Positions 1 to 64,000 of a stretch of 64,000 bases of DNA are shown here, one piece after another. The notes below the pieces were generated by a model. That model had not been told where the DNA came from. It did not search any database and worked only from the letters and a program-made list of their open reading frames with translations. Positions within the stretch are counted from its first letter, which is position 1, and every line of letters begins with the position of its first letter. The stretch comes from Escherichia coli (lineage in GTDB: Bacteria; Pseudomonadota; Gammaproteobacteria; Enterobacterales; Enterobacteriaceae): the NCBI RefSeq assembly GCF_017348835.2, contig NZ_CP071375.1; one strand, given 5' to 3'. The translations under genes and the position numbers were made by a program.

Positions 1-120
1 TTGCTCACCTTTCATTCCTCCCATCATAAAATGGGTGTCAAAGGTTTCTTCTGCTGCATGTGCTTCAATGCCGAGCAATAACGCGACTATTGCTGATGCA
101 AGCGGGGTCATTCTCAACAT
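1..120 (-). CDS. yehB: Fimbrial outer-membrane usher, N-terminal 40 codons only (gene runs off the window start)
   Basis: Reverse-strand ATG at 120 translates MLRMTPLASAIVALLLGIEAHAAEETFDTHF (signal peptide); AGGAG RBS in the 15 nt gap after the chaperone stop; position fits a chaperone-usher operon. Confidence 0.6.
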   Translation of the reverse strand, partial: MLRMTPLASAIVALLLGIEAHAAEETFDTHFMMGGMKGEQ

Positions 121-135
121 AGGCAGCTCCTGCAA

Positions 136-858
136 TTAAATTTTGTCACTAATATAGTTGCCGTGATCATCGATAATGGTCAGTTGCCAGCCATTCGCAT
201 TATTATTTTTTACACTAACATTCTGACTTTCTTGTGGTGCAATCATGATTGTTTCATAATTCACTTTGACGTTATTAGCCTTAACATCAGAAATCGTTAC
301 CCAATTTGGCGAGTCATTTTTTATGACTACGTTATTACCGCTACGACTCACTCGTAATTTTTTAAAAGTCGTTTTATTTACCGGAGCAATACCAGCAGGA
401 CGGTAAAACAACTTGATTCTGTTTTGCATGGCAAATTTTAACGCATTCTTTCCTTCATCTTCTGGGCTATTCGGTGGAATATCCAGAACATTAAGATAAA
501 AAATACTTTCCTTATTACTGGGTAATTTATTAGGCATGATTTTAATTTTTATTTGTTGCCCAGAATTGGCCGCTACTTTCACTACTGGTGGCGTTAACAT
601 GAAAGGAACCTGAATCTTTTCTGGCGGCAGAGACGTGTCGCCATCATCAATCCACGCCTGCATCAGCGAAGAGCGGTTTCCCTGATTCATCAGTTGTACC
701 ATGACCTCTTTCTGCTCTGCCGGGTAAATGATACGGGTCCCGAAAATAACCATTCCGGCATGCACGGGGAATATCATAGAAGAGATGAGTAAAGATAATA
801 ACCCTTTCATCTTAATGCCTCTTATATTTATGCTGGCCGCCATGAATATGGCGGCCAT
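136..858 (-). CDS. yehC: PapD-like periplasmic fimbrial chaperone
   Basis: 240 aa ORF. An internal start at 810 (MKGLLSLLISSMIFPVHAG signal peptide, AGAGG RBS 6 nt upstream) is the more likely true start; sits between fimbrial subunit and usher. Confidence 0.85.
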   Translation of the reverse strand: MAAIFMAASINIRGIKMKGLLSLLISSMIFPVHAGMVIFGTRIIYPAEQKEVMVQLMNQGNRSSLMQAWIDDGDTSLPPEKIQVPFMLTPPVVKVAANSGQQIKIKIMPNKLPSNKESIFYLNVLDIPPNSPEDEGKNALKFAMQNRIKLFYRPAGIAPVNKTTFKKLRVSRSGNNVVIKNDSPNWVTISDVKANNVKVNYETIMIAPQESQNVSVKNNNANGWQLTIIDDHGNYISDKI

Positions 859-897
859 TTTAACTTACTGAAAAAACAAGATGATTATTTTAAATAT

Positions 898-1440
898 TTA
901 ATCCTGGGCAACACGCATAACCAATGAAGAGTTAACAGTACCAGATGCAACACCACTGTCAGTCAACTTCAGATATTTTGCCTTAAACGGTATTGCATAT
1001 TGTCCATCAGCAGTTTTATAACTTTCAATATTAAATGGTGCGGAAATATCCAGTACGTCACTGCTATCTCCCAAATAGAGATAGTATCCAACTGTGTCAT
1101 TACTACTGGATATTGCCTTATCATTACCAAGAATTTTCTCGTTGGTGATCAACGAAAGTTTTACGCCATCAATAGTCTTCGGACAAGTAATTTTCAGCAT
1201 ACTGCTGGTTACACCAACCGCGCCATCATAAGTTGAATATTTCGCTTTACCATCAAATACAGTGGTGGGTACAGTCGGCATATTAATACTGACTGAATCA
1301 CCGCCAGCGACAAATGTACATGGTGATTCAGCAATATTACCTTTAATGGTTAAAGTTCCGGTATCTACTTCAGCAGCGAAAATACCAGCACTCATAAATA
1401 CAGAAGATAAGACAGCGACAGCAATAATTGAATGTTTCAT
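898..1440 (-). CDS. yehD: Major fimbrial subunit of a cryptic chaperone-usher fimbria
   Basis: 180 aa ORF with signal peptide MKHSIIAVAVLSSVFMSAGIFA and a Cys pair typical of pilin subunits; first gene of the operon; AT-rich upstream region. Confidence 0.85.
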   Translation of the reverse strand: MKHSIIAVAVLSSVFMSAGIFAAEVDTGTLTIKGNIAESPCTFVAGGDSVSINMPTVPTTVFDGKAKYSTYDGAVGVTSSMLKITCPKTIDGVKLSLITNEKILGNDKAISSSNDTVGYYLYLGDSSDVLDISAPFNIESYKTADGQYAIPFKAKYLKLTDSGVASGTVNSSLVMRVAQD

Positions 1441-1664
1441 GATGCATTCCTTAATAAGTTTATTTTGTTTTGTTAAGAGTCTGTATCTCTTGGAAACAAA
1501 TTTCTCACATCAAAAAGGTTGCCGCAATGTAAACATATTGTTTTGTTGATTTAAAACAAATTAACTAATGCGATATAAATACAACAAATGATTCGCTATA
1601 ACAAACATTTTTGAAACTGATTAATTACCGTAAATTACCGTAAATAACATTTATGGGATGAATA

Positions 1665-1705
1665 AAAAAGCCAAAATCATTCATAGGAATGATTTTGGCT
1701 TTTTA
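1665..1705. terminator. Hairpin terminator downstream of yehE, upstream of the yehD promoter
   Basis: Perfect inverted repeat AAAAAGCCAAAATCATTC-ATAG-GAATGATTTTGGCTTTTT flanked by A/T runs on both sides. Confidence 0.7.
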
Positions 1706-1731
1706 AATATGCTTAAAACGGTGTTGGCAAA

Positions 1732-2013
1732 TTAATCGTAGCGATTTAACACGATTTTGCGTTTGTCGTTATTACCCACAGCTACCACTTCTGTCGTAAC
1801 GCCTTTTGCAGTAGAAGAAGCACGATAGTTGGTTTCAACTCGTTGTAACAACTGCCCACAACGTTGCTGAAGATGATTATTAACAACATCCATACTGCAT
1901 GTAGGGGAACTAATTCTGCCATTGATGGTTAATGTTGCAGTATCAGAAGAGAACGCGGGTGATGCTAGTCCATAAGCAAGAAAAACAGCTCCTGACAGCC
2001 AATACTTATTCAT
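1732..2013 (-). CDS. yehE: Small secreted protein of unknown function
   Basis: 93 aa ORF with N-terminal signal peptide MNKYWLSGAVFLAYGLASPAFS; position between apbC and the fimbrial genes. Confidence 0.8.
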   Translation of the reverse strand: MNKYWLSGAVFLAYGLASPAFSSDTATLTINGRISSPTCSMDVVNNHLQQRCGQLLQRVETNYRASSTAKGVTTEVVAVGNNDKRKIVLNRYD

Positions 2014-2274
2014 TGAACGTTATCCCTGTAGTAAAGGTTATGCCTGGATAGAATGAGTGCATAACAAACTATAGCTGTACATCCACTACACAGCACGAAG
2101 GATGATAATGAAGCATTGCCTGTACGATCAATCGACTTTGTAGAGTTTCGGACGAAGGTCCGCAGAATATTCGCAGTATTAAATAAGTGTTCATTAATGC
2201 GGCAAAAACAAATACACCGCATCAATGTAACATCTCTGCGGTGTATGAAGAATAACCAGAATGGTTAATAGGCG

Positions 2275-3384
2275 TTAGACCGCGCGGAAGGAAATCTCGC
2301 CTGGAATGACTTCACCCTGCCAGTAGAGCTGAGCTGCAACGCGGTCAGCCAGCTGGCGGTAGATAGCGGTAAATTCGCTCTCCGGACGGCTGATAACCGT
2401 TGGCGTGCCTTTATCGAGATCCTCACGTAAGGAGATGTGTAACGGCATCTGCCCCAGCAGCTGTGTATGGTATTTTTCAGCCAGTTTCTCTGCACCACCG
2501 GTACCGAAAATCGGTTCATGGTGACCACAGTTACTGCAAATATGCACACTCATGTTCTCGACAATACCGAGCACCGGAACCTCGACTTTCTCGAACATCA
2601 CAATGCCTTTTTTCGCATCGATCAACGCGATGTCCTGCGGGGTGGTGACCACAACTGCACCAGTTACTGGAATGTTTTGCGCCAGCGTCAATTGAATGTC
2701 ACCGGTGCCTGGCGGCATATCAAGCACCAGATAGTCGAGATCCGGCCACAAGGTTTCCTGCAACATCTGCATTAACGCCTTGCTCGCCATCGGTCCACGC
2801 CACACCATCGCATTGTCGTCAGTGACCAGATAACCAATTGAATTGGTTGCCAGGCCATGAGACATAATCGGTGCCATATGGGTACCGTCCGGCGAAGTTG
2901 GACGCTGATTTTCTGCGCCCAGCATGGTGGGAATTGATGGACCGTAGATATCGGCGTCCAGAATGCCGACTTTCGCCCCTTCCGCCGCCAGTGCCAGCGC
3001 CAGGTTTACCGCCGTGGAGGATTTACCCACGCCGCCTTTACCGGAACTGACCGCAATGATGTTCTTCACGCCATTAATACCCGGCTGATTCTTCACGCGT
3101 TTTAAGGTGGCGATATTGTGCGACAGTTTCCAGTCGATAGCTTTCGCCCCGGTGATACGCAGCAGTTCGGCGCTACATTGCTCTTTTAACTCTTCAAACG
3201 CGCTATGCCAGACGAATGGCATAACCAGTTCCACATGCAACGTGTCGTCCATCCAGGCGACATGGTGCAACGCTTTCAGCGTGGTGAGGTTATGCTTCAG
3301 GGTTGGGTGCTGAAAATTGGCCAGTGTCCCGGCGACCATTGCGCGCAAGGCTTCTGGTGATTTGGCCTGGGATTGTTCGTTCAT
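2275..3384 (-). CDS. apbC: Fe-S cluster carrier P-loop ATPase ApbC/Mrp
   Basis: ORF 2275..3414; start chosen at MNEQSQAKS (369 aa). P-loop SSGKGGVGKS and C-terminal CSNCGH motif; divergent from metG. Confidence 0.9.
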   Translation of the reverse strand: MNEQSQAKSPEALRAMVAGTLANFQHPTLKHNLTTLKALHHVAWMDDTLHVELVMPFVWHSAFEELKEQCSAELLRITGAKAIDWKLSHNIATLKRVKNQPGINGVKNIIAVSSGKGGVGKSSTAVNLALALAAEGAKVGILDADIYGPSIPTMLGAENQRPTSPDGTHMAPIMSHGLATNSIGYLVTDDNAMVWRGPMASKALMQMLQETLWPDLDYLVLDMPPGTGDIQLTLAQNIPVTGAVVVTTPQDIALIDAKKGIVMFEKVEVPVLGIVENMSVHICSNCGHHEPIFGTGGAEKLAEKYHTQLLGQMPLHISLREDLDKGTPTVISRPESEFTAIYRQLADRVAAQLYWQGEVIPGEISFRAV

Positions 3385-3515
3385 CCCGACTCCTTTTTTG
3401 TATAGATAAACCATCAGCTGATAGTTTACCTGAAGAATATAGAGAAGTACTTACTTAACATTTTCCCATTTGGTACTATCTAACCCCTTTTCACTATTAA
3501 GAAGTAATGCCTACT

Positions 3516-5549
3516 ATGACTCAAGTCGCGAAGAAAATTCTGGTGACGTGCGCACTGCCGTACGCTAACGGCTCAATCCACCTCGGCCATATGCTGGAGC
3601 ACATCCAGGCTGATGTCTGGGTCCGTTACCAGCGAATGCGCGGCCACGAGGTCAACTTCATCTGCGCCGACGATGCCCACGGTACACCAATCATGCTGAA
3701 AGCTCAGCAGCTTGGTATCACCCCGGAGCAGATGATTGGCGAAATGAGTCAGGAGCATCAGACTGATTTCGCAGGCTTTAACATCAGCTATGACAACTAT
3801 CACTCGACGCACAGCGAAGAGAACCGCCAGTTGTCAGAACTTATCTACTCTCGCCTGAAAGAAAACGGTTTTATTAAAAACCGCACCATCTCTCAGCTGT
3901 ACGATCCGGAAAAAGGCATGTTCCTGCCGGACCGTTTTGTGAAAGGCACCTGCCCGAAATGTAAATCCCCGGATCAATACGGCGATAACTGCGAAGTCTG
4001 CGGTGCGACCTACAGCCCGACTGAACTGATCGAGCCGAAATCGGTGGTTTCTGGCGCCACCCCGGTAATGCGTGATTCTGAACACTTCTTCTTTGATCTG
4101 CCCTCTTTCAGCGAAATGCTGCAGGCATGGACCCGCAGCGGTGCGTTGCAGGAGCAGGTGGCAAATAAAATGCAGGAGTGGTTTGAATCTGGCCTGCAAC
4201 AGTGGGATATCTCCCGCGATGCCCCTTATTTCGGTTTTGAAATTCCGAACGCGCCGGGCAAATATTTCTACGTCTGGCTGGACGCACCGATTGGCTATAT
4301 GGGTTCTTTCAAGAATCTGTGCGATAAGCGCGGCGACAGCGTAAGCTTCGATGAATACTGGAAGAAAGACTCCACCGCCGAGCTGTACCACTTCATCGGT
4401 AAAGATATTGTTTACTTCCACAGCCTGTTCTGGCCTGCAATGCTGGAAGGCAGCAACTTCCGCAAGCCGACCAACCTGTTTGTTCATGGCTATGTGACGG
4501 TGAACGGCGCGAAGATGTCTAAGTCTCGCGGTACCTTTATTAAAGCCAGCACCTGGCTGAATCATTTTGACGCCGACAGCCTGCGTTACTACTACACTGC
4601 GAAACTCTCTTCGCGCATTGATGATATCGATCTCAACCTGGAAGATTTCGTTCAGCGCGTGAATGCCGATATCGTTAATAAAGTGGTTAACCTGGCCTCT
4701 CGTAATGCGGGCTTTATCAACAAGCGTTTTGACGGTGTGCTGGCAAGCGAACTGGCTGACCCGCAGTTGTACAAAACCTTCACTGATGCCGCTGAAGTGA
4801 TTGGTGAAGCGTGGGAAAGCCGCGAATTTGGTAAAGCAGTGCGCGAAATCATGGCGCTGGCTGACCTGGCTAACCGATATGTCGATGAACAGGCTCCGTG
4901 GGTGGTGGCGAAACAGGAAGGCCGCGATGCCGACCTGCAGGCAATTTGCTCAATGGGCATCAACCTGTTCCGCGTGCTGATGACTTACCTGAAACCGGTA
5001 CTGCCGAAACTGACCGAGCGTGCAGAAGCATTCCTCAATACAGAACTGACCTGGAATGGTATCCAGCAACCGCTGCTGGGCCACAAAGTGAATCCGTTCA
5101 AGGCGCTATATAACCGCATCGATATGAAGCAGGTTGAAGCACTGGTGGAAGCGTCTAAAGAAGAAGTGAAAGCAGCTGCCGCGCCAGTTACTGGCCCACT
5201 GGCAGATGATCCGATTCAGGAAACCATCACCTTTGACGACTTCGCCAAAGTTGACCTGCGCGTGGCGCTGATTGAAAACGCAGAGTTTGTTGAAGGTTCT
5301 GACAAACTGCTACGCCTGACGCTGGATCTCGGCGGCGAAAAGCGTAATGTCTTCTCCGGCATTCGTTCTGCTTACCCGGATCCGCAGGCACTGATCGGGC
5401 GTCACACCATTATGGTGGCCAACCTGGCGCCACGTAAAATGCGCTTTGGTATCTCCGAAGGCATGGTAATGGCTGCTGGTCCTGGCGGGAAAGATATTTT
5501 CCTGTTAAGCCCGGATGCTGGTGCTAAACCAGGCCATCAGGTGAAATAA
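3516..5549 (+). CDS. metG: Methionyl-tRNA synthetase
   Basis: Class I aaRS motifs HLGH ([11 protein letters not shown]) and KMSKS (GAKMSKSRG); zinc knuckle [18 protein letters not shown]; start taken at [12 protein letters not shown] inside ORF 3507..5549. Confidence 0.95.
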
Positions 5550-5558
5550 TCCCCCTTC

Positions 5559-5590
5559 AAGGCGCTGCATCGACAGCGCCTTTTCTTTAT
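5559..5590 (+). terminator. Rho-independent terminator of metG
   Basis: GGCGCTG-CATCGAC-AGCGCC stem-loop followed by TTTTCTTTAT just after the metG stop. Confidence 0.75.
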
Positions 5591-5689
5591 AAATTCCTAA
5601 AGTTGTTTTCTTGCGATTTTGTCTCTCTCTAACCCGCATAAATACTGGTAGCATCTGCATTCAACTGGATAAAATTACAGGGATGCAGA

Positions 5690-8600
5690 ATGAGACACTT
5701 TATCTATCAGGACGAAAAATCACATAAATTCTGGGCGGTTGAGCAACAGGATAATGAGCTTCATATTAGATGGGGTAAAGTCGGTACTAACGGGCAAAGT
5801 CAGATAAAAAGTTTTTCAGATGCTGCTGCAGCGGCAAAAGCGGAGCTTAAGCTGATCGCAGAGAAAACGAAAAAAGGCTATGTGGAAAATGCTTCAGCAA
5901 ACGTGCATATCTCCCCCATCACCAAAGCCACTCCTGAAGTTGAAACTTCCCCTGAGAGTAAAAACCAACGCCCGTGGCTGGCTGATGATGCAGTTATTCC
6001 GGTAACTGACGATATTAACCGATTTGCTTTTCCTCATCGCTCTCGCCCCAGAGAGATCAATTATCTGCGCAAAGACGGTGAGATATGGAAGCGTATTGCA
6101 GATAACACCAGGGCATATGATCCCGACAACAATTACCGCTCTTATCCTGAAAACTGGCAGCAGGCTTTTGCTGAGTTACAAAGGCGAATTCTGGATAATC
6201 AACAGACAGGGAGTGCGCAATCTGATGCAGCATTGCTCTGGAGTTTTTGGAACTCTTACTCTGCAGATGAACTGGTCGATGACTTAGTCATTCGCTGTGG
6301 TCTGGAAAGCGCCGTTGAAATCGCCCTTTTTGCCCTTCAACTCAAATATAAACCAGTAAAAGGCGCAGTAACCACCATCATTCCACCTAATCACGAAGCA
6401 GAATCGCTACCTAGTTGGCATCAACGTCTATGTCATCATCTTTCACTCGCTTCAGAAGATGAGTGGCAACGCTGTGTAGATAAAGTACTCACCGCCATTC
6501 CGACGCTATCCCCCGCACGGCAACCTTTTGCGGCGCTACTGCTCCCTGAACGCCCGGATATCGCCCATGCTATAGCTCTACGCTATGCAGACCAAAACGT
6601 CCCGGCGATCACCTGGTTAAGTATGATGGTAAGCGATGATGTTGCCCTGGCCATCCAGGAAATATATGGTTTCCCACCGCTATATAATGATTTCCGCAAA
6701 TATCTGGCTACGTTGCTGGCAAATAATGGAATGCGTGGTGTAAGCCGGATTCTTCTCAAGCTACCTGTCGACTATCCCGTAAAATACACGGACCTTTTCA
6801 CTCACATACACGCCAATGCTGAAGATCTTGTCAAATGGCTATGGAAAACGAATCACCCGGATGCGATTCAAATTCTGATCCTCGGTGTAAATGGCAAGAA
6901 AAAGCACCTGGAATACTTAAGCAAAGCCTGCCAAAAACATCCCGCTGCGGCTATTGCCGCTTATGCTACTTTGCTGGCAATACATGAAAATAATGAGTGG
7001 CGTAAAGCGCTTGTCAAACTGATTACTGCCACGCCAGAGTTAGTATGCGAGGTCATTCCCTGGGTTAATGCTAAGGCGGCAGGCATCTTATCTGAATGTC
7101 GTCCGCTGCCAGTAGCTGAAGAATGTGAATATGCCACTGTGGATATGTTGCCGGAGCTGCTTGTCGCTCCACCGTGGATAATAAATAAGAAAAAGAATGT
7201 CATACCCGTATTTGATTTACCGGTACTTCCCATTCCTGCCGTCACGGATATCACACCAGGAATTACAGAGTTAATCAGTCATACTGACATATCCAGATTC
7301 AGTGAAATCGCGCAATATCAGGCATCACAGCAAACCTTATTTACCGATCTGCCACTAATTGAAAAAGAAAGCTGGGAGACATCTTTCATTCCTTTTACAC
7401 CAGAACAACAAATCCTTTGGCAATTAGGTTTTAATGAATGGCTGCATTGCGAAAATGACTTACATGAAAAAAAATATATACCGCAAAGCGCTGTTGATGC
7501 CTTGTTGCGCTTTGATTTTCCAGCACTAAAAGCTGAGTTTGCGAAATATCACAACAATGCCAACAAAAGCTGGAATCTATCTGCGCTTTGTTACTTACCG
7601 GGACAACAGGCGATCTCATTTCTCAACCAAATAATCATTGAGGAGCGATATTCAGGTGAGAAAGAGATTCTGGCGGTTTTTGGTAGTACGGCCATTCCTG
7701 CGTTTATGACCTGCTTGCAACGAGATCATCAACGCCTGTGGATATTCACCCTTTTTATTGGAGCCAGTGAACTAGCCTTACCAATGGCGCAGCGGTTACA
7801 GAAAAAAATGGGTTACAAGGATGCCGTTAATTGGCTGGCAAATAACCCGCGCCATGCCGCCGCCGGGCTACTGCCTTTGGCGCTGGGCAAACCGTGCCAA
7901 AATCGGGAATATGCCCGCCAGGCACTCCTCCTGCTAGTGAAATTAAACCAGCGAGAAACGATTGAGGAAATCACCCAAGGATATAATCAACCTGATGTTT
8001 TAGCTGCGCTGGCAACATTATTTGATAGCGACCCACTGGAAGAATATCCTGCAAAAATCGCCCCACTGCCCGGCTTTTATCAGTTCCCCTTATGGCGCAG
8101 ACCTCGGCTTAAAAGTAACAACCTGCCTCTGCCAGATGACACTATGCGCCACCTCGGCACAATGTTGAGCTTTCCACGCGACATTACCTCCTACGCTGGG
8201 CTGGCGATCATCAAAGAGACCTTCACCCGCGAATCACTGGCTGACTTTGGCTGGGATCTCTACACGGCATGGACAGAAGCTGGCGCACCCGCAAAAGAGA
8301 ACTGGGCATTTACCTCGCTGGGGATTCTAGGCAATGACGACACCGCGCGTAAACTAACCCCGCTCATCCGCGCCTGGCCGGGTGAATCCCAGCATAAACG
8401 CGCGGTTTACGGGCTGGATGTGTTAGCCAGTATCGGTAGCGACATTGCGCTTATGTTGCTTAATGGCATTGCGCAAAAGATTAAATTCGTTGCATTACAG
8501 GAACATGCCAGCGACAGAATCAATATGGTCGCCGAAAATCGCGGACTGACAATGGCCGAACTGGAAGATCGCCTGGCGCCGGATTTAGGGCTTGATAGCA

Positions 8601-9490
8601 GTGGCTCGCTGATACTGGATTTCGGCCCCCGCAAATTCACCGTTGGTTTTGACGAAACCTTAAAACCTGTAGTGTGCGATGCAAACGGCAAAGTCCTGAA
8701 AGATTTACCTAAGCCAAACCAGAGCGATGATAAAACACTGGCAACTGACGCAGTTAATCTCTTCAAACAGTTGAAAAAAGATGTTCGTGCTATCGCCAGC
8801 CAGCAAATTACCCGTCTGGAACAGGCTATGTGCCAGCGCAGACGCTGGACGGCAGAGCAGTTCCGCCTGTTTCTGGTGGAGCATCCGCTGGTACGTCACT
8901 TAACCCGACGGCTGTTATGGGGAGTATATACTGAGGAAAACACGCTGATTGCCTGCTTCCGGGTCGCAGAAGATAGCACTTACAGCGATGCGCAGGAAGA
9001 GCTATTCACGTTACCAGCAGGAAACATCGGTATTCCGCATGTGCTGGAAATATCCCCTGAATCCGCCGCTGCATTCAGGCAAATTTACGCTGATTACGAA
9101 CTGCTTCCCCCTTTCCAACAGCTCGAGCGAGGTAGCTATCACCTTGCTGATAATGAACGTAATACTCACGAACTGACACGCTGGCAAGGACGGCTTTGCC
9201 AGGCCGGACGCATTGTCGGGCTGGAACGCCGAGGCTGGCAACGTCTGGAAGAAAGCGGCAGCGTTTATGCGATGCGCAAAACAACCCCTCATGGCGATCT
9301 CGAACTTGAAACGGAACCTTTTTCATTAATTTATGGTGAAACGGGGTATGGCGACCAGCTACCGGTTGAAAGCGTAAAAATCACCTCGCCAGATGATCGC
9401 TACGGTAAACAATCCTCACTCACTTTCTCCATGCTCGACGACATCACCGCCAGCGAGCTGATTAACGACATCGAATCACTGTTTGATTAA
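5690..9490 (+). CDS. molR: MolR-family giant protein, copy 1: N-terminal WGR-like module plus conserved C-terminal region (recalled as DUF4132); intact here
   Basis: 1266 aa uninterrupted ORF; N-terminus FIYQDEKSHKFWAVEQQDNELHIRWGKVGTNGQ looks like a WGR domain; C-terminal ~450 aa align with the next two ORFs. Confidence 0.85.
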   Translation: MRHFIYQDEKSHKFWAVEQQDNELHIRWGKVGTNGQSQIKSFSDAAAAAKAELKLIAEKTKKGYVENASANVHISPITKATPEVETSPESKNQRPWLADDAVIPVTDDINRFAFPHRSRPREINYLRKDGEIWKRIADNTRAYDPDNNYRSYPENWQQAFAELQRRILDNQQTGSAQSDAALLWSFWNSYSADELVDDLVIRCGLESAVEIALFALQLKYKPVKGAVTTIIPPNHEAESLPSWHQRLCHHLSLASEDEWQRCVDKVLTAIPTLSPARQPFAALLLPERPDIAHAIALRYADQNVPAITWLSMMVSDDVALAIQEIYGFPPLYNDFRKYLATLLANNGMRGVSRILLKLPVDYPVKYTDLFTHIHANAEDLVKWLWKTNHPDAIQILILGVNGKKKHLEYLSKACQKHPAAAIAAYATLLAIHENNEWRKALVKLITATPELVCEVIPWVNAKAAGILSECRPLPVAEECEYATVDMLPELLVAPPWIINKKKNVIPVFDLPVLPIPAVTDITPGITELISHTDISRFSEIAQYQASQQTLFTDLPLIEKESWETSFIPFTPEQQILWQLGFNEWLHCENDLHEKKYIPQSAVDALLRFDFPALKAEFAKYHNNANKSWNLSALCYLPGQQAISFLNQIIIEERYSGEKEILAVFGSTAIPAFMTCLQRDHQRLWIFTLFIGASELALPMAQRLQKKMGYKDAVNWLANNPRHAAAGLLPLALGKPCQNREYARQALLLLVKLNQRETIEEITQGYNQPDVLAALATLFDSDPLEEYPAKIAPLPGFYQFPLWRRPRLKSNNLPLPDDTMRHLGTMLSFPRDITSYAGLAIIKETFTRESLADFGWDLYTAWTEAGAPAKENWAFTSLGILGNDDTARKLTPLIRAWPGESQHKRAVYGLDVLASIGSDIALMLLNGIAQKIKFVALQEHASDRINMVAENRGLTMAELEDRLAPDLGLDSSGSLILDFGPRKFTVGFDETLKPVVCDANGKVLKDLPKPNQSDDKTLATDAVNLFKQLKKDVRAIASQQITRLEQAMCQRRRWTAEQFRLFLVEHPLVRHLTRRLLWGVYTEENTLIACFRVAEDSTYSDAQEELFTLPAGNIGIPHVLEISPESAAAFRQIYADYELLPPFQQLERGSYHLADNERNTHELTRWQGRLCQAGRIVGLERRGWQRLEESGSVYAMRKTTPHGDLELETEPFSLIYGETGYGDQLPVESVKITSPDDRYGKQSSLTFSMLDDITASELINDIESLFD

Positions 9491-9502
9491 AAGGATTTAA
9501 CA

Positions 9503-12500
9503 ATGAAAACCTATATTTATCAGGACGAAAAATCACATAAATTCTGGGCGGTGGAGCAGCAGAGAAACGAGCTGCATATTACCTGGGGTAAAGTCGGCAC
9601 TAACGGGCAAAGTCAGGTAAAAAGCTTTGCAGATGCTGCGGCGGCGGAAAAAGCGGAACTGAAGCTGATTGCGGAGAAGGTGAAGAAGGGGTATGTGGAG
9701 CAAGTAGACGCTAACGCTCACTCACATGATGCCTCAGCAAAGAAAGTCCTGGTCACAGAGGAAAAAGCCTCAATAAATCACCAGGCAGCAACTAATGGTT
9801 TACCCTGGCTGGCAGATAACGATCCCATTATTCTTCCCCCGAATATTGCCCGCCATGCCCTCAGCCACCGCCTTTGGCCGGGAGAGCCAGTAAAAAAGCC
9901 AACCAAACCCGAGAAACAAAATTTAATTTCCCGATTGGCAAATCGTACTTATCATTATTATAAAAATCTGACTTTCGATTACAGCTCATGCTCTGATGAA
10001 TGGGCTGATGCGATTAGCCAGGCAATCAGCTTAATTAAGGCCCAAAAGACTGAGATACCCGCGCGTACTATGGCGGTACTTACTTTTCTGGAAATATGTT
10101 TTTGTCAGGGCTGGAATGATGAAACCTCACCCGAGTTGCTGGATGAAATTGTAAGCACCTTCGGTATCGAATACGCAACTGAAACTGTCATCTTCTGGTG
10201 GCAAATTGATTTCGATTTTGACTATAAAGATGAACATTTGACTTTCTTTATTAATTATGGAGATAGCAGCAAGGACAGTTATAGAAGGAATAACGACAAA
10301 TTTAGTTTACGTCTGCGTAAACATTTATCACTAGCAGAAGAAGAAGTATGGCAAAATTGCATTGCAAAATTACTCGTTGCGTTACCAGATATATCACTCT
10401 ATCGCCAACCGTTAATTGCCATTTTAATGCCAGAAATACCCGAAGTGGCCCATGAGATCGTACATCGTTTACACCAGGTCGCAGATGTTCCACAACTTGA
10501 AATGTTGAAACTGGTAGCGACAGATCCATTCACGCTCGAAATACTGGAGAACTATCAATACATTGATGTATTTAACACCTATGGTGCCAGTTGGTCAGCT
10601 ACGGTATTACGGGAGCAAGGTATAGCGGCACTGGCTCGCCTGGCTCCCTATGCTGAAGAAGATAATTGCGGTGACGTACTGAAATGTATTAATCATCCGT
10701 TGGCCATTACGGCACTCATCGAAGCCGCCGATACTAATAAACGCTGTTATGAACGACTAATAAAAAGTGCCGAAAATTTTCCTTCTGCAACGATAGTGGC
10801 ATTAGCCGAAGCATTGGTAAAAAAAGATGATAAACGCAAACATATGTTGCTGGTTTCATTACTTAATGCAAATCCTTTATTGGTCGAAAAATTAGTCATC
10901 GGATTATCGTCGCAAGCGGCAAATTTATTGCAACAATGTCAGCAATTGCTGAATAGTCGCAATGAAGATTTTGCAAACTCAGAAATTCTACCAATGGTAC
11001 TAGTCTCGCCGCCCTGGGAAACTCAAAATAAAAATAACGACAACAGTCCTGTGGGTAAATACCCGGCGAAAATCCCCCCTTTGCCGTTGTTTTATCAACC
11101 TCCATTATGGACTCGCCCGAAACTCAAAAATAGCAGCAAGGTACTGCCAGATAGCGCCCTCCTCCACCTCGGTGAAATGCTCCGCTTCCCTCAGGAAGAG
11201 GCTCTGTATCCGGGATTATTGCAGGTGAAAGATGCCTGTACCGCCGACTCACTGGCTGAATTTGCCTGGGATCTGTTTACCGCCTGGCTGACTGCGGGCG
11301 CACCGTCGAAAGAGAGTTGGGCGTTCACTGCGTTAGGCGTTCTTGGTAACGATGACACCGCTCGCAAACTGACGCCATTAATCCGCGCCTGGCCTGGTGA
11401 ATCCCAGCATAAACGCGCCACCGTCGGGCTTGATATCCTCGCCGCTATCGGTAGTGATATCGCCCTGATGCAGCTTAACGGCATTGCTCAGAAACTGAAA
11501 TTCAAAGCTTTACAGGAGCGGGCGAAAGAGAAAATTGCCGACATTGCTGAAAGCCGCGAACTCACGGTGGCGGAGCTTGAAGATCGGTTAGCACCAGATC
11601 TCGGTCTGGATGATAACGGTTCGTTGCTGCTGGATTTCGGCTCACGCCAGTTCACCGTCAGCTTTGATGAAACCTTAAAACCGTTTGTGCGTGATGTTTC
11701 TGGCAGCCGTCTGAAAGACCTGCCCAAACCAAACAAAAGCGATGATGAATCACAGGCGAACGATGCTGTTAACCGCTACAAACTGCTGAAAAAAGATGCG
11801 CGTACCGTCGCCGCCCAGCAGGTAGCAAGGCTGGAATCCGCCATGTGCCTGCGTCGCCGCTGGTCACCGGAAAACTTTCAGCTCTTCCTGGTTGAGCATC
11901 CGCTGGTTCGCCACTTAACCCGCCGTCTGATTTGGGGCGTTTATAGCGCCGAAAACCAGCTGCAGGCTTGCTTTCGCGTAGCGGAAGATAACAGCTACAG
12001 CACCGCTGACGATGATCTTTTCACCCTGCCGGAAGGCGATATCTCTATTGGTATTCCTCACGTTCTGGAAATATCACCGACGGATGCTGCCGCCTTTGGT
12101 CAGCTTTTTGCCGACTACGAACTGTTACCACCGTTCCGCCAGCTTGACCGTAACAGTTACGCCCTGACAGAAGCCGAGCGCAACGCCAGCGAACTGACCC
12201 GCTGGGCAGGCAGAAAATGCCCGAGCGGTCGGGTAATGGGGCTGGCGAATAAAGGCTGGATAAAGGGCGAACCACAGGATGGAGGCTGGATCGGCTGGAT
12301 GATCAAACCTCTGGGCCGCTGGTCGTTAATCATGGAAATCGATGAAGGCTTTGCAGTGGGTATGTCACCAGCCGAACTTAGCGCTGAGCAGCTCTTAAGC
12401 AAGCTGTGGCTATGGGAAGGCAAAGCGGAAAGCTATGGCTGGGGGAGTAATTCAACACAGGAAGCGCAGCTCTCCGTACTCGATGCCATCACCGCCAGCG

Positions 12501-12535
12501 AGCTAATTAACGATATTGAAGCCCTGTTTGAATAA
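9503..12535 (+). CDS. MolR-family paralog, copy 2: WGR-like N-terminus plus conserved C-terminal region
   Basis: 1010 aa ORF starting 13 nt after copy 1; N-terminal 65 aa nearly identical to copy 1, with a 34 nt identical DNA run at 5705-5738 and 9518-9551; C-terminus ends ...ITASELINDIEALFE like copy 1. Confidence 0.85.
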   Translation: MKTYIYQDEKSHKFWAVEQQRNELHITWGKVGTNGQSQVKSFADAAAAEKAELKLIAEKVKKGYVEQVDANAHSHDASAKKVLVTEEKASINHQAATNGLPWLADNDPIILPPNIARHALSHRLWPGEPVKKPTKPEKQNLISRLANRTYHYYKNLTFDYSSCSDEWADAISQAISLIKAQKTEIPARTMAVLTFLEICFCQGWNDETSPELLDEIVSTFGIEYATETVIFWWQIDFDFDYKDEHLTFFINYGDSSKDSYRRNNDKFSLRLRKHLSLAEEEVWQNCIAKLLVALPDISLYRQPLIAILMPEIPEVAHEIVHRLHQVADVPQLEMLKLVATDPFTLEILENYQYIDVFNTYGASWSATVLREQGIAALARLAPYAEEDNCGDVLKCINHPLAITALIEAADTNKRCYERLIKSAENFPSATIVALAEALVKKDDKRKHMLLVSLLNANPLLVEKLVIGLSSQAANLLQQCQQLLNSRNEDFANSEILPMVLVSPPWETQNKNNDNSPVGKYPAKIPPLPLFYQPPLWTRPKLKNSSKVLPDSALLHLGEMLRFPQEEALYPGLLQVKDACTADSLAEFAWDLFTAWLTAGAPSKESWAFTALGVLGNDDTARKLTPLIRAWPGESQHKRATVGLDILAAIGSDIALMQLNGIAQKLKFKALQERAKEKIADIAESRELTVAELEDRLAPDLGLDDNGSLLLDFGSRQFTVSFDETLKPFVRDVSGSRLKDLPKPNKSDDESQANDAVNRYKLLKKDARTVAAQQVARLESAMCLRRRWSPENFQLFLVEHPLVRHLTRRLIWGVYSAENQLQACFRVAEDNSYSTADDDLFTLPEGDISIGIPHVLEISPTDAAAFGQLFADYELLPPFRQLDRNSYALTEAERNASELTRWAGRKCPSGRVMGLANKGWIKGEPQDGGWIGWMIKPLGRWSLIMEIDEGFAVGMSPAELSAEQLLSKLWLWEGKAESYGWGSNSTQEAQLSVLDAITASELINDIEALFE

Positions 12536-12544
12536 GGAAAGAGC

Positions 12545-15500
12545 ATGGACAAGGAATTACCGTGGCTGGCTGATAACGCCCAACTGGAACTGAAATATAA
12601 AAAGGGTAAAACACCACTCAGCCATCGCAATTGGCCGGGCGAACCAGTGCCTGTTATCACTGAAAGCATCATTCAGACACTGGGTGATGAATTGCTACAA
12701 AAAGCTGAGAAGAAAAAAAACATTGTCTGGCGTTATGAAAATTTTTCACTGGAGTGGCAGTCCGCCATCACGCAGGCCATCAACTTGATCGGCGAACACA
12801 AACCCTCAATCCCGGCCCGGACAATGGCGGCGCTAGCCTGTATCGCGCAAAATGACAGCCAACAGTTGCTCGACGAAATCGTCCAACAAGAGGGGCTGGA
12901 ATATGCGACTGAGGTGGTGATTGCACGCCAGTTTATTGCGCGGTGTTATGAGAGTGATCCTCTGGTAGTGACATTGCAGTATCAGGACGAGGATTATGGC
13001 TATGGTTATCGCTCAGAAACCTATAACGAATTCGATCTCCGACTGCGTAAGCATCTCTCTCTGGCAGAGGAAAGCTGCTGGCAGCGTTGCGCCGACAAAC
13101 TCATTGCCGCACTACCAGGAATAACCAAAGTTCGCCGCCCTTTTATTGCGCTGATCCTCCCGGAAAAACCAGAAATAGCCAATGAGTTGGTAGGCCTTGA
13201 ATGCCCGCGAACTCATTTTCATTCTAAGGAGTGGTTAAAAGTTGTTGCTAATGACCCCACAGCGGTGAGAAAACTCGAACACTACTGGAGCCAGGATATA
13301 TTTAGCGATCGAGAAGCCAGCTACATGTCGCATGAAAACCACTTCGGCTACGCGGCCTGCGCCTCCCTTTTGCGCGAACAAGGACTGGCAGCCGTTCCGC
13401 GCCTGGCAATGTATGCTCATAAAGAAGATTGCGGCAGTCTGCTGGTACAAATTAACCATCCGCAAGTCATCCGCACCTTGCTGTTAGTTGCTGATAAAAA
13501 CAAACCCAGCCTGCAACGTGTGGCTAAATACAGTAAAAACTTCCCCCATGCGACGCTCGCCGCACTGGCAGAACTGCTGGCGTTAAAAGAACCACCAGCC
13601 CGCCCTGGTTATCCAATCATCGAAGACAAAAAGCTGCCTGCACAGCAAAAAGCTCGAGATGAATACTGGCGTACGCTGTTACAAACGCTGATGGCATCGC
13701 AGCCACAACTGGCAGCAGAAGTGATGCCGTGGTTAAGTACTCAAGCCAGGGCAGTGCTGAAGAGTTATTTATCGGCACTGCCAAAACCGGTTATTGATGG
13801 CACCGATAACAGCAATCTGCCTGAAATCCTCGTTTCACCACCGTGGCGTAGTAAGAAAAAAATGACAGCTCCACGTCTTGATTTGGCACGGCTCGAATTA
13901 ACTCCGCAAGTTTACTGGCAACCAGGCGAACGAGAGAGGCTTGCCGCCACTGAGCCTGCCCGTTATTTCAGCACGGAATCTCTTGCGGAACGCATGGAAC
14001 AAAAAAGTGGACGAGTTGTATTACAGGAACTGGGTTTTGGGGATGATGTATGGCTGTTTTTGAATTATATACTCCCCGGAAAACTGGATGCTGCACGCAA
14101 TTCACTCATTGTTGAGTGGCATTACTACCAGGGGCGGGTTGAAGAGATCCTGAATGGCTGGAACTCCCCGGAAGCACAATTAGCAGAACAGGCGCTTCGC
14201 AGCGGTCACGTAGAAGCGTTAATTAACATATGGGAAAATGACAACTACTCACGTTATCGTCCGGAAAAGAGTGTCTGGAACCTGTATTTATTGGCACAGT
14301 TGCCGCGTGAGATGGCTTTGACCTTCTGGCTGCGTATCAATGAGAAAAAACATCTGTTCGCGGGTGAGGACTATTTTCTCAGTATCCTCGGATTGGATGC
14401 GCTACCAGGTCTGCTGTTGGCTTTTTCACATCGTCCAAAAGAAACATTTCCGTTAATTTTAAATTTTGGCGCAACAGAACTGGCCCTGCCTGTTGCCCGC
14501 GTCTGGCGACGTTTCGCGGTGCAGCGTGATCTGGCTCGCCAGTGGATTTTACAATGGCCGGAACATACGGCTACTGCACTTATCCCTCTTGTCTTCACCA
14601 AATCTAGCGATAAAAGCGAAGCTGCATTACTTGCCCTGCGTTTACTTTACGAACATGGGCATGGCGAATTGCTACAAACTGTAGCCAATCGTTGGCAGCG
14701 TACAGATCTATGGCCTGCCCTGGAACAATTACTTAAACAGAGTCCAATAGAGATTTACCCGGCACGCATTCCAAAAGCCCCTGATTTCTGGCATCCGCAA
14801 ATGTGGTCCAGGCCGCGCCTTATCACTAATAATCAAACTGTTACCGATGACGCTCTGGAAATTATCGGCGAAATGCTGCGCTTTACCCAGGGGGGACGTT
14901 TTTATAGCTGGCTGGAACAACTGAAAACGTTCTGCCAGCCACAAACGCTGGCAGCTTTTGCCTGGGATCTCTTCACTGCGTGGCAACAAGCTGGTGCCCC
15001 CGCAAAAGACAACTGGGCATTTCTGGCGTTAAGTCTCTTTGGTGACGAAAGCACGGCACGGGATCTGACGACACAGATCCTCGCCTGGCCACAAGAAGGC
15101 AAATCTGCCCGTGCTGTCAGCGGCCTGAACATCCTTACCCTGATGAATAATGATATGGCGCTGATACAGCTGCATCATATATCGCAACGGGCTAAATCCC
15201 GCCCCTTACGTGATAACGCGGCGGAATTTCTTCAGGTGGTCGCAGAAAATCGCGGGCTAAGCCAGGAAGAGCTAGCGGACAGATTAGTCCCAACCCTGGG
15301 CCTTGATGATCCGCAGGCGTTGAGTTTTGATTTTGGTCCCCGGCAGTTTACCGTTCGCTTCGATGAAAACCTCAACCCGGTTATCTTTGATCAGCAAAAC
15401 GTTCGCCAGAAAAGCGTTCCCCGGTTGCGCGCCGATGACGATCAACTGAAAGCGCCCGAGGCACTGGCCCGACTAAAAGGGCTAAAAAAAGATGCCACTC

Positions 15501-16177
15501 AGGTGAGCAAAAACCTGCTCCCGCGTCTTGAAACGGCCCTACGTACCACCCGACGCTGGTCGCTGGCAGATTTTCATTCTCTGTTTGTTAATCATCCCTT
15601 TACCCGTCTGGTTACCCAGCGATTAATATGGGGGGCTTATCCGGCAAATGAACCGCGTTGTTTACTCAACGCCTTTCGTGTGGCCGCAGAGGGGGAGTTC
15701 TGCAATGCGCAAGATGAGCCCATTGGCCTGCCTGCGGATGCTCTGATTGGCATTGCCCACCCGTTAGAAATGGCAGCAGAAATGCGCAGTGAATTTGCAC
15801 AGCTTTTTGCCGATTACGAAATTATGCCGCCTTTTCGCCAGTTGGCGCGGCGCACGGTGCTGCTGACGCCTGACGAGTCAGCCAGTAACAGCCTGACTCG
15901 CTGGGAAGGTAAATCCGCTACCGTTGGGCAACTTATGGGAATGCGATACAAAGGCTGGGAGTCAGGCTATGAGGACGCATTTGTCTATGACTTAAGTGAA
16001 TACCGGCTGGTCCTTAAGTTTTCACCCGGTTTTAACCACTACAATGTTGATAGCAAAGCGCTAATGAGCTTCCGTTCTCTTCGAGTGTACCGTGACAATA
16101 AATCCGTCACTTTTGCCGAACTTGATGTGTTTGATTTGAGTGAGGCGTTAAGCGCACCTGACGTCATTTTCCATTAA
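12545..16177 (+). CDS. yehI: MolR-family paralog, copy 3: conserved C-terminal region but no WGR module
   Basis: 1210 aa ORF starting 10 nt after copy 2; shares the conserved blocks (e.g. ...FAWDLFTAW...GAPAK.NWAF...) but has a different N-terminus and C-terminal tail. Confidence 0.85.
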   Translation: MDKELPWLADNAQLELKYKKGKTPLSHRNWPGEPVPVITESIIQTLGDELLQKAEKKKNIVWRYENFSLEWQSAITQAINLIGEHKPSIPARTMAALACIAQNDSQQLLDEIVQQEGLEYATEVVIARQFIARCYESDPLVVTLQYQDEDYGYGYRSETYNEFDLRLRKHLSLAEESCWQRCADKLIAALPGITKVRRPFIALILPEKPEIANELVGLECPRTHFHSKEWLKVVANDPTAVRKLEHYWSQDIFSDREASYMSHENHFGYAACASLLREQGLAAVPRLAMYAHKEDCGSLLVQINHPQVIRTLLLVADKNKPSLQRVAKYSKNFPHATLAALAELLALKEPPARPGYPIIEDKKLPAQQKARDEYWRTLLQTLMASQPQLAAEVMPWLSTQARAVLKSYLSALPKPVIDGTDNSNLPEILVSPPWRSKKKMTAPRLDLARLELTPQVYWQPGERERLAATEPARYFSTESLAERMEQKSGRVVLQELGFGDDVWLFLNYILPGKLDAARNSLIVEWHYYQGRVEEILNGWNSPEAQLAEQALRSGHVEALINIWENDNYSRYRPEKSVWNLYLLAQLPREMALTFWLRINEKKHLFAGEDYFLSILGLDALPGLLLAFSHRPKETFPLILNFGATELALPVARVWRRFAVQRDLARQWILQWPEHTATALIPLVFTKSSDKSEAALLALRLLYEHGHGELLQTVANRWQRTDLWPALEQLLKQSPIEIYPARIPKAPDFWHPQMWSRPRLITNNQTVTDDALEIIGEMLRFTQGGRFYSWLEQLKTFCQPQTLAAFAWDLFTAWQQAGAPAKDNWAFLALSLFGDESTARDLTTQILAWPQEGKSARAVSGLNILTLMNNDMALIQLHHISQRAKSRPLRDNAAEFLQVVAENRGLSQEELADRLVPTLGLDDPQALSFDFGPRQFTVRFDENLNPVIFDQQNVRQKSVPRLRADDDQLKAPEALARLKGLKKDATQVSKNLLPRLETALRTTRRWSLADFHSLFVNHPFTRLVTQRLIWGAYPANEPRCLLNAFRVAAEGEFCNAQDEPIGLPADALIGIAHPLEMAAEMRSEFAQLFADYEIMPPFRQLARRTVLLTPDESASNSLTRWEGKSATVGQLMGMRYKGWESGYEDAFVYDLSEYRLVLKFSPGFNHYNVDSKALMSFRSLRVYRDNKSVTFAELDVFDLSEALSAPDVIFH

Positions 16178-16237
16178 AACACAGCGGGCAGTGATGCAAC
16201 TGCCCGTTATCAACACGACTTACCAGCGGGGAAAGCG

Positions 16238-16555
16238 ATGATCGTGCAAAAAGAGCTGGTTGCTATTTACGATTATGAGGTCCCTGTACCTGAAGATCCG
16301 TTTTCCTTCAGACTTGAGATCCATAAATGCTCTGAATTATTTACAGGTTCCGTCTATCGACTGGAGCGATTCCGGCTACATCCAACATTTCGTCAACGTG
16401 ATCGAGAAGATGCTGACCCGCTAATAAATGATGCGTTGATTTATATAAGAGATGAGTGTATTGATGAGCGGAAATTACGAGGTGAATCACCTGAAACTGT
16501 AATAGCAATTTTTAATCGTGAACTACAGAATATATTCAACCAAGAAATAGAATAA
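16238..16555 (+). CDS. yehK: Small cytoplasmic protein of unknown function
   Basis: 105 aa ORF downstream of yehI, preceded by a stem-loop (CGGGCAGT-GATGCAA-CTGCCCG at 16186-16208). Confidence 0.75.
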   Translation: MIVQKELVAIYDYEVPVPEDPFSFRLEIHKCSELFTGSVYRLERFRLHPTFRQRDREDADPLINDALIYIRDECIDERKLRGESPETVIAIFNRELQNIFNQEIE

Positions 16556-16573
16556 TATACTCTAGATAATTCA

Positions 16574-16610
16574 AGTCGCAGCACATGCAACTTGAAGTAT
16601 GACGAGTATA
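16574..16610. repeat. Partial ERIC (IRU) repeat
   Basis: AGTCGCAGCACATGCAACTTGAAGTATGACGAGTATA matches the 3' half of the ERIC copy at 46682-46770. Confidence 0.7.
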
Positions 16611-16617
16611 GCTTTAT

Positions 16618-16645
16618 TAAAGGGGGAAGCGGTTTTCCCCCTTAG
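16618..16645. terminator. Bidirectional hairpin between yehK and the toxin ORF
   Basis: AAGGGGGAA-GCGGTT-TTCCCCCTT perfect stem-loop. Confidence 0.6.
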
Positions 16646-16664
16646 ATGCGTTTCAATTTGCCCG

Positions 16665-16754
16665 TTACTTCAACAAATCAATCAACCGTAACAGAGCTAC
16701 TAATAGCTCCAGTACAGCAATGAGCACGGTTAACTTTTGTGTCAGCGTGTCCAT
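16665..16754 (-). CDS. zorO: 29 aa hydrophobic type I toxin peptide (ZorO-like)
   Basis: Reverse-strand ORF MDTLTQKLTVLIAVLELLVALLRLIDLLK, one predicted TM helix, AGGAG RBS 7 nt upstream, ~175 nt 5' UTR from a TATAAT at 16941-16936; UTR carries a 20-mer complementary to the divergent sRNA. Confidence 0.65.
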   Translation of the reverse strand: MDTLTQKLTVLIAVLELLVALLRLIDLLK

Positions 16755-16935
16755 CCGCTCTCCTTATTAAGGAGCGCAACACCAGCACCTTACCCTTACA
16801 CTGCCTGTCGATACTGGTTTACGTATGTTGGACCACGATGTTGCACTCCGGATCAGGGCACCACCTGCAGCACCACCCGTCCGGTAGCCAGGACTTGAAA
16901 TAGGTTCGATCCGGCGCAACGTCCCAACGGTCTGG

Positions 16936-16986
16936 ATTATAAATCTCATTATCTTAATTGCAACGGGGTCCAGCCGTGGTTATAAT
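16936..16986. promoter_or_regulatory. Back-to-back sigma70 promoters for the toxin mRNA (-) and antitoxin sRNA (+), sharing a palindromic -35
   Basis: Plus strand: TTGCAA (16958-16963), 17 nt spacer, TATAAT (16981-16986). Minus strand: the same palindromic TTGCAA, 16 nt spacer, TATAAT (complement of 16936-16941). Confidence 0.55.
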
Positions 16987-16992
16987 TCGTTC

Positions 16993-17077
16993 GTTGGAAC
17001 ACGATGTTGCACAGGCTGTGGTGTTAGGCCTGAAAATAGTAAATAAAAGAACCTGCCTCACCAGCAGGTTTTTTTAT
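16993..17077 (+). ncRNA. orzO: Candidate antitoxin small RNA (OrzO-like), ~85 nt
   Basis: Predicted start ~7 nt after the consensus -10; 5' end GTTGGAACACGATGTTGCAC repeats 16827-16846 (GTTGGACCACGATGTTGCAC, one mismatch) inside the toxin 5' UTR; ends at terminator ACCTGC-CTCACCA-GCAGGTTTTTTT (17050-17077). Confidence 0.55.
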
Positions 17078-17186
17078 TTACTGTGATCTGCTTTCCAGAT
17101 ATTTTTCGCTCAAACAACTAATGCGCCAAACATTTATTGCGCGTAAAATATCGTTTATTTCATTAATACATTTCAGGGATGAATAT

Positions 17187-18275
17187 ATGTCACCGCAGAA
17201 TAATCATCTGCAGCGTCCGCCTGCTGCTGTGTTATACGCCGATGAACTGGCAAAATTAAAACAAAATGATACCGCACCTTGCCCGCCCGGTTGGCAGTTA
17301 AGTTTGCCTGCGGCCCGTGCTTTTATCCTTGGCGATAGCGCGCAAAATATTAGCCGTAAAGTGGTGATTAGTCCCTCCGCTGTCGAACGTATGTTAGTCA
17401 CTCTTGCCACCGGACGCGGTTTGATGTTGGTGGGGGAACCTGGCAGCGCAAAATCTCTCCTGTCTGAATTACTGGCAACCGCTATTAGCGGCGATGCCGG
17501 GTTAACCATCCAGGGCGGCGCATCTACTACCGAAGATCAAATCAAGTACGGCTTGAACTACGCCCTGCTTATCAATCATGGTCCATCAACGGAAGCGCTG
17601 GTCCCTGCCCCGCTTTACCAGGGAATGCGCGACGGCAAAATCGTCCGTTTTGAAGAGATAACGCGTACACCGCTGGAAGTGCAAGACTGTCTGTTAGGTA
17701 TGCTTTCTGACAGGGTGATGACGGTGCCGGAACTCACTGGTGAAGCCAGTCAGCTCTATGCGCGAGAAGGCTTTAATATTATTGCCACTGCCAATACCCG
17801 CGATCGCGGCGTCAATGAAATGAGTGCTGCGCTAAAGCGTCGCTTCGATTTTGAAACTGTCTTTCCGATTATGGATTTCGTCCAGGAGCTGGAGCTTGTC
17901 GCCAGTGCTTCGGCGCGTTTGCTGGCCCATAGCGGTATTCCGCATAAAGTGCCTGACGCGGTACTGGAGTTACTGGTCCGCACCTTCCGCGATCTGCGTG
18001 CCAACGGCGAAAAGAAAACGTCAATGGATACACTAACAGCGATTATGTCCACCGCTGAAGCCGTGAACGTGGCCCACGCTGTGGGCGTCCGCGCCTGGTT
18101 TTTAGCGAATCGCGCAGGTGAGCCAGCCGATCTGGTGGACTGTATTGCCGGAACCATCGTCAAAGATAACGAAGAAGATCGCGCTCGTCTGCGCCGTTAC
18201 TTCGAACAGCGAGTCGCCATACATAAAGAAGCTCACTGGCAGGCTTATTATCAAGCCCGCCACCGCCTGCCGTGA
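17187..18275 (+). CDS. yehL: MoxR-type AAA+ ATPase
   Basis: Walker A LVGEPGSAKS; Walker-B-like IVRFEEITR (Glu where Asp is usual); sensor-1-like IIATANTRD; RRF arginine finger; start taken at MSPQNNH inside ORF 17121..18275. Confidence 0.85.
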   Translation: MSPQNNHLQRPPAAVLYADELAKLKQNDTAPCPPGWQLSLPAARAFILGDSAQNISRKVVISPSAVERMLVTLATGRGLMLVGEPGSAKSLLSELLATAISGDAGLTIQGGASTTEDQIKYGLNYALLINHGPSTEALVPAPLYQGMRDGKIVRFEEITRTPLEVQDCLLGMLSDRVMTVPELTGEASQLYAREGFNIIATANTRDRGVNEMSAALKRRFDFETVFPIMDFVQELELVASASARLLAHSGIPHKVPDAVLELLVRTFRDLRANGEKKTSMDTLTAIMSTAEAVNVAHAVGVRAWFLANRAGEPADLVDCIAGTIVKDNEEDRARLRRYFEQRVAIHKEAHWQAYYQARHRLP

Positions 18276-18285
18276 GGAAAGATGC

Positions 18286-20565
18286 ATGAGCGAGCCGTTA
18301 ATTGTCGGCATCCGGCATCATAGCCCGGCCTGCGCCCGGCTGGTGAAATCGTTAATCGAAAGCCAGCGGCCACGATACGTGTTGATTGAAGGCCCGGCTG
18401 ATTTTAATGACCGGGTATACGAACTGTTTTTAGCCCACCAGCTTCCGGTAGCTATTTACAGTTATTGCCAGTATCAGGACGGTACGGCCCCCGGGCGCGG
18501 TGCCTGGACGCCATTTGCTGAATTTTCGCCGGAGTGGCAGGCGCTACAAGCCGCACGTCGTATTCAGGCACAAACTTACTTCATCGATTTGCCTTGCTGG
18601 GCACAGAGTGAAGAAGAGGACGATTCGCCTGATACGCAAGATGAAAGCCAGGCCTTACTGCTGCGTGCCACCCGCATGGATAACAGCGATACCCTGTGGG
18701 ATCACTTGTTCGAAGATGAAAGCCAGCAAACTGCATTACCCTCTGCGCTGGCGCACTATTTTGCCCAACTGCGGGGCGACTCCCCCGGAGATGCACTCAA
18801 TCGTCAGCGCGAAGCCTTTATGGCCCGCTGGATTGGATGGGCGATGCAGCAAAATAATGGCGACGTGTTAGTTGTCTGCGGTGGCTGGCACGCTCCGGCA
18901 CTGGCAAAAATGTGGCGCGAATGTCCGCAGGAAATTAACACGCCAGAATTGCCGTCGCTGGCAGATGCCGTTACAGGTTGTTATCTCACACCCTACAGTG
19001 AAAAGCGCCTTGATGTGCTGGCAGGATACCTTTCCGGAATGCCTGCCCCGGTCTGGCAAAGCTGGTGCTGGCAGTGGGGCTTACAGCAGGCGGGAGAACA
19101 ACTGCTAAAAACGGTTCTTACCCGTTTGCGCCAACACCACTTGCCTGCTTCGACCGCGGATATGGCTGCCGCTCATCTGCATGCGATGGCGCTGGCACAG
19201 TTGCGCGGACATAAACTACCGTTACGCATTGACTGGCTGGATGCCATAGCAGGCTCGCTGATTAAAGAAGCCCTGAACGCGCCGTTGCCGTGGAGCTATC
19301 GCGGCGTTATTCATCCCGACACCGATCCGATTCTGCTAACGTTGATAGACACATTAGCGGGTGACGGATTCGGTAAACTTGCCCCTTCTACGCCACAACC
19401 GCCTCTGCCAAAAGATGTCACCTGCGAACTGGAACGTACCGCAATCTCTCTTCCGGCGGAGCTTACCTTAAATCGCTTTAACCCCAATGGACTAGCGCAA
19501 AGTCAGGTGTTACATCGGCTGGCAATACTGGAGATCCCAGGGATTGTACGCCAGCAGGGAAGCACACTGACACTTGCAGGCAACGGTGAAGAACGCTGGA
19601 AATTAACCCGCCCGCTTAGCCAGCATGCGGCATTGATTGAGGCCGCCTGCTTTGGTGCCACACTCCAGGAAGCCGCACGCCATAAATTAGAAGCCGATAT
19701 GCTGGACGCGGGTGGAATCGGCAGTATCACCACATGTCTTAGCCAGGCGGCGTTAGCGGGTCTGGCGTCCTTCAGTCAACAATTACTGGAGCAACTCACA
19801 TTATTAATCGCCCAGGAAAATCAATTTGCCGAAATGGGCCAGGCGCTGGAAGTGCTATATGCCTTATGGCGGCTGGATGAAATTAGCGGTATGCAAGGCG
19901 CGCAGATATTACAAACGACGTTATGCGCGGCTATCGATCGCACGCTCTGGCTGTGTGAATCCAACGGCAAACCGGATGAAAAGGAGTTTCACGCTCACCT
20001 GCATAGCTGGCAGGCGCTTTGCCATATCCTGCGCGATCTACATAGCGGCGTTAATTTACCCGGCGTTTCTCTTTCTGCGGCGGTAGCCTTACTGGAGCGA
20101 CGCAGTCAGGCAATCCATGCCCCGGCGCTGGATCGCGGCGCGGCTCTTGGCGCACTGATGCGTCTGGAACATCCCAACGCCAGTGCCGAAGCGGCGCTGA
20201 CGATGCTGGCACAGTTTTTCCCGGCACAATCCGGCGAAGCGCTGCACGGTTTGCTGGCGCTGGCCCGCCATCAACTGGCCTGTCAGCCGGCATTTATCGC
20301 CGGTTTCAGCAGTCATTTAAATCAACTAAGTGATGCCGATTTTATCAATGCCCTGCCCGATTTACGCGCGGCGATGGCCTGGCTACCGCCACGAGAACGC
20401 GGGACGCTGGCGCATCAGGTGCTTGAACATTATCAACTGGCGCAACTTCCCGTTTCGGCGCTGCAAATGCCGTTGCATTGCCCACCACAAGCCATTGCAC
20501 ATCATCAACAACTCGAACAGCAGGCACTGGCATCGCTGCAAAACTGGGGAGTTTTCCATGTCTGA
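18286..20565 (+). CDS. yehM: Large protein of unknown function in the MoxR/VWA operon
   Basis: 759 aa from MSEPLIVGIRHHSP, starting 11 nt after the yehL stop; ORF-track start 18118 overlaps yehL and is judged an over-extension. No motif I can name. Confidence 0.8.
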   Translation: MSEPLIVGIRHHSPACARLVKSLIESQRPRYVLIEGPADFNDRVYELFLAHQLPVAIYSYCQYQDGTAPGRGAWTPFAEFSPEWQALQAARRIQAQTYFIDLPCWAQSEEEDDSPDTQDESQALLLRATRMDNSDTLWDHLFEDESQQTALPSALAHYFAQLRGDSPGDALNRQREAFMARWIGWAMQQNNGDVLVVCGGWHAPALAKMWRECPQEINTPELPSLADAVTGCYLTPYSEKRLDVLAGYLSGMPAPVWQSWCWQWGLQQAGEQLLKTVLTRLRQHHLPASTADMAAAHLHAMALAQLRGHKLPLRIDWLDAIAGSLIKEALNAPLPWSYRGVIHPDTDPILLTLIDTLAGDGFGKLAPSTPQPPLPKDVTCELERTAISLPAELTLNRFNPNGLAQSQVLHRLAILEIPGIVRQQGSTLTLAGNGEERWKLTRPLSQHAALIEAACFGATLQEAARHKLEADMLDAGGIGSITTCLSQAALAGLASFSQQLLEQLTLLIAQENQFAEMGQALEVLYALWRLDEISGMQGAQILQTTLCAAIDRTLWLCESNGKPDEKEFHAHLHSWQALCHILRDLHSGVNLPGVSLSAAVALLERRSQAIHAPALDRGAALGALMRLEHPNASAEAALTMLAQFFPAQSGEALHGLLALARHQLACQPAFIAGFSSHLNQLSDADFINALPDLRAAMAWLPPRERGTLAHQVLEHYQLAQLPVSALQMPLHCPPQAIAHHQQLEQQALASLQNWGVFHV

Positions 20566-21694
20566 ACTGAACGATCTTCTGACCACCCGTGAGCTACAAC
20601 GCTGGCGATTAATTCTTGGCGAAGCGGCAGAAACGACGCTTTGTGGGCTGGATGACAACGCCCGGCAGATAGACCACGCGCTGGAATGGCTGTATGGGCG
20701 CGATCCTGAACGGCTCCAGCGTGGTGAACGCTCCGGTGGATTAGGTGGCTCAAATCTCACCACCCCTGAGTGGATCAACAGTATTCACACGCTGTTTCCG
20801 CAACTGGTGATTGAGCGGCTGGAAAGCGATGCCGTACTGCGCTATGGCATTGAAGATGTGGTGACGAATCTCGACGTGCTGGAACGTATGCAGCCTTCTG
20901 AAAGCCTGCTACGCGCCGTTTTGCACACCAAACATCTGATGAACCCCGAAGTACTGGCTGCCGCCCGCCGGATAGTGCGCCAGGTTGTTGAAGAAATTAT
21001 GGCTCGACTGGCAAAGGAAGTTCGTCAGGCTTTTTCTGGTGTCCGCGATCGCCGTCGCCGCTCATTTATTCCACTGGCGCGAAACTTTGATTTCAAAAGT
21101 ACTCTTCGCGCCAACCTGCAACACTGGCACCCGCAACACGGCAAGTTGTATATCGAATCCCCCCGCTTTAACAGCCGCATTAAACGCCAAAGCGAACAAT
21201 GGCAACTGGTCTTACTGGTTGATCAAAGCGGCTCGATGGTCGATTCGGTGATCCACTCTGCGGTGATGGCGGCCTGTTTATGGCAGTTACCCGGCATTCG
21301 TACCCATCTGGTGGCGTTTGACACAAGCGTCGTTGATCTCACGGCAGACGTTGCCGATCCGGTAGAGTTATTAATGAAAGTGCAATTAGGCGGCGGAACC
21401 AATATCGCCAGTGCCGTGGAATATGGTCGGCAACTTATTGAACAACCAGCGAAAAGCGTCATTATCCTCGTGAGCGATTTTTACGAAGGGGGTTCATCAT
21501 CATTACTGACGCATCAGGTGAAAAAGTGTGTCCAGAGCGGCATCAAAGTGCTGGGACTGGCGGCGCTCGATAGCACCGCAACACCTTGCTATGACCACGA
21601 TACGGCCCAGGCGCTGGTAAATGTCGGCGCACAAATAGCCGCCATGACGCCGGGCGAGCTGGCATCATGGCTTGCGGAGAATCTTCAGTCATGA
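20558..21694 (+). CDS. yehP: von Willebrand factor A (VWA) domain protein with MIDAS motif
   Basis: 378 aa from MSELNDLL; start overlaps the yehM stop (ATGTCTGA); MIDAS-like LVLLVDQSGSM (DxSxS) at ~21221-21238; ORF-track start 20330 is an over-extension. Confidence 0.85.
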   Translation: MSELNDLLTTRELQRWRLILGEAAETTLCGLDDNARQIDHALEWLYGRDPERLQRGERSGGLGGSNLTTPEWINSIHTLFPQLVIERLESDAVLRYGIEDVVTNLDVLERMQPSESLLRAVLHTKHLMNPEVLAAARRIVRQVVEEIMARLAKEVRQAFSGVRDRRRRSFIPLARNFDFKSTLRANLQHWHPQHGKLYIESPRFNSRIKRQSEQWQLVLLVDQSGSMVDSVIHSAVMAACLWQLPGIRTHLVAFDTSVVDLTADVADPVELLMKVQLGGGTNIASAVEYGRQLIEQPAKSVIILVSDFYEGGSSSLLTHQVKKCVQSGIKVLGLAALDSTATPCYDHDTAQALVNVGAQIAAMTPGELASWLAENLQS

Positions 21695-23694
21695 ATTCAC
21701 TACGTCCGGAATTATTAGAACTGACACCGCAGGCACTGACGGCGTTAAGCAATGCCGGTTTTGTTAAGCGCAGCCTTAAGGAACTGGAAAATGGCAACGT
21801 CCCGGAAATCAGCCATGAGAACGGCGCTTTAATCGCCACCTTCAGTGACGGTGTCCGTACCCAGCTGGCGAACGGTCAGGCACTGAAAGAGGCTCAGTGC
21901 AGCTGCGGGGCCAGCGGCATGTGCCGTCATCGCGTGATGCTGGTGTTAAGTTATCAACGACTTTGTGCCACCGTCCAGCCCACGGAAAAAGAAGAAGAGT
22001 GGGATCCGGCAATCTGGCTGGAAGAACTGGCTACCCTGCCCGATGCCACCCGCAAACGCGCACAGGCGCTGGTCGCTAAAGGCATCACCATTGAGTTGTT
22101 CTGTACGCCGGGCGAAATTCCCTCTGCCCGCTTACCGATGAGCGATGTGCGTTTTTATTCCCGTAGCAGCATTCGTTTCGCCCGTTGTGATTGTATTGAA
22201 GGCACACTTTGCGAACATGTCGTACTGGCAGTACAGGCCTTTGTCCAGGCAAAAGCGCAGCAAGCGGAATTGACTCATTTAATCTGGCAGATGCGCAGCG
22301 AACACGTCACATCATCTGACGATCCGTTTGCCAGCGAAGAAGGCAACGCGTGTCGTCAATATGTTCAGCAATTAAGCCAGGCATTATGGCTTGGCGGCAT
22401 CAGCCAGCCGCTCATCCATTACGAGGCAGCATTCAACCGCGCATTGCAGGCGGCAGAGGCCTGCAACTGGCGCTGGATGAGTGAGTCACTACGACAGCTA
22501 CGGGCAAGCGTTGATGCCTTCCATGCCCGCGCCAGCCACTATCATGCCGGAGAATGCTTACGTCAGCTTGCGGCATTAAACAGTCGATTAAATTGCGCAC
22601 AAGAGATGGCGCGCCGCGACAGTATCAGTGAAGTTCCTCCCATGCCGTGGCGAACGGTGGTTGGCGCAGGCATTGCTGGCGAAGCAAAGCTTGATCATTT
22701 GCGGCTGGTGTCGCTAGGTATGCGTTGCTGGCAGGATATTGAGCAGTATGGTTTACGCATCTGGTTTACCGATCCCGACACCGGCAGTATTTTGCACCTT
22801 TCGCGCAGTTGGCCGCGAAGTGAACAGGAAAACTCACCGGCAGCGACGCGTCGGCTATTTAGTTTTCAGGCAGGCGCGCTGGCGGGTGGGCAAATTGTTT
22901 CACAAGCAGCAAAACGCAGTGCCGATGGCGAGCTGCTGTTAGCTACCCGCAACCGCTTGAGTAGTGTTATTCCACTGTCGCCAGACGCCTGGAAAATGCT
23001 GAGTACGCCGCTGCGCCAGCCGGGCATTGTGGCTTTGCGGGAATATTTACGCCAGCGTCCCCCCTCCTGCATACGGCCTCTTAATCAGGTCGATAACTTA
23101 TTTATTCTGCCGGTCGCTGAGTGTATTTCGCTCGGTTGGGATAGCAGCCGCCAGACGCTGGATGCGCAGGTAATCAGCGGCGAAGGTGAAGATAATCTGC
23201 TGACGTTATCACTGCCAGCCTCAGCCAGCGCGCCTTATGCCGTTGAACGCATGGCGGCGCTTTTGCAACAAACAGACGACCCCGTGTGTCTGGTTTCTGG
23301 CTTTGTCAGTTTTGTTGATGGGCAATTGACACTGGAACCACAGGTAATGATGACAAAGACTCGAGCCTGGGCGCTGGACGCAGAAACTGCGCCTGTGGTG
23401 GCATCACTACCTTCTGCCAGCGTTCTGCCTGTGCCGTCTACTGCTCATCAGTTGCTGATGCGCTGCCAGGCATTACTTATTCAACTGCTCCATAACGGCT
23501 GGCGCTATCAGGAACAGAGTGCTATTGGTCAGGCAGAGTTGCTGGCGAATGACCTCACCGCGGTGGGTTTTTATCGGCTGGCACATATGTTGGGACAATT
23601 TCGTAATACAGAAAGCGAGGCATGGGTAGAAGCAATGAATAACGGTGTTTTGCTGTGCGAACAATTATTCCCCATGCTTCAGCAACAAGGATGA
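21691..23694 (+). CDS. yehQ: Protein with two SWIM-type zinc-finger motifs
   Basis: Start ATG overlaps the yehP stop (ATGA); CxC...CxH motifs QCSCGASGMCRHRVM (~21898-21945) and CDCIEGTLCEHVV (~22185-22220). Confidence 0.85.
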   Translation: MNSLRPELLELTPQALTALSNAGFVKRSLKELENGNVPEISHENGALIATFSDGVRTQLANGQALKEAQCSCGASGMCRHRVMLVLSYQRLCATVQPTEKEEEWDPAIWLEELATLPDATRKRAQALVAKGITIELFCTPGEIPSARLPMSDVRFYSRSSIRFARCDCIEGTLCEHVVLAVQAFVQAKAQQAELTHLIWQMRSEHVTSSDDPFASEEGNACRQYVQQLSQALWLGGISQPLIHYEAAFNRALQAAEACNWRWMSESLRQLRASVDAFHARASHYHAGECLRQLAALNSRLNCAQEMARRDSISEVPPMPWRTVVGAGIAGEAKLDHLRLVSLGMRCWQDIEQYGLRIWFTDPDTGSILHLSRSWPRSEQENSPAATRRLFSFQAGALAGGQIVSQAAKRSADGELLLATRNRLSSVIPLSPDAWKMLSTPLRQPGIVALREYLRQRPPSCIRPLNQVDNLFILPVAECISLGWDSSRQTLDAQVISGEGEDNLLTLSLPASASAPYAVERMAALLQQTDDPVCLVSGFVSFVDGQLTLEPQVMMTKTRAWALDAETAPVVASLPSASVLPVPSTAHQLLMRCQALLIQLLHNGWRYQEQSAIGQAELLANDLTAVGFYRLAHMLGQFRNTESEAWVEAMNNGVLLCEQLFPMLQQQG

Positions 23695-23818
23695 AATAGT
23701 GCTTTTTACTAAGAGTTCTACTCCAGTTCCGGACTGCTCACGCCACGGTATTAGGCATATCCTATATAGCCCCTGGTGAGAGTCACCAGTTCCTTGATTA
23801 AATAAAATGGAGTTTTAC

Positions 23819-24280
23819 ATGAAGGCTTTCAATAAGCTGTTTTCCCTTGTTGTTGCATCTGTTCTGGTTTTCTCTCTTGCTGGCTGCGGTGACAAAGAAG
23901 AATCGAAGAAATTCAGCGCCAATCTGAACGGCACTGAAATTGCCATTACCCATGTCTACAAAGGTGACAAGGTGCTTAAGCAATCTTCTGAAACCAAAAT
24001 TCAATTTGCCTCCATTGGTGCAACCACCAAAGAAGACGCTGCCAAGACACTTGAGCCGTTAAGCGCCAAATACAAAAACATCGCGGGTGTTGAAGAAAAA
24101 TTAACCTATACCGATACCTACGCGCAGGAAAACGTGACTATCGATATGGAAAAAGTGGATTTTAAAGCCCTGCAGGGTATTTCAGGAATCAACGTTTCTG
24201 CTGAAGATGCCAAAAAAGGTATCACTATGGCGCAAATGGAACTGGTGATGAAAGCCGCTGGTTTTAAAGAAGTGAAATAA
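23819..24280 (+). CDS. yehR: Lipoprotein of unknown function
   Basis: Signal peptide with lipobox MKAFNKLFSLVVASVLVFSLAGC; start taken at MKAFNK inside ORF 23807..24280. Confidence 0.85.
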   Translation: MKAFNKLFSLVVASVLVFSLAGCGDKEESKKFSANLNGTEIAITHVYKGDKVLKQSSETKIQFASIGATTKEDAAKTLEPLSAKYKNIAGVEEKLTYTDTYAQENVTIDMEKVDFKALQGISGINVSAEDAKKGITMAQMELVMKAAGFKEVK

Positions 24281-24285
24281 TCTGT

Positions 24286-24312
24286 CGGCGGCCATGTTTC
24301 GCATGGCCGCCA
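24286..24312. terminator. Bidirectional terminator between convergent yehR and yehS
   Basis: GCGGCCATG-TTTCG-CATGGCCGC stem-loop. Confidence 0.7.
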
Positions 24313-24320
24313 TACCCGTC

Positions 24321-24791
24321 TTAGCTTTTCTTCACATGCTGGCGCGCTGCCAGTCCACGCAGAAAATAACGTAAAAATTGATCGCCGCATTCGCGAAAGT
24401 TTTTATGATCCGGTGCGCGCATCATCGCTGTAATTTCCGGCATCGAAACGCGGAACTGCTGTTCGGTGAGGATCGCCAGAATGTCATCGGTTTTCAGCGA
24501 AAACGCGATGCGTAATTTTTTCAGCACGATGTTGTTATTAATGCGACGTTCCGGCTCCAGTGCCGGAGCAGACTCATCCTTGCCGCGTTTTTCATAAATC
24601 AGGCCATTGAGGAATGACGACAAAACAATGTCCGGACAACGCTGAAAACCCTCTTCGTCTTCTTTACGTAGCCAGACGGCGATCTGTTCCGCGGTGGCTT
24701 CGACATTACCCAGCGCCAGAATACGCACCAGGTCATTATTATTGGCTTTCAAAATGTAGCGCACGCTGCGCAGAATATCGTTACTTAGCAT
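24321..24791 (-). CDS. yehS: Protein of unknown function
   Basis: ORF 24321..24848; start chosen at MLSNDILRS (156 aa); lies downstream of btsR on the same strand. Confidence 0.8.
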   Translation of the reverse strand: MLSNDILRSVRYILKANNNDLVRILALGNVEATAEQIAVWLRKEDEEGFQRCPDIVLSSFLNGLIYEKRGKDESAPALEPERRINNNIVLKKLRIAFSLKTDDILAILTEQQFRVSMPEITAMMRAPDHKNFRECGDQFLRYFLRGLAARQHVKKS

Positions 24792-24837
24792 GAGGCCTTC
24801 AGGTGTTGATGAGGCAAAAAGCCATTTTAGCAGTCTT

Positions 24838-25557
24838 TTACAGGCCAATCGCCTCTTTTAAGCTTTTCAGATAACGGCGGCTGACCGGCACGGTTAAGCC
24901 ATTACGCAAAATCAACTCGGCCTGGCCGTTATCTTCCAGACGAATCTCCTGTAAATGCGCGAGGTTAACCAGATACTGACGATGGCAGCGCAGTAGTGGT
25001 GTACGACTTTCCAGGGTACGTAATGTCAATTCGGTAAAGCCCTCTTTCCCTTCGTGGCTGGTAACGTAGACACCGCTCATCCGACTGCTGACAAATGCCA
25101 CATCTTTCATTTGCAACAAATAAATCCGACTATGCCCCGTACAAGGGATAAATTTCAGCGCCTGTTGATTTTCCGGTAACAGCGAAACATCCTGCTTGCT
25201 GCGTTCCTGACGCAAACGCGCCAGCGTTTTCTCCAGTCGCGCTTCATCAATTGGCTTCAGCAGATAGTCAAAGGCATGTTCTTCAAAGGCTTTAATAGCG
25301 TATTCGTCAAACGCGGTGAGAAAAACAATATACGGACGATGTTCCGGGTCGAGCATCCCCACCATTTCCAGACCACTGATGCGCGGCATCTGGATATCGA
25401 GAAACAGCACATCCGGGCGCAGTTTATGCACCGCGCCGATCCCTTCCACGGCGTTTGAACACTCACCAACGATTTCAATATCGCTCTGCTCCTGCAAAAA
25501 TACGCGCAGGTTCTCCCGTGCTAACGGTTCATCATCGACAATTAAGACTTTAATCAT
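24838..25557 (-). CDS. btsR: LytTR-family response regulator of the pyruvate-sensing BtsS/BtsR system
   Basis: Receiver domain [17 protein letters not shown]...[10 protein letters not shown] with C-terminal LytTR-like domain; 4 nt ATGA overlap with the upstream kinase gene. Confidence 0.9.
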
Positions 25558-27239
25558 GCCTCGTCCCTCCATGGTAGTCGTAACGTTATTCGGGTGTAAC
25601 TATCAGGCTCACAGGCGACGCTTATCCCATAGTCATCGCCAAACCGTTCACGTAAACGCTTATCCACCAGATTCATACCCAGCCCACTGGCATTGGTTAC
25701 CGGTTGATACAAACCGGCATTGTCTTCGATCTCCAGCATCAAATGTTGCCCCTCACGTCGGGCGCTGATTGCCACTCGCCCTGTATCCAGCAGTTGTGAT
25801 GTCCCATGTTTAATGGCGTTTTCCACTATCGGTTGCAGGGTAAACGCGGGCAATTGCTGCTGGGATAATTCTTGCGGAATAGCAATGTTGACCTGCAACC
25901 GCGACTGGAAGCGCGCCTTTTCAATTTGCAGATAAGCGTTCACATGTTCAATTTCGTCGGCGAGAGTAACAAACTCCGAAGGCCGCTTTAAGTTTTTGCG
26001 GAAAAAAGTGGAAAGATACTGCACCAGCTGGCTGGCCTGTTCGCTGTCGCGACGGATCACAGCTTTAATGGTGTTAAGCGCATTAAACAAAAAATGGGGG
26101 TTCACCTGGGCGTGAAGCAGTTTGATCTCTGACTGGGTGAGCATCGCTTTTTGCCGCTCATATTGCCCGGCGAGGATCTGCGCCGAAAGCAGTTGCGCAA
26201 TCCCCTCGCCCAGCGTGCGGTTGATTGAACTGAATAAACGGTTTTTGGCTTCATACAATTTGATGGTGCCCATCACCCGCTGATTTTCACCACGCAACGG
26301 AATTACCAGCGTCGACCCCAGTTTGCATTGCGGATGCAAAGAGCAACGATAAGGTACTTCGTTGCCATCAGCGTAGACCACTTCACCGGTTTCAATCGCT
26401 TTTAAAGTATAAGTTGAAGAAATCGGTTTGCCGGGTAAATGGTGGTCGTCACCAATTCCGGTAAAGGCCAGCAATTTCTCTCGATCGGTAATCGCGACTG
26501 CACCAATATCCAGCTCCTGATACAGCACCTGAGCCACTTTCATGCTGTTCACTTCGTTAAACCCCTGTCGCAAAATGCCTTCCGTCGAGGCTGCCACTTT
26601 CAGCGCAGTGGCAGAAAAAGCCGAAGTGTATTTTTCAAACATCGCGCGTTTATCGAGCAATATACGCATAAACAGCGCCGCGCCGACGGTATTGGTGACC
26701 ATCATTGGCGCAGCAATATTACTCACCAGACGCACCGCATCTTCATAAGGTCGGGCGATCGCCAGGATGATCAGCATTTGCACCATTTCAGCGACGAACG
26801 TGACGGCACCGGCGGTAATGGGGTTAAAGACTTTATCAGTGCGCCCGCGGCGGATCAGGATGCTGTGTACCAGGCCACCGAGCAATCCTTCAACGATGGT
26901 CGAGATCATGCAACTTAACGCGGTCATGCCCCCCATCGAATATCGATGTAACCCGCCGGTCAGACCAACCAGCCCACCGACGACCGGACCGCCGAGTAAG
27001 CCGCCCATTACCGCGCCTATCGCACGGGTATTGGCAATAGAATCGTCAATGTGCAACCCAAACCAGGTGCCCATGATGCAGAAGATGGAAAAGACGATGT
27101 AGCAGAGAAATTTATGCGGCAGACGAACCGTGACCTGCATTAACGGTATGAATAATGGCGTTTTACTCATTAACCACGCAATGACTAAAAAAACGCACAT
27201 CTGCTGAAGCAGCAGCAACACCAGATTAAAATCGTACAT
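25554..27239 (-). CDS. btsS: LytS-type sensor histidine kinase
   Basis: Multi-TM N-terminus, GAF-like middle, H-box [18 protein letters not shown]; start taken at [11 protein letters not shown] inside ORF 25554..27254. Confidence 0.9.
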
Positions 27240-27460
27240 ACCCGCAAACCACACTTCCCTTTAAAACGCGTAACATACATTGCCTGCGTTTAACTTTCTT
27301 TGAACTCTTGCAGAAAAATGAGAATTCGTGAGTACGATCACTCAAAATCGCCTGGCAAAAATAAAATCACCCTATAGATGCACAAAAAACGGGCAAAACT
27401 ACCTGGTTCGCAAAACTGCGTCTAAAGTTAAACCGGGACCTCGCGAGCAAGGGTGAGACG

Positions 27461-28192
27461 ATGGCGCTTTACACAATTGGTGAAGTGGCGTTGCTTTGTG
27501 ATATTAACCCTGTCACGTTACGCGCGTGGCAGAGGCGTTACGGATTGCTGAAACCGCAACGGACAGACGGCGGTCATCGGCTGTTCAACGATGCCGATAT
27601 TGACCGGATCCGCGAGATCAAACGCTGGATCGACAACGGCGTACAGGTCAGCAAAGTTAAAATGCTGCTCAGTAATGAAAATGTTGATGTGCAGAACGGC
27701 TGGCGCGATCAGCAAGAAACATTACTGACTTACTTGCAAAGCGGCAATCTGCATAGCCTGCGAACGTGGATCAAAGAGCGCGGTCAGGATTACCCCGCCC
27801 AGACGCTCACCACGCATTTGTTTATTCCTCTGCGTCGACGGCTTCAGTGCCAACAACCGACTCTCCAGGCGCTGCTGGCGATCCTCGACGGCGTACTGAT
27901 CAACTACATCGCCATTTGTCTGGCTTCGGCACGTAAAAAACAGGGTAAAGATGCGCTGGTGGTTGGCTGGAATATTCAGGATACCACCCGTCTGTGGCTG
28001 GAGGGCTGGATTGCCAGTCAACAAGGATGGCGCATTGATGTCCTCGCCCACTCGCTCAATCAACTACGCCCTGAACTATTCGAAGGCCGTACATTGCTGG
28101 TGTGGTGCGGTGAAAATCGAACCTCCGCCCAACAGCAGCAACTCACCAGTTGGCAAGAACAAGGCCATGATATTTTCCCACTCGGCATTTAA
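27461..28192 (+). CDS. mlrA: MerR-family transcriptional regulator (curli/csgD regulator)
   Basis: N-terminal MerR HTH YTIGEVALLCDINPVTLRAWQRRYGLLKPQRTDGGHRLF; 243 aa. Confidence 0.9.
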   Translation: MALYTIGEVALLCDINPVTLRAWQRRYGLLKPQRTDGGHRLFNDADIDRIREIKRWIDNGVQVSKVKMLLSNENVDVQNGWRDQQETLLTYLQSGNLHSLRTWIKERGQDYPAQTLTTHLFIPLRRRLQCQQPTLQALLAILDGVLINYIAICLASARKKQGKDALVVGWNIQDTTRLWLEGWIASQQGWRIDVLAHSLNQLRPELFEGRTLLVWCGENRTSAQQQQLTSWQEQGHDIFPLGI

Positions 28193-28251
28193 TGATTCGT
28201 TAACAAATGCGCTTTACTGTACAATCCTTTCGTTAACATAAGGAGTGCATT

Positions 28252-28359
28252 ATGCGCATAGCTAAAATTGGGGTCATCGCCCTGTTCCTGTTTATGGCGT
28301 TAGGCGGAATTGGTGGCGTCATGCTCGCAGGTTATACCTTTATTTTGCGTGCTGGCTAA
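28252..28359 (+). CDS. yohO: 35 aa single-helix membrane peptide
   Basis: [38 protein letters not shown] with AGGAG RBS at 28241-28245; 3' end overlaps the convergent yehW stop by 20 nt. Confidence 0.7.
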
Positions 28360-29071
28360 GCGCCTGCACCAGCCTTTCAAACAGGCGGTCTGCGATGATC
28401 GCCGCCAGTGCCACCAGTAACGCCCCCTGGATCACATACGCGGTATTAAATCCGCTAAGCCCGATGATGATGGGCGTACCCAGCGTGCTGGCCCCTACCG
28501 TTGAGGCGATCGTCGCCGTACCAATGTTGATAATCACCGAAGTTCGCACGCCCGCCAGAATCACCGGAGCCGCCAGCGGTAGCTCGACCTTACGCAGTCG
28601 CTGACCACGACTCATTCCCATACCCTTCGCAACTTCTGTCACGCTGGCATCAATCGCTCCCAGCCCGGCAAGTGTCGCCTGCAGGACGGGCAGCACACCG
28701 TACAGGATCAAGGCGATAATCGCCGGTTGCAGGCCAAAGCCGATCACCGGAACGGCAATCGCCAGCACCGCAACGGGCGGAAAAGTCTGCCCAACGGCGG
28801 CAATAGTTTCCACCAGTGGGCGAAATTCCGCGCCCCACGGGCGAGTGACAGCAATTCCGGCACCAGTACCAATGATCACCGCAAACAAACTCGAAATTCC
28901 CACCAGCCAGAAATGAGCCAGTGCCAGAGCTGCAAAACTTTCTTGCTGATAAACGGGTCGTGGCAGTTGTGGGAACAAGGCAGCAAACAGCGGCTGGCTG
29001 TAAGGCAGCCAGAAAATCAGTGCCACAAACAAAGCAATGAGCCAGAACAGCGGATCGCGCAACATCTTCAT
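28340..29071 (-). CDS. yehW: ABC transporter permease (osmoprotectant-type uptake system)
   Basis: 243 aa multi-TM protein in a 4-gene transporter operon. Confidence 0.9.
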
Positions 29072-29075
29072 ACGC

Positions 29076-30002
29076 TTACGCCTCCACCAGCAGATCCCGA
29101 AAATGCAGCGTGCCGCAAGGCTGGCCCTGCGTGTTCACCACCGGCAGCACCTCGCATCCCCGCGCGACAAACAGAGAGAGCGCATCGCGCAGCGTCATCT
29201 CTTCTGCCAGTGCCTCACCTTCTGCCCGTTCTTCGCGACGCACGTAATCCGCCACACTACGTAACGAAAGCAGGCGCACCCCCAGTTCACTACGTCCAAA
29301 AAACTGGCGGACAAAATCATTCGCCGGACGAGTCAGCATCGTCAGCGGATTCCCCTGCTGCACCACTTCACCGTGATCCATCAATACCAGATGTTCTGCC
29401 AGCCGTAGCGCCTCATCAATATCATGAGTGACCAGCACAATAGTGCGCCCCAGCAAACGGTGAATGCGCGTCATCTCTTGTTGCAACGCGCCGCGCGTTA
29501 CCGGGTCCAGTGCGCCAAAAGGTTCATCCATCAGTAAGACTTGCGGATCGGCAGCCAGTGCGCGCGCCACTCCCACACGTTGCTGCTGACCACCGGAAAG
29601 CTGATGCGGATAACGCTCACGCAAATTTGACTCCAGCCCCAGTAGCGCCATTAATTCGTCGATACGATCGTCAATCCTCGCCCGCGACCATTTTTGTAAT
29701 TGCGGCACGGTAGCGATGTTTTGCGCCACGCTCCAGTGGGGGAACAGGCCAATAGATTGAATGGCATAGCCCATTCGGCGGCGCAACTCCAGTACTGGCA
29801 GCGAGCGAATTTCTTCTCCGGCAAAGCGGATCTCTCCGCTGTCATGCTCCACCAGGCGGTTAATCATTTTCAGGGTGGTGGATTTGCCGGAACCAGATGT
29901 GCCAATCAGCACCGAAAAACTCCCTTCCTGAAAATTGAGATTGAGATCGTTAACGGCTTTTTGTGCGCCGAACAGTTTGCTGACATGGCTAAATTCAATC
30001 AT
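29076..30002 (-). CDS. yehX: ABC transporter ATP-binding protein
   Basis: Walker [13 protein letters not shown] signature LSGGQQQRV, Walker [10 protein letters not shown]-terminal CBS-like extension. Confidence 0.9.
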
Positions 30003-31152
30003 TACGTTTCACCTTCAGCAGTGCGATAAGCAAATCGAACAGCGCGTCGGTAAGCACCGCCAGAACAATTACCGGGATCACCCCCAGCAACACTAAATCA
30101 ATGGCGCTGCTTAGCAGCCCCTGGAAAACCAGCGCACCAAAACCGCCTGCGCCGATTAACGCCGCAATCACCGCCATACCTACAGTTTGTACCATCACCA
30201 CCCGCAGGCTGCGCAGAAATACCGGTAACGCCAGTGGTAACTGAACATGCAGGAATCGCTGCGCCCCGCTCATCCCCATCGCTCTGGCGCTTTCCAGCAC
30301 ATCGCGCGGGATCTGGTTCAAACCGACTACCACGCCGCGCACCAGCGGCAGCAAGGCATAGAGCACCAGCGCAATCAGTGCGGGTGTCATTCCGGTTCCT
30401 GCTATGCCGAGCTTCCCCAGCCACGGAAAGGCCGTCACCAGCGCGGCAAGCGGCGCAATCAACAGGCCAAAGAGCGCCACCGAAGGCACGGTCTGAATGA
30501 CATTGAGCAGAGAAAAAATCGCCCCCTGCCGCGCGGTGGAAAAGTAGCACCAGATGCCCAATGGCACACCAATCACTAACGCAGGCAGCACCGCACCAAA
30601 CAGCAACGTCAGATGTTGTGCCAGCGCGTCGTCAAACACATCCTGACGGTTGGCGTATTCTTTCATTAGCGAGAGATCGTTAAGCGTGCCGGAGTAAAGC
30701 AACCACAGCGGAATAATGGCAATCTGCATATGCAACAACCAGCGCCACAGCGGATGCGTGGAGATTCGGCGGATGGCATCGCTACAGGCCAGCAATGCCA
30801 GCGCCGCAGCCAGCCAGAAACCACTGCCGAGGCTGGTACGCGCCAGCGCACTGCCATTTTGCGCCAGTTGGGTCGCCGCCTTTCCAGCTCCCCACACCAG
30901 CAATACGAAGACGAATTGCGCCAGAATGAGTGCAAAAATGCTGCCTTTTTTAGCGGGAATAAAACAGGCTGTCAGCCAGGCGCAACCAACGCCCACCAGC
31001 ATCCAGATCGTTTGCGGCCACAGTTGCCAGAGATGACGCCCTTCACCCGAGACTAAACGATTAGGCGCGTAACTGATAAACGGCAGCGCCGCTGCGATTG
31101 CCGTCAGCAACATCAGCAGCGCCAGAACAGGATTAATACGTAGATAAGTCAC
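29995..31152 (-). CDS. yehY: ABC transporter permease
   Basis: 385 aa multi-TM protein; 8 nt overlap with the yehX start. Confidence 0.9.
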
Positions 31153-31158
31153 GGGAAA

Positions 31159-32076
31159 TTACTTCGTCCACCCTTTTTGTTTCAGGTAGTCGGCAGCCAC
31201 TTTTTTGGCATCCAGTCCTTCAACTGCAATGCTGGCATTCAGTTGCTGCAATGTTTTTGCATCGAGGCTGGCGAAGACTGGCTGTAGCCACTGTGCCATT
31301 TGCGGATACTCTTTCAGCACCGACTCACGCACCACTGGTGCAGGCGCGTAGATAGGTTGCACGCCTTGCGGATCGCTTAAGGTTTGCAGCCCCAGCGCCG
31401 CGACCGGACCGTCAGTGCCGTAAGCCATTGCGGCATTAACGCCAGAAGTTTGCTGGGCAGCGGCTTTAATCGTTACCGCCGTGTCGCCGCCAGCCAGTGA
31501 CAGTAACTGATCCTGATCGAGTTTAAAGTCGTAGGCTTTTTCAAACGCAGGTAACGCATCGGCGCGTTCGATAAACTCTGCCGAGGCTGCCAGTTTGAAG
31601 GTGCCGCCCTCTTTCAGATAACGACTCAGGTCAGCAAGCGAAGTGAGTTTGTTTTTCTCTGCCACATCCTGACGCACGGCGATAGTCCAGGTGTTATTTG
31701 CAGGCGCGGGCGTCAGCCAGATTAACTTGTTGTGCTCCGCATCGAGCTTTTTGACTTTCTCGTAGCCCTGCCCGGCATTTTTCCACGCTGCATCGTTTTC
31801 ATCTTTAAAGAAGAAAGCGCCATTGCCGGTATATTCCGGATAGATATCCAGTTCACCGGAAGTAATCGCCCCGCGCACCACAGGAGTCGTTCCGAGTTGC
31901 ACTTTATTGACCGTCGGTACGCCGTGACTTTCGAGTACCTGCAAGATGATGTTGCCGAGCAGCGCGCCTTCGGTATCGATTTTTGAACCGACTTTAACGG
32001 GAGAAGCTGCCTGTAGCGGCAGGCTCACGGCTGCCAACATAACCAGTGAACCTGCCCAGACCTTTGAGAGTGGCAT
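31159..32076 (-). CDS. osmF: Periplasmic substrate-binding protein (glycine-betaine-type)
   Basis: Signal peptide MPLSKVWAGSLVMLAAVSLPLQA; first gene of the transporter operon. Confidence 0.9.
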   Translation of the reverse strand: MPLSKVWAGSLVMLAAVSLPLQAASPVKVGSKIDTEGALLGNIILQVLESHGVPTVNKVQLGTTPVVRGAITSGELDIYPEYTGNGAFFFKDENDAAWKNAGQGYEKVKKLDAEHNKLIWLTPAPANNTWTIAVRQDVAEKNKLTSLADLSRYLKEGGTFKLAASAEFIERADALPAFEKAYDFKLDQDQLLSLAGGDTAVTIKAAAQQTSGVNAAMAYGTDGPVAALGLQTLSDPQGVQPIYAPAPVVRESVLKEYPQMAQWLQPVFASLDAKTLQQLNASIAVEGLDAKKVAADYLKQKGWTK

Positions 32077-32199
32077 GATGCTTTCCTCATTCTTTTACTG
32101 TTGTTTTCAGCGAATTAAGAGAAAAGCATAGTTGATAATAGTGGAGTTAGCCTGAGCGGACGGATTCAGTTGCAGAATCAGATAAATACTTAAGAGGCA

Positions 32200-32262
32200 T
32201 ATTCGGTCCGGCGTTTCCTGCCGGATGCGGCGCGAGCGCCTTATCCGACCTACAAAGGGCGA
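32200..32262. repeat. REP (repetitive extragenic palindromic) element
   Basis: GCCGGATGCGGCGCGAGCGCCTTATCCGACCTACA matches the REP consensus; lies between the bglX stop and the osmF promoter. Confidence 0.75.
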
Positions 32263-32327
32263 AAATTCAGCAAGTTAAGATATGAACATCAGGCAAAGGG
32301 CGCAAACGTCGCGCCCTTACTAAAGCA

Positions 32328-34625
32328 TTACAGCAACTCAAACTCGCCTTTCTTAACGCGTGCGGAATCAGTGCCGATAAAGACATTGAACTTGCCAGGC
32401 TCGGCGTCATATTTCATCTGTTGATTCCAGAACTTCAGCGCCTCGATATCAATCGGGAAGCTGACGGTCTGAGTTTCGCCCGGCTTCAGGGTGATTTTCT
32501 CAAAGCCTTTCAGCTGCTTCACCGGGCGGCTCATAGAAGCCGTCACATCCTGCAAGTACATCTGCACTACCGTGGCCCCTTCGCGCTTACCGGTGTTCGT
32601 CACCTGCACGCTGGCGGTCACTTTGCCGTCACGCTTCATGGTCGGCGCAGAAAGTTTCACATCAGAGACGGTGAAAGTGGTATAGCTCAGACCATAGCCG
32701 AACGGATAAAGCGCCCCGTTAGCTTCATCAAAATAACGCGAAGTGTATTTGTTCGGCTTGTCGGCATTATACGGACGACCGGTATTCAGATGGCTGTAGT
32801 ACACCGGGATCTGCCCGACAGAACGCGGGAAGGACATCGGCAGCTTGCCGGACGGGTTGTAATCGCCAAACAATACATCGGCAATTGCATTACCGCCTTC
32901 AGTCCCCGCAAACCAGGTTTCCAGAATCGCATCAGCCTGCTGATCTTCTTTCACCAGCGCCAGCGGACGCCCGTTCATCAGCACCAGCACCAGCGGTTTA
33001 CCGGTGGCTTTCAGCGCCGCAATCAAGTCACGTTGGCTTTGCGGAATAGTGATATCGGTCCGGCTGGAGGCTTCGTGCGCCATCCCCTGTGCTTCACCGA
33101 CCACAGCCACCACCACATCAGATTGTTTCGCGGTCTGCACCGCTTCATCAATCATCTCTTGCGGCGAGCGCGGATCGACTTTGACCGCTTCTTCATACTG
33201 ATTCAGGAAATCGATAATGCCTTTGTCACTGGTGACGTTCGCCCCTTTGGCGTACAGCACTTTACCGTTTTCACCGACGGCATTTTTAATCCCGGTCAGT
33301 ACGGTCACGGATTGATCGGCAACACCGGCTGCGGACCAGCTGCCCATCACGTCACGTTTACTGTCCGCCAGCGGGCCAACCACCGCAATGGTTGCGGATT
33401 TTTTCAGCGGTAACGTTTCGAGACGGTTTTTCAGCAACACCAGGCTTTCGCGCGCCACTTCACGCGCTTCTTTGCGGTGCAGGCGGCTTTCGGCATTGGT
33501 ATCCACCGGGTCAGACTCTTTCGGCCCCAAATGGCTGTATGGGTCGTTAAACAACCCCATATCATATTTAACGTTCAGTACATGGCGGGCAGCATCGTCC
33601 AGCTCTGCCATCGTCACTTTGCCGGATTTGATCAACCCAGGCAGATACTTCGAGTAGTACTCGTCGCTCATGCTCATGTTGATTCCGGATTTCAGCGCCA
33701 CGCGCACCGCATCTTCCGGGTCTGCCGCCGTGCCATGTTTAATCAGTTCTTTGATTGCACCGTGATCGGAAACGGTGATGCCTTTAAAACCCCACTGATC
33801 GCGCAGAACATCTTTCAGCAGCCAGGAATCGGAGGTGGCTGGCGTGCCGTTCAGCGAGTTCAGCGCCACCATCACCGCGCCGCTGCCTGCGTCCAGCCCC
33901 GCTTTGTACGGCGGCATATAATCATTAAACAGGCGCTGCGGACTCATATCGACGGTGTTGTACTCTTTACCGCCTTCTACCGCGCCGTATGCGGCAAAGT
34001 GTTTGACGCTGGTCATCACCGAGTAGCGATCTGCCGGGCTTTTACCCTGCATCGCGTCCACCATGGTTTTACCCATTATTGAGGTGAGATACGTATCTTC
34101 GCCAAAACCTTCGGAAGCACGTCCCCAGCGCGGATCGCGCGAGACATCGACCATCGGTGCCCAGGTCATATTCAGGCCATCATCTGCCGCTTCATAAGCA
34201 GAGACACGTCCGACCGTTTTTACTGCATCGAGGTTAAAAGACGAGGCCAGACCGAGGCTAATTGGGAACACCGTGCGCTGACCGTGCAGCACGTCGTAAG
34301 CAAAGAAAAGAGGAATTTTCAGGCGGCTTAATTCCATCATCTGATCCTGCATGGCGCGGATATCCTGACGGGTTACGGTGTTGAAAATCGCCCCAACCTG
34401 ACCGTCTTTAATCATCTCGCGGATCGCCTCTTTCGGGTTATCCGGACCGACGCTGATTAAGCGCAGCTGACCAATTTTCTCATCAACTGTCATTTTCTTA
34501 AGCAGTTCGGTGACGAACGCATCCCGCGCTTCAGGCGTTAATGGATGGTTACCGAATAAATCATCCGCCAGTGCTGGCTGCAGGGCCAGACTCACCGCGA
34601 TTCCTACTGAACATAGCCATTTCAT
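32328..34625 (-). CDS. bglX: Periplasmic beta-glucosidase, glycoside hydrolase family 3
   Basis: Signal peptide MKWLCSVGIAVSLALQPALA and GH3-like body; start taken at MKWLCS inside ORF 32328..34697. Confidence 0.9.
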   Translation of the reverse strand: MKWLCSVGIAVSLALQPALADDLFGNHPLTPEARDAFVTELLKKMTVDEKIGQLRLISVGPDNPKEAIREMIKDGQVGAIFNTVTRQDIRAMQDQMMELSRLKIPLFFAYDVLHGQRTVFPISLGLASSFNLDAVKTVGRVSAYEAADDGLNMTWAPMVDVSRDPRWGRASEGFGEDTYLTSIMGKTMVDAMQGKSPADRYSVMTSVKHFAAYGAVEGGKEYNTVDMSPQRLFNDYMPPYKAGLDAGSGAVMVALNSLNGTPATSDSWLLKDVLRDQWGFKGITVSDHGAIKELIKHGTAADPEDAVRVALKSGINMSMSDEYYSKYLPGLIKSGKVTMAELDDAARHVLNVKYDMGLFNDPYSHLGPKESDPVDTNAESRLHRKEAREVARESLVLLKNRLETLPLKKSATIAVVGPLADSKRDVMGSWSAAGVADQSVTVLTGIKNAVGENGKVLYAKGANVTSDKGIIDFLNQYEEAVKVDPRSPQEMIDEAVQTAKQSDVVVAVVGEAQGMAHEASSRTDITIPQSQRDLIAALKATGKPLVLVLMNGRPLALVKEDQQADAILETWFAGTEGGNAIADVLFGDYNPSGKLPMSFPRSVGQIPVYYSHLNTGRPYNADKPNKYTSRYFDEANGALYPFGYGLSYTTFTVSDVKLSAPTMKRDGKVTASVQVTNTGKREGATVVQMYLQDVTASMSRPVKQLKGFEKITLKPGETQTVSFPIDIEALKFWNQQMKYDAEPGKFNVFIGTDSARVKKGEFELL

Positions 34626-34820
34626 ATGGATTTTTCTTCCTTTGTTGCCCGACGTGGCAGCGAAAATGGTGCAAAAACCGTAGTTTGCCATAAGCATGAT
34701 GGAGAGAGAAAAAGAATGCTCAGTTTATTGTCTGAATTTTCAAAATATTCACTCGCTGAATTGTCATACAAGGCGCTATTCTAGTTTGTGATATTTTTTC
34801 GCCACCACAAGGAGTGGAAA

Positions 34821-36536
34821 ATGTCTTCCATGACAACAACTGATAATAAAGCCTTTTTGAATGAACTTGCCCGTCTGGTCGGTCATTCACACCTGCTCAC
34901 CGATCCCGCAAAAACGGCCCGCTATCGCAAGGGCTTCCGTTCTGGTCAGGGCGACGCGCTGGCTGTCGTTTTCCCTGGCTCACTACTGGAATTGTGGCGG
35001 GTGCTGAAAGCCTGCGTCACCGCCGACAAAATTATTCTGATGCAGGCTGCCAATACAGGCCTGACCGAAGGATCGACGCCAAACGGTAACGATTATGATC
35101 GCGATATCGTGATCATCAGCACCCTGCGTCTCGACAAGCTGCACGTTCTCGGCAAGGGCGAACAGGTGCTGGCCTATCCGGGCACCACGCTTTATTCGCT
35201 GGAAAAAGCCCTCAAACCGCTGGGACGCGAACCGCACTCGGTGATTGGTTCATCGTGCATTGGCGCATCGGTTATCGGCGGTATCTGTAATAACTCTGGT
35301 GGTTCGCTGGTGCAGCGTGGCCCGGCGTATACCGAAATGTCGTTATTCGCGCGTATAAATGAAGATGGCAAACTGACGCTGGTGAACCATCTGGGGATTG
35401 ATCTGGGCGAAACGCCGGAGCAGATCCTTAGCAAGCTGGATGACGATCGCATCAAAGATGACGATGTGCGTCACGATGGTCGTCACGCCCACGATTATGA
35501 CTATGTCCACCGCGTTCGTGATATTGAAGCCGACACGCCTGCACGTTATAACGCCGATCCGGATCGGTTATTTGAATCTTCTGGTTGCGCCGGGAAGCTG
35601 GCCGTCTTTGCGGTACGTCTTGATACCTTCGAAGCGGAAAAAAATCAGCAGGTGTTTTATATCGGCACCAACCAGCCGGAAGTGCTGACCGAAATCCGCC
35701 GTCATATTCTGGCTAATTTCGAAAATCTGCCGGTTGCCGGGGAATATATGCACCGGGATATCTACGATATTGCGGAAAAATACGGCAAAGACACCTTCCT
35801 GATGATTGATAAGTTAGGCACCGATAAGATGCCGTTCTTCTTTAATCTCAAGGGACGCACCGATGCGATGCTGGAGAAAGTGAAATTCTTCCGTCCGCAT
35901 TTTACTGACCGTGCGATGCAAAAATTCGGTCACCTGTTCCCCAGCCATTTACCGCCGCGCATGAAAAACTGGCGCGATAAATACGAGCATCATCTGCTGT
36001 TAAAAATGGCGGGCGATGGCGTTGGTGAAGCCAAATCGTGGCTGGTGGATTATTTCAAACAGGCCGAGGGCGATTTCTTTGTCTGTACGCCGGAGGAAGG
36101 CAGCAAAGCGTTTTTACACCGTTTCGCCGCTGCGGGCGCAGCAATTCGTTATCAGGCGGTGCATTCCGATGAAGTCGAAGACATTCTGGCGCTGGATATC
36201 GCTCTGCGGCGTAACGACACCGAGTGGTATGAGCATTTACCGCCGGAGATCGACAGCCAGCTGGTGCACAAGCTCTATTACGGCCATTTTATGTGCTATG
36301 TCTTCCATCAGGATTACATAGTGAAAAAAGGCGTGGATGTGCATGCGTTGAAAGAACAGATGCTGGAACTGCTTCAGCAGCGCGGCGCGCAATACCCTGC
36401 CGAGCATAACGTCGGTCATTTGTATAAAGCACCGGAGACGTTGCAGAAGTTTTATCGCGAGAACGATCCGACCAACAGTATGAATCCGGGGATCGGTAAA
36501 ACCAGTAAGCGGAAAAACTGGCAGGAAGTGGAGTAA
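34821..36536 (+). CDS. dld: FAD-dependent D-lactate dehydrogenase
   Basis: Start taken at MSSMTTTDNKAF inside ORF 34788..36536; divergent from bglX. Confidence 0.9.
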   Translation: MSSMTTTDNKAFLNELARLVGHSHLLTDPAKTARYRKGFRSGQGDALAVVFPGSLLELWRVLKACVTADKIILMQAANTGLTEGSTPNGNDYDRDIVIISTLRLDKLHVLGKGEQVLAYPGTTLYSLEKALKPLGREPHSVIGSSCIGASVIGGICNNSGGSLVQRGPAYTEMSLFARINEDGKLTLVNHLGIDLGETPEQILSKLDDDRIKDDDVRHDGRHAHDYDYVHRVRDIEADTPARYNADPDRLFESSGCAGKLAVFAVRLDTFEAEKNQQVFYIGTNQPEVLTEIRRHILANFENLPVAGEYMHRDIYDIAEKYGKDTFLMIDKLGTDKMPFFFNLKGRTDAMLEKVKFFRPHFTDRAMQKFGHLFPSHLPPRMKNWRDKYEHHLLLKMAGDGVGEAKSWLVDYFKQAEGDFFVCTPEEGSKAFLHRFAAAGAAIRYQAVHSDEVEDILALDIALRRNDTEWYEHLPPEIDSQLVHKLYYGHFMCYVFHQDYIVKKGVDVHALKEQMLELLQQRGAQYPAEHNVGHLYKAPETLQKFYRENDPTNSMNPGIGKTSKRKNWQEVE

Positions 36537-36539
36537 AAA

Positions 36540-36570
36540 TTACGGATGGCAGAGTATCGCCATCCGTAAT
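36540..36570. terminator. Bidirectional terminator between convergent dld and pbpG
   Basis: TACGGATGGC-AGAGTAT-CGCCATCCGTA stem-loop. Confidence 0.75.
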
Positions 36571-36574
36571 TCAC

Positions 36575-37507
36575 TTAATCGTTCTGTGCCGTCTGCCCCG
36601 CAGCCGCCATTTGGGCGGCTTTTTGTTTTTTATAGCTTAACGCTGCTGCCGGAACAGGCATCACTTTACCGGTTTCAATCCAGGTACGCAGGCGGCTGGC
36701 ATCGGCAAAATGGGTATATTTGCCAAACGCATCCATCACTACCAGCGCCACCGGTTTATTATTGATAACCGTACGCATCACCAGACAATGGCCCGCCGCA
36801 TTGGTAAAGCCGGTTTTGGTTAACTGAATATTCCAGTTATCGCGATACACCAGATGATTAGTATTGCGGAACGGCAGCGTATACGTCGGGTTAGAGAAGG
36901 TTGCCATATCTTCCCGGGTAGTACTTAACTGACCGATCAACGGATATTGTTTGCTGGCAATGAGCAGTTTGGTTAAGTCACGGGCGGTTGAAACGTTATG
37001 CACCGACAATCCGGTTGGTTCAACAAAGCGCGTATTGTTCATTCCGAGTGATTTAGCTTTCGCATTCATCGCCTTAATAAAGGCTTTGTAACCACCGGGA
37101 TAATGGTGCGCAAGGCTTGCCGCCGCGCGGTTTTCTGAAGACATCAGCGCCAGCAACAGCATATCTTTACGGCTGATTTCGCTGTTCAGTCGTACGCGCG
37201 AATAGACCCCTTTCATCTCCGGCGTCTGGCTGATATCCACTTTTAGTTTTTCATCCAGCGGCAGTCGTGCATCCAGCACAACCATCGCGGTCATTAATTT
37301 GCTGATAGACGCAATCGGACGCACCAGATCCGGGTGGTTCGAATAGATCACTTTGTTGGTATTCAGATCAACAATCATCGCGCTACCGGAGGCAATTTCC
37401 GGTTGTGAAGCGGTGGTAGCGGCTGCCGTTTTCGCAACGGCCTGCGGTGCCAAAGGCACAGCCAGCATCAGGGCCAGGCTAAATAAAGAAACTCGAAATT
37501 TCGGCAT
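36575..37507 (-). CDS. pbpG: D-alanyl-D-alanine endopeptidase (PBP7)
   Basis: Signal peptide; active-site SxxK motif ASISKLMT; start taken at MPKFRVSLF inside ORF 36575..37516. Confidence 0.9.
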
Positions 37508-37680
37508 GATGAGCATTCAGATAGTGGTTCACGCGCACGGGTTGCGCACCGCCGGAGTAAGGATTTACTGAGGCTAGCGACGCCATCATAACGAGCAAAA
37601 AGTGCGATCGTCAAAGGAGAATCGTGAGGAAATGCTGCATTGCTGACATTTACGCCAGCAATGCAACGTCAAAGAACTTT

Positions 37681-38268
37681 CTAGAACAAACGATAACCGT
37701 AGCCCCATAGTATAACGGTAAGGGCGAGCAGCACTTCCAGTACCAGCACGCCAATCGCCAGCGTCGAACTGGAGAAGCTAAGGCCTTCCTCTTTGTTGAT
37801 ATTCAGGAAGCTCGGAATACCAAGGTAAAGCAGGTAACCGGTGTAAAACAGTGCCACCGTGCCGACCAGCGCACACAACCAGACCAGCGGATAAAGCGCC
37901 ACCAGACCGCTTAAAAACAGCGGAGTTGCAACGTAGCCCGCGAAGACCATGCAGTGCGCAAGTGACGGACGCTGCGGATAATTACGCGCCATCCACCAGA
38001 TGACCCGCCCCATCACCGCGACCCCAGCGAGCATAACGCCATAAAACAGGACAGCCAGCGCCAGTCCGGTAAACCAGGATAACTTCAGGATAGTGCCATC
38101 GCCAAAATTCCAGCCAATCTGTGTAGTGCCAATGAAGGCGCAAATCACCGGAATCGCCGCCATCAGCAAAACGTGGTGGGTGTAATGGTGAGAAATCGTT
38201 TCGTTTTCGCGATTAATCACCTGCATTTCACGATCGGGATGGGAAAACAGTCCCCAGACATGGCTCAT
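37681..38268 (-). CDS. yohC: Inner-membrane protein (Yip1-like)
   Basis: Multi-TM ORF; start taken at MSHVWGLFSHP inside ORF 37681..38292. Confidence 0.85.
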   Translation of the reverse strand: MSHVWGLFSHPDREMQVINRENETISHHYTHHVLLMAAIPVICAFIGTTQIGWNFGDGTILKLSWFTGLALAVLFYGVMLAGVAVMGRVIWWMARNYPQRPSLAHCMVFAGYVATPLFLSGLVALYPLVWLCALVGTVALFYTGYLLYLGIPSFLNINKEEGLSFSSSTLAIGVLVLEVLLALTVILWGYGYRLF

Positions 38269-38437
38269 ACCGCCCCCTTGTTGTGAGTTCATGAACCTGA
38301 CAGTTCAAGTATAAGTCAGCTTGTGATTATTTTTTGTTCGCTCATGTAATTTGCAGCGTCTGATGTACGTCCTTTTTCAGCGTGAATGATTTCCAGGGTG
38401 TATGCTTACAGGCAACCAAAGGGAGACAGACTGGCCT

Positions 38438-39016
38438 ATGGATCTCAATACACTCATCTCACAATATGGTTATGCCGCGCTGGTGATCGGTAGCCTGGCG
38501 GAAGGTGAAACCGTGACTTTGCTGGGAGGCGTTGCGGCGCATCAGGGGCTATTAAAGTTCCCGCTGGTGGTACTTTCTGTGGCGCTTGGCGGCATGATTG
38601 GCGACCAGGTGCTCTATCTGTGCGGGCGGCGGTTTGGCGGCAAGCTGTTACGCCGTTTCTCGAAACATCAGGATAAAATTGAGCGGGCGCAGAAACTTAT
38701 CCAACGCCATCCGTATCTGTTTGTCATTGGTACGCGTTTTATGTATGGCTTTCGGGTGATTGGCCCGACGCTGATTGGTGCCAGCCAGCTGCCGCCGAAA
38801 ATCTTTCTGCCACTGAATATCCTCGGCGCATTTGCATGGGCGTTGATTTTTACCACTATCGGTTACGCTGGTGGTCAGGTGATTGCGCCGTGGTTGCACA
38901 ATCTCGATCAGCATTTGAAGCACTGGGTCTGGTTGATTCTGGTCGTGGTTCTGGTGGTAGGCGTGCGCTGGTGGCTGAAACGGCGCGGGAAGAAAAAGCC
39001 GGATCATCAGGCGTAA
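38438..39016 (+). CDS. yohD: DedA-family inner-membrane protein
   Basis: Multi-TM ORF; start taken at MDLNTLISQYGYAALVIG inside ORF 38402..39016. Confidence 0.85.
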   Translation: MDLNTLISQYGYAALVIGSLAEGETVTLLGGVAAHQGLLKFPLVVLSVALGGMIGDQVLYLCGRRFGGKLLRRFSKHQDKIERAQKLIQRHPYLFVIGTRFMYGFRVIGPTLIGASQLPPKIFLPLNILGAFAWALIFTTIGYAGGQVIAPWLHNLDQHLKHWVWLILVVVLVVGVRWWLKRRGKKKPDHQA

Positions 39017-39029
39017 AACCATTGCCCTG

Positions 39030-39106
39030 GCTAAGGCGCCCGCGCCGCATCCGACATCCGGGGCACCATGCCTGATGCGACGCTTGTGCGTCTTATCATG
39101 CCTACC
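39030..39106. repeat. Pair of REP elements
   Basis: GGCGCCCGCGCCGCATCCGACATCCGGGGCACC and GCCTGATGCGACGCTTGTGCGTCTTATCATGCCTAC match REP consensus forms. Confidence 0.75.
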
Positions 39107-39145
39107 AAAATATTCCCCATTGAAATAACCACGCACCTCACTGCG

Positions 39146-39907
39146 CTATTCTGGGTTGAACTGCGGATTCGCCAACATAAAGCCGCCATCCACTATCAAC
39201 GACTGCCCGGTGGTGTAATTTGCGCCCTCCGAACAAAGCCACACCACCAGGCTGGCAATCTCATGCGTTGCACCAAAACGCCGCAGAGGAATCGAAGGCT
39301 CCGCATCAGGCTTCACGTCGCCGTCATCCATGCCGTTCATTGGCGTGGCGATCGCCCCAGGCGCGACTGCGTTCACCAAAATCTTATGCCTGACCAGCTC
39401 CAGCGCCATCGCTTTGGTTAGCCCGCCGAGCGCATGTTTAGCGGCTGTGTAGGCGCTGGCATCCGGCAACGGTGTATGTTCATGTACCGACGTAATGTTG
39501 ATGATGCGACCGCCCTGCCCTTGTTTCACCATCTGACGGGCAGCAATTTGCGAGCATAAAAATGCACCATCAACATCAACGGTAAAAATCTTGCGCCACT
39601 CATCAAAAGCCATATCAAGAAACGGCGCTTTGGTCATTGCGCCCGCATTATTCACCAGCACATCAATACGCCCCAGCCGTTGAATGAGTTTCTCCAGCGC
39701 CTGCGCCCCTTCTGGTAGATTGCCGAGATCCAGTTGCACAATCTCCGCACGTACGCCGTGGCTAATCACCTCACGCGCGGTACCTTTTGCCCCTTCTTCA
39801 TCAGAGTGCCAGGTAATGCCAATATCAAACCCTTGCTGCGCCAGTAATAACGCGCACTCTTTGCCGATCCCCGAATCGGAGGCGGTAATAATCGCAACCT
39901 GTTCCAT
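39146..39907 (-). CDS. yohF: Short-chain dehydrogenase/reductase (SDR)
   Basis: Cofactor motif TASDSGIGKE and catalytic YTAAKHA (YxxxK); start taken at MEQVAIIT inside ORF 39146..39919. Confidence 0.85.
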   Translation of the reverse strand: MEQVAIITASDSGIGKECALLLAQQGFDIGITWHSDEEGAKGTAREVISHGVRAEIVQLDLGNLPEGAQALEKLIQRLGRIDVLVNNAGAMTKAPFLDMAFDEWRKIFTVDVDGAFLCSQIAARQMVKQGQGGRIINITSVHEHTPLPDASAYTAAKHALGGLTKAMALELVRHKILVNAVAPGAIATPMNGMDDGDVKPDAEPSIPLRRFGATHEIASLVVWLCSEGANYTTGQSLIVDGGFMLANPQFNPE

Positions 39908-39959
39908 CGAGTTCTCCACTTAACGCTGAATAAACGTTAAGTATAGAAGGCGCATATCA

Positions 39960-64000: not shown

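Follow-up and report, generated by a model that had tools for sequence, protein, structure and literature searches.

A copy-variable tandem decamer upstream of the yeh fimbrial operon of Escherichia coli and its candidate CpxR box

Background

CpxR recognizes the sequence GTAAA-N5-GTAAA (PMC9600279). A CpxR box has two direct GTAAA pentamers with a gap of 5 (or 6) nt. The known operators of its phosphorylated form, CpxR~P (degP2, cpxP and motA; pap, csgB/csgD and fimA), present direct GTAAA half-sites at a centre-to-centre distance of 10 bp, the same arrangement as in the tandem decamer described here. Curated CpxR sites exist at both csgB and csgD (PMC9600279), and CpxR~P bound to pap regulatory DNA prevents switching to phase ON (PMC11316696). 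The candidate box discussed below likewise lies 5' of a pilus major-subunit gene, yehD, and the derepression of yehD in a cpxR knockout matches in sign the repression of pap and csg by CpxR. It differs from the known operators in being made by, or coincident with, a tandem duplication, so that its half-sites are identical by descent, and in being copy-variable between strains and absent from several Escherichia lineages.

The (TTTTGAT)n heptads of Vibrio cholerae ctxAB are, like the decamer, direct repeats 5' of a virulence-associated promoter in H-NS-silenced, AT-rich DNA. According to a preprint (bioRxiv 10.1101/2021.05.14.444153), these heptads recruit transcription factors, and strains differ in their copy number, the effect of which on promoter activity has been studied. 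In the ctx tract the repeat is shorter and its units are more numerous, and regulator binding to it is described as previously shown, whereas the decamer occurs in 1-3 units and is known from sequence.

The H-NS-silenced, cryptic chaperone-usher operons of K-12 (yeh itself, yad, elf/ycb and sfm) and the "promoter islands" have in common AT-rich upstream DNA, membership of the H-NS regulon, derepression by overproduction of SlyA or BolA, and poor expression in the laboratory. Likeness to this group belongs to the yeh upstream DNA as a whole and not to the decamer specifically, and the H-NS data describe the K-12 allele, while the DNA analysed here is of O157 type. Slipped-strand fimbrial and adhesin promoters (the H. 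influenzae hifA/hifB TA tract, the Bordetella fim poly-C tract, the N. meningitidis nadA TAAA tract) carry many short units and switch at high frequency through -35/-10 spacing or operator phasing. The decamer is, like these tracts, a promoter-region tandem repeat whose unit number shifts by slippage, but it has two units of 10 bp, changes rarely and keeps helical phase.

Organization of the yeh locus

The stretch of E. coli DNA analysed here (the window) is 64 kb long. Near its left edge it carries the yeh genes in the following order, which is also that annotated in K-12 and in E. coli PE164, an identical strain.

Window start, minus strand: yehB, first 120 nt (open reading frame and annotation)
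136-810, minus strand: yehC (open reading frame and annotation)
898-1440, minus strand: yehD, major fimbrial subunit, first gene of yehDCBA (open reading frame; WP_000682830.1 in the identical strain PE164)
1732-2013, minus strand: yehE (DUF2574), 5' neighbour of yehD in the same divergent allele block (open reading frame; PE164 annotation)
2275-3384, minus strand: apbC/mrp (open reading frame and annotation)
After apbC/mrp, plus strand: metG (open reading frame and annotation)

The interval 1441-1731 is the 291-bp yehE-yehD spacer, with yehD directly downstream and yehE directly upstream. Its GC content is 27.5% against 50.9% across the whole window, the AT bias of an H-NS-type xenogeneic region. 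Only 0.09% of 291-bp windows have GC this low, and the window-wide minimum falls in the spacer, so that an earlier note, made from the sequence, was right to call the DNA upstream of yehD strongly AT-rich. That note also took the region for the control DNA of a silenced, horizontally acquired fimbrial operon and suggested looking up H-NS data for the locus. Published results for the K-12 allele support this description: the yehD/yehE spacer is there an H-NS-bound "promoter island" that overlaps predicted genomic islands (PMC3661553), and it lies within a static protein-occupancy domain (PMC12266141). In K-12, yehDCBA is a member of the H-NS regulon and is derepressed 3.6-fold by SlyA overproduction (PMC5797941). 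BolA overproduction likewise induces the K-12 allele of yehDCBA. Taken as a whole, the AT-rich, silenced yeh spacer is ordinary and has already been published.

The spacer consists of three parts.

1661-1704, minus strand: intrinsic terminator of yehE (arms 1687-1704 and 1665-1682, a 4-nt loop, then TTTTTTATT)
1581-1660, no strand: fast-evolving AT-rich block that holds the repeat, between the yehE terminator and the yehD core (alignments)
1441-1580, minus strand: conserved yehD promoter/5' leader core (alignments)

The element at 1661-1704 has the marks of a rho-independent terminator, namely a stable stem-loop, a U-tract, a position downstream of the stop codon and a conserved structure. Its 18-nt arms are 100% complementary, with a folding energy of -23.8 kcal/mol (z = -6.0). 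In nine Escherichia sequences the paired cells amount to 98.1%, with compensatory changes in four pairs, a covariation signal that exceeds 500 of 500 shuffles and every slid register. A consensus terminator scanner made no call at the yehE hairpin because the A/T extension of the stem uses up the T-tract. The earlier note had assigned the entire ~290 bp to the control of yehD, overlooking this terminator; the distal ~70 bp (1661-1731) belong instead to the yehE terminator and 3' flank.

The other two parts are told apart by their conservation. In an alignment of seven Escherichia lineages (the window type, E. whittamii, E. albertii, K-12 and representatives of three other species), mean pairwise identity is 0.54-0.66 at 1581-1660 versus 0.84-0.96 at 1441-1580. 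Between the two alleles, the core at 1441-1580 is better conserved than the coding DNA on either side, where 100-bp bins show 66-87% identity of the window to K-12. It is in the block of lowest conservation that the repeat sits, a further point that the earlier note had passed over. Upstream DNA of distant Citrobacter yehD homologues (34-37% identity) proved too remote to align and was left out.

A sigma-70 consensus promoter scan on the yehD strand found nothing in 1441-1731, and hand-picked -35/-10 candidates in the spacer were all weak and place no TSS. Rfam gave no RNA family for the spacer or leader, just a meaningless sub-threshold snoRNA match.

Mapped regulation of yehDCBA

Three mapped or putative regulatory elements fall in the conserved core. 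Two of them, the mapped ArcA and FNR-like sites, are ~80-110 bp from the repeat and were absent from the earlier note.

1514-1557, plus strand: ArcA~P operator, by homology to the K-12 ChIP-seq site 2190321-2190363 (PMC3798270 supplements)
1546-1559, plus strand: FNR-like site TTGATTTAAAACAA, 9/10 match to TTGAT-N4-ATCAA, overlapping the third ArcA direct repeat (motif match)
1447-1452, minus strand: Shine-Dalgarno sequence AAGGAA, the only GGA beside the start codon (read from the sequence)

Park et al. give AAGTTGCCGCAATGTAAACACATTGTTTTATTGATTTAAAACA as the sequence of the ArcA~P ChIP-seq site in K-12, and report yehDCBA to be up 5.4-fold (derepressed) in an arcA mutant, with a "no TSS" entry (PMC3798270). 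YehD is also among the ArcA targets found by genomic SELEX (PMC6134199). The direct repeats in the window are TGTAAA (1528), TGTTTT (1539) and TTTAAA (1550), at a spacing of 11 bp, and the operator sequence is nearly invariant between alleles. In vivo binding of FNR to yehD has been shown in K-12 (PMC2690998), and we infer from the motif that it takes place exactly at 1546-1559; the motif alone is weak and not significant, the window containing four one-mismatch matches where 2.7 are expected. Transcription of the yeh locus in EHEC 86-24 yields a single transcript from the native promoter, with GG-dependent binding of CsrA to the yeh 5'UTR (the yehD leader) (PMC11287998). Strain 86-24 has the window allele with two repeat copies, and the AAGGAA at 1447-1452 is likely the core of its CsrA site. 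The published work on control of yeh by ArcA, FNR, CsrA, H-NS, SlyA and BolA does not mention the decamer.

A tandem decamer in a divergent minority allele

The repeat itself is the following element of the fast-evolving block.

1623-1645, no strand: perfect tandem decamer AATTACCGTA x2.3, with a copy number of 1, 2 or 3 among carriers of the allele (TRF, repeat search, genome probes, unit counts)

TRF reports a period of 10, 2.3 copies and a 100% match at 1623-1645, and a direct-repeat search finds AATTACCGTA at 1623-1632 and again at 1633-1642. The tandem repeat that had been placed at 1623-1642 is thus real; in the register ATTACCGTAA x2 it occupies 1624-1643, a trivial difference of one base. 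No other perfect tandem duplication of period 10 or more occurs in the 64 kb, and dinucleotide shuffles of the window yield 0.065 of them per window. If any perfect duplication of period 7-30 is counted, 7.9% of shuffles of the 291-bp spacer contain one. The decamer is unusual, though not extreme by chance. Each unit encloses a palindrome of the 4-1-4 type (TTAC-C-GTAA, GTAA-A-TTAC, as read from the sequence). The repeat is intergenic, lies in no reading frame and is flanked by no identifiable -35/-10 pair. A second small duplication, ATGCTTA (7 bp), unrelated to the decamer, arose in the same spacer of other strains.

The DNA around the repeat belongs to a divergent allele carried by a minority of E. 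coli. Over 1300-2100, identity to the window reaches 95% or more in only 376 of 5,413 matching genomes; K-12 and ~5,000 other genomes are ~81-82% identical. Window and K-12 are ~81.5% identical across yehD-yehE, and their divergence reaches from the window's left edge as far as ~2000 (the yehE start), where it gives way abruptly to 99-100% identity. Carriers of the window allele are mostly O157:H7; the O55:H7 strain DEC5D has the K-12-type allele. The YehD protein of the window is 100% identical to that of Escherichia sp. E1V33 (unclassified), 97% to that of E. whittamii and 93% to that of E. albertii, versus only 86-87% to the common E. coli YehD. At the position of the repeat, K-12 has a degenerate decamer pair, ATTAATGTAG ATTTATGTAA; E. 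albertii has two units, the first one diverged, and E. whittamii has exactly one.

Synthetic one-, two- and three-copy versions of 1585-1685 served to probe 5,426 complete E. coli genomes for copy number, the probe counts being backed by direct unit counting in fetched loci. This comparison across strains, which the earlier note had recommended, turns up one, two and three copies. Of ~370 genomes with the window allele, ~358 (~97%) have two copies, eight have three and one has a single copy. The three-copy strains are O157:H7 TB21-1, HB6, UTME-1 and RIMD 0509939, the Swiss calf-farm isolates 33F4, 32F4 and 33E, and 17MR471. The sole one-copy carrier in E. coli is O157:H7 ATCC 43889.

When SNPs over 40 kb were compared among ten O157 genomes, TB21-1, HB6 and UTME-1 proved to have a private six-marker haplotype in common, while RIMD 0509939, with three copies, and ATCC 43889, with one, fell in the main haplotype, alongside two-copy strains. 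In 33F4 and 17MR471 the repeat flanks are those of a non-O157 background. At least six independent one-unit slippage events can be counted, E. whittamii included, and three of these took place within O157:H7. The decamer is a product of replication slippage, and its 10-bp units are still being gained and lost in nature. It is a true hotspot of slippage, but events are slow to accumulate, as 97% of carriers retain the two-copy form.

A candidate CpxR box

Two adjoining units of the decamer create an exact match to the CpxR recognition sequence.

1630-1644, plus strand: CpxR-type box GTAAATTACCGTAAA, two direct GTAAA half-sites 10 bp apart, candidate CpxR~P operator (motif and PSSM)

The candidate box is intergenic, past the yehE terminator, with its centre 197 bp upstream of the yehD ATG. 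It is the sole exact occurrence of GTAAA-N5-GTAAA in the window (0.09 expected), and the exact motif appears in 0.3% of shuffles of the 291-bp spacer. The match was noticed post hoc, and its nominal p of 0.003 is to be discounted ~10-20-fold because so many direct-repeat regulators would have been recognised. A CpxR PSSM built on the 41 curated sites of PMC9600279 scores the box at 17.2 bits, the best value in the 64 kb and 3.5 bits above the runner-up (13.7). Only 8 of the 41 known sites outscore it, which puts the box in their top quartile. It is also the one CpxR-like site of at least 10 bits in the spacer of the window, and the first 12 of its 15 nt are identical to the degP2 CpxR site GTAAATTACCGTCAG. 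Neither yehD/yehE nor the K-12 site sequence is among the matches listed in the genome-wide tables of the paper that supplied the sites, which is uninformative.

The PSSM scores the homologous position at 15.4 bits for E. albertii and at 12.5 bits for K-12, the latter equal to the median of known sites. The K-12 box matches at 9/10, and the K-12-allele spacer has no CpxR-like site besides it. In three other Escherichia lineages the box is absent (<7 bits). Overlapping boxes of 17 bits, two in number, are found in three-copy strains, and one-copy strains have none. Because yehD, yehC and yehB are annotated intact in strains with the one-copy variant, the box is not essential. Its position in the least conserved block of the spacer counts against reading it as a CpxR operator. 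The notion that the repeat is a regulator-binding site, put forward in the earlier note, is nevertheless plausible and has become specific, with CpxR as the candidate regulator.

Published K-12 data connect yehD expression to cpxR. In MG1655 with 5% ethanol, yehD has a log2 fold change of +3.43 (10.8-fold, p_adj 5.6e-6) in a cpxR knockout versus wild type (PMC7657598). In the same contrast (Choudhary et al., PMC7657598) cpxP stands at -10.5, degP at -2.5 and htpX at -2.0, a drop from which it follows that the positive yehD value means derepression. The cpxR knockout also undergoes an anaerobic shift (sdhC -3.4, cyoA -1.9, dmsA +4.40), and so does a baeR knockout set against the same wild type (dmsA +4.25, dcuB +5.6, sdhC -2.7), in which yehD is not among the differentially expressed genes (PMC7657598). 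Since the baeR knockout leaves yehD unmoved despite this shift, the derepression of yehD in K-12 is specific to cpxR; direct and indirect control are not separable in these data.

Two indirect routes were considered for the cpxR effect, and both are weakened. Genes repressed by ArcA are down and yehD is up, and the anaerobic shift cannot act via ArcA, whose stronger activity ought to lower yehD. The shift could act via FNR, but the anaerobic shift of the baeR knockout leaves yehD unmoved. Among the yeh genes, yehD passes the threshold in the cpxR knockout but yehC, yehB and yehA do not (K-12 allele; PMC7657598). CpxR ChIP-exo in K-12 shows no peak at yehD, which the authors list as peak-less; degP, spy, skp and htpX are also peak-less in this set, and the fimA promoter has a peak (PMC7657598). 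The sensitivity of the ChIP-exo set is low, given that these four genes are peak-less. A text search of main texts of the literature found no link between Cpx and yeh, which appears in supplementary RNA-seq tables only.

From this we tentatively propose, with a probability of roughly 45%, that the decamer is a slippage-generated, copy-variable candidate CpxR operator. CpxR~P, a response regulator of the OmpR/PhoB type, sits as a head-to-tail dimer on two GTAAA half-sites that are one helical turn apart. The two-copy decamer spells the consensus operator for phosphorylated CpxR, and the protein may bind there. Bound upstream of the yehD core promoter, it would help to hold the Yeh operon off under envelope stress, in a repression modelled on the action of CpxR at pap and csg. 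Copy number sets the number of boxes (one copy gives none, two give one, three give two that overlap) and may in this way alter the response; the upstream DNA would keep its helical phase, because the unit is one helical turn. A stronger version holds that the decamer is a tunable operator, at which slippage heritably and reversibly resets the envelope-stress shut-off of Yeh in O157:H7 and related E. coli. This we regard as unlikely.

Other explanations for the repeat

The decamer may instead be a neutral slippage duplication in unconstrained AT-rich DNA, the CpxR match being coincidental and the cpxR effect in K-12 indirect. We take this for the main rival and a serious possibility, if one well short of even odds. 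A neutral duplication is at home in the 80 bp of the spacer with the lowest conservation (identity 0.54-0.66), yet this one holds the exact CpxR half-site at the exact CpxR spacing, with spacer bases that match a known site and a total of 17.2 bits. Small duplications are evidently common here, given the ATGCTTA duplication in the same spacer and the 7.9% of shuffles with a duplication of their own; against this, E. albertii retains both TTTAC pentamers despite diverged intervening bases (15.4 bits). One-, two- and three-copy forms all persist in nature and one-copy alleles are tolerated, but the predominance of two copies (97%) despite recurrent slippage is compatible with mild stabilising selection. 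As to the K-12 data, the missing CpxR ChIP-exo peak at yehD and the several hundred genes that shift in the cpxR knockout fit an indirect effect, and against them stands the baeR control, by which the derepression is cpxR-specific.

It is unlikely that some other protein reads the repeat, whether an OmpR/PhoB-family reader of 10-11-bp repeats (ArcA, OmpR, RstA, KdpE) or a dimer on the embedded palindromes. A kdpE knockout does change yehD together with yehC (PMC7657598). ArcA is a direct repressor of yehDCBA, and GTAAA is contained in TGTAAA, the strongest of its half-sites mapped at this promoter, but the mapped ArcA site (1514-1557) lies ~80-110 bp away and has 11-bp spacing, whereas the decamer has a spacing of 10 bp and half-sites of CGTAAA rather than TGTTAA. 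An ArcA~P operator at the decamer was rejected, the K-12 ChIP-seq site being the one at 1514-1557 with its 11-bp spacing. A dimeric regulator could be drawn to the 4-1-4 palindrome in each unit; to our knowledge, TTAC-C-GTAA and GTAA-A-TTAC fit no E. coli operator consensus (LacI/GalR, GntR, TyrR, HprR/CusR, SlyA).

A slipped-strand contingency switch, in which copy changes toggle Yeh fimbriae at high frequency, is very improbable. The tandem repeat does lie 5' of a fimbrial major-subunit gene and shows recurrent one-unit changes even in the young O157:H7 clone, so that variation in unit number is the one property of such switches that it has. Known contingency tracts consist of many short units, whereas here there are 1-3 units only, and ~97% of ~370 carriers have exactly two. 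The tract is outside reading frames and has no flanking -35/-10 pair, and spacing-dependent switching is not expected from a 10-bp step, which preserves helical phase. Copy number, position and unit length led us to reject classical phase variation. The slipped-strand element that the earlier note offered as its other interpretation therefore holds as a mutational process, with its three copy-number states and at least six events, and lacks support as a classical phase-variation switch, given the 97% two-copy carriers, the helical-turn unit and the position.

We give scarcely any credence to the idea that silencing of the operon is seeded by H-NS nucleating with high affinity at the decamer: this is the most AT-rich DNA of the window, its K-12 counterpart is H-NS-bound and silenced, and CGTAAATT is loosely similar to the proU motif TCGATAAATT, but no match to TCGATAAATT with up to two mismatches occurs in 1623-1645 (the sole regional match is at 1730-1739), the block is poorly conserved, and H-NS occupancy of AT-rich DNA needs no such repeat.

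Conclusions

Whether it is a candidate CpxR operator or a neutral duplication, the decamer adds detail to a known kind of regulation and does not represent a new kind. What is new is the hypothesis of a copy-variable candidate CpxR box, together with a small population-genetic observation; the region had already been described. If neutral, the repeat still provides a small marker that mutates recurrently within the O157:H7 clone.

Yeh is a "cryptic" chaperone-usher fimbria whose natural inducing signals are poorly understood. A CpxR operator upstream of yehD, if true, would tie Yeh to the envelope-stress circuit that governs pap, curli and type 1 pili, and would account for the otherwise unexplained 10.8-fold derepression of yehD in the K-12 cpxR mutant. 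The natural one-, two- and three-copy O157:H7 strains form a ready-made allelic series. In EHEC O157:H7, Yeh affects the expression of LEE and Shiga toxin as well as gut colonisation (PMC11287998); a tunable operator, if there is one, would for that reason shift the expression of virulence genes too.

A divergent yeh allele

Window 1-2000, which holds the 5' end of yehB together with yehC, yehD and yehE, carries a divergent minority allele throughout the yeh module. Identity to K-12 over this stretch ranges from 66 to 93% per 100-bp bin (about 81.5% across window 1300-2100), and the divergent block comes to a sudden end at the start codon of yehE (~2000), past which identity is 99-100%. The YehD protein of the window shares 100% identity with its counterpart in Escherichia sp. 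E1V33, 97% with the one in E. whittamii and 93% with the one in E. albertii; common E. coli YehD proteins reach only 86-87%. O157:H7 has the window allele; O55:H7 DEC5D carries the K-12 type instead. Taken together, divergence from K-12, the nearest relatives of YehD and the split between O157:H7 and O55:H7 DEC5D suggest an allele that is either old or introgressed, with yehE (upstream of yehD) inherited together with yehDCB.

Signals between apbC and yehE

Two signals lie between apbC and yehE:
2131 to 2102, minus strand: promoter-like site TTGATC-18-TATCAT, by consensus match
2094 to 2074, minus strand: terminator-like hairpin

The first is the sole consensus promoter-like site in window 1350-2300. 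The interval containing both (2074-2131) is 99% identical to K-12, and therefore lies just outside the divergent block. These signals could represent the yehE promoter, the apbC terminator, or both.

Supplementary RNA-seq from K-12 (genes b2108-b2112; PMC7657598) shows a fall in yeh expression in LB when zraR is knocked out, with log2 changes of -5.2 for yehE, -4.4 for yehD, -3.0 for yehC and -1.7 for yehA; yehD and yehC are also down in a kdpE knockout (same supplement). The joint fall indicates that yehE and the fimbrial operon yehDCBA co-vary, notwithstanding the terminator between them.

Recombination and repeats in the yehE-yehD spacer

O157:H7 strain TR01 is a mosaic at the spacer (positions 1321-1645 of its locus, equivalent to window ~1441-1760). 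Its yehD and decamer repeat region are K-12-like, its terminator and yehE are window-like, and the breakpoint falls between the repeat and the terminator hairpin, at about window 1646-1660. The spacer itself thus contains recombination junctions.

Two non-O157 strains, 17MR471 and B379, have a second small tandem duplication in the spacer, unrelated to the decamer; in B379 the second GTAAA of the decamer repeat is additionally altered by a T-to-C substitution. A further slippage-prone repeat, a histidine-rich hexanucleotide tract in rcnA, is found about 6 kb from the spacer. Its length varies across ten O157:H7 genomes (rcnA CDS of 846-870 nt).
Equivalent to window ~1709-1716, flanked by the terminator and the stop codon of yehE: ATGCTTA, two copies in 17MR471 and B379, one in the window
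~13,900-13,945 of the comparison loci L020-L030, outside the window, left of yehA: rcnA (GACCAC)n tract

The top-scoring tandem repeat of the window by TRF is at 48671-48721 (period 26, 1.9 copies, 84% match, score 72).

Gene decay in O157:H7

Downstream of metG the window encodes an intact ORF, whose orthologue is likewise intact in the non-O157 strain 33F4. In all O157:H7 genomes examined, the annotation lists the orthologue as a pseudogene interrupted by an internal stop.
5690-9490, plus strand: 1,266-aa ORF, DUF4132 family according to orthologue annotation

Within the fimbrial operon, O157:H7 strains NE1127 and Z1486, both with two-copy decamer repeats, have a usher gene yehB that is broken by an internal stop and classed as a pseudogene in the annotation; the operon is therefore decaying in some members of the O157:H7 clone.

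Follow-up and report, generated by a model that had tools for sequence, protein, structure and literature searches.

The Mg and Co chelatases BchI–BchD–BchH and CobS–CobT–CobN combine a MoxR-like AAA+ ATPase, a vWA protein with a MIDAS motif and a protein of about 1200 amino acids (aa), and a similar three-part logic is found at the Escherichia coli yeh locus, where very large proteins of the MolR/YehI family (hereafter giants) are encoded beside yehLMPQ. E. coli K-12 has just one other MoxR ATPase besides YehL. Two further comparisons bear on the giants themselves: PARP1, PARP2 and PARP3 have a WGR domain in common with two of the proteins described here, and the fliC (flagellin) and hsdS (type I restriction) loci likewise have conserved ends around divergent central cassettes that are swapped by recombination. 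In K-12, molR (yehH) and yehI lie at the same chromosomal place as the array described here, between metG and yehK–yehLMPQ, but K-12 has two giants rather than three, and its molR is a fusion gene as well as frameshifted. PMC3893208 presents YehL as type member of the MoxR ATPase subfamily that bears its name, a classification taken from that paper's ref. 1.

We analysed a window of 64 kb (the whole stretch of DNA under study), in which three intact same-strand open reading frames encode MolR/YehI (DUF4132) relatives. The region is the E. coli metG-linked locus made up of a molR-like gene (copy 1), molR (copy 2) and yehI (copy 3), all three intact. The original prediction of a tandem array of three MolR-family paralogs of 1266, 1010 and 1210 aa, all on the + strand, thus holds. 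The whole window is 100% identical to E. coli PE164, in whose annotation all three giants are also intact and copy 3 is named yehI (RefSeq). The features are as follows (positions are those of the window).

5665–5680, + strand: predicted LexA (SOS) box CTGGATAAAATTACAG, starting 25 nt upstream of the copy 1 ATG
5690–9490, + strand: copy 1, 1266 aa, intact
5690–5890, + strand: WGR of copy 1 (aa 1–67), followed by an N-terminal (N) alpha-solenoid (aa 68–516)
7238–8023, + strand: middle (M) module of copy 1 (aa 517–778)
8024–9487, + strand: C-terminal (C) module of copy 1 (aa 779–1266), with Pfam DUF4132 inside it at aa 1000–1183
9491–9502, + strand: 12-nt spacer between copies 1 and 2, AAGGATTTAACA, with a Shine–Dalgarno-like AAGGA
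9503–12535, + strand: copy 2, short 1010-aa allele, positional ortholog of K-12 molR
9503–9703, + strand: WGR of copy 2 (aa 1–67)
9704–11038, + strand: divergent N solenoid of copy 2 (aa 68–512), with no M module after it
11039–12532, + strand: C module of copy 2 (aa 513–1010), with Pfam DUF4132 at aa 734–919
12536–12544, + strand: 9-nt spacer between copies 2 and 3, GGAAAGAGC, purine-rich and ribosome-binding-like
12545–16177, + strand: copy 3 (yehI), 1210 aa, without WGR; N solenoid aa 1–440, M aa 441–731, C aa 732–1210, Pfam DUF4132 at about aa 954–1138
16238–16555, + strand: yehK, 105 aa, no NCBIfam or PADLOC family match
17187–18275, + strand: yehL, MoxR-type AAA+ ATPase with Walker A GEPGSAKS
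18286–20565, + strand: yehM, DUF5682 protein (Pfam E 1e-97)
20558–21694, + strand: yehP, vWA protein with an intact MIDAS motif (DQSGS ... GGGT ... SDF)
21691–23694, + strand: yehQ, SWIM zinc-finger protein

The tight spacing that had been described is real, although the measured spacers are 12 and 9 nt rather than 13 and 10 nt. No terminator-like site was found at either junction between giant genes, and the three genes are probably co-transcribed with coupled translation. Copy 3 shares 97.5% aa identity over 1210 residues with YehI of E. coli RM9245, which has a K-12-type two-gene locus, and differs from K-12 yehI by a dN of 0.016 and a dS of 0.067; its high full-length identity at the same locus identifies it as the ortholog of K-12 YehI.

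The giants share a modular plan of an optional WGR, a variable alpha-solenoid N module, an optional variable M module and a conserved C module that consists of a HEAT-like part and DUF4132. As had been anticipated, Pfam profile searches place WGR (PF05406) in copies 1 and 2 (E 8.6e-19 and 2.1e-17), none in copy 3, and DUF4132 (PF13569) in all three (E 1.9e-51, 8.6e-52 and 3.3e-46), nearly the whole model being covered in each. Copy 2 lacks the M module of about 260 aa present in copies 1 and 3. An AlphaFold model of copy 2 (pLDDT 90.7, pTM 0.78) predicts, in order, a WGR, a disordered linker, an alpha-solenoid, the HEAT-like part and an alpha/beta DUF4132 domain. Fold searches matched only WGR (2ra8 and the WGR of PARP1 and PARP3), in agreement with the profile match, and generic HEAT/ARM solenoids; neither full-length nor DUF4132-only queries found an informative solved relative beyond WGR and HEAT, and a profile search of PDB sequences gave no match. 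No catalytic domain was detected in the three giants, and neither Pfam nor fold search found a PARP-like ADP-ribosyltransferase domain beside the WGR.

The same fold and sequence searches found no CobN/BchH-type large subunit, the defining component of a Mg/Co chelatase. The giants instead model as WGR, HEAT solenoid and DUF4132, which counts against a MoxR/vWA chelatase-like insertion of metal cofactors with the giant as substrate-binding large subunit. MolR as a regulator of molybdate metabolism fares no better: K-12, where molR is a pseudogene, uses molybdate normally, and no molybdenum-related gene lies in any neighbourhood mapped. In favour of the chelatase, YehP resembles the putative vWA region of a cobaltochelatase, but weakly (E 6e-4, well short of the curated cutoff). 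MoxR–vWA pairs commonly mature metalloenzymes (PMC3893208), and the historical gene name goes back to Lee et al. 1990 (cited in PMC8533742), but in Deinococcus no co-variation was seen between molybdenum genes and the DUF4132 operon (PMC8533742), and we hold either role to be highly improbable.

Homology among the copies runs over their full length, beyond short motifs: the pairwise alignments suggested with the original prediction give 30–61% protein identity. Copies 1 and 2 align at 36% in the N half and at 61% in the C-terminal ~490 aa (blastp), copies 1 and 3 at 30.5% over 1268 columns, and copies 2 and 3 at 40–44%. Across Escherichia and Klebsiella, C modules are 88–93% identical in nucleotides among copy 1 genes and 90–95% among copy 2 genes, but only ~63% between copies 1 and 2, and each copy has its own Klebsiella ortholog at the same metG-linked position. 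Because of this low protein identity, and because C modules group by copy across the two genera, the copies are ancient rather than recent; on this pattern they are paralogs from a triplication older than the Escherichia/Klebsiella split. The recent duplication originally proposed was rejected on the same two grounds.

The original prediction had also pointed to gene conversion, and this is supported only for the WGR-coding 5′ ~190 nt, not for the C-terminal blocks. The 34-nt identical run that it reported is real and in fact reaches 35 nt (5705–5739 and 9518–9552; permutation test, p = 0.04), and synonymous-codon identity between copies 1 and 2, raised over the first 40–60 codons, is 0.81 in the first 40 and elsewhere mostly 0.3–0.6. 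Over the 5′ ~190 nt, copies 1 and 2 are 82–87% identical within Escherichia and 80–85% within Klebsiella, compared with 70–79% between genera for any pairing of copies. WGR sequences thus group by genus and not by copy, which indicates concerted evolution. The conversion is nevertheless old, because in this strain the two WGR sequences are 84% identical, whereas copy 2 and its ortholog in Escherichia sp. E1V33, another lineage of the genus, share 96% there. The C-terminal run GGTGAATCCCAGCATAAACGCGC was quoted correctly (8381–8403 and 11396–11418), and shuffles predict no such 23-nt match; however, it encodes a conserved motif, GESQHKRA, whose coding stretch shows at most two synonymous differences among the copy 1 and copy 2 genes of every Escherichia examined, and it loses significance in a local shuffle that keeps regional conservation (p = 0.12). 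With C-module synonymous identity at the background level, we rejected gene conversion there. An array that is newly duplicated, or still being converted along its length including the C-terminal blocks, can draw on the two exact runs and the synonymous signal at the 5′ end, but in view of the divergence described above we give it very little credence.

The WGR-coding end also bears on the relationship to K-12. Annotation bears out the claims that K-12 molR is a pseudogene (its homologue is annotated as ‘frameshifted; internal stop’) and that copy 1 is intact here. The implied equation of copy 1 with K-12 molR was wrong, as the K-12 gene is of the copy 2 type from coding nt 168 onward. It starts with the copy 1 promoter, predicted LexA box and first codons, sharing its first ~165 nt with copy 1; at fixed differences it is of the copy 1 type at nt 8 and 15 and of the copy 2 type at 16 of 17 sites across nt 168–254. 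In the C module, its identity to copy 2 reaches 95% (aa) and 96.4% (nt); compared with K-12-type MolR, copy 2 has an N solenoid of a different allele class (42% aa identity) and is missing the M module of ~250 aa. Judged from these sequence patterns, K-12 molR is a fusion of copies 1 and 2 with its crossover inside the WGR-coding region and its body from the middle-copy lineage. Beyond the first ~165 nt, copy 1 has no ortholog in K-12. Switch points differ among four two-gene E. coli strains and K. grimontii; the WGR-coding repeat at the 5′ ends of copies 1 and 2 acts as a crossover site that has repeatedly deleted copy 1, which leaves a two-gene, K-12-type locus with a fusion gene. WGR-bearing copies are often pseudogenes (K-12, O157:H7, O139), so they are dispensable in many lineages, and K-12 and O157:H7 are poor models for them.

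Between their conserved ends the giants are mosaic. The copy 2 N solenoid falls into at least four classes at 38–60% aa identity within Escherichia, and M is reshuffled relative to N: N96 and ST131 are 99% identical in M and 52% in N, and FY10 and RM9245 are 95% identical in N and 60% in M, with C modules 90–100% identical across these alleles. In these comparisons, for which modules were split on alignment columns, N and M each fall into discrete classes of deeply divergent alleles, and the two are shuffled independently by recombination while the ends stay conserved. Among 5426 complete E. coli genomes, the N and M region of copy 1 (5900–8200) has matches in 1643 at 84–100% nucleotide identity, and the short copy 2 N allele is found in 410, nearly all at ≥99%. 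The dS between copy 1 alleles is 0.27–0.64, against ~0.12 for flanking genes, and dN/dS values of 0.15–0.33 indicate that the giants are under purifying selection. The variable modules are richer in AT. Pseudogenes, IS insertions and deletions are frequent among the giants.

Directly downstream of the giants lie an AAA+ gene with a Walker A motif and a vWA gene with a MIDAS motif, the hallmark of a YehL-subfamily MoxR/vWA system, and the order giants–yehL–yehM–yehP–yehQ recurs in several phyla. Homologues of yehLMPQ adjoin one to four giants in 24 of 37 retrieved loci, from Enterobacterales, mycobacteria, Betaproteobacteria, Steroidobacter, a Propionibacteriaceae metagenome-assembled genome (MAG), Myxococcales, an alphaproteobacterial MAG, Glycomyces and Bacillota; no yehL neighbour was detectable in the other 13, some of which have a short flank or very divergent sequence. 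Tandem expansions are lineage-specific, C modules of E. coli and mycobacteria are 54–58% identical (aa), and the family comprises 8648 clusters at 50% identity. The locus adjoins metG in both Escherichia and Klebsiella, and the flanks are housekeeping genes (topA, cysB, mfd, mazG, lysA) in Erwinia, mycobacteria, the Propionibacteriaceae MAG and a Myxococcales MAG. We rejected a phage origin even though PHROG families match end to end: because tblastn found no match to the giants in phage genomes, the PHROG matches look like E. coli host sequence within prophage calls. Plasmid carriage was rejected as well, with only 31 matching records, mostly megaplasmids or mislabelled chromosomes.

Allele classes this divergent within one genus, reshuffled between conserved ends, would suit an anti-phage or anti-mobile-element system in which the giants are exchangeable invader sensors that trigger a MoxR–vWA–SWIM core under diversifying or frequency-dependent selection. 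The variation in copy number, the patchy phyletic spread with well-conserved C modules, the frequent gene disruption and the AT richness of the variable modules all fit such a system, and MoxR–vWA cores have been proposed as parts of counter-invader systems (PMC12839542). However, copies 1, 2 and 3, YehK, YehL and YehM matched no family in PADLOC-DB 2.0 (six to nine proteins scanned), searches for effector domains (nuclease, protease, TIR or others) came up empty, dN/dS shows no sign of positive selection over whole genes, phage genomes lack the family, and the metG-adjoining position is fixed in two genera, with flanks elsewhere that are not defence islands. PADLOC on the flanks in other taxa returned only generic helicase, topoisomerase and subtilase cross-matches to housekeeping-type genes. 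We consider the conflict role unlikely, and assignment to a defence system was rejected given the lack of a PADLOC match at the locus and the housekeeping flanks in the other taxa examined.

The predicted LexA box departs from the CTGT-N8-ACAG core at a single base, and the window contains just one other relaxed match. Every locus examined from Escherichia, K. oxytoca and K. grimontii has the box at the same position; located in the promoter region, it would place the array in the LexA regulon. We know of no DNA-damage phenotype for molR/yehI-type genes. Consistent with SOS control, molR is among the LexA-regulated genes with a known SOS box (PMC6590174), and depletion of the DNA-damage repressor DdrO in Deinococcus relieves repression of a DUF4132 gene and a WGR gene (PMC8533742). 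SOS-induced WGR proteins might sense DNA breaks or gaps, like the WGR of PARPs, and recruit a MoxR–vWA remodeller that clears or assembles protein complexes on damaged DNA. We find a DNA-damage factor of this kind improbable: YehI and many family members have no WGR, a repair factor would not be expected to show such extreme allelic diversity, K-12 and O157:H7 manage without intact WGR copies, and a crude scan of upstream regions from other phyla, where start codons are uncertain, gave no convincing SOS box of the LexA, Cheo or alphaproteobacterial type.

On balance, we lean towards a reading in which these ancient modular giants serve a YehL/YehP/YehM/YehQ machine as recognition or adaptor subunits that are non-enzymatic and can replace one another. 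Its conservation suggests that the C module docks on the conserved YehL/YehP/YehM/YehQ core, and the YehP MIDAS could have as its ligand an acidic residue that is invariant in the C-terminal helix (E1000 of copy 2). The variable N and M solenoids, plus the WGR where present, would set what is bound; by analogy with PARPs, the WGR most plausibly binds a nucleic-acid end or break, and DNA damage would raise expression of the array. Domain searches across the operon gave no effector or enzymatic domain, a point against this reading. In the literature searched, no paper that mentions DUF4132 addresses its function, and we found no physical or genetic interaction between giants and YehLMPQ, no account of giants with MoxR/vWA/SWIM genes as a system and no description of DUF4132 giants as YehL-subfamily partners. 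Further points against recognition subunits are the frequent pseudogenes among WGR copies, the loci without a detectable yehL, the housekeeping flanks in a few loci outside Enterobacteriaceae and the lack of a convincing LexA box in other taxa. A broader and speculative extension, which we put forward as doubtful, is that the yeh locus is an SOS-wired surveillance system in which up to four giants serve as exchangeable specificity subunits feeding a MoxR-AAA+/vWA/SWIM/DUF5682 engine, with balancing selection keeping many allele classes of the N and M cassettes, and which would represent a new immune or genome-integrity class found in E. coli and in several phyla.

The genes molR, yehI and yehLMPQ have long been uncharacterised in the best-studied bacterium. 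The orthology is now corrected, in that K-12 molR joins copy 1 to the middle copy, and PE164-type strains, unlike K-12 and O157:H7, carry all three giants intact. Three handles are available: the putative SOS control of the array, the C module as the likely docking part and the N and M cassettes as the likely specificity part. Should the giants prove to be exchangeable recognition components of MoxR–vWA machines, a family of thousands of sequence clusters would be opened up. Compared with known systems, the locus shares with YehL-subfamily MoxR/vWA systems the array followed by yehL, yehM, yehP and yehQ, a linkage that holds across phyla. It differs from the chelatases in that its large subunit is an alpha-solenoid with DUF4132 rather than a CobN/BchH fold, and in that it adds DUF5682 and SWIM proteins and multiple paralogous large subunits. 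In contrast to PARP1, PARP2 and PARP3, the giants have no ADP-ribosyltransferase domain, zinc fingers or BRCT, and, although they resemble fliC and hsdS in their swappable centres, they belong to an unrelated protein family that is apparently cytoplasmic.

The region at 5690–16177, which is 100% identical to strain PE164, encodes three giant proteins on one strand. The RefSeq annotation of PE164 places them in the order metG, DUF4132 protein, DUF4132 protein, yehI, yehK, yehL, yehM, yehP and yehQ.

5690–9490, + strand, copy 1 (gene g1, protein c1), 1266 aa
12-nt spacer between copies 1 and 2, AAGGATTTAACA
9503–12535, + strand, copy 2 (g2, c2), 1010 aa
9-nt spacer between copies 2 and 3, GGAAAGAGC
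12545–16177, + strand, copy 3 (g3, c3), 1210 aa

These reading frames agree with the original prediction, although the gaps are 12 and 9 nt rather than 13 and 10 nt. Copy 3 is YehI, with 97.5% amino-acid identity to YehI of RM9245, a strain with a K-12-type, two-gene locus. By Pfam profile, DUF4132 is present in all three copies and WGR in the first two, copy 3 lacking WGR as predicted. Protein identity between c1 and c2 is 36% in the N half and 61% in the C-terminal ~490 aa; c1 and c3 share 30%, and c2 and c3 40–44%. Given this full-length homology, which is not confined to short motifs, and the Pfam matches, the assignment of the three copies to one paralogous family stands. A middle module of ~260 aa is present in copies 1 and 3 and missing from copy 2. 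From the N to the C terminus, the giants comprise an optional WGR domain, an N alpha-solenoid (N), an optional middle module (M) and a C module with DUF4132.

The similarity between copies had been read as a sign of recent duplication or gene conversion. Across Escherichia lineages, the C-terminal 1440 nt are 88–93% identical among g1 genes and 90–95% among g2 genes, whereas g1 and g2 share only ~63%. In Klebsiella, in which the locus also adjoins metG, the g1 and g2 C modules are each nearer to their Escherichia counterpart than to the other copy. Because C modules group by copy in both genera, the triplication predates the Escherichia/Klebsiella split, which refutes a recent duplication. The exception is the WGR repeat. 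Over the first 186 nt, g1 and g2 are 82–87% identical within Escherichia and 80–85% within Klebsiella, compared with 70–79% between genera, regardless of the copy compared. Over codons 1–40, copies 1 and 2 have a synonymous-codon identity of 0.81, versus mostly 0.3–0.6 elsewhere. The WGR repeat thus evolves in concert, which supports gene conversion, although on an evolutionary time scale: in the window the WGR sequences of g1 and g2 share 84% identity, versus 96% between g2 and its ortholog in Escherichia sp. E1V33. The identical run at 5705–5738 and 9518–9551, described as 34 nt, is real and 35 nt long, and a 23-nt run shared by the C modules was present at exactly the two predicted positions. 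The translation of this 23-nt run, GESQHKRA, forms part of the conserved LIRAWPGESQHKRA motif. The run was rejected as a sign of conversion in the window strain, because g1 and g2 differ by at most two synonymous changes over this stretch in all Escherichia examined and because a permutation test that preserved local conservation gave p = 0.12 (a global shuffle gave p = 0.02). Apart from the WGR region, the idea of recent duplication or of conversion along whole genes is refuted and, as an explanation, highly improbable; the original observation was right and its interpretation partly wrong.

At the same position, K-12 carries only two giants, yehI and a pseudogene, molR, annotated as 'frameshifted; internal stop', as originally stated. 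Copy 1 had also been assumed to be the counterpart of this molR, but past its first 197 nt similarity to K-12 is undetectable. K-12 and the window are ~96–97% identical across metG, the intergenic region and these 197 nt; the alignment resumes at 11061 (codon ~519 of copy 2) with 96.4% identity and continues through yehI and yehK. Of the sites that differ consistently between g1 and g2, those at nt 8 and 15 have the g1 state in K-12-type molR, and 16 of the 17 in nt 168–254 have the g2 state. The alignment break and this switch show that K-12 molR is a g1::g2 fusion; the crossover that made it fell within the WGR-coding repeat and removed ~3.8 kb. The switch point differs within the WGR region among four two-gene E. 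coli strains, and K. grimontii (two genes) stands in the same fusion-type relation to K. oxytoca (three genes). Thus, deletion of g1 at the WGR repeat is recurrent.

Delimiting the modules by alignment columns revealed that variation within Escherichia is concentrated in the centre of the giants.

Amino-acid identity of each module within Escherichia
g1: WGR, 78–91%; N solenoid, 73–90%; M, classes with ~70% between them; C, 89–94%
g2: WGR, 82–97%; N solenoid, at least four classes with 38–60% between them; M, ~57–67% between classes, absent from the short allele; C, 90–100%
g3: no WGR; N solenoid, 80–97%; M, N96 class 51–53% identical to the rest; C, 94–97%

The g2 N-solenoid classes are those of K-12, 4621, FY10 and E. 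whittamii; of ST131 and MOD1; of N96; and the short form found in the window and E1V33. Their mutual divergence equals or exceeds that between Escherichia and Klebsiella. Which M class a gene carries is independent of its N class: between N96 and ST131, identity is 99% in M and 52% in N, and between FY10 and RM9245 it is 60% in M and 95% in N. Among 5426 complete E. coli genomes, the copy-1-type N/M region occurs in 1643 (30%), in several identity bands of 84–100%, and the short c2 N allele in 410, nearly all at ≥99%. The K-12-type g2 N/M region is present over at least 80% of its length in 3390 genomes, and partially in about 1590 more; the whole three-gene query was covered to at least 80% in 936. 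Values of dS reach 0.27–0.64 between c1 alleles, compared with ~0.12 in flanking genes, and dN/dS is 0.15–0.33 for the giants, versus 0.02 for metG and 0.07–0.13 for yehL and yehM. By these values, the alleles predate the core genome around them and are still under purifying selection. The variable modules have a GC content of 41–47%, compared with 51–54% for the C modules and ~55% for yehLMPQ, with minima of 41–42% at 7200–7799 (copy-1 M module) and 10200–10799 (copy-2 N solenoid). For metG itself (3507–5549), dS relative to K-12 is 0.116, a seemingly high value for a core gene of E. coli, which may stem from linkage to the polymorphic locus or from a strain background that is divergent.

The WGR-bearing copies are often inactivated, as in K-12, O157:H7 and O139. 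In O157:H7, copy 1 has an internal stop and copy 2, with the short allele that the window also carries (≥99% nucleotide identity), has a frameshift, and yehI is intact. The locus is also a site of insertion-sequence activity. In E. coli 50EVAW, an IS1-bounded deletion removed all of the giants together with yehK and the yehL 5′ end; in HS1496, the middle gene is truncated by an IS26/aac(3)-IIe resistance module, in agreement with the TnMB1860 insertion described in ST131 (PMC9334617). yehK is frameshifted in N96, R10 and ST131, and in FY10 and W13-16 a hypothetical ORF of 117 aa is annotated in its place. A type I toxin–antitoxin pair lies between yehK and yehL.

16665–16754, − strand, ZorO-like 29-aa ORF, MDTLTQKLTVLIAVLELLVALLRLIDLLK
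17000–17075, + strand, OrzO-P antitoxin sRNA (Rfam RF02083, 99.9 bits)

K-12 reportedly lacks the ~320-nt zorO/orzO segment (PMC2887945). Genomes of the phage collection gave no tblastn match to Yeh proteins; the PHROG phage-protein families phrog_20839, 28101, 36602, 36295, 30700, 33984 and 29006 match E. coli Yeh proteins end to end and are probably host genes picked up in prophage calls. E. coli-like copy-1 and copy-2 sequences in a Collinsella sp. MAG contig and a 248-bp Alkalicoccobacillus contig (the latter 96% identical) are probably contamination.

An AlphaFold model of copy 2, built from a 62-sequence alignment (pLDDT 90.7, pTM 0.78), comprises the following parts.

aa 1–67, WGR
aa 71–96, disordered linker
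aa ~135–500, alpha-solenoid
between the solenoid and the HEAT-like part, extended linker with conserved PPW and YPAKIPPLP motifs
aa ~550–694, HEAT-like helical part
thereafter, alpha/beta DUF4132 region, closed at the C terminus by a conserved helix

Residues invariant across the family include W811, R825, H853, P877, Q880, W919 and, in the terminal helix, S999-E1000. With 8648 clusters at 50% identity (E ≤ 1e-3), the family is large; in its consensus architecture, WGR comes first.

A search for C-module relatives in one genome per species yielded 37 loci. In 24 of these, one to four tandem DUF4132 giants lie directly upstream of homologues of YehL, YehM, YehP and YehQ, and several others have short flanks. 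The arrangement is found in Enterobacterales (Escherichia, Klebsiella and Erwinia), Mycolicibacterium/Mycobacterium, Rhizobacter, Ramlibacter, Steroidobacter, Myxococcales, Glycomyces and Bacillota, as well as in a Propionibacteriaceae MAG and an alphaproteobacterial MAG. There is one giant per locus in Erwinia and mycobacteria, two in Rhizobacter and K. grimontii, three in Escherichia, K. oxytoca and K. spallanzanii, and four in Ramlibacter and Glycomyces; these expansions are lineage-specific in a neighbour-joining tree of the DUF4132 region. Among the partners, YehL has a Walker A and typical MoxR motifs, YehM is a DUF5682 protein, the von Willebrand A (vWA) protein YehP has an intact MIDAS motif and YehQ carries a SWIM finger. 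YehL gives its name to one of seven MoxR subfamilies, with its role unassigned (PMC3893208).

Absence of terminator-like sites between the three giant genes, together with a ribosome-binding-like sequence in each spacer, suggests that they are likely to be co-transcribed. A candidate SOS element precedes them.

5665–5680, predicted LexA box, CTGGATAAAATTACAG, beginning 25 nt upstream of the copy-1 ATG

This box is one of only two relaxed matches within the 64 kb and is kept at every locus examined in Escherichia, K. oxytoca and K. grimontii; in other taxa, a crude scan upstream of the systems gave no convincing box of the SOS type. molR appears, with a known SOS box, in a list of genes under LexA control (PMC6590174), and its promoter is also activated by BglJ–RcsB (PMC3950696). 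In Deinococcus, DRA0166 (DUF4132) and DR2173 (WGR) are strongly de-repressed on depletion of the DNA-damage repressor DdrO (PMC8533742). SOS control, this Deinococcus RDR regulon and the PARP-like WGR would fit a DNA-damage factor, but copies without WGR and the dispensability of the genes make that role distinctly unlikely. In Mycolicibacterium/Mycobacterium, the direct neighbours of the single-giant system, on the opposite strand, are mazG and mfd, the gene for the transcription-repair coupling factor, which may be coincidence or may be tied to a link with DNA damage.

The giants are ancient modular paralogs with conserved ends, cassette-like variable centres and no catalytic domain. We propose that they serve as interchangeable recognition or adaptor subunits of a YehLMPQ machine, whose expression would rise on DNA damage. 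Docking on the YehLMPQ core would fall to the conserved C module, possibly with the invariant terminal-helix glutamate as a ligand of the YehP MIDAS, and the variable solenoids, plus WGR where present, would choose the target. We consider this explanation as a whole slightly better than evenly supported, with far greater confidence in the evolutionary anatomy and less in the mechanism. An immune or conflict system built on polymorphic sensors would account for the diversity and mosaicism, the variation in copy number, the patchy distribution and the frequent decay, but is unlikely: PADLOC returned no match, no effector domain was found, the context is a fixed housekeeping one and positive selection is not seen gene-wide. 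A classical molybdate or chelatase-like role finds neither structural nor contextual support and has very little chance of being correct.

In the literature, we found no account of a fusion origin of K-12 molR, of module-level allele classes or their reshuffling, or of the cross-phylum link between one to four DUF4132 giants and yehLMPQ. The array itself is not new, because its genes and Pfam families are already annotated and the three-gene form is common, with a copy-1-type region in 30% of genomes. Its interest, which is moderate, is as a pointer to an uncharacterised, widespread and SOS-linked MoxR–vWA system in E. coli, which strains with intact copies make approachable.

Follow-up and report, generated by a model that had tools for sequence, protein, structure and literature searches.

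The closest described relatives of the locus analyzed here are the pairs RavA-ViaA, CbbQ-CbbO, NorQ-NorD, and CoxD-CoxE, with which it has in common an AAA_5 MoxR ATPase with intact Walker motifs encoded next to a VWA protein whose MIDAS is complete; such MoxR-VWA pairs mature specific complexes (PMC3893208). The Snider and Houry classification of MoxR proteins (cited in PMC3893208) has a YehL subfamily with YehL as its type member, and in the literature found no function is reported for this subfamily. Another comparator is Midasin/Rea1, a ribosome-assembly AAA+ protein of eukaryotes with its MIDAS at the C-terminus, whose AAA modules (E 1e-9) are, together with MoxR 2r44 and McrB, the closest sequence relatives of YehL among solved structures. 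A MoxR-vWA pair inside a patchily distributed multi-gene cassette is also the common feature with the vWA-MoxR “ternary” conflict systems, reportedly described by Kaur, Burroughs, Iyer, and Aravind in 2020. In E. coli, yehLMPQ, yehI, and molR all count among the uncharacterised genes. We found no description of a link between the giant proteins encoded here and yehLMPQ in the searchable literature, nor, in the literature searched, any mention of MoxR together with both SWIM and WGR.

The window, a stretch of 64,000 nucleotides, runs from metG to yehR on the E. coli chromosome. The first-pass annotation had placed giants with a WGR domain and a set of MoxR/VWA/SWIM genes on one strand, and our check of the open reading frames confirmed all those described, on the plus strand and at the coordinates in Table 1. 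The annotation of the 100% identical chromosome of E. coli PE164 lists two DUF4132 proteins, yehI, yehK, and yehLMPQ. The designation as WGR giants is right for giants 1 and 2 and wrong for YehI, which carries DUF4132 only. The repeat elements that had been mentioned are, between positions 5000 and 24500, only paralogous segments of the three giants; neither REP-type nor inverted repeats were found in that interval.

Table 1. Features of the giant-yehLMPQ locus, in positions of the window.
Feature	Position	Strand	Length (aa)	Description
LexA (SOS) box	5663..5682	+		AACTGGATAAAATTACAGGG; 7-26 nt upstream of the giant 1 ATG
Giant 1 (MolR-like)	5690..9490	+	1266	WGR, variable helical region, conserved C-terminal half including DUF4132
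Giant 2	9503..12535	+	1010	WGR, then disordered linker
Giant 3 (YehI)	12545..16177	+	1210	DUF4132 at aa 954-1138, WGR absent
yehK	16238..16555	+	105	Small ORF, Escherichia only
zorO	16665..16754	-	29	Hydrophobic type I toxin MDTLTQKLTVLIAVLELLVALLRLIDLLK; lineage-specific insertion
OrzO antitoxin sRNA	17000..17075	+		Promoter-like site 16958-16986, terminator
yehL	17187..18275	+	362	MoxR-family AAA+ ATPase, YehL subfamily
yehM	18286..20565	+	759	DUF5682
yehP	20558..21694	+	378	VWA with complete MIDAS; 8-nt overlap with the end of yehM
yehQ	21691..23694	+	667	Two SWIM-type zinc fingers; 4-nt overlap with the end of yehP

The giants and yehLMPQ are adjacent far beyond chance. A DUF4132 giant adjoins L-M-P-Q in 74 of the 77 informative loci from other species, which belong to Enterobacterales, Burkholderiales, Lysobacterales, Neisseriales, Myxococcota, and Actinomycetota; the adjacency is also found on records from Streptomyces, Bacillus mycoides, Rhizobiaceae, Iodobacter, and Proteus, and the linkage covers at least four phyla (Proteobacteria, Myxococcota, Actinomycetota, and Bacillota). 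In the plasmid collection, all 24 records that match both YehM and a giant have them side by side, as do four of the five informative contexts among sampled family representatives. With D standing for the giant, three gene orders occur, D-L-M-P-Q, L-M-P-Q-D, and L-M-D-P-Q, with one motor and 1-4 giants per locus. The gap between giant and yehL is mostly 4-130 nt, and stop and start codons overlap in some cassettes, including those with the giant between yehM and yehP. Where contig ends allow, yehL and yehP co-occur in the surveyed loci, except in two (L059 and L065) that retain only L and M. No other neighbor is conserved, each remaining flanking family being present in at most 11 of 80 loci, and the flanks of these 80 loci contain no conserved metabolic gene beside the cassette, whose distribution is patchy and partly plasmid-borne. 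The recurrent adjacency across species supports the suggestion that the WGR genes and the AAA+/VWA/SWIM genes act together, and the mostly independent occurrence of MolR-like genes and yehLMPQ operons, which the first-pass annotation had set as the observation against it, is not what these loci display.

The genes that lie between the two halves in E. coli do not share this conservation. Homologues of yehK are present only in three Escherichia loci (L005-L007), and the gene is outside the conserved cassette. A toxin-antitoxin module does exist in the neighborhood, as had been noted, with OrzO scoring 99.9 bits (E 7e-16) on Rfam RF02083 (OrzO-P), whose gathering score is 60, and zorO-orzO located between yehI and yehL as described by Fozo et al. 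2010 (PMC2887945). It is inserted between yehK and yehL, in Escherichia only, and interrupts the ancestral operon; it is no component of the system.

All three giants match DUF4132 (Pfam PF13569). In giant 2, Pfam assigns residues 7-69 to WGR (E 2e-17) and residues 734-919 to DUF4132 (E 9e-52); a variable alpha/beta region with HEAT-like repeats (aa ~100-500) is followed by the conserved C-terminal half (aa ~500-1010), inside which DUF4132 lies. The WGR-bearing giants have the fold of ~70-80 residues with its W-G-R motif, homologous to the WGR of PARP1/3, and about a quarter of giant homologues lack it. The invariant columns of the giants are all within the C-terminal 420 residues. Between E. 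coli strains, the N-terminal part of giant 2 is 44-61% identical as against 93-96% for the C-terminal part, and only 1643 of 5426 E. coli genomes have the variable region of giant 1, in most cases with 80-90% nucleotide identity; across 4928 E. coli genomes the identity of yehLMPQ is 95-99%. Mean column identity is 66% for YehL, 63% for YehP, 37-60% for YehM, 39% for YehQ, and 30% for the giants. The giants also vary in copy number and are pseudogenes in many E. coli strains. Those with WGR are pseudogenes in both K-12 and O157:H7, and experimental work therefore needs a strain with an intact giant array. The old name of “molybdate regulator” is unsupported by sequence. The locus also has practical relevance, since in a dominant sublineage of ST131 a blaCTX-M-15 transposon has inserted into the chromosome at the DUF4132 region (PMC9334617).

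Of the other four proteins, YehL and YehP have their Walker and MIDAS motifs intact. E. coli K-12 has just two MoxR ATPases, and YehL is one of them. It belongs to Pfam AAA_5 and shows no variation among 20 homologues in Walker A (GEPGTAKS), Walker B (E156-E157), or R218-R219. Some YehL homologues match Pfam bpMoxR weakly. YehP, encoded two genes downstream, belongs to Pfam VWA_CoxE and VWA_2, and the five MIDAS residues (D222-x-S224-x-S226, T281, and D307) are all invariant in 23 sequences. In YehM, an N-terminal alpha/beta domain (~aa 1-250) of ChaN/TraB/EreA-like fold precedes roughly 500 residues of C-terminal helical repeats; the haem-binding ChaN is the top structural match, and the likeness is purely structural, DUF5682 being the only Pfam match and no sequence-level match to ChaN or TraB being found there. 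The invariant motifs of YehM (GxRH, E35, R175-E176, and GGYH202) may resemble the catalytic signature of the ChaN/TraB/EreA/TIKI domains. The SWIM match of YehQ in Pfam is marginal (E 1e-3), but two conserved CxCx5CxH motifs are present, with C70, C72, C78, and H80 invariant in the first one and C166, C168, C174, and H176 at least 90% conserved in the second. Natural DUF5682-VWA fusion proteins exist, and YehM and YehP are for this reason expected to be in physical contact.

The LexA box, which in this locus precedes the first giant only, has its CTGG-N8-ACAG core at 5665-5680 and matches the consensus at 13 of 20 positions; molR is listed among the genes of E. coli known to carry an SOS box (PMC6590174). 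In E. coli, the giants appear to be under LexA and yehLMPQ under H-NS, which amounts to separate regulation. The radiation response of Deinococcus induces WGR and DUF4132 genes, and depletion of DdrO derepresses DRA0166 (DUF4132) and DR2173 (WGR).

We consider it highly likely that the giants and yehLMPQ constitute one functional unit, and they very probably cooperate as one ATP-driven machine. The ancestral form would have been a single operon in the order WGR-HEAT-DUF4132 giant, YehL, YehM, YehP, and YehQ; in E. coli, the insertion of yehK and zorO-orzO would have split it later, and the giant would have been triplicated. The core, composed of YehL as a predicted hexameric ATPase, YehP as a MIDAS adaptor, YehM, and YehQ, could form a remodelling motor like midasin or CbbQO, and the pairing of an AAA ring with a MIDAS domain points to a mechanical action of the “grab and pull” kind. 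On balance, the giants probably act as adaptors or sensors, interchangeable and fast-evolving, whose conserved C-terminal half, DUF4132 included, would dock on the core and whose WGR head and hypervariable helical region may recognise a target associated with nucleic acid. The ChaN/TraB/EreA-like domain of YehM would contribute a hydrolytic or ligand-binding activity. The likeliest role of such a machine would be surveillance of DNA that is damaged or invading, together with its bound proteins. As a whole, a five-component MoxR-MIDAS motor with giant adaptors that watches over DNA in trouble is the explanation we favor, with a probability of about 0.5.

The part of this reading that concerns surveillance or conflict is tentative. 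A conflict-related character is suggested by the hypervariability of the giants and by the patchy, plasmid-borne distribution; the E. coli locus itself is near-core, at a fixed chromosomal site outside any classic defence island, and no family of the PADLOC-DB 2.0 defence HMMs matched any of the eight proteins at E <= 0.01. Somewhat more doubtful is the stronger version, in which the cassette would be an unrecognised genome-surveillance or immune system whose giants, sensing foreign or damaged DNA-protein assemblies in an allele-specific manner, hand their target to the motor. A split midasin-like MoxR-MIDAS motor would then be coupled to YehM as a TIKI/EreA-like hydrolase and to the double-SWIM protein, and, if true, this would be a bacterial PARP-type WGR sensor that works without ADP-ribosylation.

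The same components could also make up a dedicated SOS machine for DNA-damage repair or tolerance with no role in phage or plasmid conflict, which we judge unlikely. Its WGR giants would bind breaks or nicks as the PARP WGR does and recruit the MoxR-VWA motor and the YehM hydrolase, and trapped proteins would be stripped or cleaved off the damaged DNA, in analogy to p97/SPRTN-type removal of DNA-protein crosslinks. The LexA box, the published SOS-box list, the homology to the WGR of PARP1/3, the response of the two Deinococcus genes to DdrO depletion, and the SWIM fingers of YehQ all agree with this, but among the surveyed loci SOS-type boxes upstream of the cassette are confined to Escherichia, Klebsiella, and Intestinirhabdus, and a quarter or so of the giants have no WGR. 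The low allele identity within a species, the copy-number variation, and the many pseudogenes would be unexpected in a housekeeping repair factor, and the patchy, partly plasmid-borne distribution argues in the same direction.

Less probable again is a MoxR-VWA system of the classical maturation or chelatase-like kind, in which YehL and YehP would insert a cofactor into a client or remodel it, the giant would be this client or a subunit that holds the substrate, as in BchI/BchD/BchH or CobS/CobT/CobN, and YehM would be a ligand-binding partner resembling ChaN. MoxR-VWA pairs have a known role in maturation, and a single AAA_5 ATPase combined with a VWA protein and a protein of 1000-1450 aa recalls the class I chelatases; YehP matches a cobaltochelatase subunit model weakly, a PHROG family matched by YehL bears the label “porphyrin biosynthesis”, and ChaN, the top structural match of YehM, binds haem. 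The likeness is nevertheless architectural, given that neither Pfam nor the PDB sequences reveal any similarity of the giants to CobN or BchH; a conserved metabolic neighbor is absent, and WGR, SWIM, and hypervariable alleles are foreign to cofactor insertion. As for adjacency without common function, in which independent genes would keep company as, for example, hitch-hikers on one mobile segment, some features of the locus are what it would leave: the E. coli halves, regulated separately, are ~1 kb apart with yehK, zorO-orzO, and terminators between them, and IS1 deletions can remove either one alone. The giant link is moreover specific to one clade, some DUF4132 genes are solitary, and remote DUF5682 systems of the SWIM-DUF5691-AAA-DUF5682-VWA and AAA-[DUF5682-VWA]-SWIM types have no giant. 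Linkage maintained over at least four phyla and three gene orders, overlapping coding ends where a giant sits between yehM and yehP, and the change of all other neighbors make this explanation very improbable.

The five-part cassette brings eight orphan annotations together in one system that can be tested, in which the giants are the variable and probably specificity-determining part. The MIDAS, the Walker motifs, H11, E35, and H202 of YehM, the SWIM cysteines, and the WGR motif are offered as residues for mutation. Should the WGR giants indeed be sensors of DNA lesions or of invading DNA, they would represent a new coupling of a PARP-type sensor to an AAA+ motor.

Compared with the known MoxR/VWA pairs, the cassette adds three obligatory partners (the DUF5682 protein, the double-SWIM protein, and the WGR/DUF4132 giant) and lacks a conserved gene for a client enzyme. 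Unlike those of Midasin/Rea1, its modules are separate polypeptides, and some lineages join the MIDAS to DUF5682 and not to the ATPase. For the WGR domain, the comparators are the DNA-break-sensing WGR of PARP1/2/3 and Bacteroides fragilis Q64V53 (PDB 2ra8); in contrast to PARP1/2/3, the giants have no ADP-ribosyltransferase domain, and their WGR, whose DNA binding is putative, is followed by helical repeats and DUF4132. The fold relatives of YehM are ChaN, TraB-PrgY-GumN, erythromycin esterase, and the TIKI type, as well as HopBA1, RRSP, and PMT C1, and it differs from the ChaN/TraB/EreA/TIKI domains in the fusion to a helical-repeat region and in having no Pfam sequence match to them. With respect to the vWA-MoxR “ternary” systems, giant 2, YehI, YehQ, and residues 1-260 of YehM yielded neither VMAP nor effector-associated domains, and what the two have in common is the MoxR-vWA pair within a patchily distributed cassette.

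All the ORFs that the first-pass annotation had named between 5690 and 23694 were confirmed on the plus strand, and the features of the region are compiled in the table. The RefSeq gene order is metG, two genes for DUF4132 proteins, yehI, yehK, yehL, yehM, yehP, yehQ and yehR. The segment shares 100% identity with the corresponding part of the E. coli PE164 chromosome and was matched in 5,425 of 5,426 complete E. coli genomes. Its three large DUF4132 proteins, hereafter giants, had been described together as WGR proteins; this holds for giants 1 and 2 but not for YehI, where DUF4132 is the only domain. YehL keeps its Walker A and Walker B motifs and its arginine residues in all the homologues examined, the MIDAS motif of YehP is complete, and an alignment of 19 homologues presents two conserved CxCx5CxH motifs in YehQ. 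For yehP, a published study reported a +1 ribosomal frameshift site, predicted by the program FSscan and confirmed with a reporter and mass spectrometry (PMC2790909).

Features of the giant and yehLMPQ region, with coordinates as positions in the window
Feature	Position	Strand	Description
LexA box	5663-5682		AACTGGATAAAATTACAGGG; 7-26 nt upstream of giant 1
Giant 1	5690-9490	+	1266 aa; WGR and DUF4132
Giant 2	9503-12535	+	1010 aa; WGR and DUF4132
YehI (giant 3)	12545-16177	+	1210 aa; DUF4132 only
zorO	16665-16754	-	Type I toxin, 29 aa
OrzO RNA	17000-17075		Antitoxin partner of zorO
YehL		+	AAA_5 (MoxR-type) ATPase
YehM		+	DUF5682
YehP	20558-21694	+	VWA_CoxE
YehQ		+	Pfam SWIM match, marginal

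The toxin-antitoxin module noticed in this neighbourhood is the type I pair zorO and OrzO, located between yehK and yehL, a place where Fozo et al. reported it in most E. coli, K-12 excepted. The pair is single-copy within 16556-17186, with divergent promoter-like sites at 16936-16986, and its insertion breaks up what other taxa keep as one operon. Repeat elements, which had also been claimed for the region, do exist, but they consist solely of the paralogous segments that the three giants share.

The linkage of the giants with yehLMPQ was analyzed by scanning an alignment of YehM homologues against one genome per species (100,044 species), which gave 289 YehM relatives. The best 80 of these 289 loci were kept with flanks of 10 kb, and giants were searched for in them with an iterative HMM over all ORFs. 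When the association proposed from one neighbourhood was profiled across bacteria in this way, a giant was found to adjoin L-M-P-Q (YehL, YehM, YehP and YehQ) in 74 of 77 loci whose flanks were long enough; the exceptions are two degenerate loci with L and M only and one contig that ends within Q. Among these best 80 loci, the giant lies upstream in 66, downstream in 5 and on both sides in 3, and its spacing to yehL, on the same strand, is mostly 4-130 nt. The loci come from Enterobacterales, Burkholderiales, Lysobacterales, Iodobacter/Chitinibacter and a deltaproteobacterium, and also from Myxococcota, Mycobacterium, Actinophytocola and a Propionibacteriaceae MAG. A sixth conserved neighbour was sought in the 80 loci and none was found. 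The remaining flanking families track lineage synteny and, since each of them occurs in at most 11 of the 80 loci, we take the giant and the four yeh genes as the conserved unit.

The same unit appears in other collections, with the genes in more than one order. A plasmid collection, which includes some mislabelled chromosomes, contains 38 records matched by YehM and 32 matched by giant 2, with both within about 4 kb in 24 records. With D standing for the giant, the order is D-L-M-P-Q on a linear plasmid of Streptomyces, on a plasmid of Bacillus mycoides and in Proteus. A conjugative Sinorhizobium plasmid has L-M-D-P-Q, where coding ends overlap, and Burkholderia has L-M-P-Q-D. Six representatives were sampled from the listed matches in a 50%-identity protein library, and four of the five informative contexts have an adjacent giant. 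The DUF5682 family comprises about 5,500 representatives in 1.84 billion clusters.

The link is not universal. Four distant DUF5682 systems that we inspected, on Rhizobium etli, Deinococcus taeanensis, Hymenobacter and Methylosinus plasmids (loci L085-L088), have the order SWIM-DUF5691-AAA-DUF5682-VWA without a giant. DUF5691 was considered as a divergent DUF4132 or as part of YehQ, and both options were rejected because hhalign shows no relation. The Hymenobacter variant has one DUF5691-annotated protein of about 1,000 aa that probably holds the SWIM part as well, and the Methylosinus variant is surrounded by IS elements, toxin-antitoxin genes and an Imm26 immunity gene. Solitary DUF4132 genes were also found, remote ones in Acetobacter and Chondrinema, MolR-like ones in Rhodococcus and, in Embleya, one with a frameshift. 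From the giant-less systems and the solitary genes, it follows that L, M and P together with a SWIM protein form the core, and that in the YehLMPQ-type clade the giant is a further, tightly linked component.

Several divergent lineages possess natural DUF5682-VWA fusions of about 1,170-1,220 aa (proteins P0216, P0237, P0253 and P0254; loci L105 and L106), in operons of the order AAA_5-[DUF5682-VWA]-SWIM; in L105 there is no DUF4132 gene within 9 kb. These fusions argue for physical contact between M and P. Another three fused products (P0001, P0003 and P0010) were set aside as likely assembly or gene-calling artefacts because they are single-sequence clusters with 94-98% identity to E. coli YehM.

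Within E. coli, yehLMPQ is near-core, with at least 80% covered in 5,202 of 5,426 genomes and an identity of 95-99% in 4,928 records. The three-giant array reaches at least 80% coverage in only 936 of the 5,426 genomes, and most have two giants. The variable region of giant 2 (1.2 kb) is full-length in 409 genomes, and that of giant 1 was found in 1,643, mostly at 80-90% nucleotide identity. Between strains, the N-terminal part of the giant 2 protein is 44-61% identical and its C-terminal 500 residues 93-96%; the corresponding values are 78-88% versus 91-94% for giant 1 and 85-96% versus 95-98% for YehI. Across phyla, all the invariant giant columns lie within the C-terminal 420 residues. The variable N-terminal parts are AT-rich (40.8% GC at 10001-11000 in giant 2 and 45.0% at 7001-8000 in giant 1), and the conserved C-terminal parts of both have about 52-53% GC, a mosaic that is consistent with cassette-like replacement. 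The base composition of the whole locus gave no clear foreign-DNA signature; a markedly AT-rich stretch (36-40% GC) was observed at 1-2000, in the yeh fimbrial genes upstream of apbC and metG.

In O157:H7 and in a K-12 derivative, the WGR giants have become pseudogenes through internal stop codons or frameshifts; IS1 deletions have removed the array alone or yehLMPQ alone in single strains. Decay of the giant array (5690-16177) was observed often (loci L098, L101, L102 and L103). In a dominant ST131 sublineage, a blaCTX-M-15 transposon has been reported in this region (PMC9334617).

As for regulation, giant 1 is preceded by a LexA box, and molR is among the E. coli genes listed with a known SOS box (PMC6590174). 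Outside Escherichia, comparable boxes were found in Klebsiella and Intestinirhabdus only, and a search in other phyla for Cheo-type, actinobacterial and alphaproteobacterial patterns gave no SOS boxes. The recurrent 'TTCTGGGA..CAG' matches were rejected as operators, being located within the WGR coding sequence. The DdrO radiation-response regulon of Deinococcus includes one DUF4132 gene and one WGR gene (PMC8533742). In hns/stpA mutants, derepression of both yehL and yehM has been reported, along with H-NS binding to the intergenic region (PMC3686432).

The giants, YehK, YehM, YehP and YehQ match PHROG families over the families' full length with near identity and very high scores (phrog_20839, 36602, 28101, 36295, 30700, 33984, 31592 and 29006). 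We rejected these matches as a sign of phage origin, since the families appear to derive from a stretch of Escherichia chromosome that was wrongly called prophage; two of them, of 509 and 243 aa, together reproduce a frameshifted yehM like that of locus L007. Phage genomes gave a single match, the AAA-DUF5682-VWA genes on one unverified faecal contig. This putatively viral record (MT835988.1, locus L104, 14 kb, 'UNVERIFIED: Bacteriophage sp.') begins with those genes in their distant variant.

Because the linkage is conserved, in three gene orders and with no other neighbour conserved, the giant and yehLMPQ very likely form a single functional unit, in line with the initial proposal that they act together; the rival reading, for which the solitary DUF4132 genes and giant-less systems have to be considered, is that they are unrelated neighbours. 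Within such a unit, the giants would serve a MoxR-MIDAS motor as exchangeable subunits, either adaptors or sensors. This fits with each locus having a single motor and between one and four giants, with a conservation that falls from L and P to M, then Q and then the giants, with the conserved C-terminal half and hypervariable N-terminal part of the giants, and with the WGR domain present on most of them (68 of 90).

Regarding the biological role of the cassette, which we infer, DNA lesions are suggested by WGR and by SOS control, and here the rival is a pure repair machine; conflict with mobile elements is suggested by hypervariability, by a patchy distribution that extends to plasmids and by frequent decay. 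None of the proteins of the locus matched the PADLOC defence models. Another rival is a chelatase-like maturation system. NCBIfam gave weak or partial matches only, among them YehP to a cobaltochelatase subunit, YehL to GvpN/MadB/McrB, and a match to the WGR portion of a Leptospira protein. In the predicted model of giant 2 (pLDDT 88), the WGR domain is followed by a disordered linker and an alpha/beta segment; next come HEAT-like repeats and, at the C-terminus, another alpha/beta module. The model matches many HEAT-repeat proteins as well.

Sequence and profile searches of YehM, YehQ and YehP against the PDB gave nothing useful, and Pfam found DUF5682 and nothing else in YehM residues 1-260. 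In the openly readable literature, we found no description of the function of DUF5682, DUF5691 or yehLMPQ, nor of a MoxR-VWA pair linked to both WGR and SWIM proteins. The giant-yehLMPQ neighbourhood is already implicit in public annotation. A recognised MoxR subfamily without known function has YehL as its type member (PMC3893208), and the closest solved sequence relatives of YehL are the AAA modules of midasin.

What the first reader, a model, noticed from the sequence alone, without database searches (positions are those of the whole stretch)
16574..16610. Partial ERIC repeat beside the toxin-antitoxin insertion, with a full copy at 46680-46772
The two ERIC-type copies share a 37 nt identical core (AGTCGCAGCACATGCAACTTGAAGTATGACGAGTATA). 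The truncated copy sits directly next to the toxin-antitoxin module, suggesting this spacer is a hot spot for repeat insertion or rearrangement.
Basis: seen in the sequence. Interest (0 to 1): 0.3.

Follow-up and report, generated by a model that had tools for sequence, protein, structure and literature searches.

The report
Internally deleted ERIC repeat beside zor-orz
The flagged 37 bases are the right half of a 55-bp, internally deleted copy of the well-known ERIC mobile repeat, sitting between the yehK gene and the known zor-orz toxin-antitoxin module in a spacer that differs greatly among E. coli strains; all of its components are already described, so it is ordinary.

Summary
The repeat is real, but the description needs correcting. 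Window 16574-16610 matches 46733-46769 at 36/37, not 37/37; 34 nt are exact and none is expected by chance.

The copy is not truncated. It is a complete 55-bp "short" ERIC (16556-16610) that keeps both termini (TATACTC...GAGTATA) and the TA target duplication. It lacks the central 72 bp, which were lost between two AGTCGCAG direct repeats. Other strains carry the intact 127-bp ERIC at the same site. The window's full copy is 46643-46769, not 46680-46772.

The neighbouring module is the known type I zor-orz system: a 29-aa toxin ORF at 16665-16754 (-) and the OrzO-P sRNA at 17000-17075 (+).

Across 5,426 complete E. coli genomes the yehK-yehL spacer has these states:
- empty site, about 25%
- short ERIC, 19.7%
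- full ERIC, 12.6%
- long ERIC, 4.1%
- a 19-nt ERIC left-end stub fused to the zor 5'UTR, 34% (the K-12 type, antitoxin only)

ERIC form and zor-orz unit number combine in most ways. The exception is the K-12 deletion, which has one breakpoint inside ERIC.

So "rearrangement hot spot" is supported and "truncated copy" is not. The elements and their variation are already published, and interest is low.

The parts
16238..16555 (+). yehK coding sequence; the stop TAA is at 16553-16555, immediately before the ERIC
   Evidence: ORF list; RefSeq annotation of the 100%-identical strain F2_81
16556..16610 (+). 55-bp short (internally deleted) ERIC/IRU element. It has a left arm (16556-16581) and a right arm (16582-16610), 7-bp terminal inverted repeats TATACTC/GAGTATA, and TA at both ends (16556-16557, 16609-16610), which is the target-site duplication
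   Evidence: 26/26 plus 36/37 to the 127-bp ERIC at the same site in L004; a simulated 72-bp deletion reproduces it with 1 mismatch; hairpin z-scores of -4.5 and -5.7; empty versus filled site comparison
16574..16581 (+). AGTCGCAG, the single remaining copy of the 8-bp direct repeat (ERIC positions 19-26 and 91-98) that bounds the 72-bp internal deletion.
   Evidence: alignment A1
16575..16899 (.). Stretch absent from the K-12-type allele (1845 of 5426 genomes). It covers the ERIC right part, the terminator, the zor ORF and most of the zor 5'UTR; the junction has 2-bp microhomology (AA)
   Evidence: consistent with the 27-29 nt of zor 5'UTR retained in orz-only strains reported in PMC11264685
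16613..16632 (.). Crossover interval of the one-unit (608-bp) difference between this window's single zor-orz unit and the two-unit allele of strain 2012C-4221
   Evidence: 3 residual mismatches
16620..16643 (.). GC-rich hairpin (AAGGGGGAAG...TTTTCCCCCTT) downstream of the convergent yehK and zor genes. It is the inferred zor terminator and possibly works in both directions
   Evidence: Folds of 16540-16660 on both strands. The simple terminator scan did not list it, so its function is inferred
16665..16754 (-). zor toxin ORF of 29 aa, MDTLTQKLTVLIAVLELLVALLRLIDLLK. It has the ZorO-type residues T3 and A20, and also R23
   Evidence: variant definitions (ZorP = T3S, ZorQ = A20S) from PMC11264685; R23 mutants in PMC9860968
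16822..16846 (-). [quoted passage not shown] On the + strand it appears as a 22/25 direct repeat of 16988-17012
   Evidence: D1; base-pairing mechanism from PMC3919570
16936..16986 (.). Divergent sigma-70-like promoters, each matching 10 of 12 positions: zor (-35 at 16963, -10 ending at 16936, minus strand) and orz (16958-16986, plus strand)
17000..17075 (+). Orz antitoxin sRNA (Rfam OrzO-P). Its sequence is identical to the yehL-proximal (orzP-position) unit and to the K-12 copy
17187..18275 (+). yehL coding sequence (RefSeq start)
46643..46769 (+). Full-length 127-bp ERIC in the same orientation, 44 nt upstream of the preT start (46814). It is itself an insertion polymorphism: present in 2198 of 5426 genomes, with a 125-bp shorter empty site in many others

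Best explanation
Window 16556-16610 is a 55-bp short-form ERIC (enterobacterial repetitive intergenic consensus, also called IRU or RU-1). ERIC is a non-autonomous MITE-like repeat.

History, in the inferred order:
1. One ERIC inserted, with a TA target-site duplication, into the TA that follows the yehK stop codon. That site lies between yehK and the terminator of a zor-orz type I toxin-antitoxin module that was already there.
2. In some lineages the 127-bp imperfect palindrome then lost its central 72 bp by a deletion between two 8-bp direct repeats (AGTCGCAG) flanking the central stem. The likely mechanism is replication slippage helped by hairpin formation. Both arms survive and still fold into a stable stem-loop.
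3. The window's allele also carries only one zor-orz unit. It equals a two-unit allele minus one 608-bp unit, with the crossover 3-22 bp from the ERIC end.

The same spacer has been remodelled in other ways elsewhere. One variant has a 77-bp insertion inside ERIC. The K-12-type variant has a 325-bp deletion from ERIC position 19 to 29 nt inside the zor 5'UTR, which removed the toxin and left an orphan Orz antitoxin.

Shown: the identity, boundaries, alleles, breakpoints and frequencies. Inferred: the slippage mechanism, the order of events, and any effect of the ERIC hairpin on yehK or zor transcripts.
For: Identity as ERIC:
- 7-bp terminal inverted repeats and both arms match 127-bp ERICs.
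- The 127-nt length and the TA ends/TA duplication agree with published ERIC properties (PMC2229807 Table 1; PMC2759123).

Empty versus filled site:
- E. whittamii has GAATAA-TA-GTTTATT and ERIC-bearing alleles have GAATAA-TA[TACTC...GAGTA]TA-GCTTTATT.
- The filled-minus-empty difference at the preT copy is 125 bp, that is 127 minus the TA.

Deletion in place:
- Strain 2016C04-116 has a 127-bp ERIC at exactly this site, with AGTCGCAG at positions 19 and 91.
- Deleting one repeat plus the interval gives 55 bp with 1 mismatch to the window copy.
- The short copy shares three site-specific left-arm variants with that allele and not with the preT copy (100% vs 88.5%).

Preferred deletion product:
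- The same 55-bp form with the same junction is found at two unrelated loci, downstream of yafP and upstream of speF.

Hairpin:
- RNA folding energy is -19.1 kcal/mol on the + strand and -22.1 on the - strand, with z-scores of -4.5 and -5.7.

Census of 5,426 genomes:
- short 1067, full 685, long 224, K-12 junction 1845.
- empty 701 plus about 660.
- at least two zor-orz units in 1801.

Neighbouring module and breakpoints:
- TA module identity.
- Unit deletion.
- K-12 breakpoints with 2-bp microhomology.
Against: - The slippage mechanism is inferred from the direct repeats and the recurrent junction; no experiment was done here.
- The same short form at three loci could also mean that a short subfamily transposed as such. 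At yehK this is countered by the shared site-specific variants and the coexisting full-length allele.
- The order of events (two units to one unit; ERIC insertion after zor-orz) rests on parsimony with three non-coli Escherichia genomes. Two of them already carry ERIC at this site, so recombination between lineages could blur the history.
- The census used junction queries with E-value cut-offs, so divergent alleles may be missed. About 244 genomes (4.5%) are unassigned, and the split between the two empty-site types is approximate.
- The primary ERIC papers (Wilson & Sharp 2006; Sharp & Leach 1996; De Gregorio 2005) could not be read here and are cited from memory or through reviews.
Confidence: 0.85

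Rival explanations
1. The ERIC copy was truncated when the toxin-antitoxin module inserted into it or next to it. On this view 16574-16610 is one broken end of a once full element.
For: Only the right-hand 37 nt are obvious by eye. The module starts 9 nt after the repeat.
Against: Both ERIC termini and the TA duplication are present at 16556-16610. The missing 72 bp are internal and bounded by direct repeats. zor-orz abuts yehK without any ERIC in E. whittamii and in about 25% of E. coli. No ERIC fragment lies on the other side of the module (blastn of the window).
Confidence: 0.02
2. The 55-bp element arrived at yehK as an already short ERIC, by transposition of a short subfamily or by gene conversion from another short copy, rather than by deletion in place.
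For: The identical short form and junction occur at at least two other loci, downstream of yafP and upstream of speF, in many genomes.
Against: The same TA site, in the same orientation, holds 127-bp and about 204-bp ERICs in other strains and in two non-coli Escherichia. The left arm of the short copy is 26/26 identical to the full allele at this site but differs at 2-3 positions from the short copies elsewhere and from the preT copy. Independent insertions into the same TA in the same orientation would be needed.
Confidence: 0.08
3. The stem-loop is maintained mainly because it is functional. It could be a 3'UTR stabiliser/destabiliser or terminator for yehK, or an insulator between the convergent yehK and zor transcripts. 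On this view it is not a neutral decaying repeat.
For: It is a stable hairpin immediately after the yehK stop. In Yersinia, ERICs are co-transcribed and alter the stability of neighbouring transcripts in an orientation-dependent way through RNase E (reviewed in PMC2229807 and PMC3184786).
Against: The site is empty, short, full, long or reduced to a 19-nt stub at comparable frequencies across E. coli. That is not the pattern of a conserved functional element. No expression data were available here.
Confidence: 0.1

Closest known systems
ERIC / IRU / RU-1 elements of Enterobacteriaceae (Sharples & Lloyd 1990; Hulton et al. 1991; Wilson & Sharp 2006), including the described short forms with internal deletions and long forms with ~70-bp internal insertions
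   Same: Same sequence family, with 7-bp terminal inverted repeats, TA ends and TA duplication. It is intergenic and directly downstream of a stop codon, and it folds as an imperfect palindrome. At this single site the population carries the canonical 127-bp form, a short form and a long form with a 77-bp insertion at position 86.
   Different: Nothing differs in kind. This copy is 55 bp rather than 127 bp. That short and long classes were already described is taken from my memory of the abstracts of Wilson & Sharp 2006 and Sharp & Leach 1996, which could not be opened here.
zor-orz type I toxin-antitoxin locus of E. coli (Fozo et al. 2010; Wen et al. 2014, PMC3919570; Shore et al. 2024, PMC11264685)
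   Same: A 29-aa toxin ORF, a divergent Orz sRNA matching Rfam RF02083, divergent promoters, and Orz complementarity to the zor 5'UTR. Unit number varies among strains and K-12 has an orz-only state. The counts here (34% orz-only, 33% with at least two units) are close to the published 30% and 42% from another genome set.
   Different: The window has one unit, with a ZorO-type protein and an OrzP-type sRNA at the yehL-proximal position. The published work does not mention ERIC in its main text (0 occurrences). The left breakpoint of the orz-only deletion inside ERIC is an added detail.
Other bacterial MITEs with TA target duplication (Correia/NEMIS of Neisseria, RUP of S. pneumoniae)
   Same: Small non-autonomous palindromic repeats with TA target duplication, co-transcribed with neighbouring genes, and showing presence/absence polymorphism (PMC2229807).
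   Different: They are unrelated in sequence. No transposase partner is known for ERIC.

Membership tests
ERIC / IRU (MITE-like repeat) | Sequence similarity to the 127-bp ERIC over the element's arms | tested here: met
   Left arm 26/26 and right arm 36/37 to the 127-bp ERIC at the same site in L004. Against the window's own 127-bp copy, the left arm is 23/26 and the right arm has 34/34 exact.
ERIC / IRU (MITE-like repeat) | Terminal inverted repeats (7 bp, TATACTC/GAGTATA) with 5'-TA-3' at both termini | tested here: met
   Present at 16556-16562 and 16604-16610 (I2). The feature list comes from PMC2229807 Table 1.
ERIC / IRU (MITE-like repeat) | TA target-site duplication, shown by comparing empty and filled sites | tested here: met
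   The empty site is GAATAA-TA-GTTTATT (E. whittamii) and the filled site is GAATAA-TA[...]TA-GCTTTATT. The filled-minus-empty difference at the preT copy is 125 bp.
ERIC / IRU (MITE-like repeat) | Imperfect palindrome that folds into a long stem-loop | tested here: met
   Short copy: -19.1 and -22.1 kcal/mol, z-scores -4.5 and -5.7. Full copy: -52.7 kcal/mol, z-score -7.5. No shuffle in 200 folded as well.
ERIC / IRU (MITE-like repeat) | Canonical length of about 127 bp | tested here: not met
   It is 55 bp, with the central 72 bp missing. This places it in the short, internally deleted class rather than outside the family. The 46643-46769 copy is 127 bp.
ERIC / IRU (MITE-like repeat) | Located in a transcribed intergenic region (co-transcribed with a flanking gene) | not testable with these tools
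   It starts at the base after the yehK stop codon, so co-transcription is likely, but no RNA data were available.
zor-orz type I toxin-antitoxin | Orz sRNA matching the curated family model | tested here: met
   RF02083 OrzO-P scores 99.9 bits (gathering score 60) over the full model 1-76 at 17000-17075.
zor-orz type I toxin-antitoxin | Divergently encoded 29-aa hydrophobic Zor toxin ORF | tested here: met
   16665-16754 (-) encodes MDTLTQKLTVLIAVLELLVALLRLIDLLK. T3, A20 and R23 agree with the residue numbering in PMC11264685 and PMC9860968. The full published sequence was not retrieved for a letter-by-letter comparison.
zor-orz type I toxin-antitoxin | Complementarity of about 18 nt between Orz and the zor 5'UTR | tested here: met
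   16822-16846 and 16988-17012 are 22/25 identical on the + strand, so Orz is complementary to the zor mRNA there. The 15-17 nt requirement is from PMC11264685.
zor-orz type I toxin-antitoxin | Toxicity of Zor and its repression by Orz | not testable with these tools
   Shown experimentally for the EDL933 locus in PMC3919570; not shown for this strain.

The most novel reading that the evidence does not exclude
The ERIC beside zor is more than a bystander. Its palindromic arms may have promoted the single 325-bp deletion, from ERIC position 19 to 29 nt inside the zor 5'UTR, that removed the toxin and produced the orphan OrzP antitoxin allele now carried by about a third of E. coli, including K-12. 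More generally, ERIC hairpins may act as fragile sites that drive the decay and remodelling of adjacent toxin-antitoxin modules. The breakpoint inside ERIC is shown by sequence. The right breakpoint falls in a 10-11-nt motif (ACTTGAAATA) that resembles the ERIC arms (D2 and I5). A causal role for ERIC is not shown.
Probability: 0.2. Interest if true: 0.35.

Novelty: already known. Interest (0 to 1): 0.18.

Why it matters
Mostly it does not change anything. ERIC elements, their short and long forms, the zor-orz module and its copy-number variation are all published.

Three modest points are useful:
- One locus shows the whole life cycle of a bacterial MITE within a single species: empty site, insertion with TA duplication, internal deletion, internal insertion, and a terminal stub.
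- The origin of the widespread orphan OrzP antitoxin allele, including in K-12, can be stated to the base pair, with one end inside ERIC.
- Annotation pipelines and ERIC-PCR interpretation should expect 55-bp ERIC forms that keep both ends.

Tried and rejected
- Rfam has no ERIC family. The only hit on the element is a sub-threshold isrH match (22 bits against a gathering score of 45), which probably reflects ERIC-like sequence inside that model. The Thr/Trp-leader hits at 17002-17078 are just the Orz terminator.
- The primary ERIC papers were not held (Wilson & Sharp 2006; De Gregorio 2005). A text search for the short and long ERIC description found nothing useful, so those statements rest on reviews and on memory.
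This was enough to polarise the insertion, but it is too few to date it.
- A hairpin-excision model for the K-12 deletion was considered and rejected. The breakpoints are not symmetrical in the 11-nt inverted repeat 16567-16577/16892-16902, and strict microhomology is only 2 bp.
- A complete cross-tabulation of ERIC form against zor-orz unit number could not be obtained, because the search tool reports counts and not sequences. Independence rests on sequenced examples of each combination and on marginal counts.
- No protein-level searches were needed.

Full report
**The observation**

Its only other occurrence in the window, allowing up to 3 mismatches, is 46733-46769, and that copy has one mismatch (AGTCGC vs AGACGC). 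Shuffled sequence gave no matches. The exact shared run is 34 nt. So the repeat is real and not due to chance, but "37 nt identical" is 36/37.

The sequence upstream of 16574 changes the picture. Directly after the yehK stop codon (TAA, 16553-16555) comes TATACTCTAGATAATTCAAGTCGCAG. This is the left arm of an ERIC element.

The whole small copy is therefore 16556-16610, 55 bp, with both 7-bp terminal inverted repeats (TATACTC...GAGTATA). The large copy is 46643-46769, exactly 127 bp, not 46680-46772. A blastn of the full element against the window found only these two copies. Both are in the same orientation.

**What the small copy is**

Comparison with other E. coli genomes settles it. In strain 2016C04-116 a 127-bp ERIC lies immediately after the yehK stop, as in the window (L004 1556-1682). 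It contains the octamer AGTCGCAG twice, at positions 19-26 and 91-98. Removing one octamer and the 64 bp between them gives a 55-mer that differs from the window's copy at one base.

The window's left arm is 26/26 identical to that allele but only 23/26 to the window's own preT-side ERIC. The short copy is therefore an in-place derivative of a full ERIC at this site, not a broken end.

The 55-mer still folds as a hairpin: -19.1 kcal/mol on the + strand and -22.1 on the - strand as RNA, z-scores -4.5 and -5.7, and no shuffle in 200 folds as well.

The same 55-bp form with the same junction (GAGTCGCAG[C/T]ACATGC) is found at two unrelated loci in many genomes, downstream of yafP and upstream of speF. 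It is a preferred deletion product of ERIC. From memory, Sharp & Leach 1996 and Wilson & Sharp 2006 described short ERICs produced by internal deletion. I could not open those papers.

**Insertion signature**

E. whittamii has no ERIC here. Its sequence reads ...GAATAA TA GTTTATTAAAGGGGG. ERIC-bearing alleles read ...GAATAA TA[TACTC...GAGTA]TA GCTTTATTAAAGGGGG. This is a TA target-site duplication, as published for ERIC (PMC2229807 Table 1; PMC2759123).

At the window's second ERIC, genomes without the element are 125 bp shorter, that is 127 minus one TA.

**The neighbour**

- Rfam's OrzO-P antitoxin model matches 17000-17075 (+) end to end at 99.9 bits against a gathering score of 60.
- On the opposite strand, 16665-16754 encodes MDTLTQKLTVLIAVLELLVALLRLIDLLK, 29 aa. 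T3 and A20 make it the ZorO-type protein as defined in PMC11264685.
- Divergent promoter-like sites lie at 16936-16986.
- The Orz 5' region is complementary to the zor 5'UTR at 16822-16846.
- A GC-rich hairpin at 16620-16643, 9 nt from the ERIC end, is the inferred zor terminator.

This is the known zor-orz type I toxin-antitoxin system (PMC3919570). The window is E. coli. The 3-kb stretch 15000-18000 is 100% identical to strain F2_81, where the flanking genes are annotated yehI, yehK, yehL and yehM.

I used junction-spanning queries with E-value limits strict enough that only uninterrupted junctions score, against 5,426 complete E. coli genomes.

| State of the site after yehK | Genomes | Share |
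|---|---|---|
| 55-bp short ERIC (includes O157:H7, O55:H7, O111 and Nissle 1917) | 1067 | 19.7% |
| 127-bp full ERIC | 685 | 12.6% |
| About 204-bp long ERIC (77-bp insertion at position 86; includes type strain ATCC 11775) | 224 | 4.1% |
| 19-nt ERIC left end fused to the zor 5'UTR (K-12 type) | 1845 | 34.0% |
| Empty site, two sequence types (701 plus about 660) | about 1361 | about 25% |
| Unassigned | about 244 | 4.5% |

The linker that separates tandem zor-orz units is present in 1801 genomes, 33%. These figures agree reasonably with a published survey of a different genome set: 30% orz-only, 25% one unit, 42% two units (PMC11264685).

Sequenced examples show these combinations:
- short ERIC with one unit (window, Nissle 1917)
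- short ERIC with two units (RM19259, 2012C-4221)
- full ERIC with one unit (2016C04-116, Escherichia sp. E1V33)
- long ERIC with one unit (M-17, Escherichia sp. MOD1-EC7003)
- empty site with one unit (W60)
- empty site with two units (ET300, SCU-316, 2017C-4173W12, E. whittamii)

So ERIC form and unit number are largely independent.

**Shared boundaries**

There are two cases.

The first is the K-12-type allele. It is TATACTCTAAATAATTCAA|ATTGGTCCGATCC..., meaning ERIC positions 1-19 joined to the zor 5'UTR with a 2-bp microhomology, AA. In window coordinates it lacks 16575-16899. That stretch holds the rest of ERIC, the terminator, the toxin ORF, and all of the 5'UTR except the first ~29 nt, so the Orz pairing site is lost. 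The orz gene remains.

This matches the published statement that orz-only strains keep 27-29 nt of the zor 5'UTR, and that K-12 expresses an orphan OrzP. The main text of that paper does not mention ERIC.

The right breakpoint lies in ACTTGAAATA. This motif is a 9/10 direct repeat of the ERIC right arm and a 10/11 inverted repeat of the left arm. Repeats of that size are expected by chance in 700 bp, so I treat a causal role for ERIC as possible, not shown.

The second case is the window's own allele. It equals the two-unit allele of strain 2012C-4221 minus exactly one 608-bp unit, with the crossover somewhere in 16613-16632, 3-22 bp from the ERIC end, and 3 residual mismatches. Only 17 records match the 3-kb stretch at 99% identity or better, so this exact allele is probably rare.

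**Mechanism and function**

The following are shown: one TA-duplicating insertion site; a 72-bp internal deletion bounded by 8-bp direct repeats that recurs at other ERIC loci; a unit-length difference in the tandem zor-orz array; and a microhomology deletion from ERIC into zor.

The following are inferred:
- The internal deletion arose by replication slippage helped by the palindrome.
- ERIC inserted after zor-orz was already in place. E. whittamii has two units and no ERIC, but two other non-coli Escherichia already carry ERIC here, so the insertion is old or has moved by recombination.
- The one-unit state of this strain is derived.

ERIC begins at the base after the yehK stop, so it is very likely part of the yehK 3'UTR. 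In Yersinia, co-transcribed ERICs change the stability of neighbouring mRNA through RNase E in an orientation-dependent way (reviews PMC2229807 and PMC3184786). Here, empty, short, full, long and stub states are all common, which argues against a conserved function.

**Verdict**

Everything at the locus belongs to described families and described kinds of variation. The only small addition is that the toxin-removing deletion carried by K-12 and a third of E. coli has one end inside this ERIC. Interest is low.

Noticed in passing
L011 1527-1581 (E. coli Nissle 1917, the same site as window 16556-16610): The B2-type short ERIC has the left arm TATACTCATCATACTTCAAGT instead of TATACTCTAGATAATTCAAGT. 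Three of the four changes make it complementary to the right arm, which looks like quasipalindrome template-switch correction. About 118 genomes fall in the matching identity band (90-95%).
   Followed up: partly
window 46643-46769: The full ERIC upstream of preT is itself a presence/absence polymorphism. It is filled in 2198 of 5426 genomes, and many others have an empty site 125 bp shorter.
   Followed up: partly
L016 1201-1255 (between yafP and the rtcB/prfH pseudogenes) and L017 1201-1252 (between speFL and speF): Two other E. coli loci carry the same 55-bp short ERIC with the same deletion junction. In all, 2780 of 5426 genomes have at least one contiguous 55-bp form.
   Followed up: partly
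window 16556-16610: A sub-threshold Rfam isrH (RF01391) hit of 22 bits, model positions 161-216, coincides exactly with the short ERIC. This suggests that the Salmonella sRNA model contains ERIC-like sequence.
   Followed up: no
window 37512-37592 (-): A Peptidase-S11 RNA motif (RF03039) scores 72.8 bits, above its gathering score. It is a known cis-regulatory motif unrelated to the finding.
   Followed up: no
window 16530-16556 and 17162-17188: A 27-nt imperfect inverted repeat (78% complementary) brackets the whole yehK-yehL spacer, running from the end of yehK to the start of yehL (I1). It is AT-rich and may be chance.
   Followed up: no
L002 (K-12 lineage strain JB41) 1557-1862: K-12 keeps an intact orz gene identical to the window's 17000-17075 but has no zor toxin. 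This orphan antitoxin is already reported as OrzPmg in PMC11264685.
   Followed up: yes
yehK 3' end, window 16550-16555 versus L005 1554-1559: The yehK stop codon differs with the state of the site. ERIC-bearing alleles and E. whittamii end GAA TAA (105 aa). Empty-site type 1 alleles read GAA AAA TAG (106 aa). Some type 2 alleles are annotated with a longer 117-aa ORF running into the zor terminator.
   Followed up: partly

Follow-up and report, generated by a model that had tools for sequence, protein, structure and literature searches.

The DNA between yehK and yehL in this Escherichia coli genome very probably carries a single, apparently intact chromosomal copy of the zor/orz type I toxin-antitoxin locus, of the zorP/orzP type as judged from its sequence. 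The locus was analyzed within a window of 64 kb (the whole stretch of DNA under study, numbered from its first nucleotide). Both flanking genes, yehK (16238-16555) and yehL (annotated start 17188), are on the plus strand and are separated by a spacer of 631 bp; their names were taken from E. coli F2_81 and E. coli O157:H7 MB9-1, strains in which the family lies between the same two genes. E. coli F2_81 was found to be 100% identical across a 561-nt query of the locus. The toxin ORF, the two promoters, the paired 20-mers and the sRNA named in the original prediction were each located where it had placed them. Its bounds of 16665-17077 held for these elements but not for the left limit, as 16665 belongs to the stop codon of the toxin ORF and the module reaches to about 16612, at the zor terminator. 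Searches of the 64-kb window by peptide pattern, Rfam and 20-mer each returned a single occurrence, and no second copy of the module was found. The proposal that one toxin copy is present here, compared to two in tandem in O157:H7, was borne out, with one module in the 631-bp yehK-yehL spacer of the window and two tandem modules in the 1240-bp spacer of O157:H7. The structure, mechanism, distribution and copy-number variation of zor/orz, as well as the orphan antitoxin of K-12, have all been published previously.

The toxin ORF (16754..16665, minus strand), which was taken from the ORF list, consists of 29 codons plus a stop and encodes MDTLTQKLTVLIAVLELLVALLRLIDLLK. This 29-aa peptide is the same as ZorO of E. 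coli O157:H7 (the yehK-proximal copy, copy 1), as the original prediction had stated, and it is hydrophobic (GRAVY 1.40) with a core of LTVLIAVLELLVALL. The synonymous sites of the ORF are of zorP type, even though the peptide is the ZorO variant. ZorO is described as an inner-membrane toxin of 29 aa (PMC6669753), and overproduction of the toxin from zorO has been found to halt growth. Since the two peptides are identical, this toxicity would transfer directly to the toxin of the window. Among zor ORFs as a whole, 72.5% encode the ZorO protein, and the length of the zor ORF is kept in 99.5% of loci. A scan of the 29-aa peptide against NCBIfam returned no family at E ≤ 1, an outcome that points to missing coverage in the library and does not speak against the gene.

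The segment from 16500 to 17250 was scanned for promoters by comparison to the sigma-70 consensus. By this approach, exactly two sigma-70-like sites were detected, each matching at 10 of 12 positions: a toxin promoter on the minus strand with a -10 TATAAT at 16936..16941, and an antitoxin promoter on the plus strand with a -10 TATAAT at 16981..16986. Both use the palindromic hexamer TTGCAA at 16958-16963 as their common -35, with a spacer of 16 nt to the zor -10 and of 17 nt to the orz -10; the earlier description of back-to-back promoters with one palindromic -35 was thus literally right. Shuffled sequences gave 1.7 ± 1.5 promoter-like sites, and a count of two is not significant alone. It is the geometry of the shared hexamer, rather than the number of sites, that carries the promoter evidence. 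The elements agree with the published consensus table for the family (-35 TTGCAA and -10 TATAAT for both genes, with an RBS of AAGGAG), in which the zor -10 TATAAT is kept in 100% of zor loci and the -35 TTGCAA is listed for both zor and orz with an identical conservation of 99.4%. The same promoter geometry is readable in K-12 and in each of the O157 modules. Because one TTGCAA serves as the -35 in opposite orientations, two RNA polymerase holoenzymes would not be able to hold both promoters together, and the shared hexamer may make the locus a hard-wired either/or switch in which each initiation picks toxin or antitoxin, a notion that we regard as rather unlikely. If it were true, the difference in spacer length (16 versus 17 nt), together with flanking sequence, would determine the ratio of toxin to antitoxin, and a layer of transcriptional control would be added on top of RNA pairing. 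No discussion of mutual exclusion of the promoters through the shared -35 was found in the zor/orz literature text that was searched.

An OrzP-type antitoxin sRNA of about 85 nt was assigned to 16993-17077 on the plus strand, with its pairing region at +1..+20 and the triplet V1 (ACG) at 17001-17003. The Rfam model OrzO-P (RF02083) matched at 17000-17075 (+) over its full length (model positions 1-76) with 99.9 bits compared to a gathering score of 60 (E = 6e-17), and was one of only two gathering-level Rfam matches in the whole window. The family and architecture of the zorO/orzO class that had been proposed were upheld. The 85-nt sRNA was found to be 100% identical to OrzP of O157 and to the copy in MG1655. 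The RNA of MG1655 orzP, named OrzPmg, has been detected by northern blotting and was gone on deletion (PMC11264685). Expression of the sRNA from the locus of the window is well supported, as an alignment of 16932-17200 to MG1655, a segment that takes in the -10 box of each promoter and their common -35, revealed zero mismatches and the RNA has been seen in that strain. The stem of a strong intrinsic terminator was predicted at 17050-17070 (+) by fold and by the Rfam structure, followed by a T run to 17077. Since A runs border this hairpin on one flank and T runs on the opposite flank, either strand can be scored as a terminator; the terminator scan reported the orz hairpin on the minus strand only and did not report the orz terminator on the plus strand. 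The same property accounts for a spurious OrzO-P match on the minus strand at 17045-17155 (25 bits). That match was rejected along with Thr_leader, Trp_leader, isrH (16556-16610) and the other weak Rfam matches in the region as terminator look-alikes far below gathering score.

Based on a leader of 174 nt and the register of the RBS, we infer that the toxin mRNA starts at G16928. With this start, the leader is 174 nt in length, in accord with the value of ~174 nt given in the original prediction, and the RBS AAGGAG (16765-16760) falls at +164..+169, as published for zorO. An inverted repeat at 16757..16777 (minus strand) would form a hairpin in which AAGGAG is paired with CUCCUU; in the predicted fold the RBS has a mean unpaired probability of 0.07, or is 93% paired. 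The RBS of zorO at +164..+169 has likewise been reported to sit within a stem, and AAGGAG is kept in 99.8% of zor loci. The first 28 nt of the mRNA (16901..16928, minus strand) would, given the putative start, be the counterpart of the segment that is processed off zorO. The counterpart of the EAP ('exposed after processing'), or putative ribosome standby, region lies at +73..+102 (16856..16827, minus strand) and includes the conserved GGAGUG. In the MFE fold, nucleotides 1-22 are predicted to pair with +74..+102 and thereby to close this target/EAP region. The first ~22 nt (16907-16928, minus strand) read GUUGGGACGUUGCGCCGGAUC and open with GUUGG, as does the antitoxin. By its predicted pairing to the same leader segment (+74..+102), the 5' end of the mRNA may act as a built-in antitoxin mimic. 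For zorO, the full-length mRNA is poorly translated, its processing is rare, and the Δ28 processed form is the better translated one. In the predicted fold of the mRNA of the window, the mean unpaired probability of the target region rose from 0.33 to 0.44 after removal of the 28 nt; since this gain in accessibility is small, the thermodynamic prediction is consistent with the published Δ28 structural switch but reproduces it only weakly and does not amount to independent proof. The 3' end of the zor mRNA was predicted at 16612..16643 (minus strand), where the MFE fold places a hairpin, AAGGGGGAAAACCGCUUCCCCCUU (16643..16620), with a tail rich in U/A behind it. This hairpin is conserved at the corresponding position of each O157 copy and was not reported by the terminator scan because its T run is weak. 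A toxin transcript from 16928 to ~16615 would be about 314 nt, and published northern blots of zorO displayed bands of about 310 and about 280 nt.

The site in the toxin 5' UTR that is predicted to be the target of the antitoxin is located at 16827..16846 (minus strand), corresponding to +83..+102 of the mRNA, 73-92 nt upstream of the AUG and inside the EAP region. On the plus strand, the 20-mer at 16993-17012 recurs in direct orientation at 16827-16846 with one mismatch (19/20), and the two are complementary as RNAs because the toxin mRNA is read from the minus strand and the sRNA from the plus strand. Two matches to the 20-mer were found in 0 of 100 shuffles of the window. The computed duplex of the 5' 25 nt of the sRNA with the toxin mRNA was -34.8 kcal/mol, compared to -19.7 ± 2.6 kcal/mol for mononucleotide-shuffled 25-mers (best, -29.0), in agreement with the stable duplex between sRNA and toxin leader that the original prediction had called for. 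The pairing follows a 6(1)13 pattern of 19 pairs with an A·G mismatch at sRNA +7. According to the published rule, which was derived by experiment, repression takes 15 or more continuous pairs or, where one internal mismatch interrupts the pairing, 17 or more discontinuous pairs (PMC3919570); the 6(1)13 pattern lies within this rule, and the site has the family location of ~73-91 nt upstream of the AUG. The potential for pairing is kept in 99.8% of full zor/orz loci. The target tests in the publications consulted used zorO, and it is by the pairing rule that OrzP would be expected to repress the zorP-type leader. Rescue of zorO by OrzO needs RNase III and does not need Hfq, and OrzO also blocks zorO translation by occupying the EAP region.

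Taken together, these features suggest a mechanism in which the promoters with the shared -35, as read from the sequence, would yield a toxin mRNA of ~314 nt from the minus strand and an sRNA of ~85 nt from the plus strand, the latter step being based on the identical sequence in MG1655, where the RNA has been shown. Within the 174-nt leader the RBS would be locked in its hairpin and, in the full-length mRNA, the first ~22 nt would close the single-stranded EAP region. Removal of 28 nt, as shown for zorO and suggested here by register and predicted fold, would open the EAP region and aid the loading of ribosomes. The first 20 nt of the sRNA are computed to pair with +83..+102 of the leader (6 pairs, the A·G mismatch and 13 pairs), and this pairing would block the standby region and trigger RNase III-dependent decay, as has been shown for zorO and OrzO. 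Once translated, the hydrophobic peptide of 29 aa would be expected to insert into the inner membrane and stop growth, as shown for the identical ZorO peptide.

We compared the module to the two paralogous pairs of O157:H7, which were defined by Wen et al. (2014) as zorO/orzO (z3289) and zorP/orzP (z3290) of strain EDL933 and which differ at V1, i.e., sRNA positions +9..+11, with GAA in OrzO and ACG in OrzP (PMC3919570). In the same study OrzP did not repress zorO, and the O and P pairs are thus insulated from each other. The module of the window (16612-17080) was found to be 98.5% identical to zorP/orzP of O157 over 470 aligned columns and 88.1% identical to zorO/orzO, and its V1 triplet, counted from +1 at G16993, is ACG as in OrzP. 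By nucleotide sequence, the copy in the window is thus assigned to the zorP/orzP-type paralogue and not to zorO/orzO; the name zorO/orzO in the original prediction was right for the family and for the peptide but not for the paralogue. The substitution that distinguishes the ZorP peptide (T3S) is absent, residue 3 being Thr as in ZorO. The published classification of zor loci uses the nucleotide bit score and not the peptide, and a P-type locus with Thr3 is not an unusual combination, given that 72.5% of ORFs encode ZorO and that 1079 records are nearly identical to the segment of the window that spans the ORF and target. A name of 'ZorO' derived from the peptide only would mislabel the paralogue, an error of some consequence given the lack of cross-reaction between OrzO and OrzP.

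The locus was also compared to its counterpart in K-12 and to complete E. coli genomes. In MG1655 the yehK-yehL spacer is 306 bp, and alignment revealed that 325 bp (16573-16897 of the window) are missing, including the toxin ORF, the RBS, the target site and most of the leader. What MG1655 retains is a leader remnant of about 31 nt, the two promoters with their -10 boxes and common -35, and a complete and identical orzP, the state published as 'orz-only'. The original prediction that the locus is absent from K-12 was thus accurate for the toxin but not for the antitoxin, as both promoters and an identical orzP are kept in MG1655. Some part of the locus query was matched in 5424 of 5426 complete E. 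coli genomes, and the toxin segment was detected in about 3392-3397 of the 5426 (~63%), at a median of 2 places. These counts agree with the copy-number shares published for 2,212 assemblies, of which 25% have one full locus, 42% two full loci, about 30% orz only and 3% no match. Since single copies are common and the toxin segment is present in 3397 of 5426 genomes, the locus is a weak marker of strain background, a use for which it had been put forward.

Other readings of the locus were weighed against a functional toxin-antitoxin module. That a short ORF came to lie by chance beside a hairpin resembling a terminator and hexamers resembling promoters would be compatible with the two promoter-like sites, a number that shuffled sequence also gives (1.7 ± 1.5), but this explanation is refuted beyond practical doubt by the Rfam E value of 6e-17, by the occurrence of the 20-mer pair in 0 of 100 shuffles and by near-identity to an experimentally characterised locus. 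It is also very unlikely, though less extremely so, that the locus is a silent and functionless relic, with an intact sequence from which the toxin is never naturally made. The poor translation of full-length zorO and its rare processing would fit such a relic, as would a literature with no settled biological role for the chromosomal locus and the lack of RefSeq annotation. By contrast, ORF length (99.5%), RBS (99.8%) and promoters (>99%) are conserved over thousands of loci and 1079 records contain the 196-nt segment with the ORF and target at ≥99% identity, a degree of conservation that is not expected of a neutral relic; in addition, multicopy zor-orz has been reported to alter aminoglycoside tolerance.

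A further reading, in which the sRNA acts mainly in trans on mRNAs other than that of the toxin, and E. coli is in the course of losing a toxin half that it can do without, seems rather unlikely to us, though less so than a relic. In its favor, ~30% of E. coli, including K-12, keep orz alone, with its promoter and transcript conserved and expressed, the sRNA of K-12 is identical along its entire length, and the toxin part is present in only about 3392-3397 of the 5426 genomes, compared to 5424 for any part of the query. Published work names no other target of Orz, however, and both the cognate target site and an intact toxin ORF are present in the window, with the potential for pairing kept in 99.8% of full loci. 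Regulation in trans would add to the toxin-antitoxin reading and does not exclude it.

Examination of RefSeq/PGAP annotation revealed zero features in the yehK-yehL spacer (16556-17187 of the window) in any genome examined. A characterised toxin-antitoxin pair thus goes unannotated in thousands of genomes, and the toxin gene is routinely invisible because RefSeq/PGAP annotates nothing in the spacer and NCBIfam is without a model for the peptide.

Several features of the surrounding DNA were also observed. Directly after the stop codon of yehK, at 16556-16610, is a 55-nt imperfect palindrome with arms of 25 nt that are 80% complementary. This palindrome is a dispersed repeat that 5425 of the 5426 E. 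coli genomes contain, at 25064 places in total and a median of 5 per genome; it is also found in the dxs-yajO spacer of MG1655 and gives a sub-threshold Rfam match to isrH (22 bits). The deletion of the toxin in K-12 begins inside this repeat, at 16573. The Rfam motif Peptidase-S11 was matched at 37512-37592 (minus strand) with 72.8 bits compared to a gathering score of 34.8, in a region that by synteny with F2_81 holds pbpG (D-alanyl-D-alanine endopeptidase). In F2_81 the two genes upstream of yehI encode intact DUF4132 proteins, and by offset from 9131-15976 of the F2_81 locus this pair is estimated to lie at ~5690-12535 of the window; its counterpart in K-12 is a shorter yehF gene and a yehH pseudogene. 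The yehLMPQ genes encode MoxR-type AAA+ ATPase, DUF5682, vWA and SWIM proteins, with an internal stop in yehM of O157 strain MB9-1. The DUF4132 pair, yehI and yehLMPQ together look like one large gene cluster.

Among characterised systems, the module of the window is most readily compared to zorP/orzP of O157:H7 EDL933 (z3290; Fozo 2010, Wen 2014), with which it shares 98.5% identity, the identical 85-nt sRNA, the A·G mismatch at sRNA +7, a position proximal to yehL and the same promoters, RBS and terminators. It differs from that pair in codon 3, which is Ser (TCG) in a peptide of MDSLTQ... in O157:H7 and Thr (ACG) in the window, in three leader substitutions (16875, 16929 and 16933) and three more at the ends of the alignment, and in having no zorO/orzO copy upstream. 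With zorO/orzO of EDL933 (z3289) it has in common the identical 29-aa peptide, the architecture, the Rfam family of the sRNA, the register of the 174-nt leader and the positions of the RBS and target. By contrast, nucleotide identity to this pair is 88.1%, V1 is GAA in EDL933 versus ACG in the window, and pairing there extends over 18 continuous pairs instead of the 6(1)13 pattern. OrzPmg of K-12 MG1655 (mSystems 2024, PMC11264685) is identical as an sRNA and has promoters with no mismatch to those of the window, but is an orphan from which the toxin ORF, RBS, target and all but ~31 nt of the leader are gone. The module also resembles tisB/istR-1, shoB/ohsC and dinQ/agrB in that the 5' UTR is long and processed, its RBS is sequestered, and a divergent sRNA binds it at a distant upstream site, a standby-site style of control; the likeness drawn here is one of control style, and those systems have other peptides and other regulators (e.g., LexA for tisB and dinQ).

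Follow-up and report, generated by a model that had tools for sequence, protein, structure and literature searches.

The closest described systems to the yehLMPQ genes of Escherichia coli are the MoxR-VWA pairs, in which an AAA_5/MoxR-class ATPase adjoins a VWA protein with an intact MIDAS. CoxD-CoxE, NorQ-NorD, CbbQ-CbbO, and RavA-ViaA are of this kind, and every characterized pair matures a neighboring client (PMC3893208, PMC7159879). Seven MoxR subfamilies have been named, YehL among them (PMC3893208), and a MoxR-VWA pairing is therefore nothing new in itself. The vWA-MoxR ternary conflict systems (Kaur et al. 2020, PMC7159879) likewise join a CoxD/CoxE-derived pair to large components, with VMAP and iSTAND as their hallmarks; SWIM, WGR, YehL, and MolR go unmentioned in that work.

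In class I chelatases (BchI-BchD-BchH and CobS-CobT-CobN), too, an AAA+ motor works with a VWA/MIDAS subunit, and the third subunit is very large. In Midasin (Rea1), the MIDAS domain grips an acidic residue of the client and the AAA ring pulls. In jumbo phages, the vWA protein of a MoxR-vWA pair carries a fused peptidase, a precedent for coupling such a unit to proteolysis (PMC7824862).

The yeh locus was analyzed in a 64,000-nucleotide stretch of chromosomal E. coli DNA (the window), where yehLMPQ occupies positions 17187-23694. It differs from the other MoxR-VWA pairs in having three extra obligatory partners (the DUF5682 protein YehM, the SWIM protein YehQ, and WGR-DUF4132 proteins) and no enzyme client nearby, such as Rubisco, NOR, CO dehydrogenase, or LdcI/Nuo. 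The YehL subfamily is not known to have an assigned function, and no functional paper on the system was found.

The reading we prefer, at a probability of about 40%, makes yehLMPQ the conserved engine of a cytoplasmic machine with five components that combines a MoxR-VWA remodeler with a TIKI-like hydrolase scaffold. YehL would assemble as a MoxR-class AAA+ ring. YehP would be its adaptor and would be physically attached to YehM; some bacteria encode both as a single polypeptide. YehM would be the scaffold, through its HEAT-like C-terminus, and would bear a TIKI/TraB/Ere-type hydrolase domain with a His-Glu...Arg...His constellation. The fifth component would be one or several large WGR/DUF4132 proteins, here encoded by three genes at 5690-16177. 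Recognition of a target or signal would come from YehQ and these interchangeable, fast-evolving proteins, or the latter would be the clients. Driven by ATP, YehL would pull through the YehP MIDAS contact and remodel the complex, and this would gate the hydrolytic step of YehM on a bound client, most likely cleavage of a peptide bond.

Gene order and conservation of the module

The four ORFs were read directly from the sequence and, with their junctions, match at 100% identity those that RefSeq annotates in E. coli PE164. The original prediction described them as tightly packed, which is borne out, and the coupling is also conserved in homologous loci. The gap between yehL and yehM is 10 nt (18276-18285), not 11 nt as first given, while the overlaps had been read correctly as ATGTCTGA at yehM/yehP and ATGA at yehP/yehQ. 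The motifs quoted there (GEPGSAKS, KRRF, IVRFEEI, DQSGSM, CSC..CRH, and CDC..CEH) are all present, and Pfam supports the AAA+, VWA, and SWIM assignments (AAA_5, 4.7e-33; VWA_CoxE, 6.7e-72; SWIM, 9.7e-4 for the first motif). A four-gene unit is too small, as the WGR/DUF4132 genes belong to the conserved module; the unit has five parts and begins in this window at 5690 (Table 1). A type I toxin-antitoxin locus is inserted beside the yehLMPQ locus.

Table 1. Features of the yeh module and its neighbors, in window coordinates
Feature	Coordinates	Strand	Basis or remark
MolR-like WGR + DUF4132 paralog 1, 1266 aa	5690..9490	+	ORF; annotated DUF4132 protein
WGR + DUF4132 paralog 2, 1010 aa	9503..12535	+	Pfam
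yehI, DUF4132 protein without WGR head, 1210 aa	12545..16177	+	Pfam DUF4132, 4e-35
yehK, 105 aa	16238..16555	+	Small lineage-specific ORF; membership of the system doubtful
yehL, 362 aa	17187..18275	+	AAA_5/MoxR-class AAA+ ATPase, YehL subfamily
YehL Walker A GEPGSAKS, residues 83-90	17433..17456	+	Invariant core
YehL Walker B variant VRFEE, residues 153-157	17643..17657	+	
yehM, 759 aa	18286..20565	+	DUF5682 protein
YehM predicted TIKI-like domain, residues ~1-250	18286..19035	+	Invariant columns, 73-sequence alignment
yehP, 378 aa	20558..21694	+	CoxE-type VWA protein; conserved N-terminal helical region
YehP MIDAS D222-Q-S224-G-S226 (+ T281, D307)	21221..21235	+	
yehQ, 667 aa	21691..23694	+	SWIM zinc-finger protein
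YehQ SWIM 1, C70-x-C72...C78-R-H80	21898..21930	+	Pfam 9.7e-4; ligands in 78/79 homologs
YehQ SWIM 2, C166-x-C168...C174-x-H176	22186..22218	+	Pfam 0.21; ligands in ~35/79 homologs

The module was compared across 84 loci from Gamma/Betaproteobacteria, Myxococcota, Actinomycetota, and Acidobacteriota, with counts taken over evaluable loci. The order L-M-P-Q on one strand is constant (L in 82/82, P in 74/74, and Q in 72/74), the count for YehP referring to loci with enough downstream sequence. A 4-nt start/stop overlap joins M to P in 59 of 80 loci and P to Q in 59 of 76. In 73/80 loci, one to three WGR/DUF4132 genes of the MolR/YehI type lie within 10 kb; YehI homologs stand immediately before the YehL gene, likewise in 73/80, and tandem DUF4132 paralog arrays occur in 26/84. 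Variovorax and three contigs from metagenomes or MAGs share this layout, with independent gene calls and Pfam labels. No further gene family is conserved beside the module across phyla, and the module is thus self-contained. Failed profile searches and a lack of co-occurrence outside Escherichia had been named at the outset among the outcomes that would refute the proposal, and neither was seen; the four families share order and strand across five phyla, which is more than chance.

These data bear on the view that the locus is a silent remnant, or that unrelated genes without joint function happen to lie side by side. Such a view would fit the H-NS silencing of the locus in K-12 (PMC3686432), the truncations and frameshifts in K-12 and S88, and the lack of a reported phenotype in the literature found. 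Against it, yehLMPQ is at least 80% covered in 5202 of 5426 complete E. coli genomes (~96%), mostly at 95-99% identity, dozens of residues are invariant over five phyla, gene order and 4-nt overlaps are conserved, and gene fusions exist. Conservation effectively refutes this explanation, and it is highly improbable.

The YehL ATPase, YehP, and YehQ

The best PDB sequence matches of YehL are the AAA domains of Midasin (1e-9), its closest solved relatives by sequence, although Midasin, unlike the yeh system, is a single giant polypeptide working on pre-ribosomes. The bpMoxR model matches YehL only at E 0.016. In the Walker A motif, G83, P85, G86, A88, K89, and S90 are invariant among 85 YehL homologs; residue 87 is Thr in 84 of the 85 and Ser in this E. 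coli protein only. The unusual Glu-Glu Walker B pointed out in the original prediction (IVRFEEI) is real. The acidic pair reads VRFEE against the consensus hhhhDE, with E156 in place of Asp, and R154, F155, E156, and E157 are invariant in all 85 sequences from five phyla. The odd Walker B is therefore a family signature, and it separates YehL from other MoxR-VWA pairs, in which the motif is Asp-Glu. With Glu at the Asp position of Walker B, ATP turnover may be slow or regulatory. Sensor-1 N203 and R218/R219 are also invariant, and F220 is kept in 83/85 (arginine finger, AL..RF motif).

YehP is specifically of the CoxE type, and a chaperone or remodeler logic is expected of the pair. Residues 151-372 cover the whole VWA_CoxE model (1-222 of 222), and the MIDAS residues D222, S224, S226, T281, and D307 are each kept in at least 95% of 83 sequences. 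The C-terminus of the protein is the end of the VWA domain, with no effector fused to it. Natural YehM-YehP fusions form at least four diverged clusters among 150 representatives.

In addition to its two SWIM units, YehQ has two helical bundles, one of them C-terminal, and a beta-rich domain. Its description as a double-SWIM protein holds for this strain, where both motifs are present, but the second is lineage-specific across the homologs (Table 1). Among the DUF4132 proteins, the N-terminal WGR of paralog 1 matches PDB 2ra8 (2.3e-16), and Pfam places a WGR at residues 7-69 (2.1e-17) and DUF4132 at 734-919 (8.6e-52) of paralog 2. YehI shares 31% identity with paralog 1 over the full length, the alignment beginning at paralog 1 residue 95, and 40-44% with paralog 2 in two blocks. 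As WGR and SWIM count as DNA-binding modules, a nucleic-acid or substrate-sensing machine is plausible.

YehM and its candidate hydrolase domain

YehM was initially called unannotatable, yet it matches Pfam DUF5682 (1e-97). The accompanying statement that no catalytic effector domain is evident is probably wrong as well, because the YehM model contains a TIKI/TraB/ChaN/Ere-fold domain with invariant His/Glu/Arg/His. The predicted structure is confident (pLDDT 93). It is modeled as an N-terminal domain of this fold, a helical, winged-helix-like middle, and a HEAT-like C-terminal part. In the model, the N-terminal domain has the parallel beta-sheet core shared by the TIKI, TraB-PrgY-GumN, ChaN, and erythromycin-esterase superfamily, which includes the Ras protease RRSP and HopBA1, and its closest structural neighbor is the heme-binding ChaN.

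The catalytic set of the superfamily is two His and two Glu with a conserved basic residue (PMC6254334). In 73 YehM sequences, the invariant residues are R10, H11, E35, H51, E83, D101, E143, R175, E176, G199, G200, and H202, and the C-terminal ends of the predicted beta-strands hold H11, E35, D101, and H202. H11, E35, R175, and H202 follow the expected catalytic order and spacing, in the same linear order and at spacing similar to active superfamily members, with E83, E143, and E176 as candidates for the second Glu. The motif order and spacing fit TraB/YbaP and RRSP. Unlike the rest of the superfamily, YehM has no detectable sequence-profile similarity to it: alignment with a shallow TraB/YbaP profile by hhalign was not significant (probability 0.2%), the Pfam search gave no TraB/TIKI/Ere match at E<=10, and a PDB sequence search of YehM gave no match. 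The superfamily link thus rests on the predicted structure. The domain differs further in that it forms part of a cytoplasmic scaffold of 759 aa linked to an AAA+/VWA engine. It is probably a protease/esterase-like domain of the TIKI/TraB type and would act as a hydrolase. The jumbo-phage pair (PMC7824862) shows that a MoxR-vWA unit can couple to a peptidase; there the vWA protein is fused to a metallopeptidase of conventional type, whereas here a putative TIKI-fold domain sits on a separate scaffold.

The ChaN likeness is also consistent with a dedicated chaperone for maturation or cofactor insertion, of the type seen in CoxD-CoxE, NorQ-NorD, or class I chelatases. YehL-YehP would then remodel DUF4132 proteins that are clients or substrate carriers analogous to CobN/BchH, and YehM would be a ligand-binding subunit (ChaN-like, for heme, tetrapyrrole, or metal) rather than a hydrolase. 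The maturation of neighboring clients by characterized pairs argues for it, as do the CoxE-type VWA domain of YehP, its weak match to the cobaltochelatase subunit model TIGR02442 (6e-4), and the overall layout, an AAA+ ring plus a VWA/MIDAS protein plus a partner of 110-150 kDa, which parallels BchI/D/H and CobS/T/N. Housekeeping genes flank the module, not defense islands. However, YehI and MolR contain only WGR and DUF4132 and nothing CobN/BchH-like, so that the large subunit is unrelated to BchH/CobN, carries WGR, and exists in several hypervariable copies; YehM and YehQ have no chelatase counterpart. One to three mosaic paralogs in one species, H-NS silencing (PMC3686432), and decay in K-12, where no cofactor defect is known, are not expected of a cofactor enzyme, and the invariant His/Glu/Arg/His of YehM is the catalytic signature of active fold members. 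A chaperone of this type is unlikely.

Variation of the DUF4132 genes within E. coli

Across E. coli, conservation of the engine is about 98%, in contrast to DUF4132 genes that are hypervariable and mosaic. Coverage of at least 80% is reached by the two upstream DUF4132 genes in just 530 genomes (80-95% identity), against the 5202 for yehLMPQ. A comparison of this strain with S88 gives 98% identity for YehL but 46% for the N-terminal half of the first DUF4132 gene, whose C-terminal part has been swapped between paralogs.

This pattern would fit a biological-conflict system with an anti-phage, anti-plasmid, or kin-discrimination role. The polymorphic WGR-DUF4132 array would diversify to sense nucleic acid or protein of invaders, with the MoxR-VWA pair as a threshold switch and YehM as a protease-type effector. 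The tandem paralog arrays, H-NS silencing (PMC3686432), and the adjacent toxin-antitoxin insertion are consistent with this. The module is patchily distributed, with a bias toward Actinomycetota, Myxococcota, and Burkholderiales, and the vWA-MoxR conflict systems (PMC7159879) have the same bias to Actinomycetota, Myxococcota, and other large-genome bacteria, with variable partners in both. Unlike them, the yeh system has no VMAP/iSTAND component or vWA-fused effector domain, and its only recognized candidate for a toxic effector is the TIKI-like domain. No PADLOC-DB 2.0 family matched any of seven proteins (YehI, YehK, YehL, YehM, YehP, YehQ, and YehR) at E<=0.01. The module is essentially absent from phages, with no convincing phage copy, and rare on true plasmids. 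In E. coli it occupies a fixed core locus with metG on one side and yehR on the other, and the sampled neighborhoods hold housekeeping genes. A conflict role is doubtful.

Strain data also count against the remodeler-hydrolase machine. K-12 and S88 have truncated or frameshifted parts (a 614-aa yehQ, a yehM frameshift, and a split molR), so the system is dispensable in the laboratory. The ORF yehK is likewise frameshifted in S88 and, among the 84 loci, is present in Escherichia alone.

The conserved gene set and its DUF4132 partners

The yehL, yehM, yehP and yehQ genes encode AAA_5/MoxR, DUF5682, VWA_CoxE and SWIM proteins, respectively. Their coordinates, taken from a six-frame ORF listing and translation, match the RefSeq annotation exactly. 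The window is chromosomal E. coli DNA, and a nucleotide comparison found positions 17000-23800 to be 100% identical to strain PE164. Read directly from the sequence, the yehL-yehM gap is 10 nt, one fewer than the 11 nt of the original prediction, and the start/stop overlaps ATGTCTGA and ATGA are both as it described. The protein motifs it quoted were all found in the translations, and its AAA+, VWA and SWIM assignments are backed by Pfam (AAA_5, 4.7e-33; VWA_CoxE, 6.7e-72; SWIM, 9.7e-4 for motif 1 and 0.21 for motif 2). YehM had been called an unknown, unannotatable protein of 759 aa. It matches Pfam DUF5682 (1e-97) and is therefore a member of a recognised family of unknown function.

Features of the yeh region and of the yehK-yehL spacer (window positions)
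Feature	Position	Strand	Product	Remarks
WGR + DUF4132 gene	5690-9490
WGR + DUF4132 gene	9503-12535			Pfam WGR 2e-17, DUF4132 9e-52
yehI	12545-16177			DUF4132 only; lacks the first ~95 residues
zorO-like ORF	16665-16754	minus	29 aa	MDTLTQKLTVLIAVLELLVALLRLIDLLK
Divergent promoter-like sites	16936-16986			zor-orz locus
OrzO sRNA	17000-17075	plus		Rfam OrzO-P, 99.9 bits
Hairpin, then T-run	17050-17070			zor-orz region
yehL	17187-18275		362 aa
yehM	18286-20565		759 aa
yehP	20558-21694		378 aa
yehQ	21691-23694		667 aa

At E<=1e-3, the representatives of 2253 clusters (50% identity) are YehM homologues. When one genome per species was scanned with a single motif, a relative was confirmed in at least 567 species among the matches listed, including Enterobacterales, Xanthomonadales, Burkholderiales, Myxococcota, many Actinomycetota and one Thermoanaerobaculia MAG. 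At 84 loci, ORFs were called and then classified by HMMs built from the E. coli proteins, using coverage filters and first-round hits. The expected co-occurrence of the four genes outside Escherichia holds: a YehL-type gene is present in all 82 loci having enough upstream DNA, and where at least 3.4 kb of downstream sequence is available, a YehP-type gene is present in 74/74 loci and a YehQ-type gene in 72/74. In the loci examined, the order is always YehL-YehM-YehP-YehQ on one strand. Variovorax and three metagenomic or MAG contigs share this layout according to independent database gene calls and Pfam labels. The tight coupling recurs as well, with a 4-nt start/stop overlap at 59 of 80 YehM-YehP and 59 of 76 YehP-YehQ junctions (taking the nearest in-frame start codon) and a YehL-YehM spacing within 20 nt in 77/81 loci, so the geometry is a conserved feature and no accident of E. 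coli. That the genes are a functionless remnant is very improbable, as these conservation data essentially exclude it.

A fifth family accompanies these four: DUF4132 proteins of 1000-1450 aa, usually with an N-terminal WGR domain, are encoded no more than 10 kb away in 73/80 loci. The gene normally lies directly upstream of the YehL gene, often overlapping its start; in three Burkholderia loci it is downstream of the four genes, and 26 loci carry two or three tandem paralogues. The original prediction of a four-gene unit at 17187-23694 thus captured a conserved engine and missed part of the whole, since the functional unit, with its accompanying DUF4132 genes, begins at 5690. A search across phyla for a further conserved neighbour family turned up nothing more than synteny within genera and additional DUF4132 copies. 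Among the loci compared, yehK is confined to Escherichia and yehR to Escherichia and Klebsiella. The Variovorax locus (L002, 8387-8824) has an unannotated 145-aa ORF between its WGR-DUF4132 and AAA_5 genes, in the position of E. coli yehK, and similarity of this ORF to YehK was not detected. A second, partial module lies at 13598-19543 of another locus, L087, downstream of a canonical one whose YehM and YehP are fused. It encodes proteins of 501 aa and 580 aa, the latter a HEAT_2 protein, together with an AAA_5 and a DUF5682 protein; variant modules may thus replace DUF4132 with other helical-repeat partners.

Protein features and a proposed mechanism

YehL is one of seven MoxR subfamilies and one of two MoxR proteins of K-12 (PMC3893208). 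Beside its AAA_5 match, those to AAA_3 and bpMoxR are weak; in NCBIfam, the yeh proteins gave weak matches to GvpN, MadB, McrB and a cobaltochelatase subunit, all below their cut-offs. The closest solved relatives by sequence are the Midasin AAA domains (1e-9) and the MoxR structure 2r44. Across 85 sequences, Walker A, sensor-1 N203 and R218/R219 (in the AL..RF arginine-finger motif) do not vary. The Glu noted as unusual in Walker B is real: V153-R154-F155-E156-E157-I-T-R is invariant in the same alignment, and by this measure the Glu-for-Asp substitution is a signature of the whole YehL subfamily and not local decay. At YehL residue 87 (window 17445-17447), within the Walker A GEPGSAKS, this strain has Ser, and 84/85 family members, strain S88 included, have Thr. 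To our knowledge, YehL is the only MoxR subfamily without a known partner client or phenotype.

The YehP MIDAS residues D222, S224, S226, T281 and D307 are kept in at least 95% of 83 sequences, which also conserve a helical region near the N-terminus (RWRLILG...) of the kind usual in CoxE-type vWA proteins. PDB sequence searches with YehP, YehQ and YehM, the last as both a single sequence and a profile, returned nothing meaningful. At least four diverged clusters (P0171, P0232, P0254 and P0264) have YehM and YehP fused into one polypeptide of ~1120-1180 aa, and the locus of P0232 is otherwise canonical. These natural fusions are strong genomic evidence that YehM and YehP bind each other.

In an alignment of 73 YehM sequences, 28-64% identical to the query, the invariant residues are R10, H11, E35, H51, E83, D101, W138, E143, R175, E176, G199, G200 and H202, followed by several Arg and Gly. 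The AlphaFold2 model is confident (pLDDT 93.1, pTM 0.90). Its best structural neighbour is the haem-binding protein ChaN, and lower in the ranking are 2qgm, PMT (2ebf), EreC (6xcq) and RRSP (5w6l), exactly the set that the RRSP paper grouped as the TIKI superfamily (PMC6254334). Active TIKI members have a 2His/2Glu site and a conserved basic residue at the ends of parallel strands (PMC6254334). In the YehM model, H11 comes just after strand 1 and H202 after the strand at 194-199, E35 and D101 are at the ends of strand 2 and of a further strand, respectively, and R175 precedes H202 by 27 residues. The TraB protein YbaP has the same residue order (GSIH41, VE67AD, R228/R233 and GALH252). The hhalign comparison of YehM with a TraB/YbaP profile was not significant, a weak negative because the TraB alignment was shallow (>=65% identity). 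The predicted TIKI/TraB fold of the N-terminal domain, catalytic-looking in the model, is for this reason an assignment by fold and motif logic and not by sequence homology. The remainder of YehM is helical, with HEAT-like structural matches to symplekin, TAF6 and huntingtin and one stretch that weakly resembles an AAA lid or a winged helix.

In every MoxR-VWA pair characterised, an AAA+ ring uses a MIDAS adaptor to grip and remodel a dedicated client encoded nearby (PMC3893208, PMC7159879), and a MoxR-vWA pair coupled to a peptidase in jumbo phages provides a precedent (PMC7824862). WGR is regarded as the DNA-binding domain of MolR-like proteins (PMC7824862), with which a nucleic-acid input to the module would fit. 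We propose that the YehL ring acts through YehP on a YehM scaffold, that ATP-dependent remodelling gates a hydrolytic, probably proteolytic, step, and that recognition falls to YehQ and the WGR-DUF4132 proteins, unless these are the clients. The proposal draws on the MoxR-VWA precedent, the fusion of YehM to YehP, the putative TIKI-type pocket and the array of variable partners, and we give it a probability of roughly 40%. A CoxDE- or chelatase-like maturation system that performs no hydrolysis, with YehM as a ChaN-like ligand binder, is an unlikely alternative; ChaN heads the structural neighbours and YehP matches VWA_CoxE, and the jumbo-phage precedent and the TIKI-like residue arrangement point to the hydrolytic mechanism.

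Among known systems, the module fails the membership tests for class I chelatases, VMAP/iSTAND conflict systems and PADLOC defence systems, and a PADLOC scan of seven proteins gave no match. A literature search on yehL/M/P/Q, DUF5682, DUF4132 and molR did not find a functional study; YehQ appears in a cross-linking MS paper only as an entrapment-database false match. The module is not categorically new, since its MoxR-VWA core was known before and YehL already has a subfamily name. New relative to the literature found are the five-component definition across phyla, the catalytic-looking domain of DUF5682 with its putative TIKI/TraB fold, the Glu-Glu Walker B invariant in YehL, the YehM-YehP fusions and a hypervariable, mosaic WGR-DUF4132 array in E. 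coli. Four "y-genes" thereby become a defined, widespread and experimentally tractable module in a model bacterium, with concrete parts: the Glu-Glu Walker B, the MIDAS, a putative His/Glu/Arg/His hydrolase pocket in YehM, the YehM-YehP link and a WGR-DUF4132 specificity layer. Should the hydrolase prove real, the module would be the first cellular example of a MoxR-VWA engine linked to a TIKI-type enzyme.

Variation, regulation and surroundings in E. coli

Of 5426 complete E. coli genomes, 5202 cover at least 80% of the yehLMPQ region, most of them at 95-99% identity. For the two upstream DUF4132 genes, only 530 of the 5426 reach that coverage, at 80-95% nucleotide identity, and yehI is intermediate, with 1897 genomes at 90-95%. 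Between S88 and the window strain, YehL is 98% identical and YehI 92%. S88 has two DUF4132 genes and the window strain three. The first of the S88 genes is a mosaic, matching the second paralogue of the window strain at 95% identity over the C-terminal 495 residues and either paralogue at only 46% over the N-terminal 520. These mosaic genes adjoin metG (window 5690-12535; S88 locus L088, 9002-12790), and in an ST131 sublineage a blaCTX-M-15 transposon is inserted in the "metG/DUF4132/yeh" region (PMC9334617).

A conflict or immune role, with the DUF4132 proteins as diversifying sensors, concerns biological role and is compatible with the mechanism proposed here; the mosaic array suggests it, the failed matches to known defence systems do not, and we consider it unlikely. 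In its fullest and similarly improbable form, this would be a so far unrecognised class of NTP-dependent conflict or surveillance system, in which the rapidly recombining WGR-DUF4132 array supplies allele-specific sensors, the MoxR-VWA pair with its unique Glu-Glu Walker B sets the threshold, and a YehM TIKI-type protease delivers the response. It would sense foreign DNA or RNA through WGR and SWIM, or foreign proteins, and would belong to the E. coli core genome yet be silent under H-NS. Were the array to sense invaders, it would represent a new immune architecture in the best-studied bacterium.

In hns/stpA mutants, yehL and yehM are derepressed, and H-NS occupies the intergenic region upstream of them (PMC3686432). 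BglJ-RcsB activates the molR promoter, which lies at the start of the DUF4132 array (PMC3950696). In K-12 (locus L085), molR, the first DUF4132 gene, is split into yehF and the yehH pseudogene, and YehQ is 614 vs 667 aa, missing 53 C-terminal residues; K-12 is thus a poor background for functional tests. Because the locus is H-NS-silenced and several of its parts are broken there, work in K-12 has been uninformative; strains such as the window strain carry the intact set. S88 has frameshifts in yehM and yehK.

The 631-nt yehK-yehL spacer of the window harbours a zor-orz type I toxin-antitoxin locus (16665-17080). The divergent promoter-like sites were rejected as a yehL promoter, as they belong to this locus. 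The OrzO sRNA terminator stands between the DUF4132/yehK genes and yehLMPQ, and in the majority of other taxa the DUF4132 gene runs directly up to the YehL gene or overlaps it. K-12 lacks the zor-orz locus and has a spacer of 306 nt; the segment is at least 80% covered in 3392/5426 E. coli genomes.

Housekeeping genes flank the module in E. coli and in the distant loci sampled. True plasmids seldom carry it, and phage genomes essentially lack it; among 50,697 phage records, tblastn gave one weak partial match only, to an unannotated 14-kb metagenomic contig. Seven PHROGs families (phrog_30700, 33984, 31592, 29006, 20839, 36602 and 36295) match yeh proteins over their full extent, almost the same in length and with very large scores, phrog_29006 covering 667/667 positions. 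A phage origin was rejected, as these families appear to be host DNA swept into prophage predictions, and PHROGs matches are doubtful evidence of phage origin where E. coli chromosomal genes have entered such predictions. Elsewhere in the window and unrelated to yehLMPQ, an Rfam Peptidase-S11 cis-regulatory RNA motif lies at 37512-37592 on the minus strand, scoring 72.8 bits against a gathering score of 34.8.

Follow-up and report, generated by a model that had tools for sequence, protein, structure and literature searches.

The small membrane protein gene yohO ends within the convergent permease gene yehW of Escherichia coli: an ancient overlap with possible antisense coupling

At one junction of the Escherichia coli chromosome, a gene for a very small membrane protein, yohO, runs tail to tail into the last gene of the yehZYXW osmoprotectant transporter operon, raising the questions of whether the short ORF is a genuine gene and whether the overlap couples the two transcription units through antisense RNA. 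Both questions arose from a sequence-only reading of a 64,000-nt stretch of contig NZ_CP071375.1 (assembly GCF_017348835.2; hereafter the window, to which all coordinates refer unless K-12 positions are given). It proposed a 35-aa membrane peptide with a strong ribosome-binding site, an overlap of its last 20 nt with the oppositely oriented yehW, antisense RNA produced by transcription of either gene and, as a possible outcome, cis-antisense coupling between the peptide and the transporter. The features at the junction are as follows.

27461-28192, plus strand: mlrA, the upstream co-oriented neighbour of yohO in E. coli, with no terminator before yohO.
28240-28245, plus strand: Shine-Dalgarno sequence AAGGAG of yohO, six nt 5' of the ATG, its GGAG kept in 80 of 85 loci.
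28252-28359, plus strand: yohO CDS, 35 aa, ATG to TAA, UPF0387 family, with a single predicted transmembrane helix.
28340-28359, both strands: the 20 nt in which the yohO and yehW CDSs overlap at their 3' ends, with both stop codons counted.
28340-29071, minus strand: yehW, the final gene of the yehZYXW (osmF) operon, which specifies a glycine betaine ABC transporter; its 243-aa product is a permease subunit carrying a BPD_transp_1 domain.
29076-30002, minus strand: yehX, upstream of yehW on the same strand.
29995-31152, minus strand: yehY, likewise upstream of yehW on the same strand.

The ORF, its ribosome-binding site and the extent of the overlap were all as the sequence-only reading had described them, and the yehW stop codon TAA (the complement of 28340-28342) falls within codons F30-I31 of yohO. 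Positions 28190-28420 show no base different from K-12 MG1655, in which RefSeq places yohO (b4542) at 2215657-2215764 and yehW (b2128) at 2215745-2216476, with the same overlap geometry. In the RefSeq annotation of the best-matching strain, btsS, mlrA, yohO, yehW, yehX and yehY follow the order seen in the window, and a 1.7-kb query around yohO-yehW found a match in 5423 of 5426 complete E. coli genomes.

The assignment as a small membrane peptide gene was borne out by family membership. The encoded peptide is identical to YOHO_ECOLI and matched the NCBIfam equivalog NF010225 over its full length (residues 1-35 of 35), scoring 80.1 bits where 57 is the cut-off, while PF27791 is recorded for YohO homologues among precomputed matches. 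YohO displays the features of UPF0387: its length falls within 34-37 aa, it is predicted to form one hydrophobic helix, and it carries the GIGGVMLxGY core typical of the family. Its genomic context is also that of the family, in which yohO is convergent to and overlaps the last permease gene of a yehZYXW-type operon. Modelling in AlphaFold2 on a 22-sequence alignment gave one helix spanning residues 3-34 with a mean pLDDT of 89.6, and the mean hydropathy of residues 6-32 is 2.17. Residues G19, G22, V23, M24, L25, G27 and Y28 are invariant in the alignment and M15, A16, I20 and G21 nearly so, with the N-terminal half of the helix variable. The family has few members: an exhaustive search with HMMER through 1.84 billion representative proteins yielded only 17 clusters at 50% identity, several of which are frameshifted or mis-called variants, and its farthest members are found in Mangrovibacter and Shimwellia.

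An ORF this short could be spurious, with only the yehW 3' region or an mlrA 3' UTR being real, and no match was obtained in an older Pfam release, the family being present only in newer ones. Against this stands purifying selection specific to the yohO frame. Computed on the 28 yohO codons outside the yehW overlap, dN/dS is 0.15 across 79 species loci (pS 0.63, pN 0.18), compared with 0.32-2.8 in the other five frames, and summed entropy across the yohO codons of the 79 species amounts to 35.0 at third positions vs 5.9 at second positions. The product itself has been seen by top-down mass spectrometry in a 2025 proteomics study (PMC12529367), and published Ribo-seq data cover the ORF, providing the ribosome occupancy whose lack would have spoken against the gene. 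Together with the NF010225 and PF27791 matches and the start codon, Shine-Dalgarno sequence and promoter kept across loci, these data refute the spurious ORF, a reading to which we attach next to no probability. We conclude that yohO is a real small gene, transcribed as a unit of its own, and that its product is a 35-aa inner-membrane protein with a single helix.

Conservation of the overlap was analysed in the best 80 YehW-encoding loci, one genome per species. A yohO homologue convergent to and overlapping yehW was present in 79 of the 80, and in 8 further loci. Its length in the 79 loci is 26 nt in 42, 20 nt in 34, 17 nt in two and 14 nt in one, and it is again 20 nt in Mangrovibacter and Shimwellia. 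Every length equals 2 modulo 3, that is, the phase is always the same and the stop codons alone have moved; in the 26-nt class YohO has 37 aa and ends in RGGVG. The 14-nt overlap belongs to a Pantoea locus in which mlrA is 1.8 kb away. The yohO-yehW overlap is ancient.

The upstream neighbour is far less constant. mlrA is absent or distant in loci L035, L048, L057, L076, L081 and L083-L090, and yohO is still fused to yehW in all of them; mlrA is missing and btsS adjoins yohO in four genera. In the first four of these loci (Intestinirhabdus, Klebsiella spallanzanii, an Enterobacteriaceae MAG and Pseudocitrobacter), the immediate upstream neighbour of yohO is a btsS gene (85-89% identity) in divergent orientation. 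The gene upstream of yohO is metG or an ArsR-type regulator gene in Mangrovibacter and a TonB-dependent receptor gene in Shimwellia. mlrA has thus been lost or moved in several lineages in which yohO-yehW is intact, and the constant partner of yohO is yehW rather than mlrA. That the two genes stay adjacent does not by itself speak for a function, since CDSs that overlap cannot be parted without damage to one of the genes.

Two loci differ in other ways. The sole fetched species without yohO is Enterobacterales bacterium CwR94 (L079, positions 3690-3800), in which yehW is followed by a GC hairpin, CGGGGC-CGTA-GCCCCG, with a run of A on one side and of T on the other, beyond which lies a convergent pta; this conventional terminator junction occupies the position of yohO in other species. 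In Citrobacter amalonaticus AUH_CA_2023_1 (locus L007, 3716-3820, 20-nt class), yohO is frameshifted near its 5' end, which may reflect either a pseudogene or an indel error of long-read sequencing.

The transcription unit of yohO begins with a compact promoter, the elements of which are listed below.

28189-28206, minus strand: ArcA box over the yohO -35 region, an inverted repeat TTAATG-N3-CGTTAA that includes the mlrA stop codon.
28220-28225, plus strand: predicted -10 hexamer TACAAT of the yohO promoter (cross-species consensus TATAAT).
28230-28238, minus strand: second copy of the 9-mer TGTTAACGA, at the predicted +1; the first copy is at 28197-28205, inside the ArcA box.

The -10 element matches TATAAT at five or more of six positions in 85 of 85 loci, exactly in 55, and begins 32 nt before the ATG in 62 of the 85, from which a transcription start near 28232 is predicted; no match to an experimental yohO start was found in Cappable-seq supplements. 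The 59-bp spacer between mlrA and yohO is better conserved than much of the CDS. Since the -10 element, the ArcA box and the Shine-Dalgarno sequence are kept also in loci with btsS, metG, an ArsR-type gene or a TonB receptor gene upstream, the promoter belongs to yohO. A ChIP study of ArcA reported a peak named 'yohO' with the minus-strand box ttgttaacgaatcattaa (Park 2013, PMC3798270, Tables S1, S3 and S4), and this box is the reverse complement of window positions 28189-28206, showing that ArcA is bound at the yohO promoter in vivo. At least 13 of the 18 positions of the box are kept in 77 of 85 loci. In the same study yohO is listed among the bound but lowly expressed genes of Table S8, with values of 7.17 and 7.77 (PMC3798270). 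Shigella yohO undergoes FNR-independent anaerobic repression (log2FC -2.96), which is consistent with ArcA control, a regulator to which that repression was not tied there.

Several other motifs were noted around this promoter. The window contains four copies of the 9-mer TGTTAACGA where 0.42 are expected; two of them lie in the yohO promoter, 33 bp (three helical turns) apart, a spacing kept in 50 of 50 loci having both TTAAC cores. The second copy may be an extra ArcA half-site; it is absent from the ArcA repeat elements in Table S4 of the ChIP study (Park, PMC3798270). Directly downstream of mlrA, plus-strand positions 28195-28228 read ATTCGTTAACA-N12-TGTACAATCCT and resemble the MlrA site of csgD, AAAGTTGTACA-N12-TGCACAATTTT, both in spacing and at 13 of 22 positions. 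An MlrA box was nonetheless rejected as the main reading, given that the TGTACA half-site is a lineage-specific variant of the TATAAT -10 element, that the motif persists without mlrA and that the DNA is the published ArcA box; the resemblance is probably coincidence. Inside yohO, 28249-28277 on the minus strand holds a sigma-70-like match, ATGACC-17-CATAAT (9/12), directed antisense to mlrA, and the count of such minus-strand matches is that of chance (one found vs 1.1 expected). A genomic SELEX peak of a minor sigma factor, labelled 'yohO > yehW < yehX', falls within yehW at U00096.2 coordinate 2214150 (PMC5493296).

At the other end of the unit, three features mark where yohO RNA stops.

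28384-28403, plus strand: stem-loop GGCGGUC-UGCGAU-GAUCGCC in the yohO 3' UTR, antisense to yehW and without a U tract.
28408, plus strand: dominant 3' end mapped for RNA of yohO (or of mlrA-yohO), Term-seq K-12 2215813, coordinate mapping verified.
28590, plus strand: Rho termination region antisense to yehW, K-12 2215995, Rho score 5.64 and significance 9.4e-16 in a bicyclomycin experiment (PMC7815308), its coordinate mapping likewise verified.

In published Term-seq data (Adams et al., eLife 2021, PMC7815308), the dominant 3' end of yohO lies at K-12 2215813 (+) and carries two labels, 'primary' with respect to yohO and 'antisense' with respect to yehW. The position is listed three times in the three-condition table, two of the rows giving 861 and 1115 reads, counts that stand near the bottom of the list (PMC7815308). 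In the window it corresponds to 28408, which is 49 nt downstream of the yohO stop codon and five nt beyond the stem-loop, at a depth of 69 nt within the yehW CDS; RNAfold gave -13.5 kcal/mol for 28360-28408, and the stem-loop probably blocks exonucleases. The Rho region at 28590 is ~231 nt past the yohO stop and about 180 nt downstream of 28408, and the RNA over 28360-28600 is C-rich (C:G ratio 1.3). The simplest reading is Rho termination ~230 nt into yehW followed by exonuclease trimming to the stem-loop, which is the typical pattern according to the authors of the mapping (PMC7815308).

Overlapping transcripts do exist, and the proposal that antisense RNA comes from either gene stood on the yohO side, as evidenced by the 3' end at 28408, the Rho region at 28590 and the ExcludonFinder listing described below. 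On the yehW side, no sense 3' end was found in the published 3'-end data consulted.

Intrinsic terminators were scanned for on both strands of the window, giving three weak sites vs 2.9 expected from shuffles, and a small hairpin at 28269-28284 is not kept across species. A strict scan of the 80 loci found none downstream of yohO (0/80) and none at the junction; downstream of yehW it gave sites in 3 of 80 loci, all ~290 nt upstream of the yohO ATG and inside mlrA, with the proviso that the scan would miss the CwR94 hairpin in the yehW direction, where T occupies only three of the first eight post-stem bases. Conserved RNA structure at the overlap or the 3' end was not detected, with four base pairs kept by RNAalifold in the 79-species consensus and no convincing covariation; the folding z-scores around the overlap (-1.9 and -1.75) are unremarkable, and Rfam gave no match at E ≤ 1 over 27000-29500. 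As there is no terminator between mlrA and yohO, read-through from mlrA into yohO is likely, and mlrA is not an obligatory part of the yohO unit. The mlrA ORF itself has, close to its start, a terminator-like hairpin (27465-27487, plus strand) followed by a T-rich tract, and a published Term-seq 'internal' 3' end at K-12 2214904 corresponds to window 27499, 38 nt into mlrA; the segment 27465-27499 may serve premature termination or attenuation of mlrA.

The two units have already been catalogued as an antisense pair. ExcludonFinder places yohO-yehW among 165 convergent excludons found in at least 50% of 58 MG1655 transcriptomes (NAR 2025, PMC12288877), a call that is nearly automatic for pairs with overlapping CDSs such as this one. 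Of the features of a convergent excludon, the pair shows neighbouring genes on opposite strands, facing 3' ends and overlapping transcripts, of which the yohO side is mapped. The cis-antisense idea is thus already in the literature as a catalogue entry, and the yohO gene, its overlap with yehW, the antisense 3' end and the ArcA site have likewise been annotated or published. No reciprocal expression, dsRNA, or RNase III cleavage or dependence was found for yohO-yehW in accessible published data.

How such coupling would operate can be followed from the geometry. Because yohO and yehW lie tail to tail with no intergenic space and no intrinsic terminator, polymerase leaving yohO runs antisense into yehW. 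Rho halts it ~230 nt downstream and the RNA is probably trimmed to the stem-loop, leaving a mature 49-nt yohO 3' UTR and an RNA that can pair with the final 69 nt of the yehW CDS. The antisense run and the Rho stop have been shown by the published 3'-end and Rho mapping, of which the trimming is the simplest reading. In the opposite direction, a polymerase that has passed the yehW stop would reach the yohO start codon after 88 nt and the -10 element after about 115 nt; judged from this geometry, polymerases finishing yehZYXW probably traverse the whole 108-nt yohO and its promoter before Rho could plausibly act. The consequences would be unequal, since yehZYXW transcription would occlude yohO and pair with it, and yohO transcription would damage the yehW 3' end alone. 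Modest and asymmetric negative coupling of the excludon type is in our judgement the most likely consequence of this arrangement, a proposal we would give an even chance. Against it, both transcription units are weakly expressed, so that polymerase collisions and RNA duplexes may be rare.

The alternative ranked close behind is that the arrangement is neutral: genome compaction would have left the overlap as a frozen by-product of the origin of yohO or of stop-codon drift. The low expression of both units would make it tolerable, and their antisense RNA would be noise removed by Rho, without effect on either gene. We consider this a real possibility, if a somewhat smaller one. It agrees with an overlap length that drifts between 14, 17, 20 and 26 nt through stop-codon shifts alone, with the variable C-terminal tails of both proteins and with the low expression; Rho termination of the antisense extension is the usual fate of untranslated read-through, and synteny follows automatically from overlapping CDSs. 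Harder to accommodate under neutrality is that among ~87 loci in several contexts no lineage has separated the genes or gained a terminator, that the sole lineage without yohO has a hairpin terminator at the junction, and that, taken together, excludon pairs are more syntenic than neighbours that are not excludons (ExcludonFinder, PMC12288877). A different source for the tight linkage to yehW would be the function of YohO rather than any RNA effect, with YohO acting as a lineage-specific membrane partner, a regulator or accessory helix, of YehZYXW or another complex. This would be compatible with antisense coupling, and we regard it as unlikely, though worth keeping in view. yohO accompanies yehW, not mlrA, in all contexts examined, and the invariant C-terminal half of its helix, with small residues spaced like helix-packing motifs, argues for a specific intramembrane contact; small membrane proteins of E. 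coli often bind transporters, as do AcrZ, KdpF, MgtS, SgrT and MntS. Accessory subunits, however, are usually co-transcribed with their partners, and co-transcription of yohO with yehZYXW was not found, yohO being convergent and having its own conserved promoter. YehW-type permeases are moreover widespread without YohO, whose family is confined to the 17 clusters, and CwR94 carries yehW without yohO; a PDB sequence search returned no YohO in solved structures, and no interaction data were found.

More specific schemes fare worse. In a redox-to-osmoprotection switch made up of YohO and the terminator-less junction, ArcA-controlled transcription of yohO would tune the amount of intact yehW mRNA in cis, and the YohO helix would bind YehW/YehY; yohO would be active aerobically and off anaerobically, and the transporter would be controlled at both the RNA and the protein level in a manner specific to Enterobacteriaceae. 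Such a switch, which we think rather doubtful, would if true explain why yohO is fused to yehW in all contexts despite a changing upstream neighbour. A type I toxin-antitoxin-like locus, in which YohO would be a small hydrophobic toxin checked by antisense RNA from the yehW 3' end, is suggested by the size and hydrophobicity of the peptide, its strong Shine-Dalgarno sequence and the overlapping antisense transcription. The idea is highly improbable: yohO belongs to the core genome as a single copy and is under purifying selection in every member of the Enterobacteriaceae examined, its product is detectable by mass spectrometry in normal cells, and its ASKA clone grew well enough for picking in a growth-based screen with 0.1 mM IPTG; there is also no dedicated antisense sRNA gene and no Rfam match, the antisense partner being a protein-coding operon.

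As matters stand, the overlap of yohO and yehW is real, ancient and already catalogued, and matters little. The modest additions made here are that a terminator-less overlap has been kept across essentially all yohO-carrying Enterobacteriaceae and that yohO is tied to yehW, not to mlrA. If a link to YehZYXW at the RNA or the protein level were true, it would provide the first function for a long-orphan small membrane protein of E. coli and a clean minimal model of a convergent gene junction without a terminator.

Overlapping 3' UTRs and RNase III are reportedly a subject of work in the Lasa laboratory. Convergent excludons (a concept from Listeria; E. coli excludome, PMC12288877) share with yohO-yehW the opposite-strand neighbours, the overlapping transcripts and the short, here negative, intergenic distance. 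Classic excludons, in contrast, are marked by a long antisense UTR and by reciprocal expression that has been demonstrated, whereas the mature antisense stretch of yohO-yehW is only 69 nt and, unlike in those cases, the CDSs themselves overlap. Small inner-membrane modulators are known from pairs such as AcrZ-AcrB, KdpF-KdpABC, MgtS-MgtA, SgrT-PtsG, MntS-MntP and CydX-CydAB. YohO resembles them in having fewer than 50 aa, a single transmembrane helix, a detected product and linkage to a transporter operon, but differs in being convergent to the linked operon and not co-transcribed with it.

mRNA 3' ends that are Rho-terminated and exonuclease-trimmed were reportedly treated by Dar and Sorek in 2018. 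The yohO RNA is similar to the Rho-terminated, trimmed ends mapped by Adams et al. (2021) in that its 3' end is at the foot of a stem-loop lacking a U tract, with a bicyclomycin-sensitive region downstream. It differs from such ends solely in that its whole 3' UTR is inside the CDS of the neighbouring gene. Type I toxin-antitoxin loci with a 3'-overlapping antisense RNA include txpA/RatA and bsrG/SR4 of B. subtilis. yohO is like them a gene for a small hydrophobic peptide with a convergent overlapping transcript, but unlike them it is core, single-copy and constitutively detectable in its product, with no dedicated antitoxin sRNA and with an overexpression clone that was recovered in a growth-based screen.
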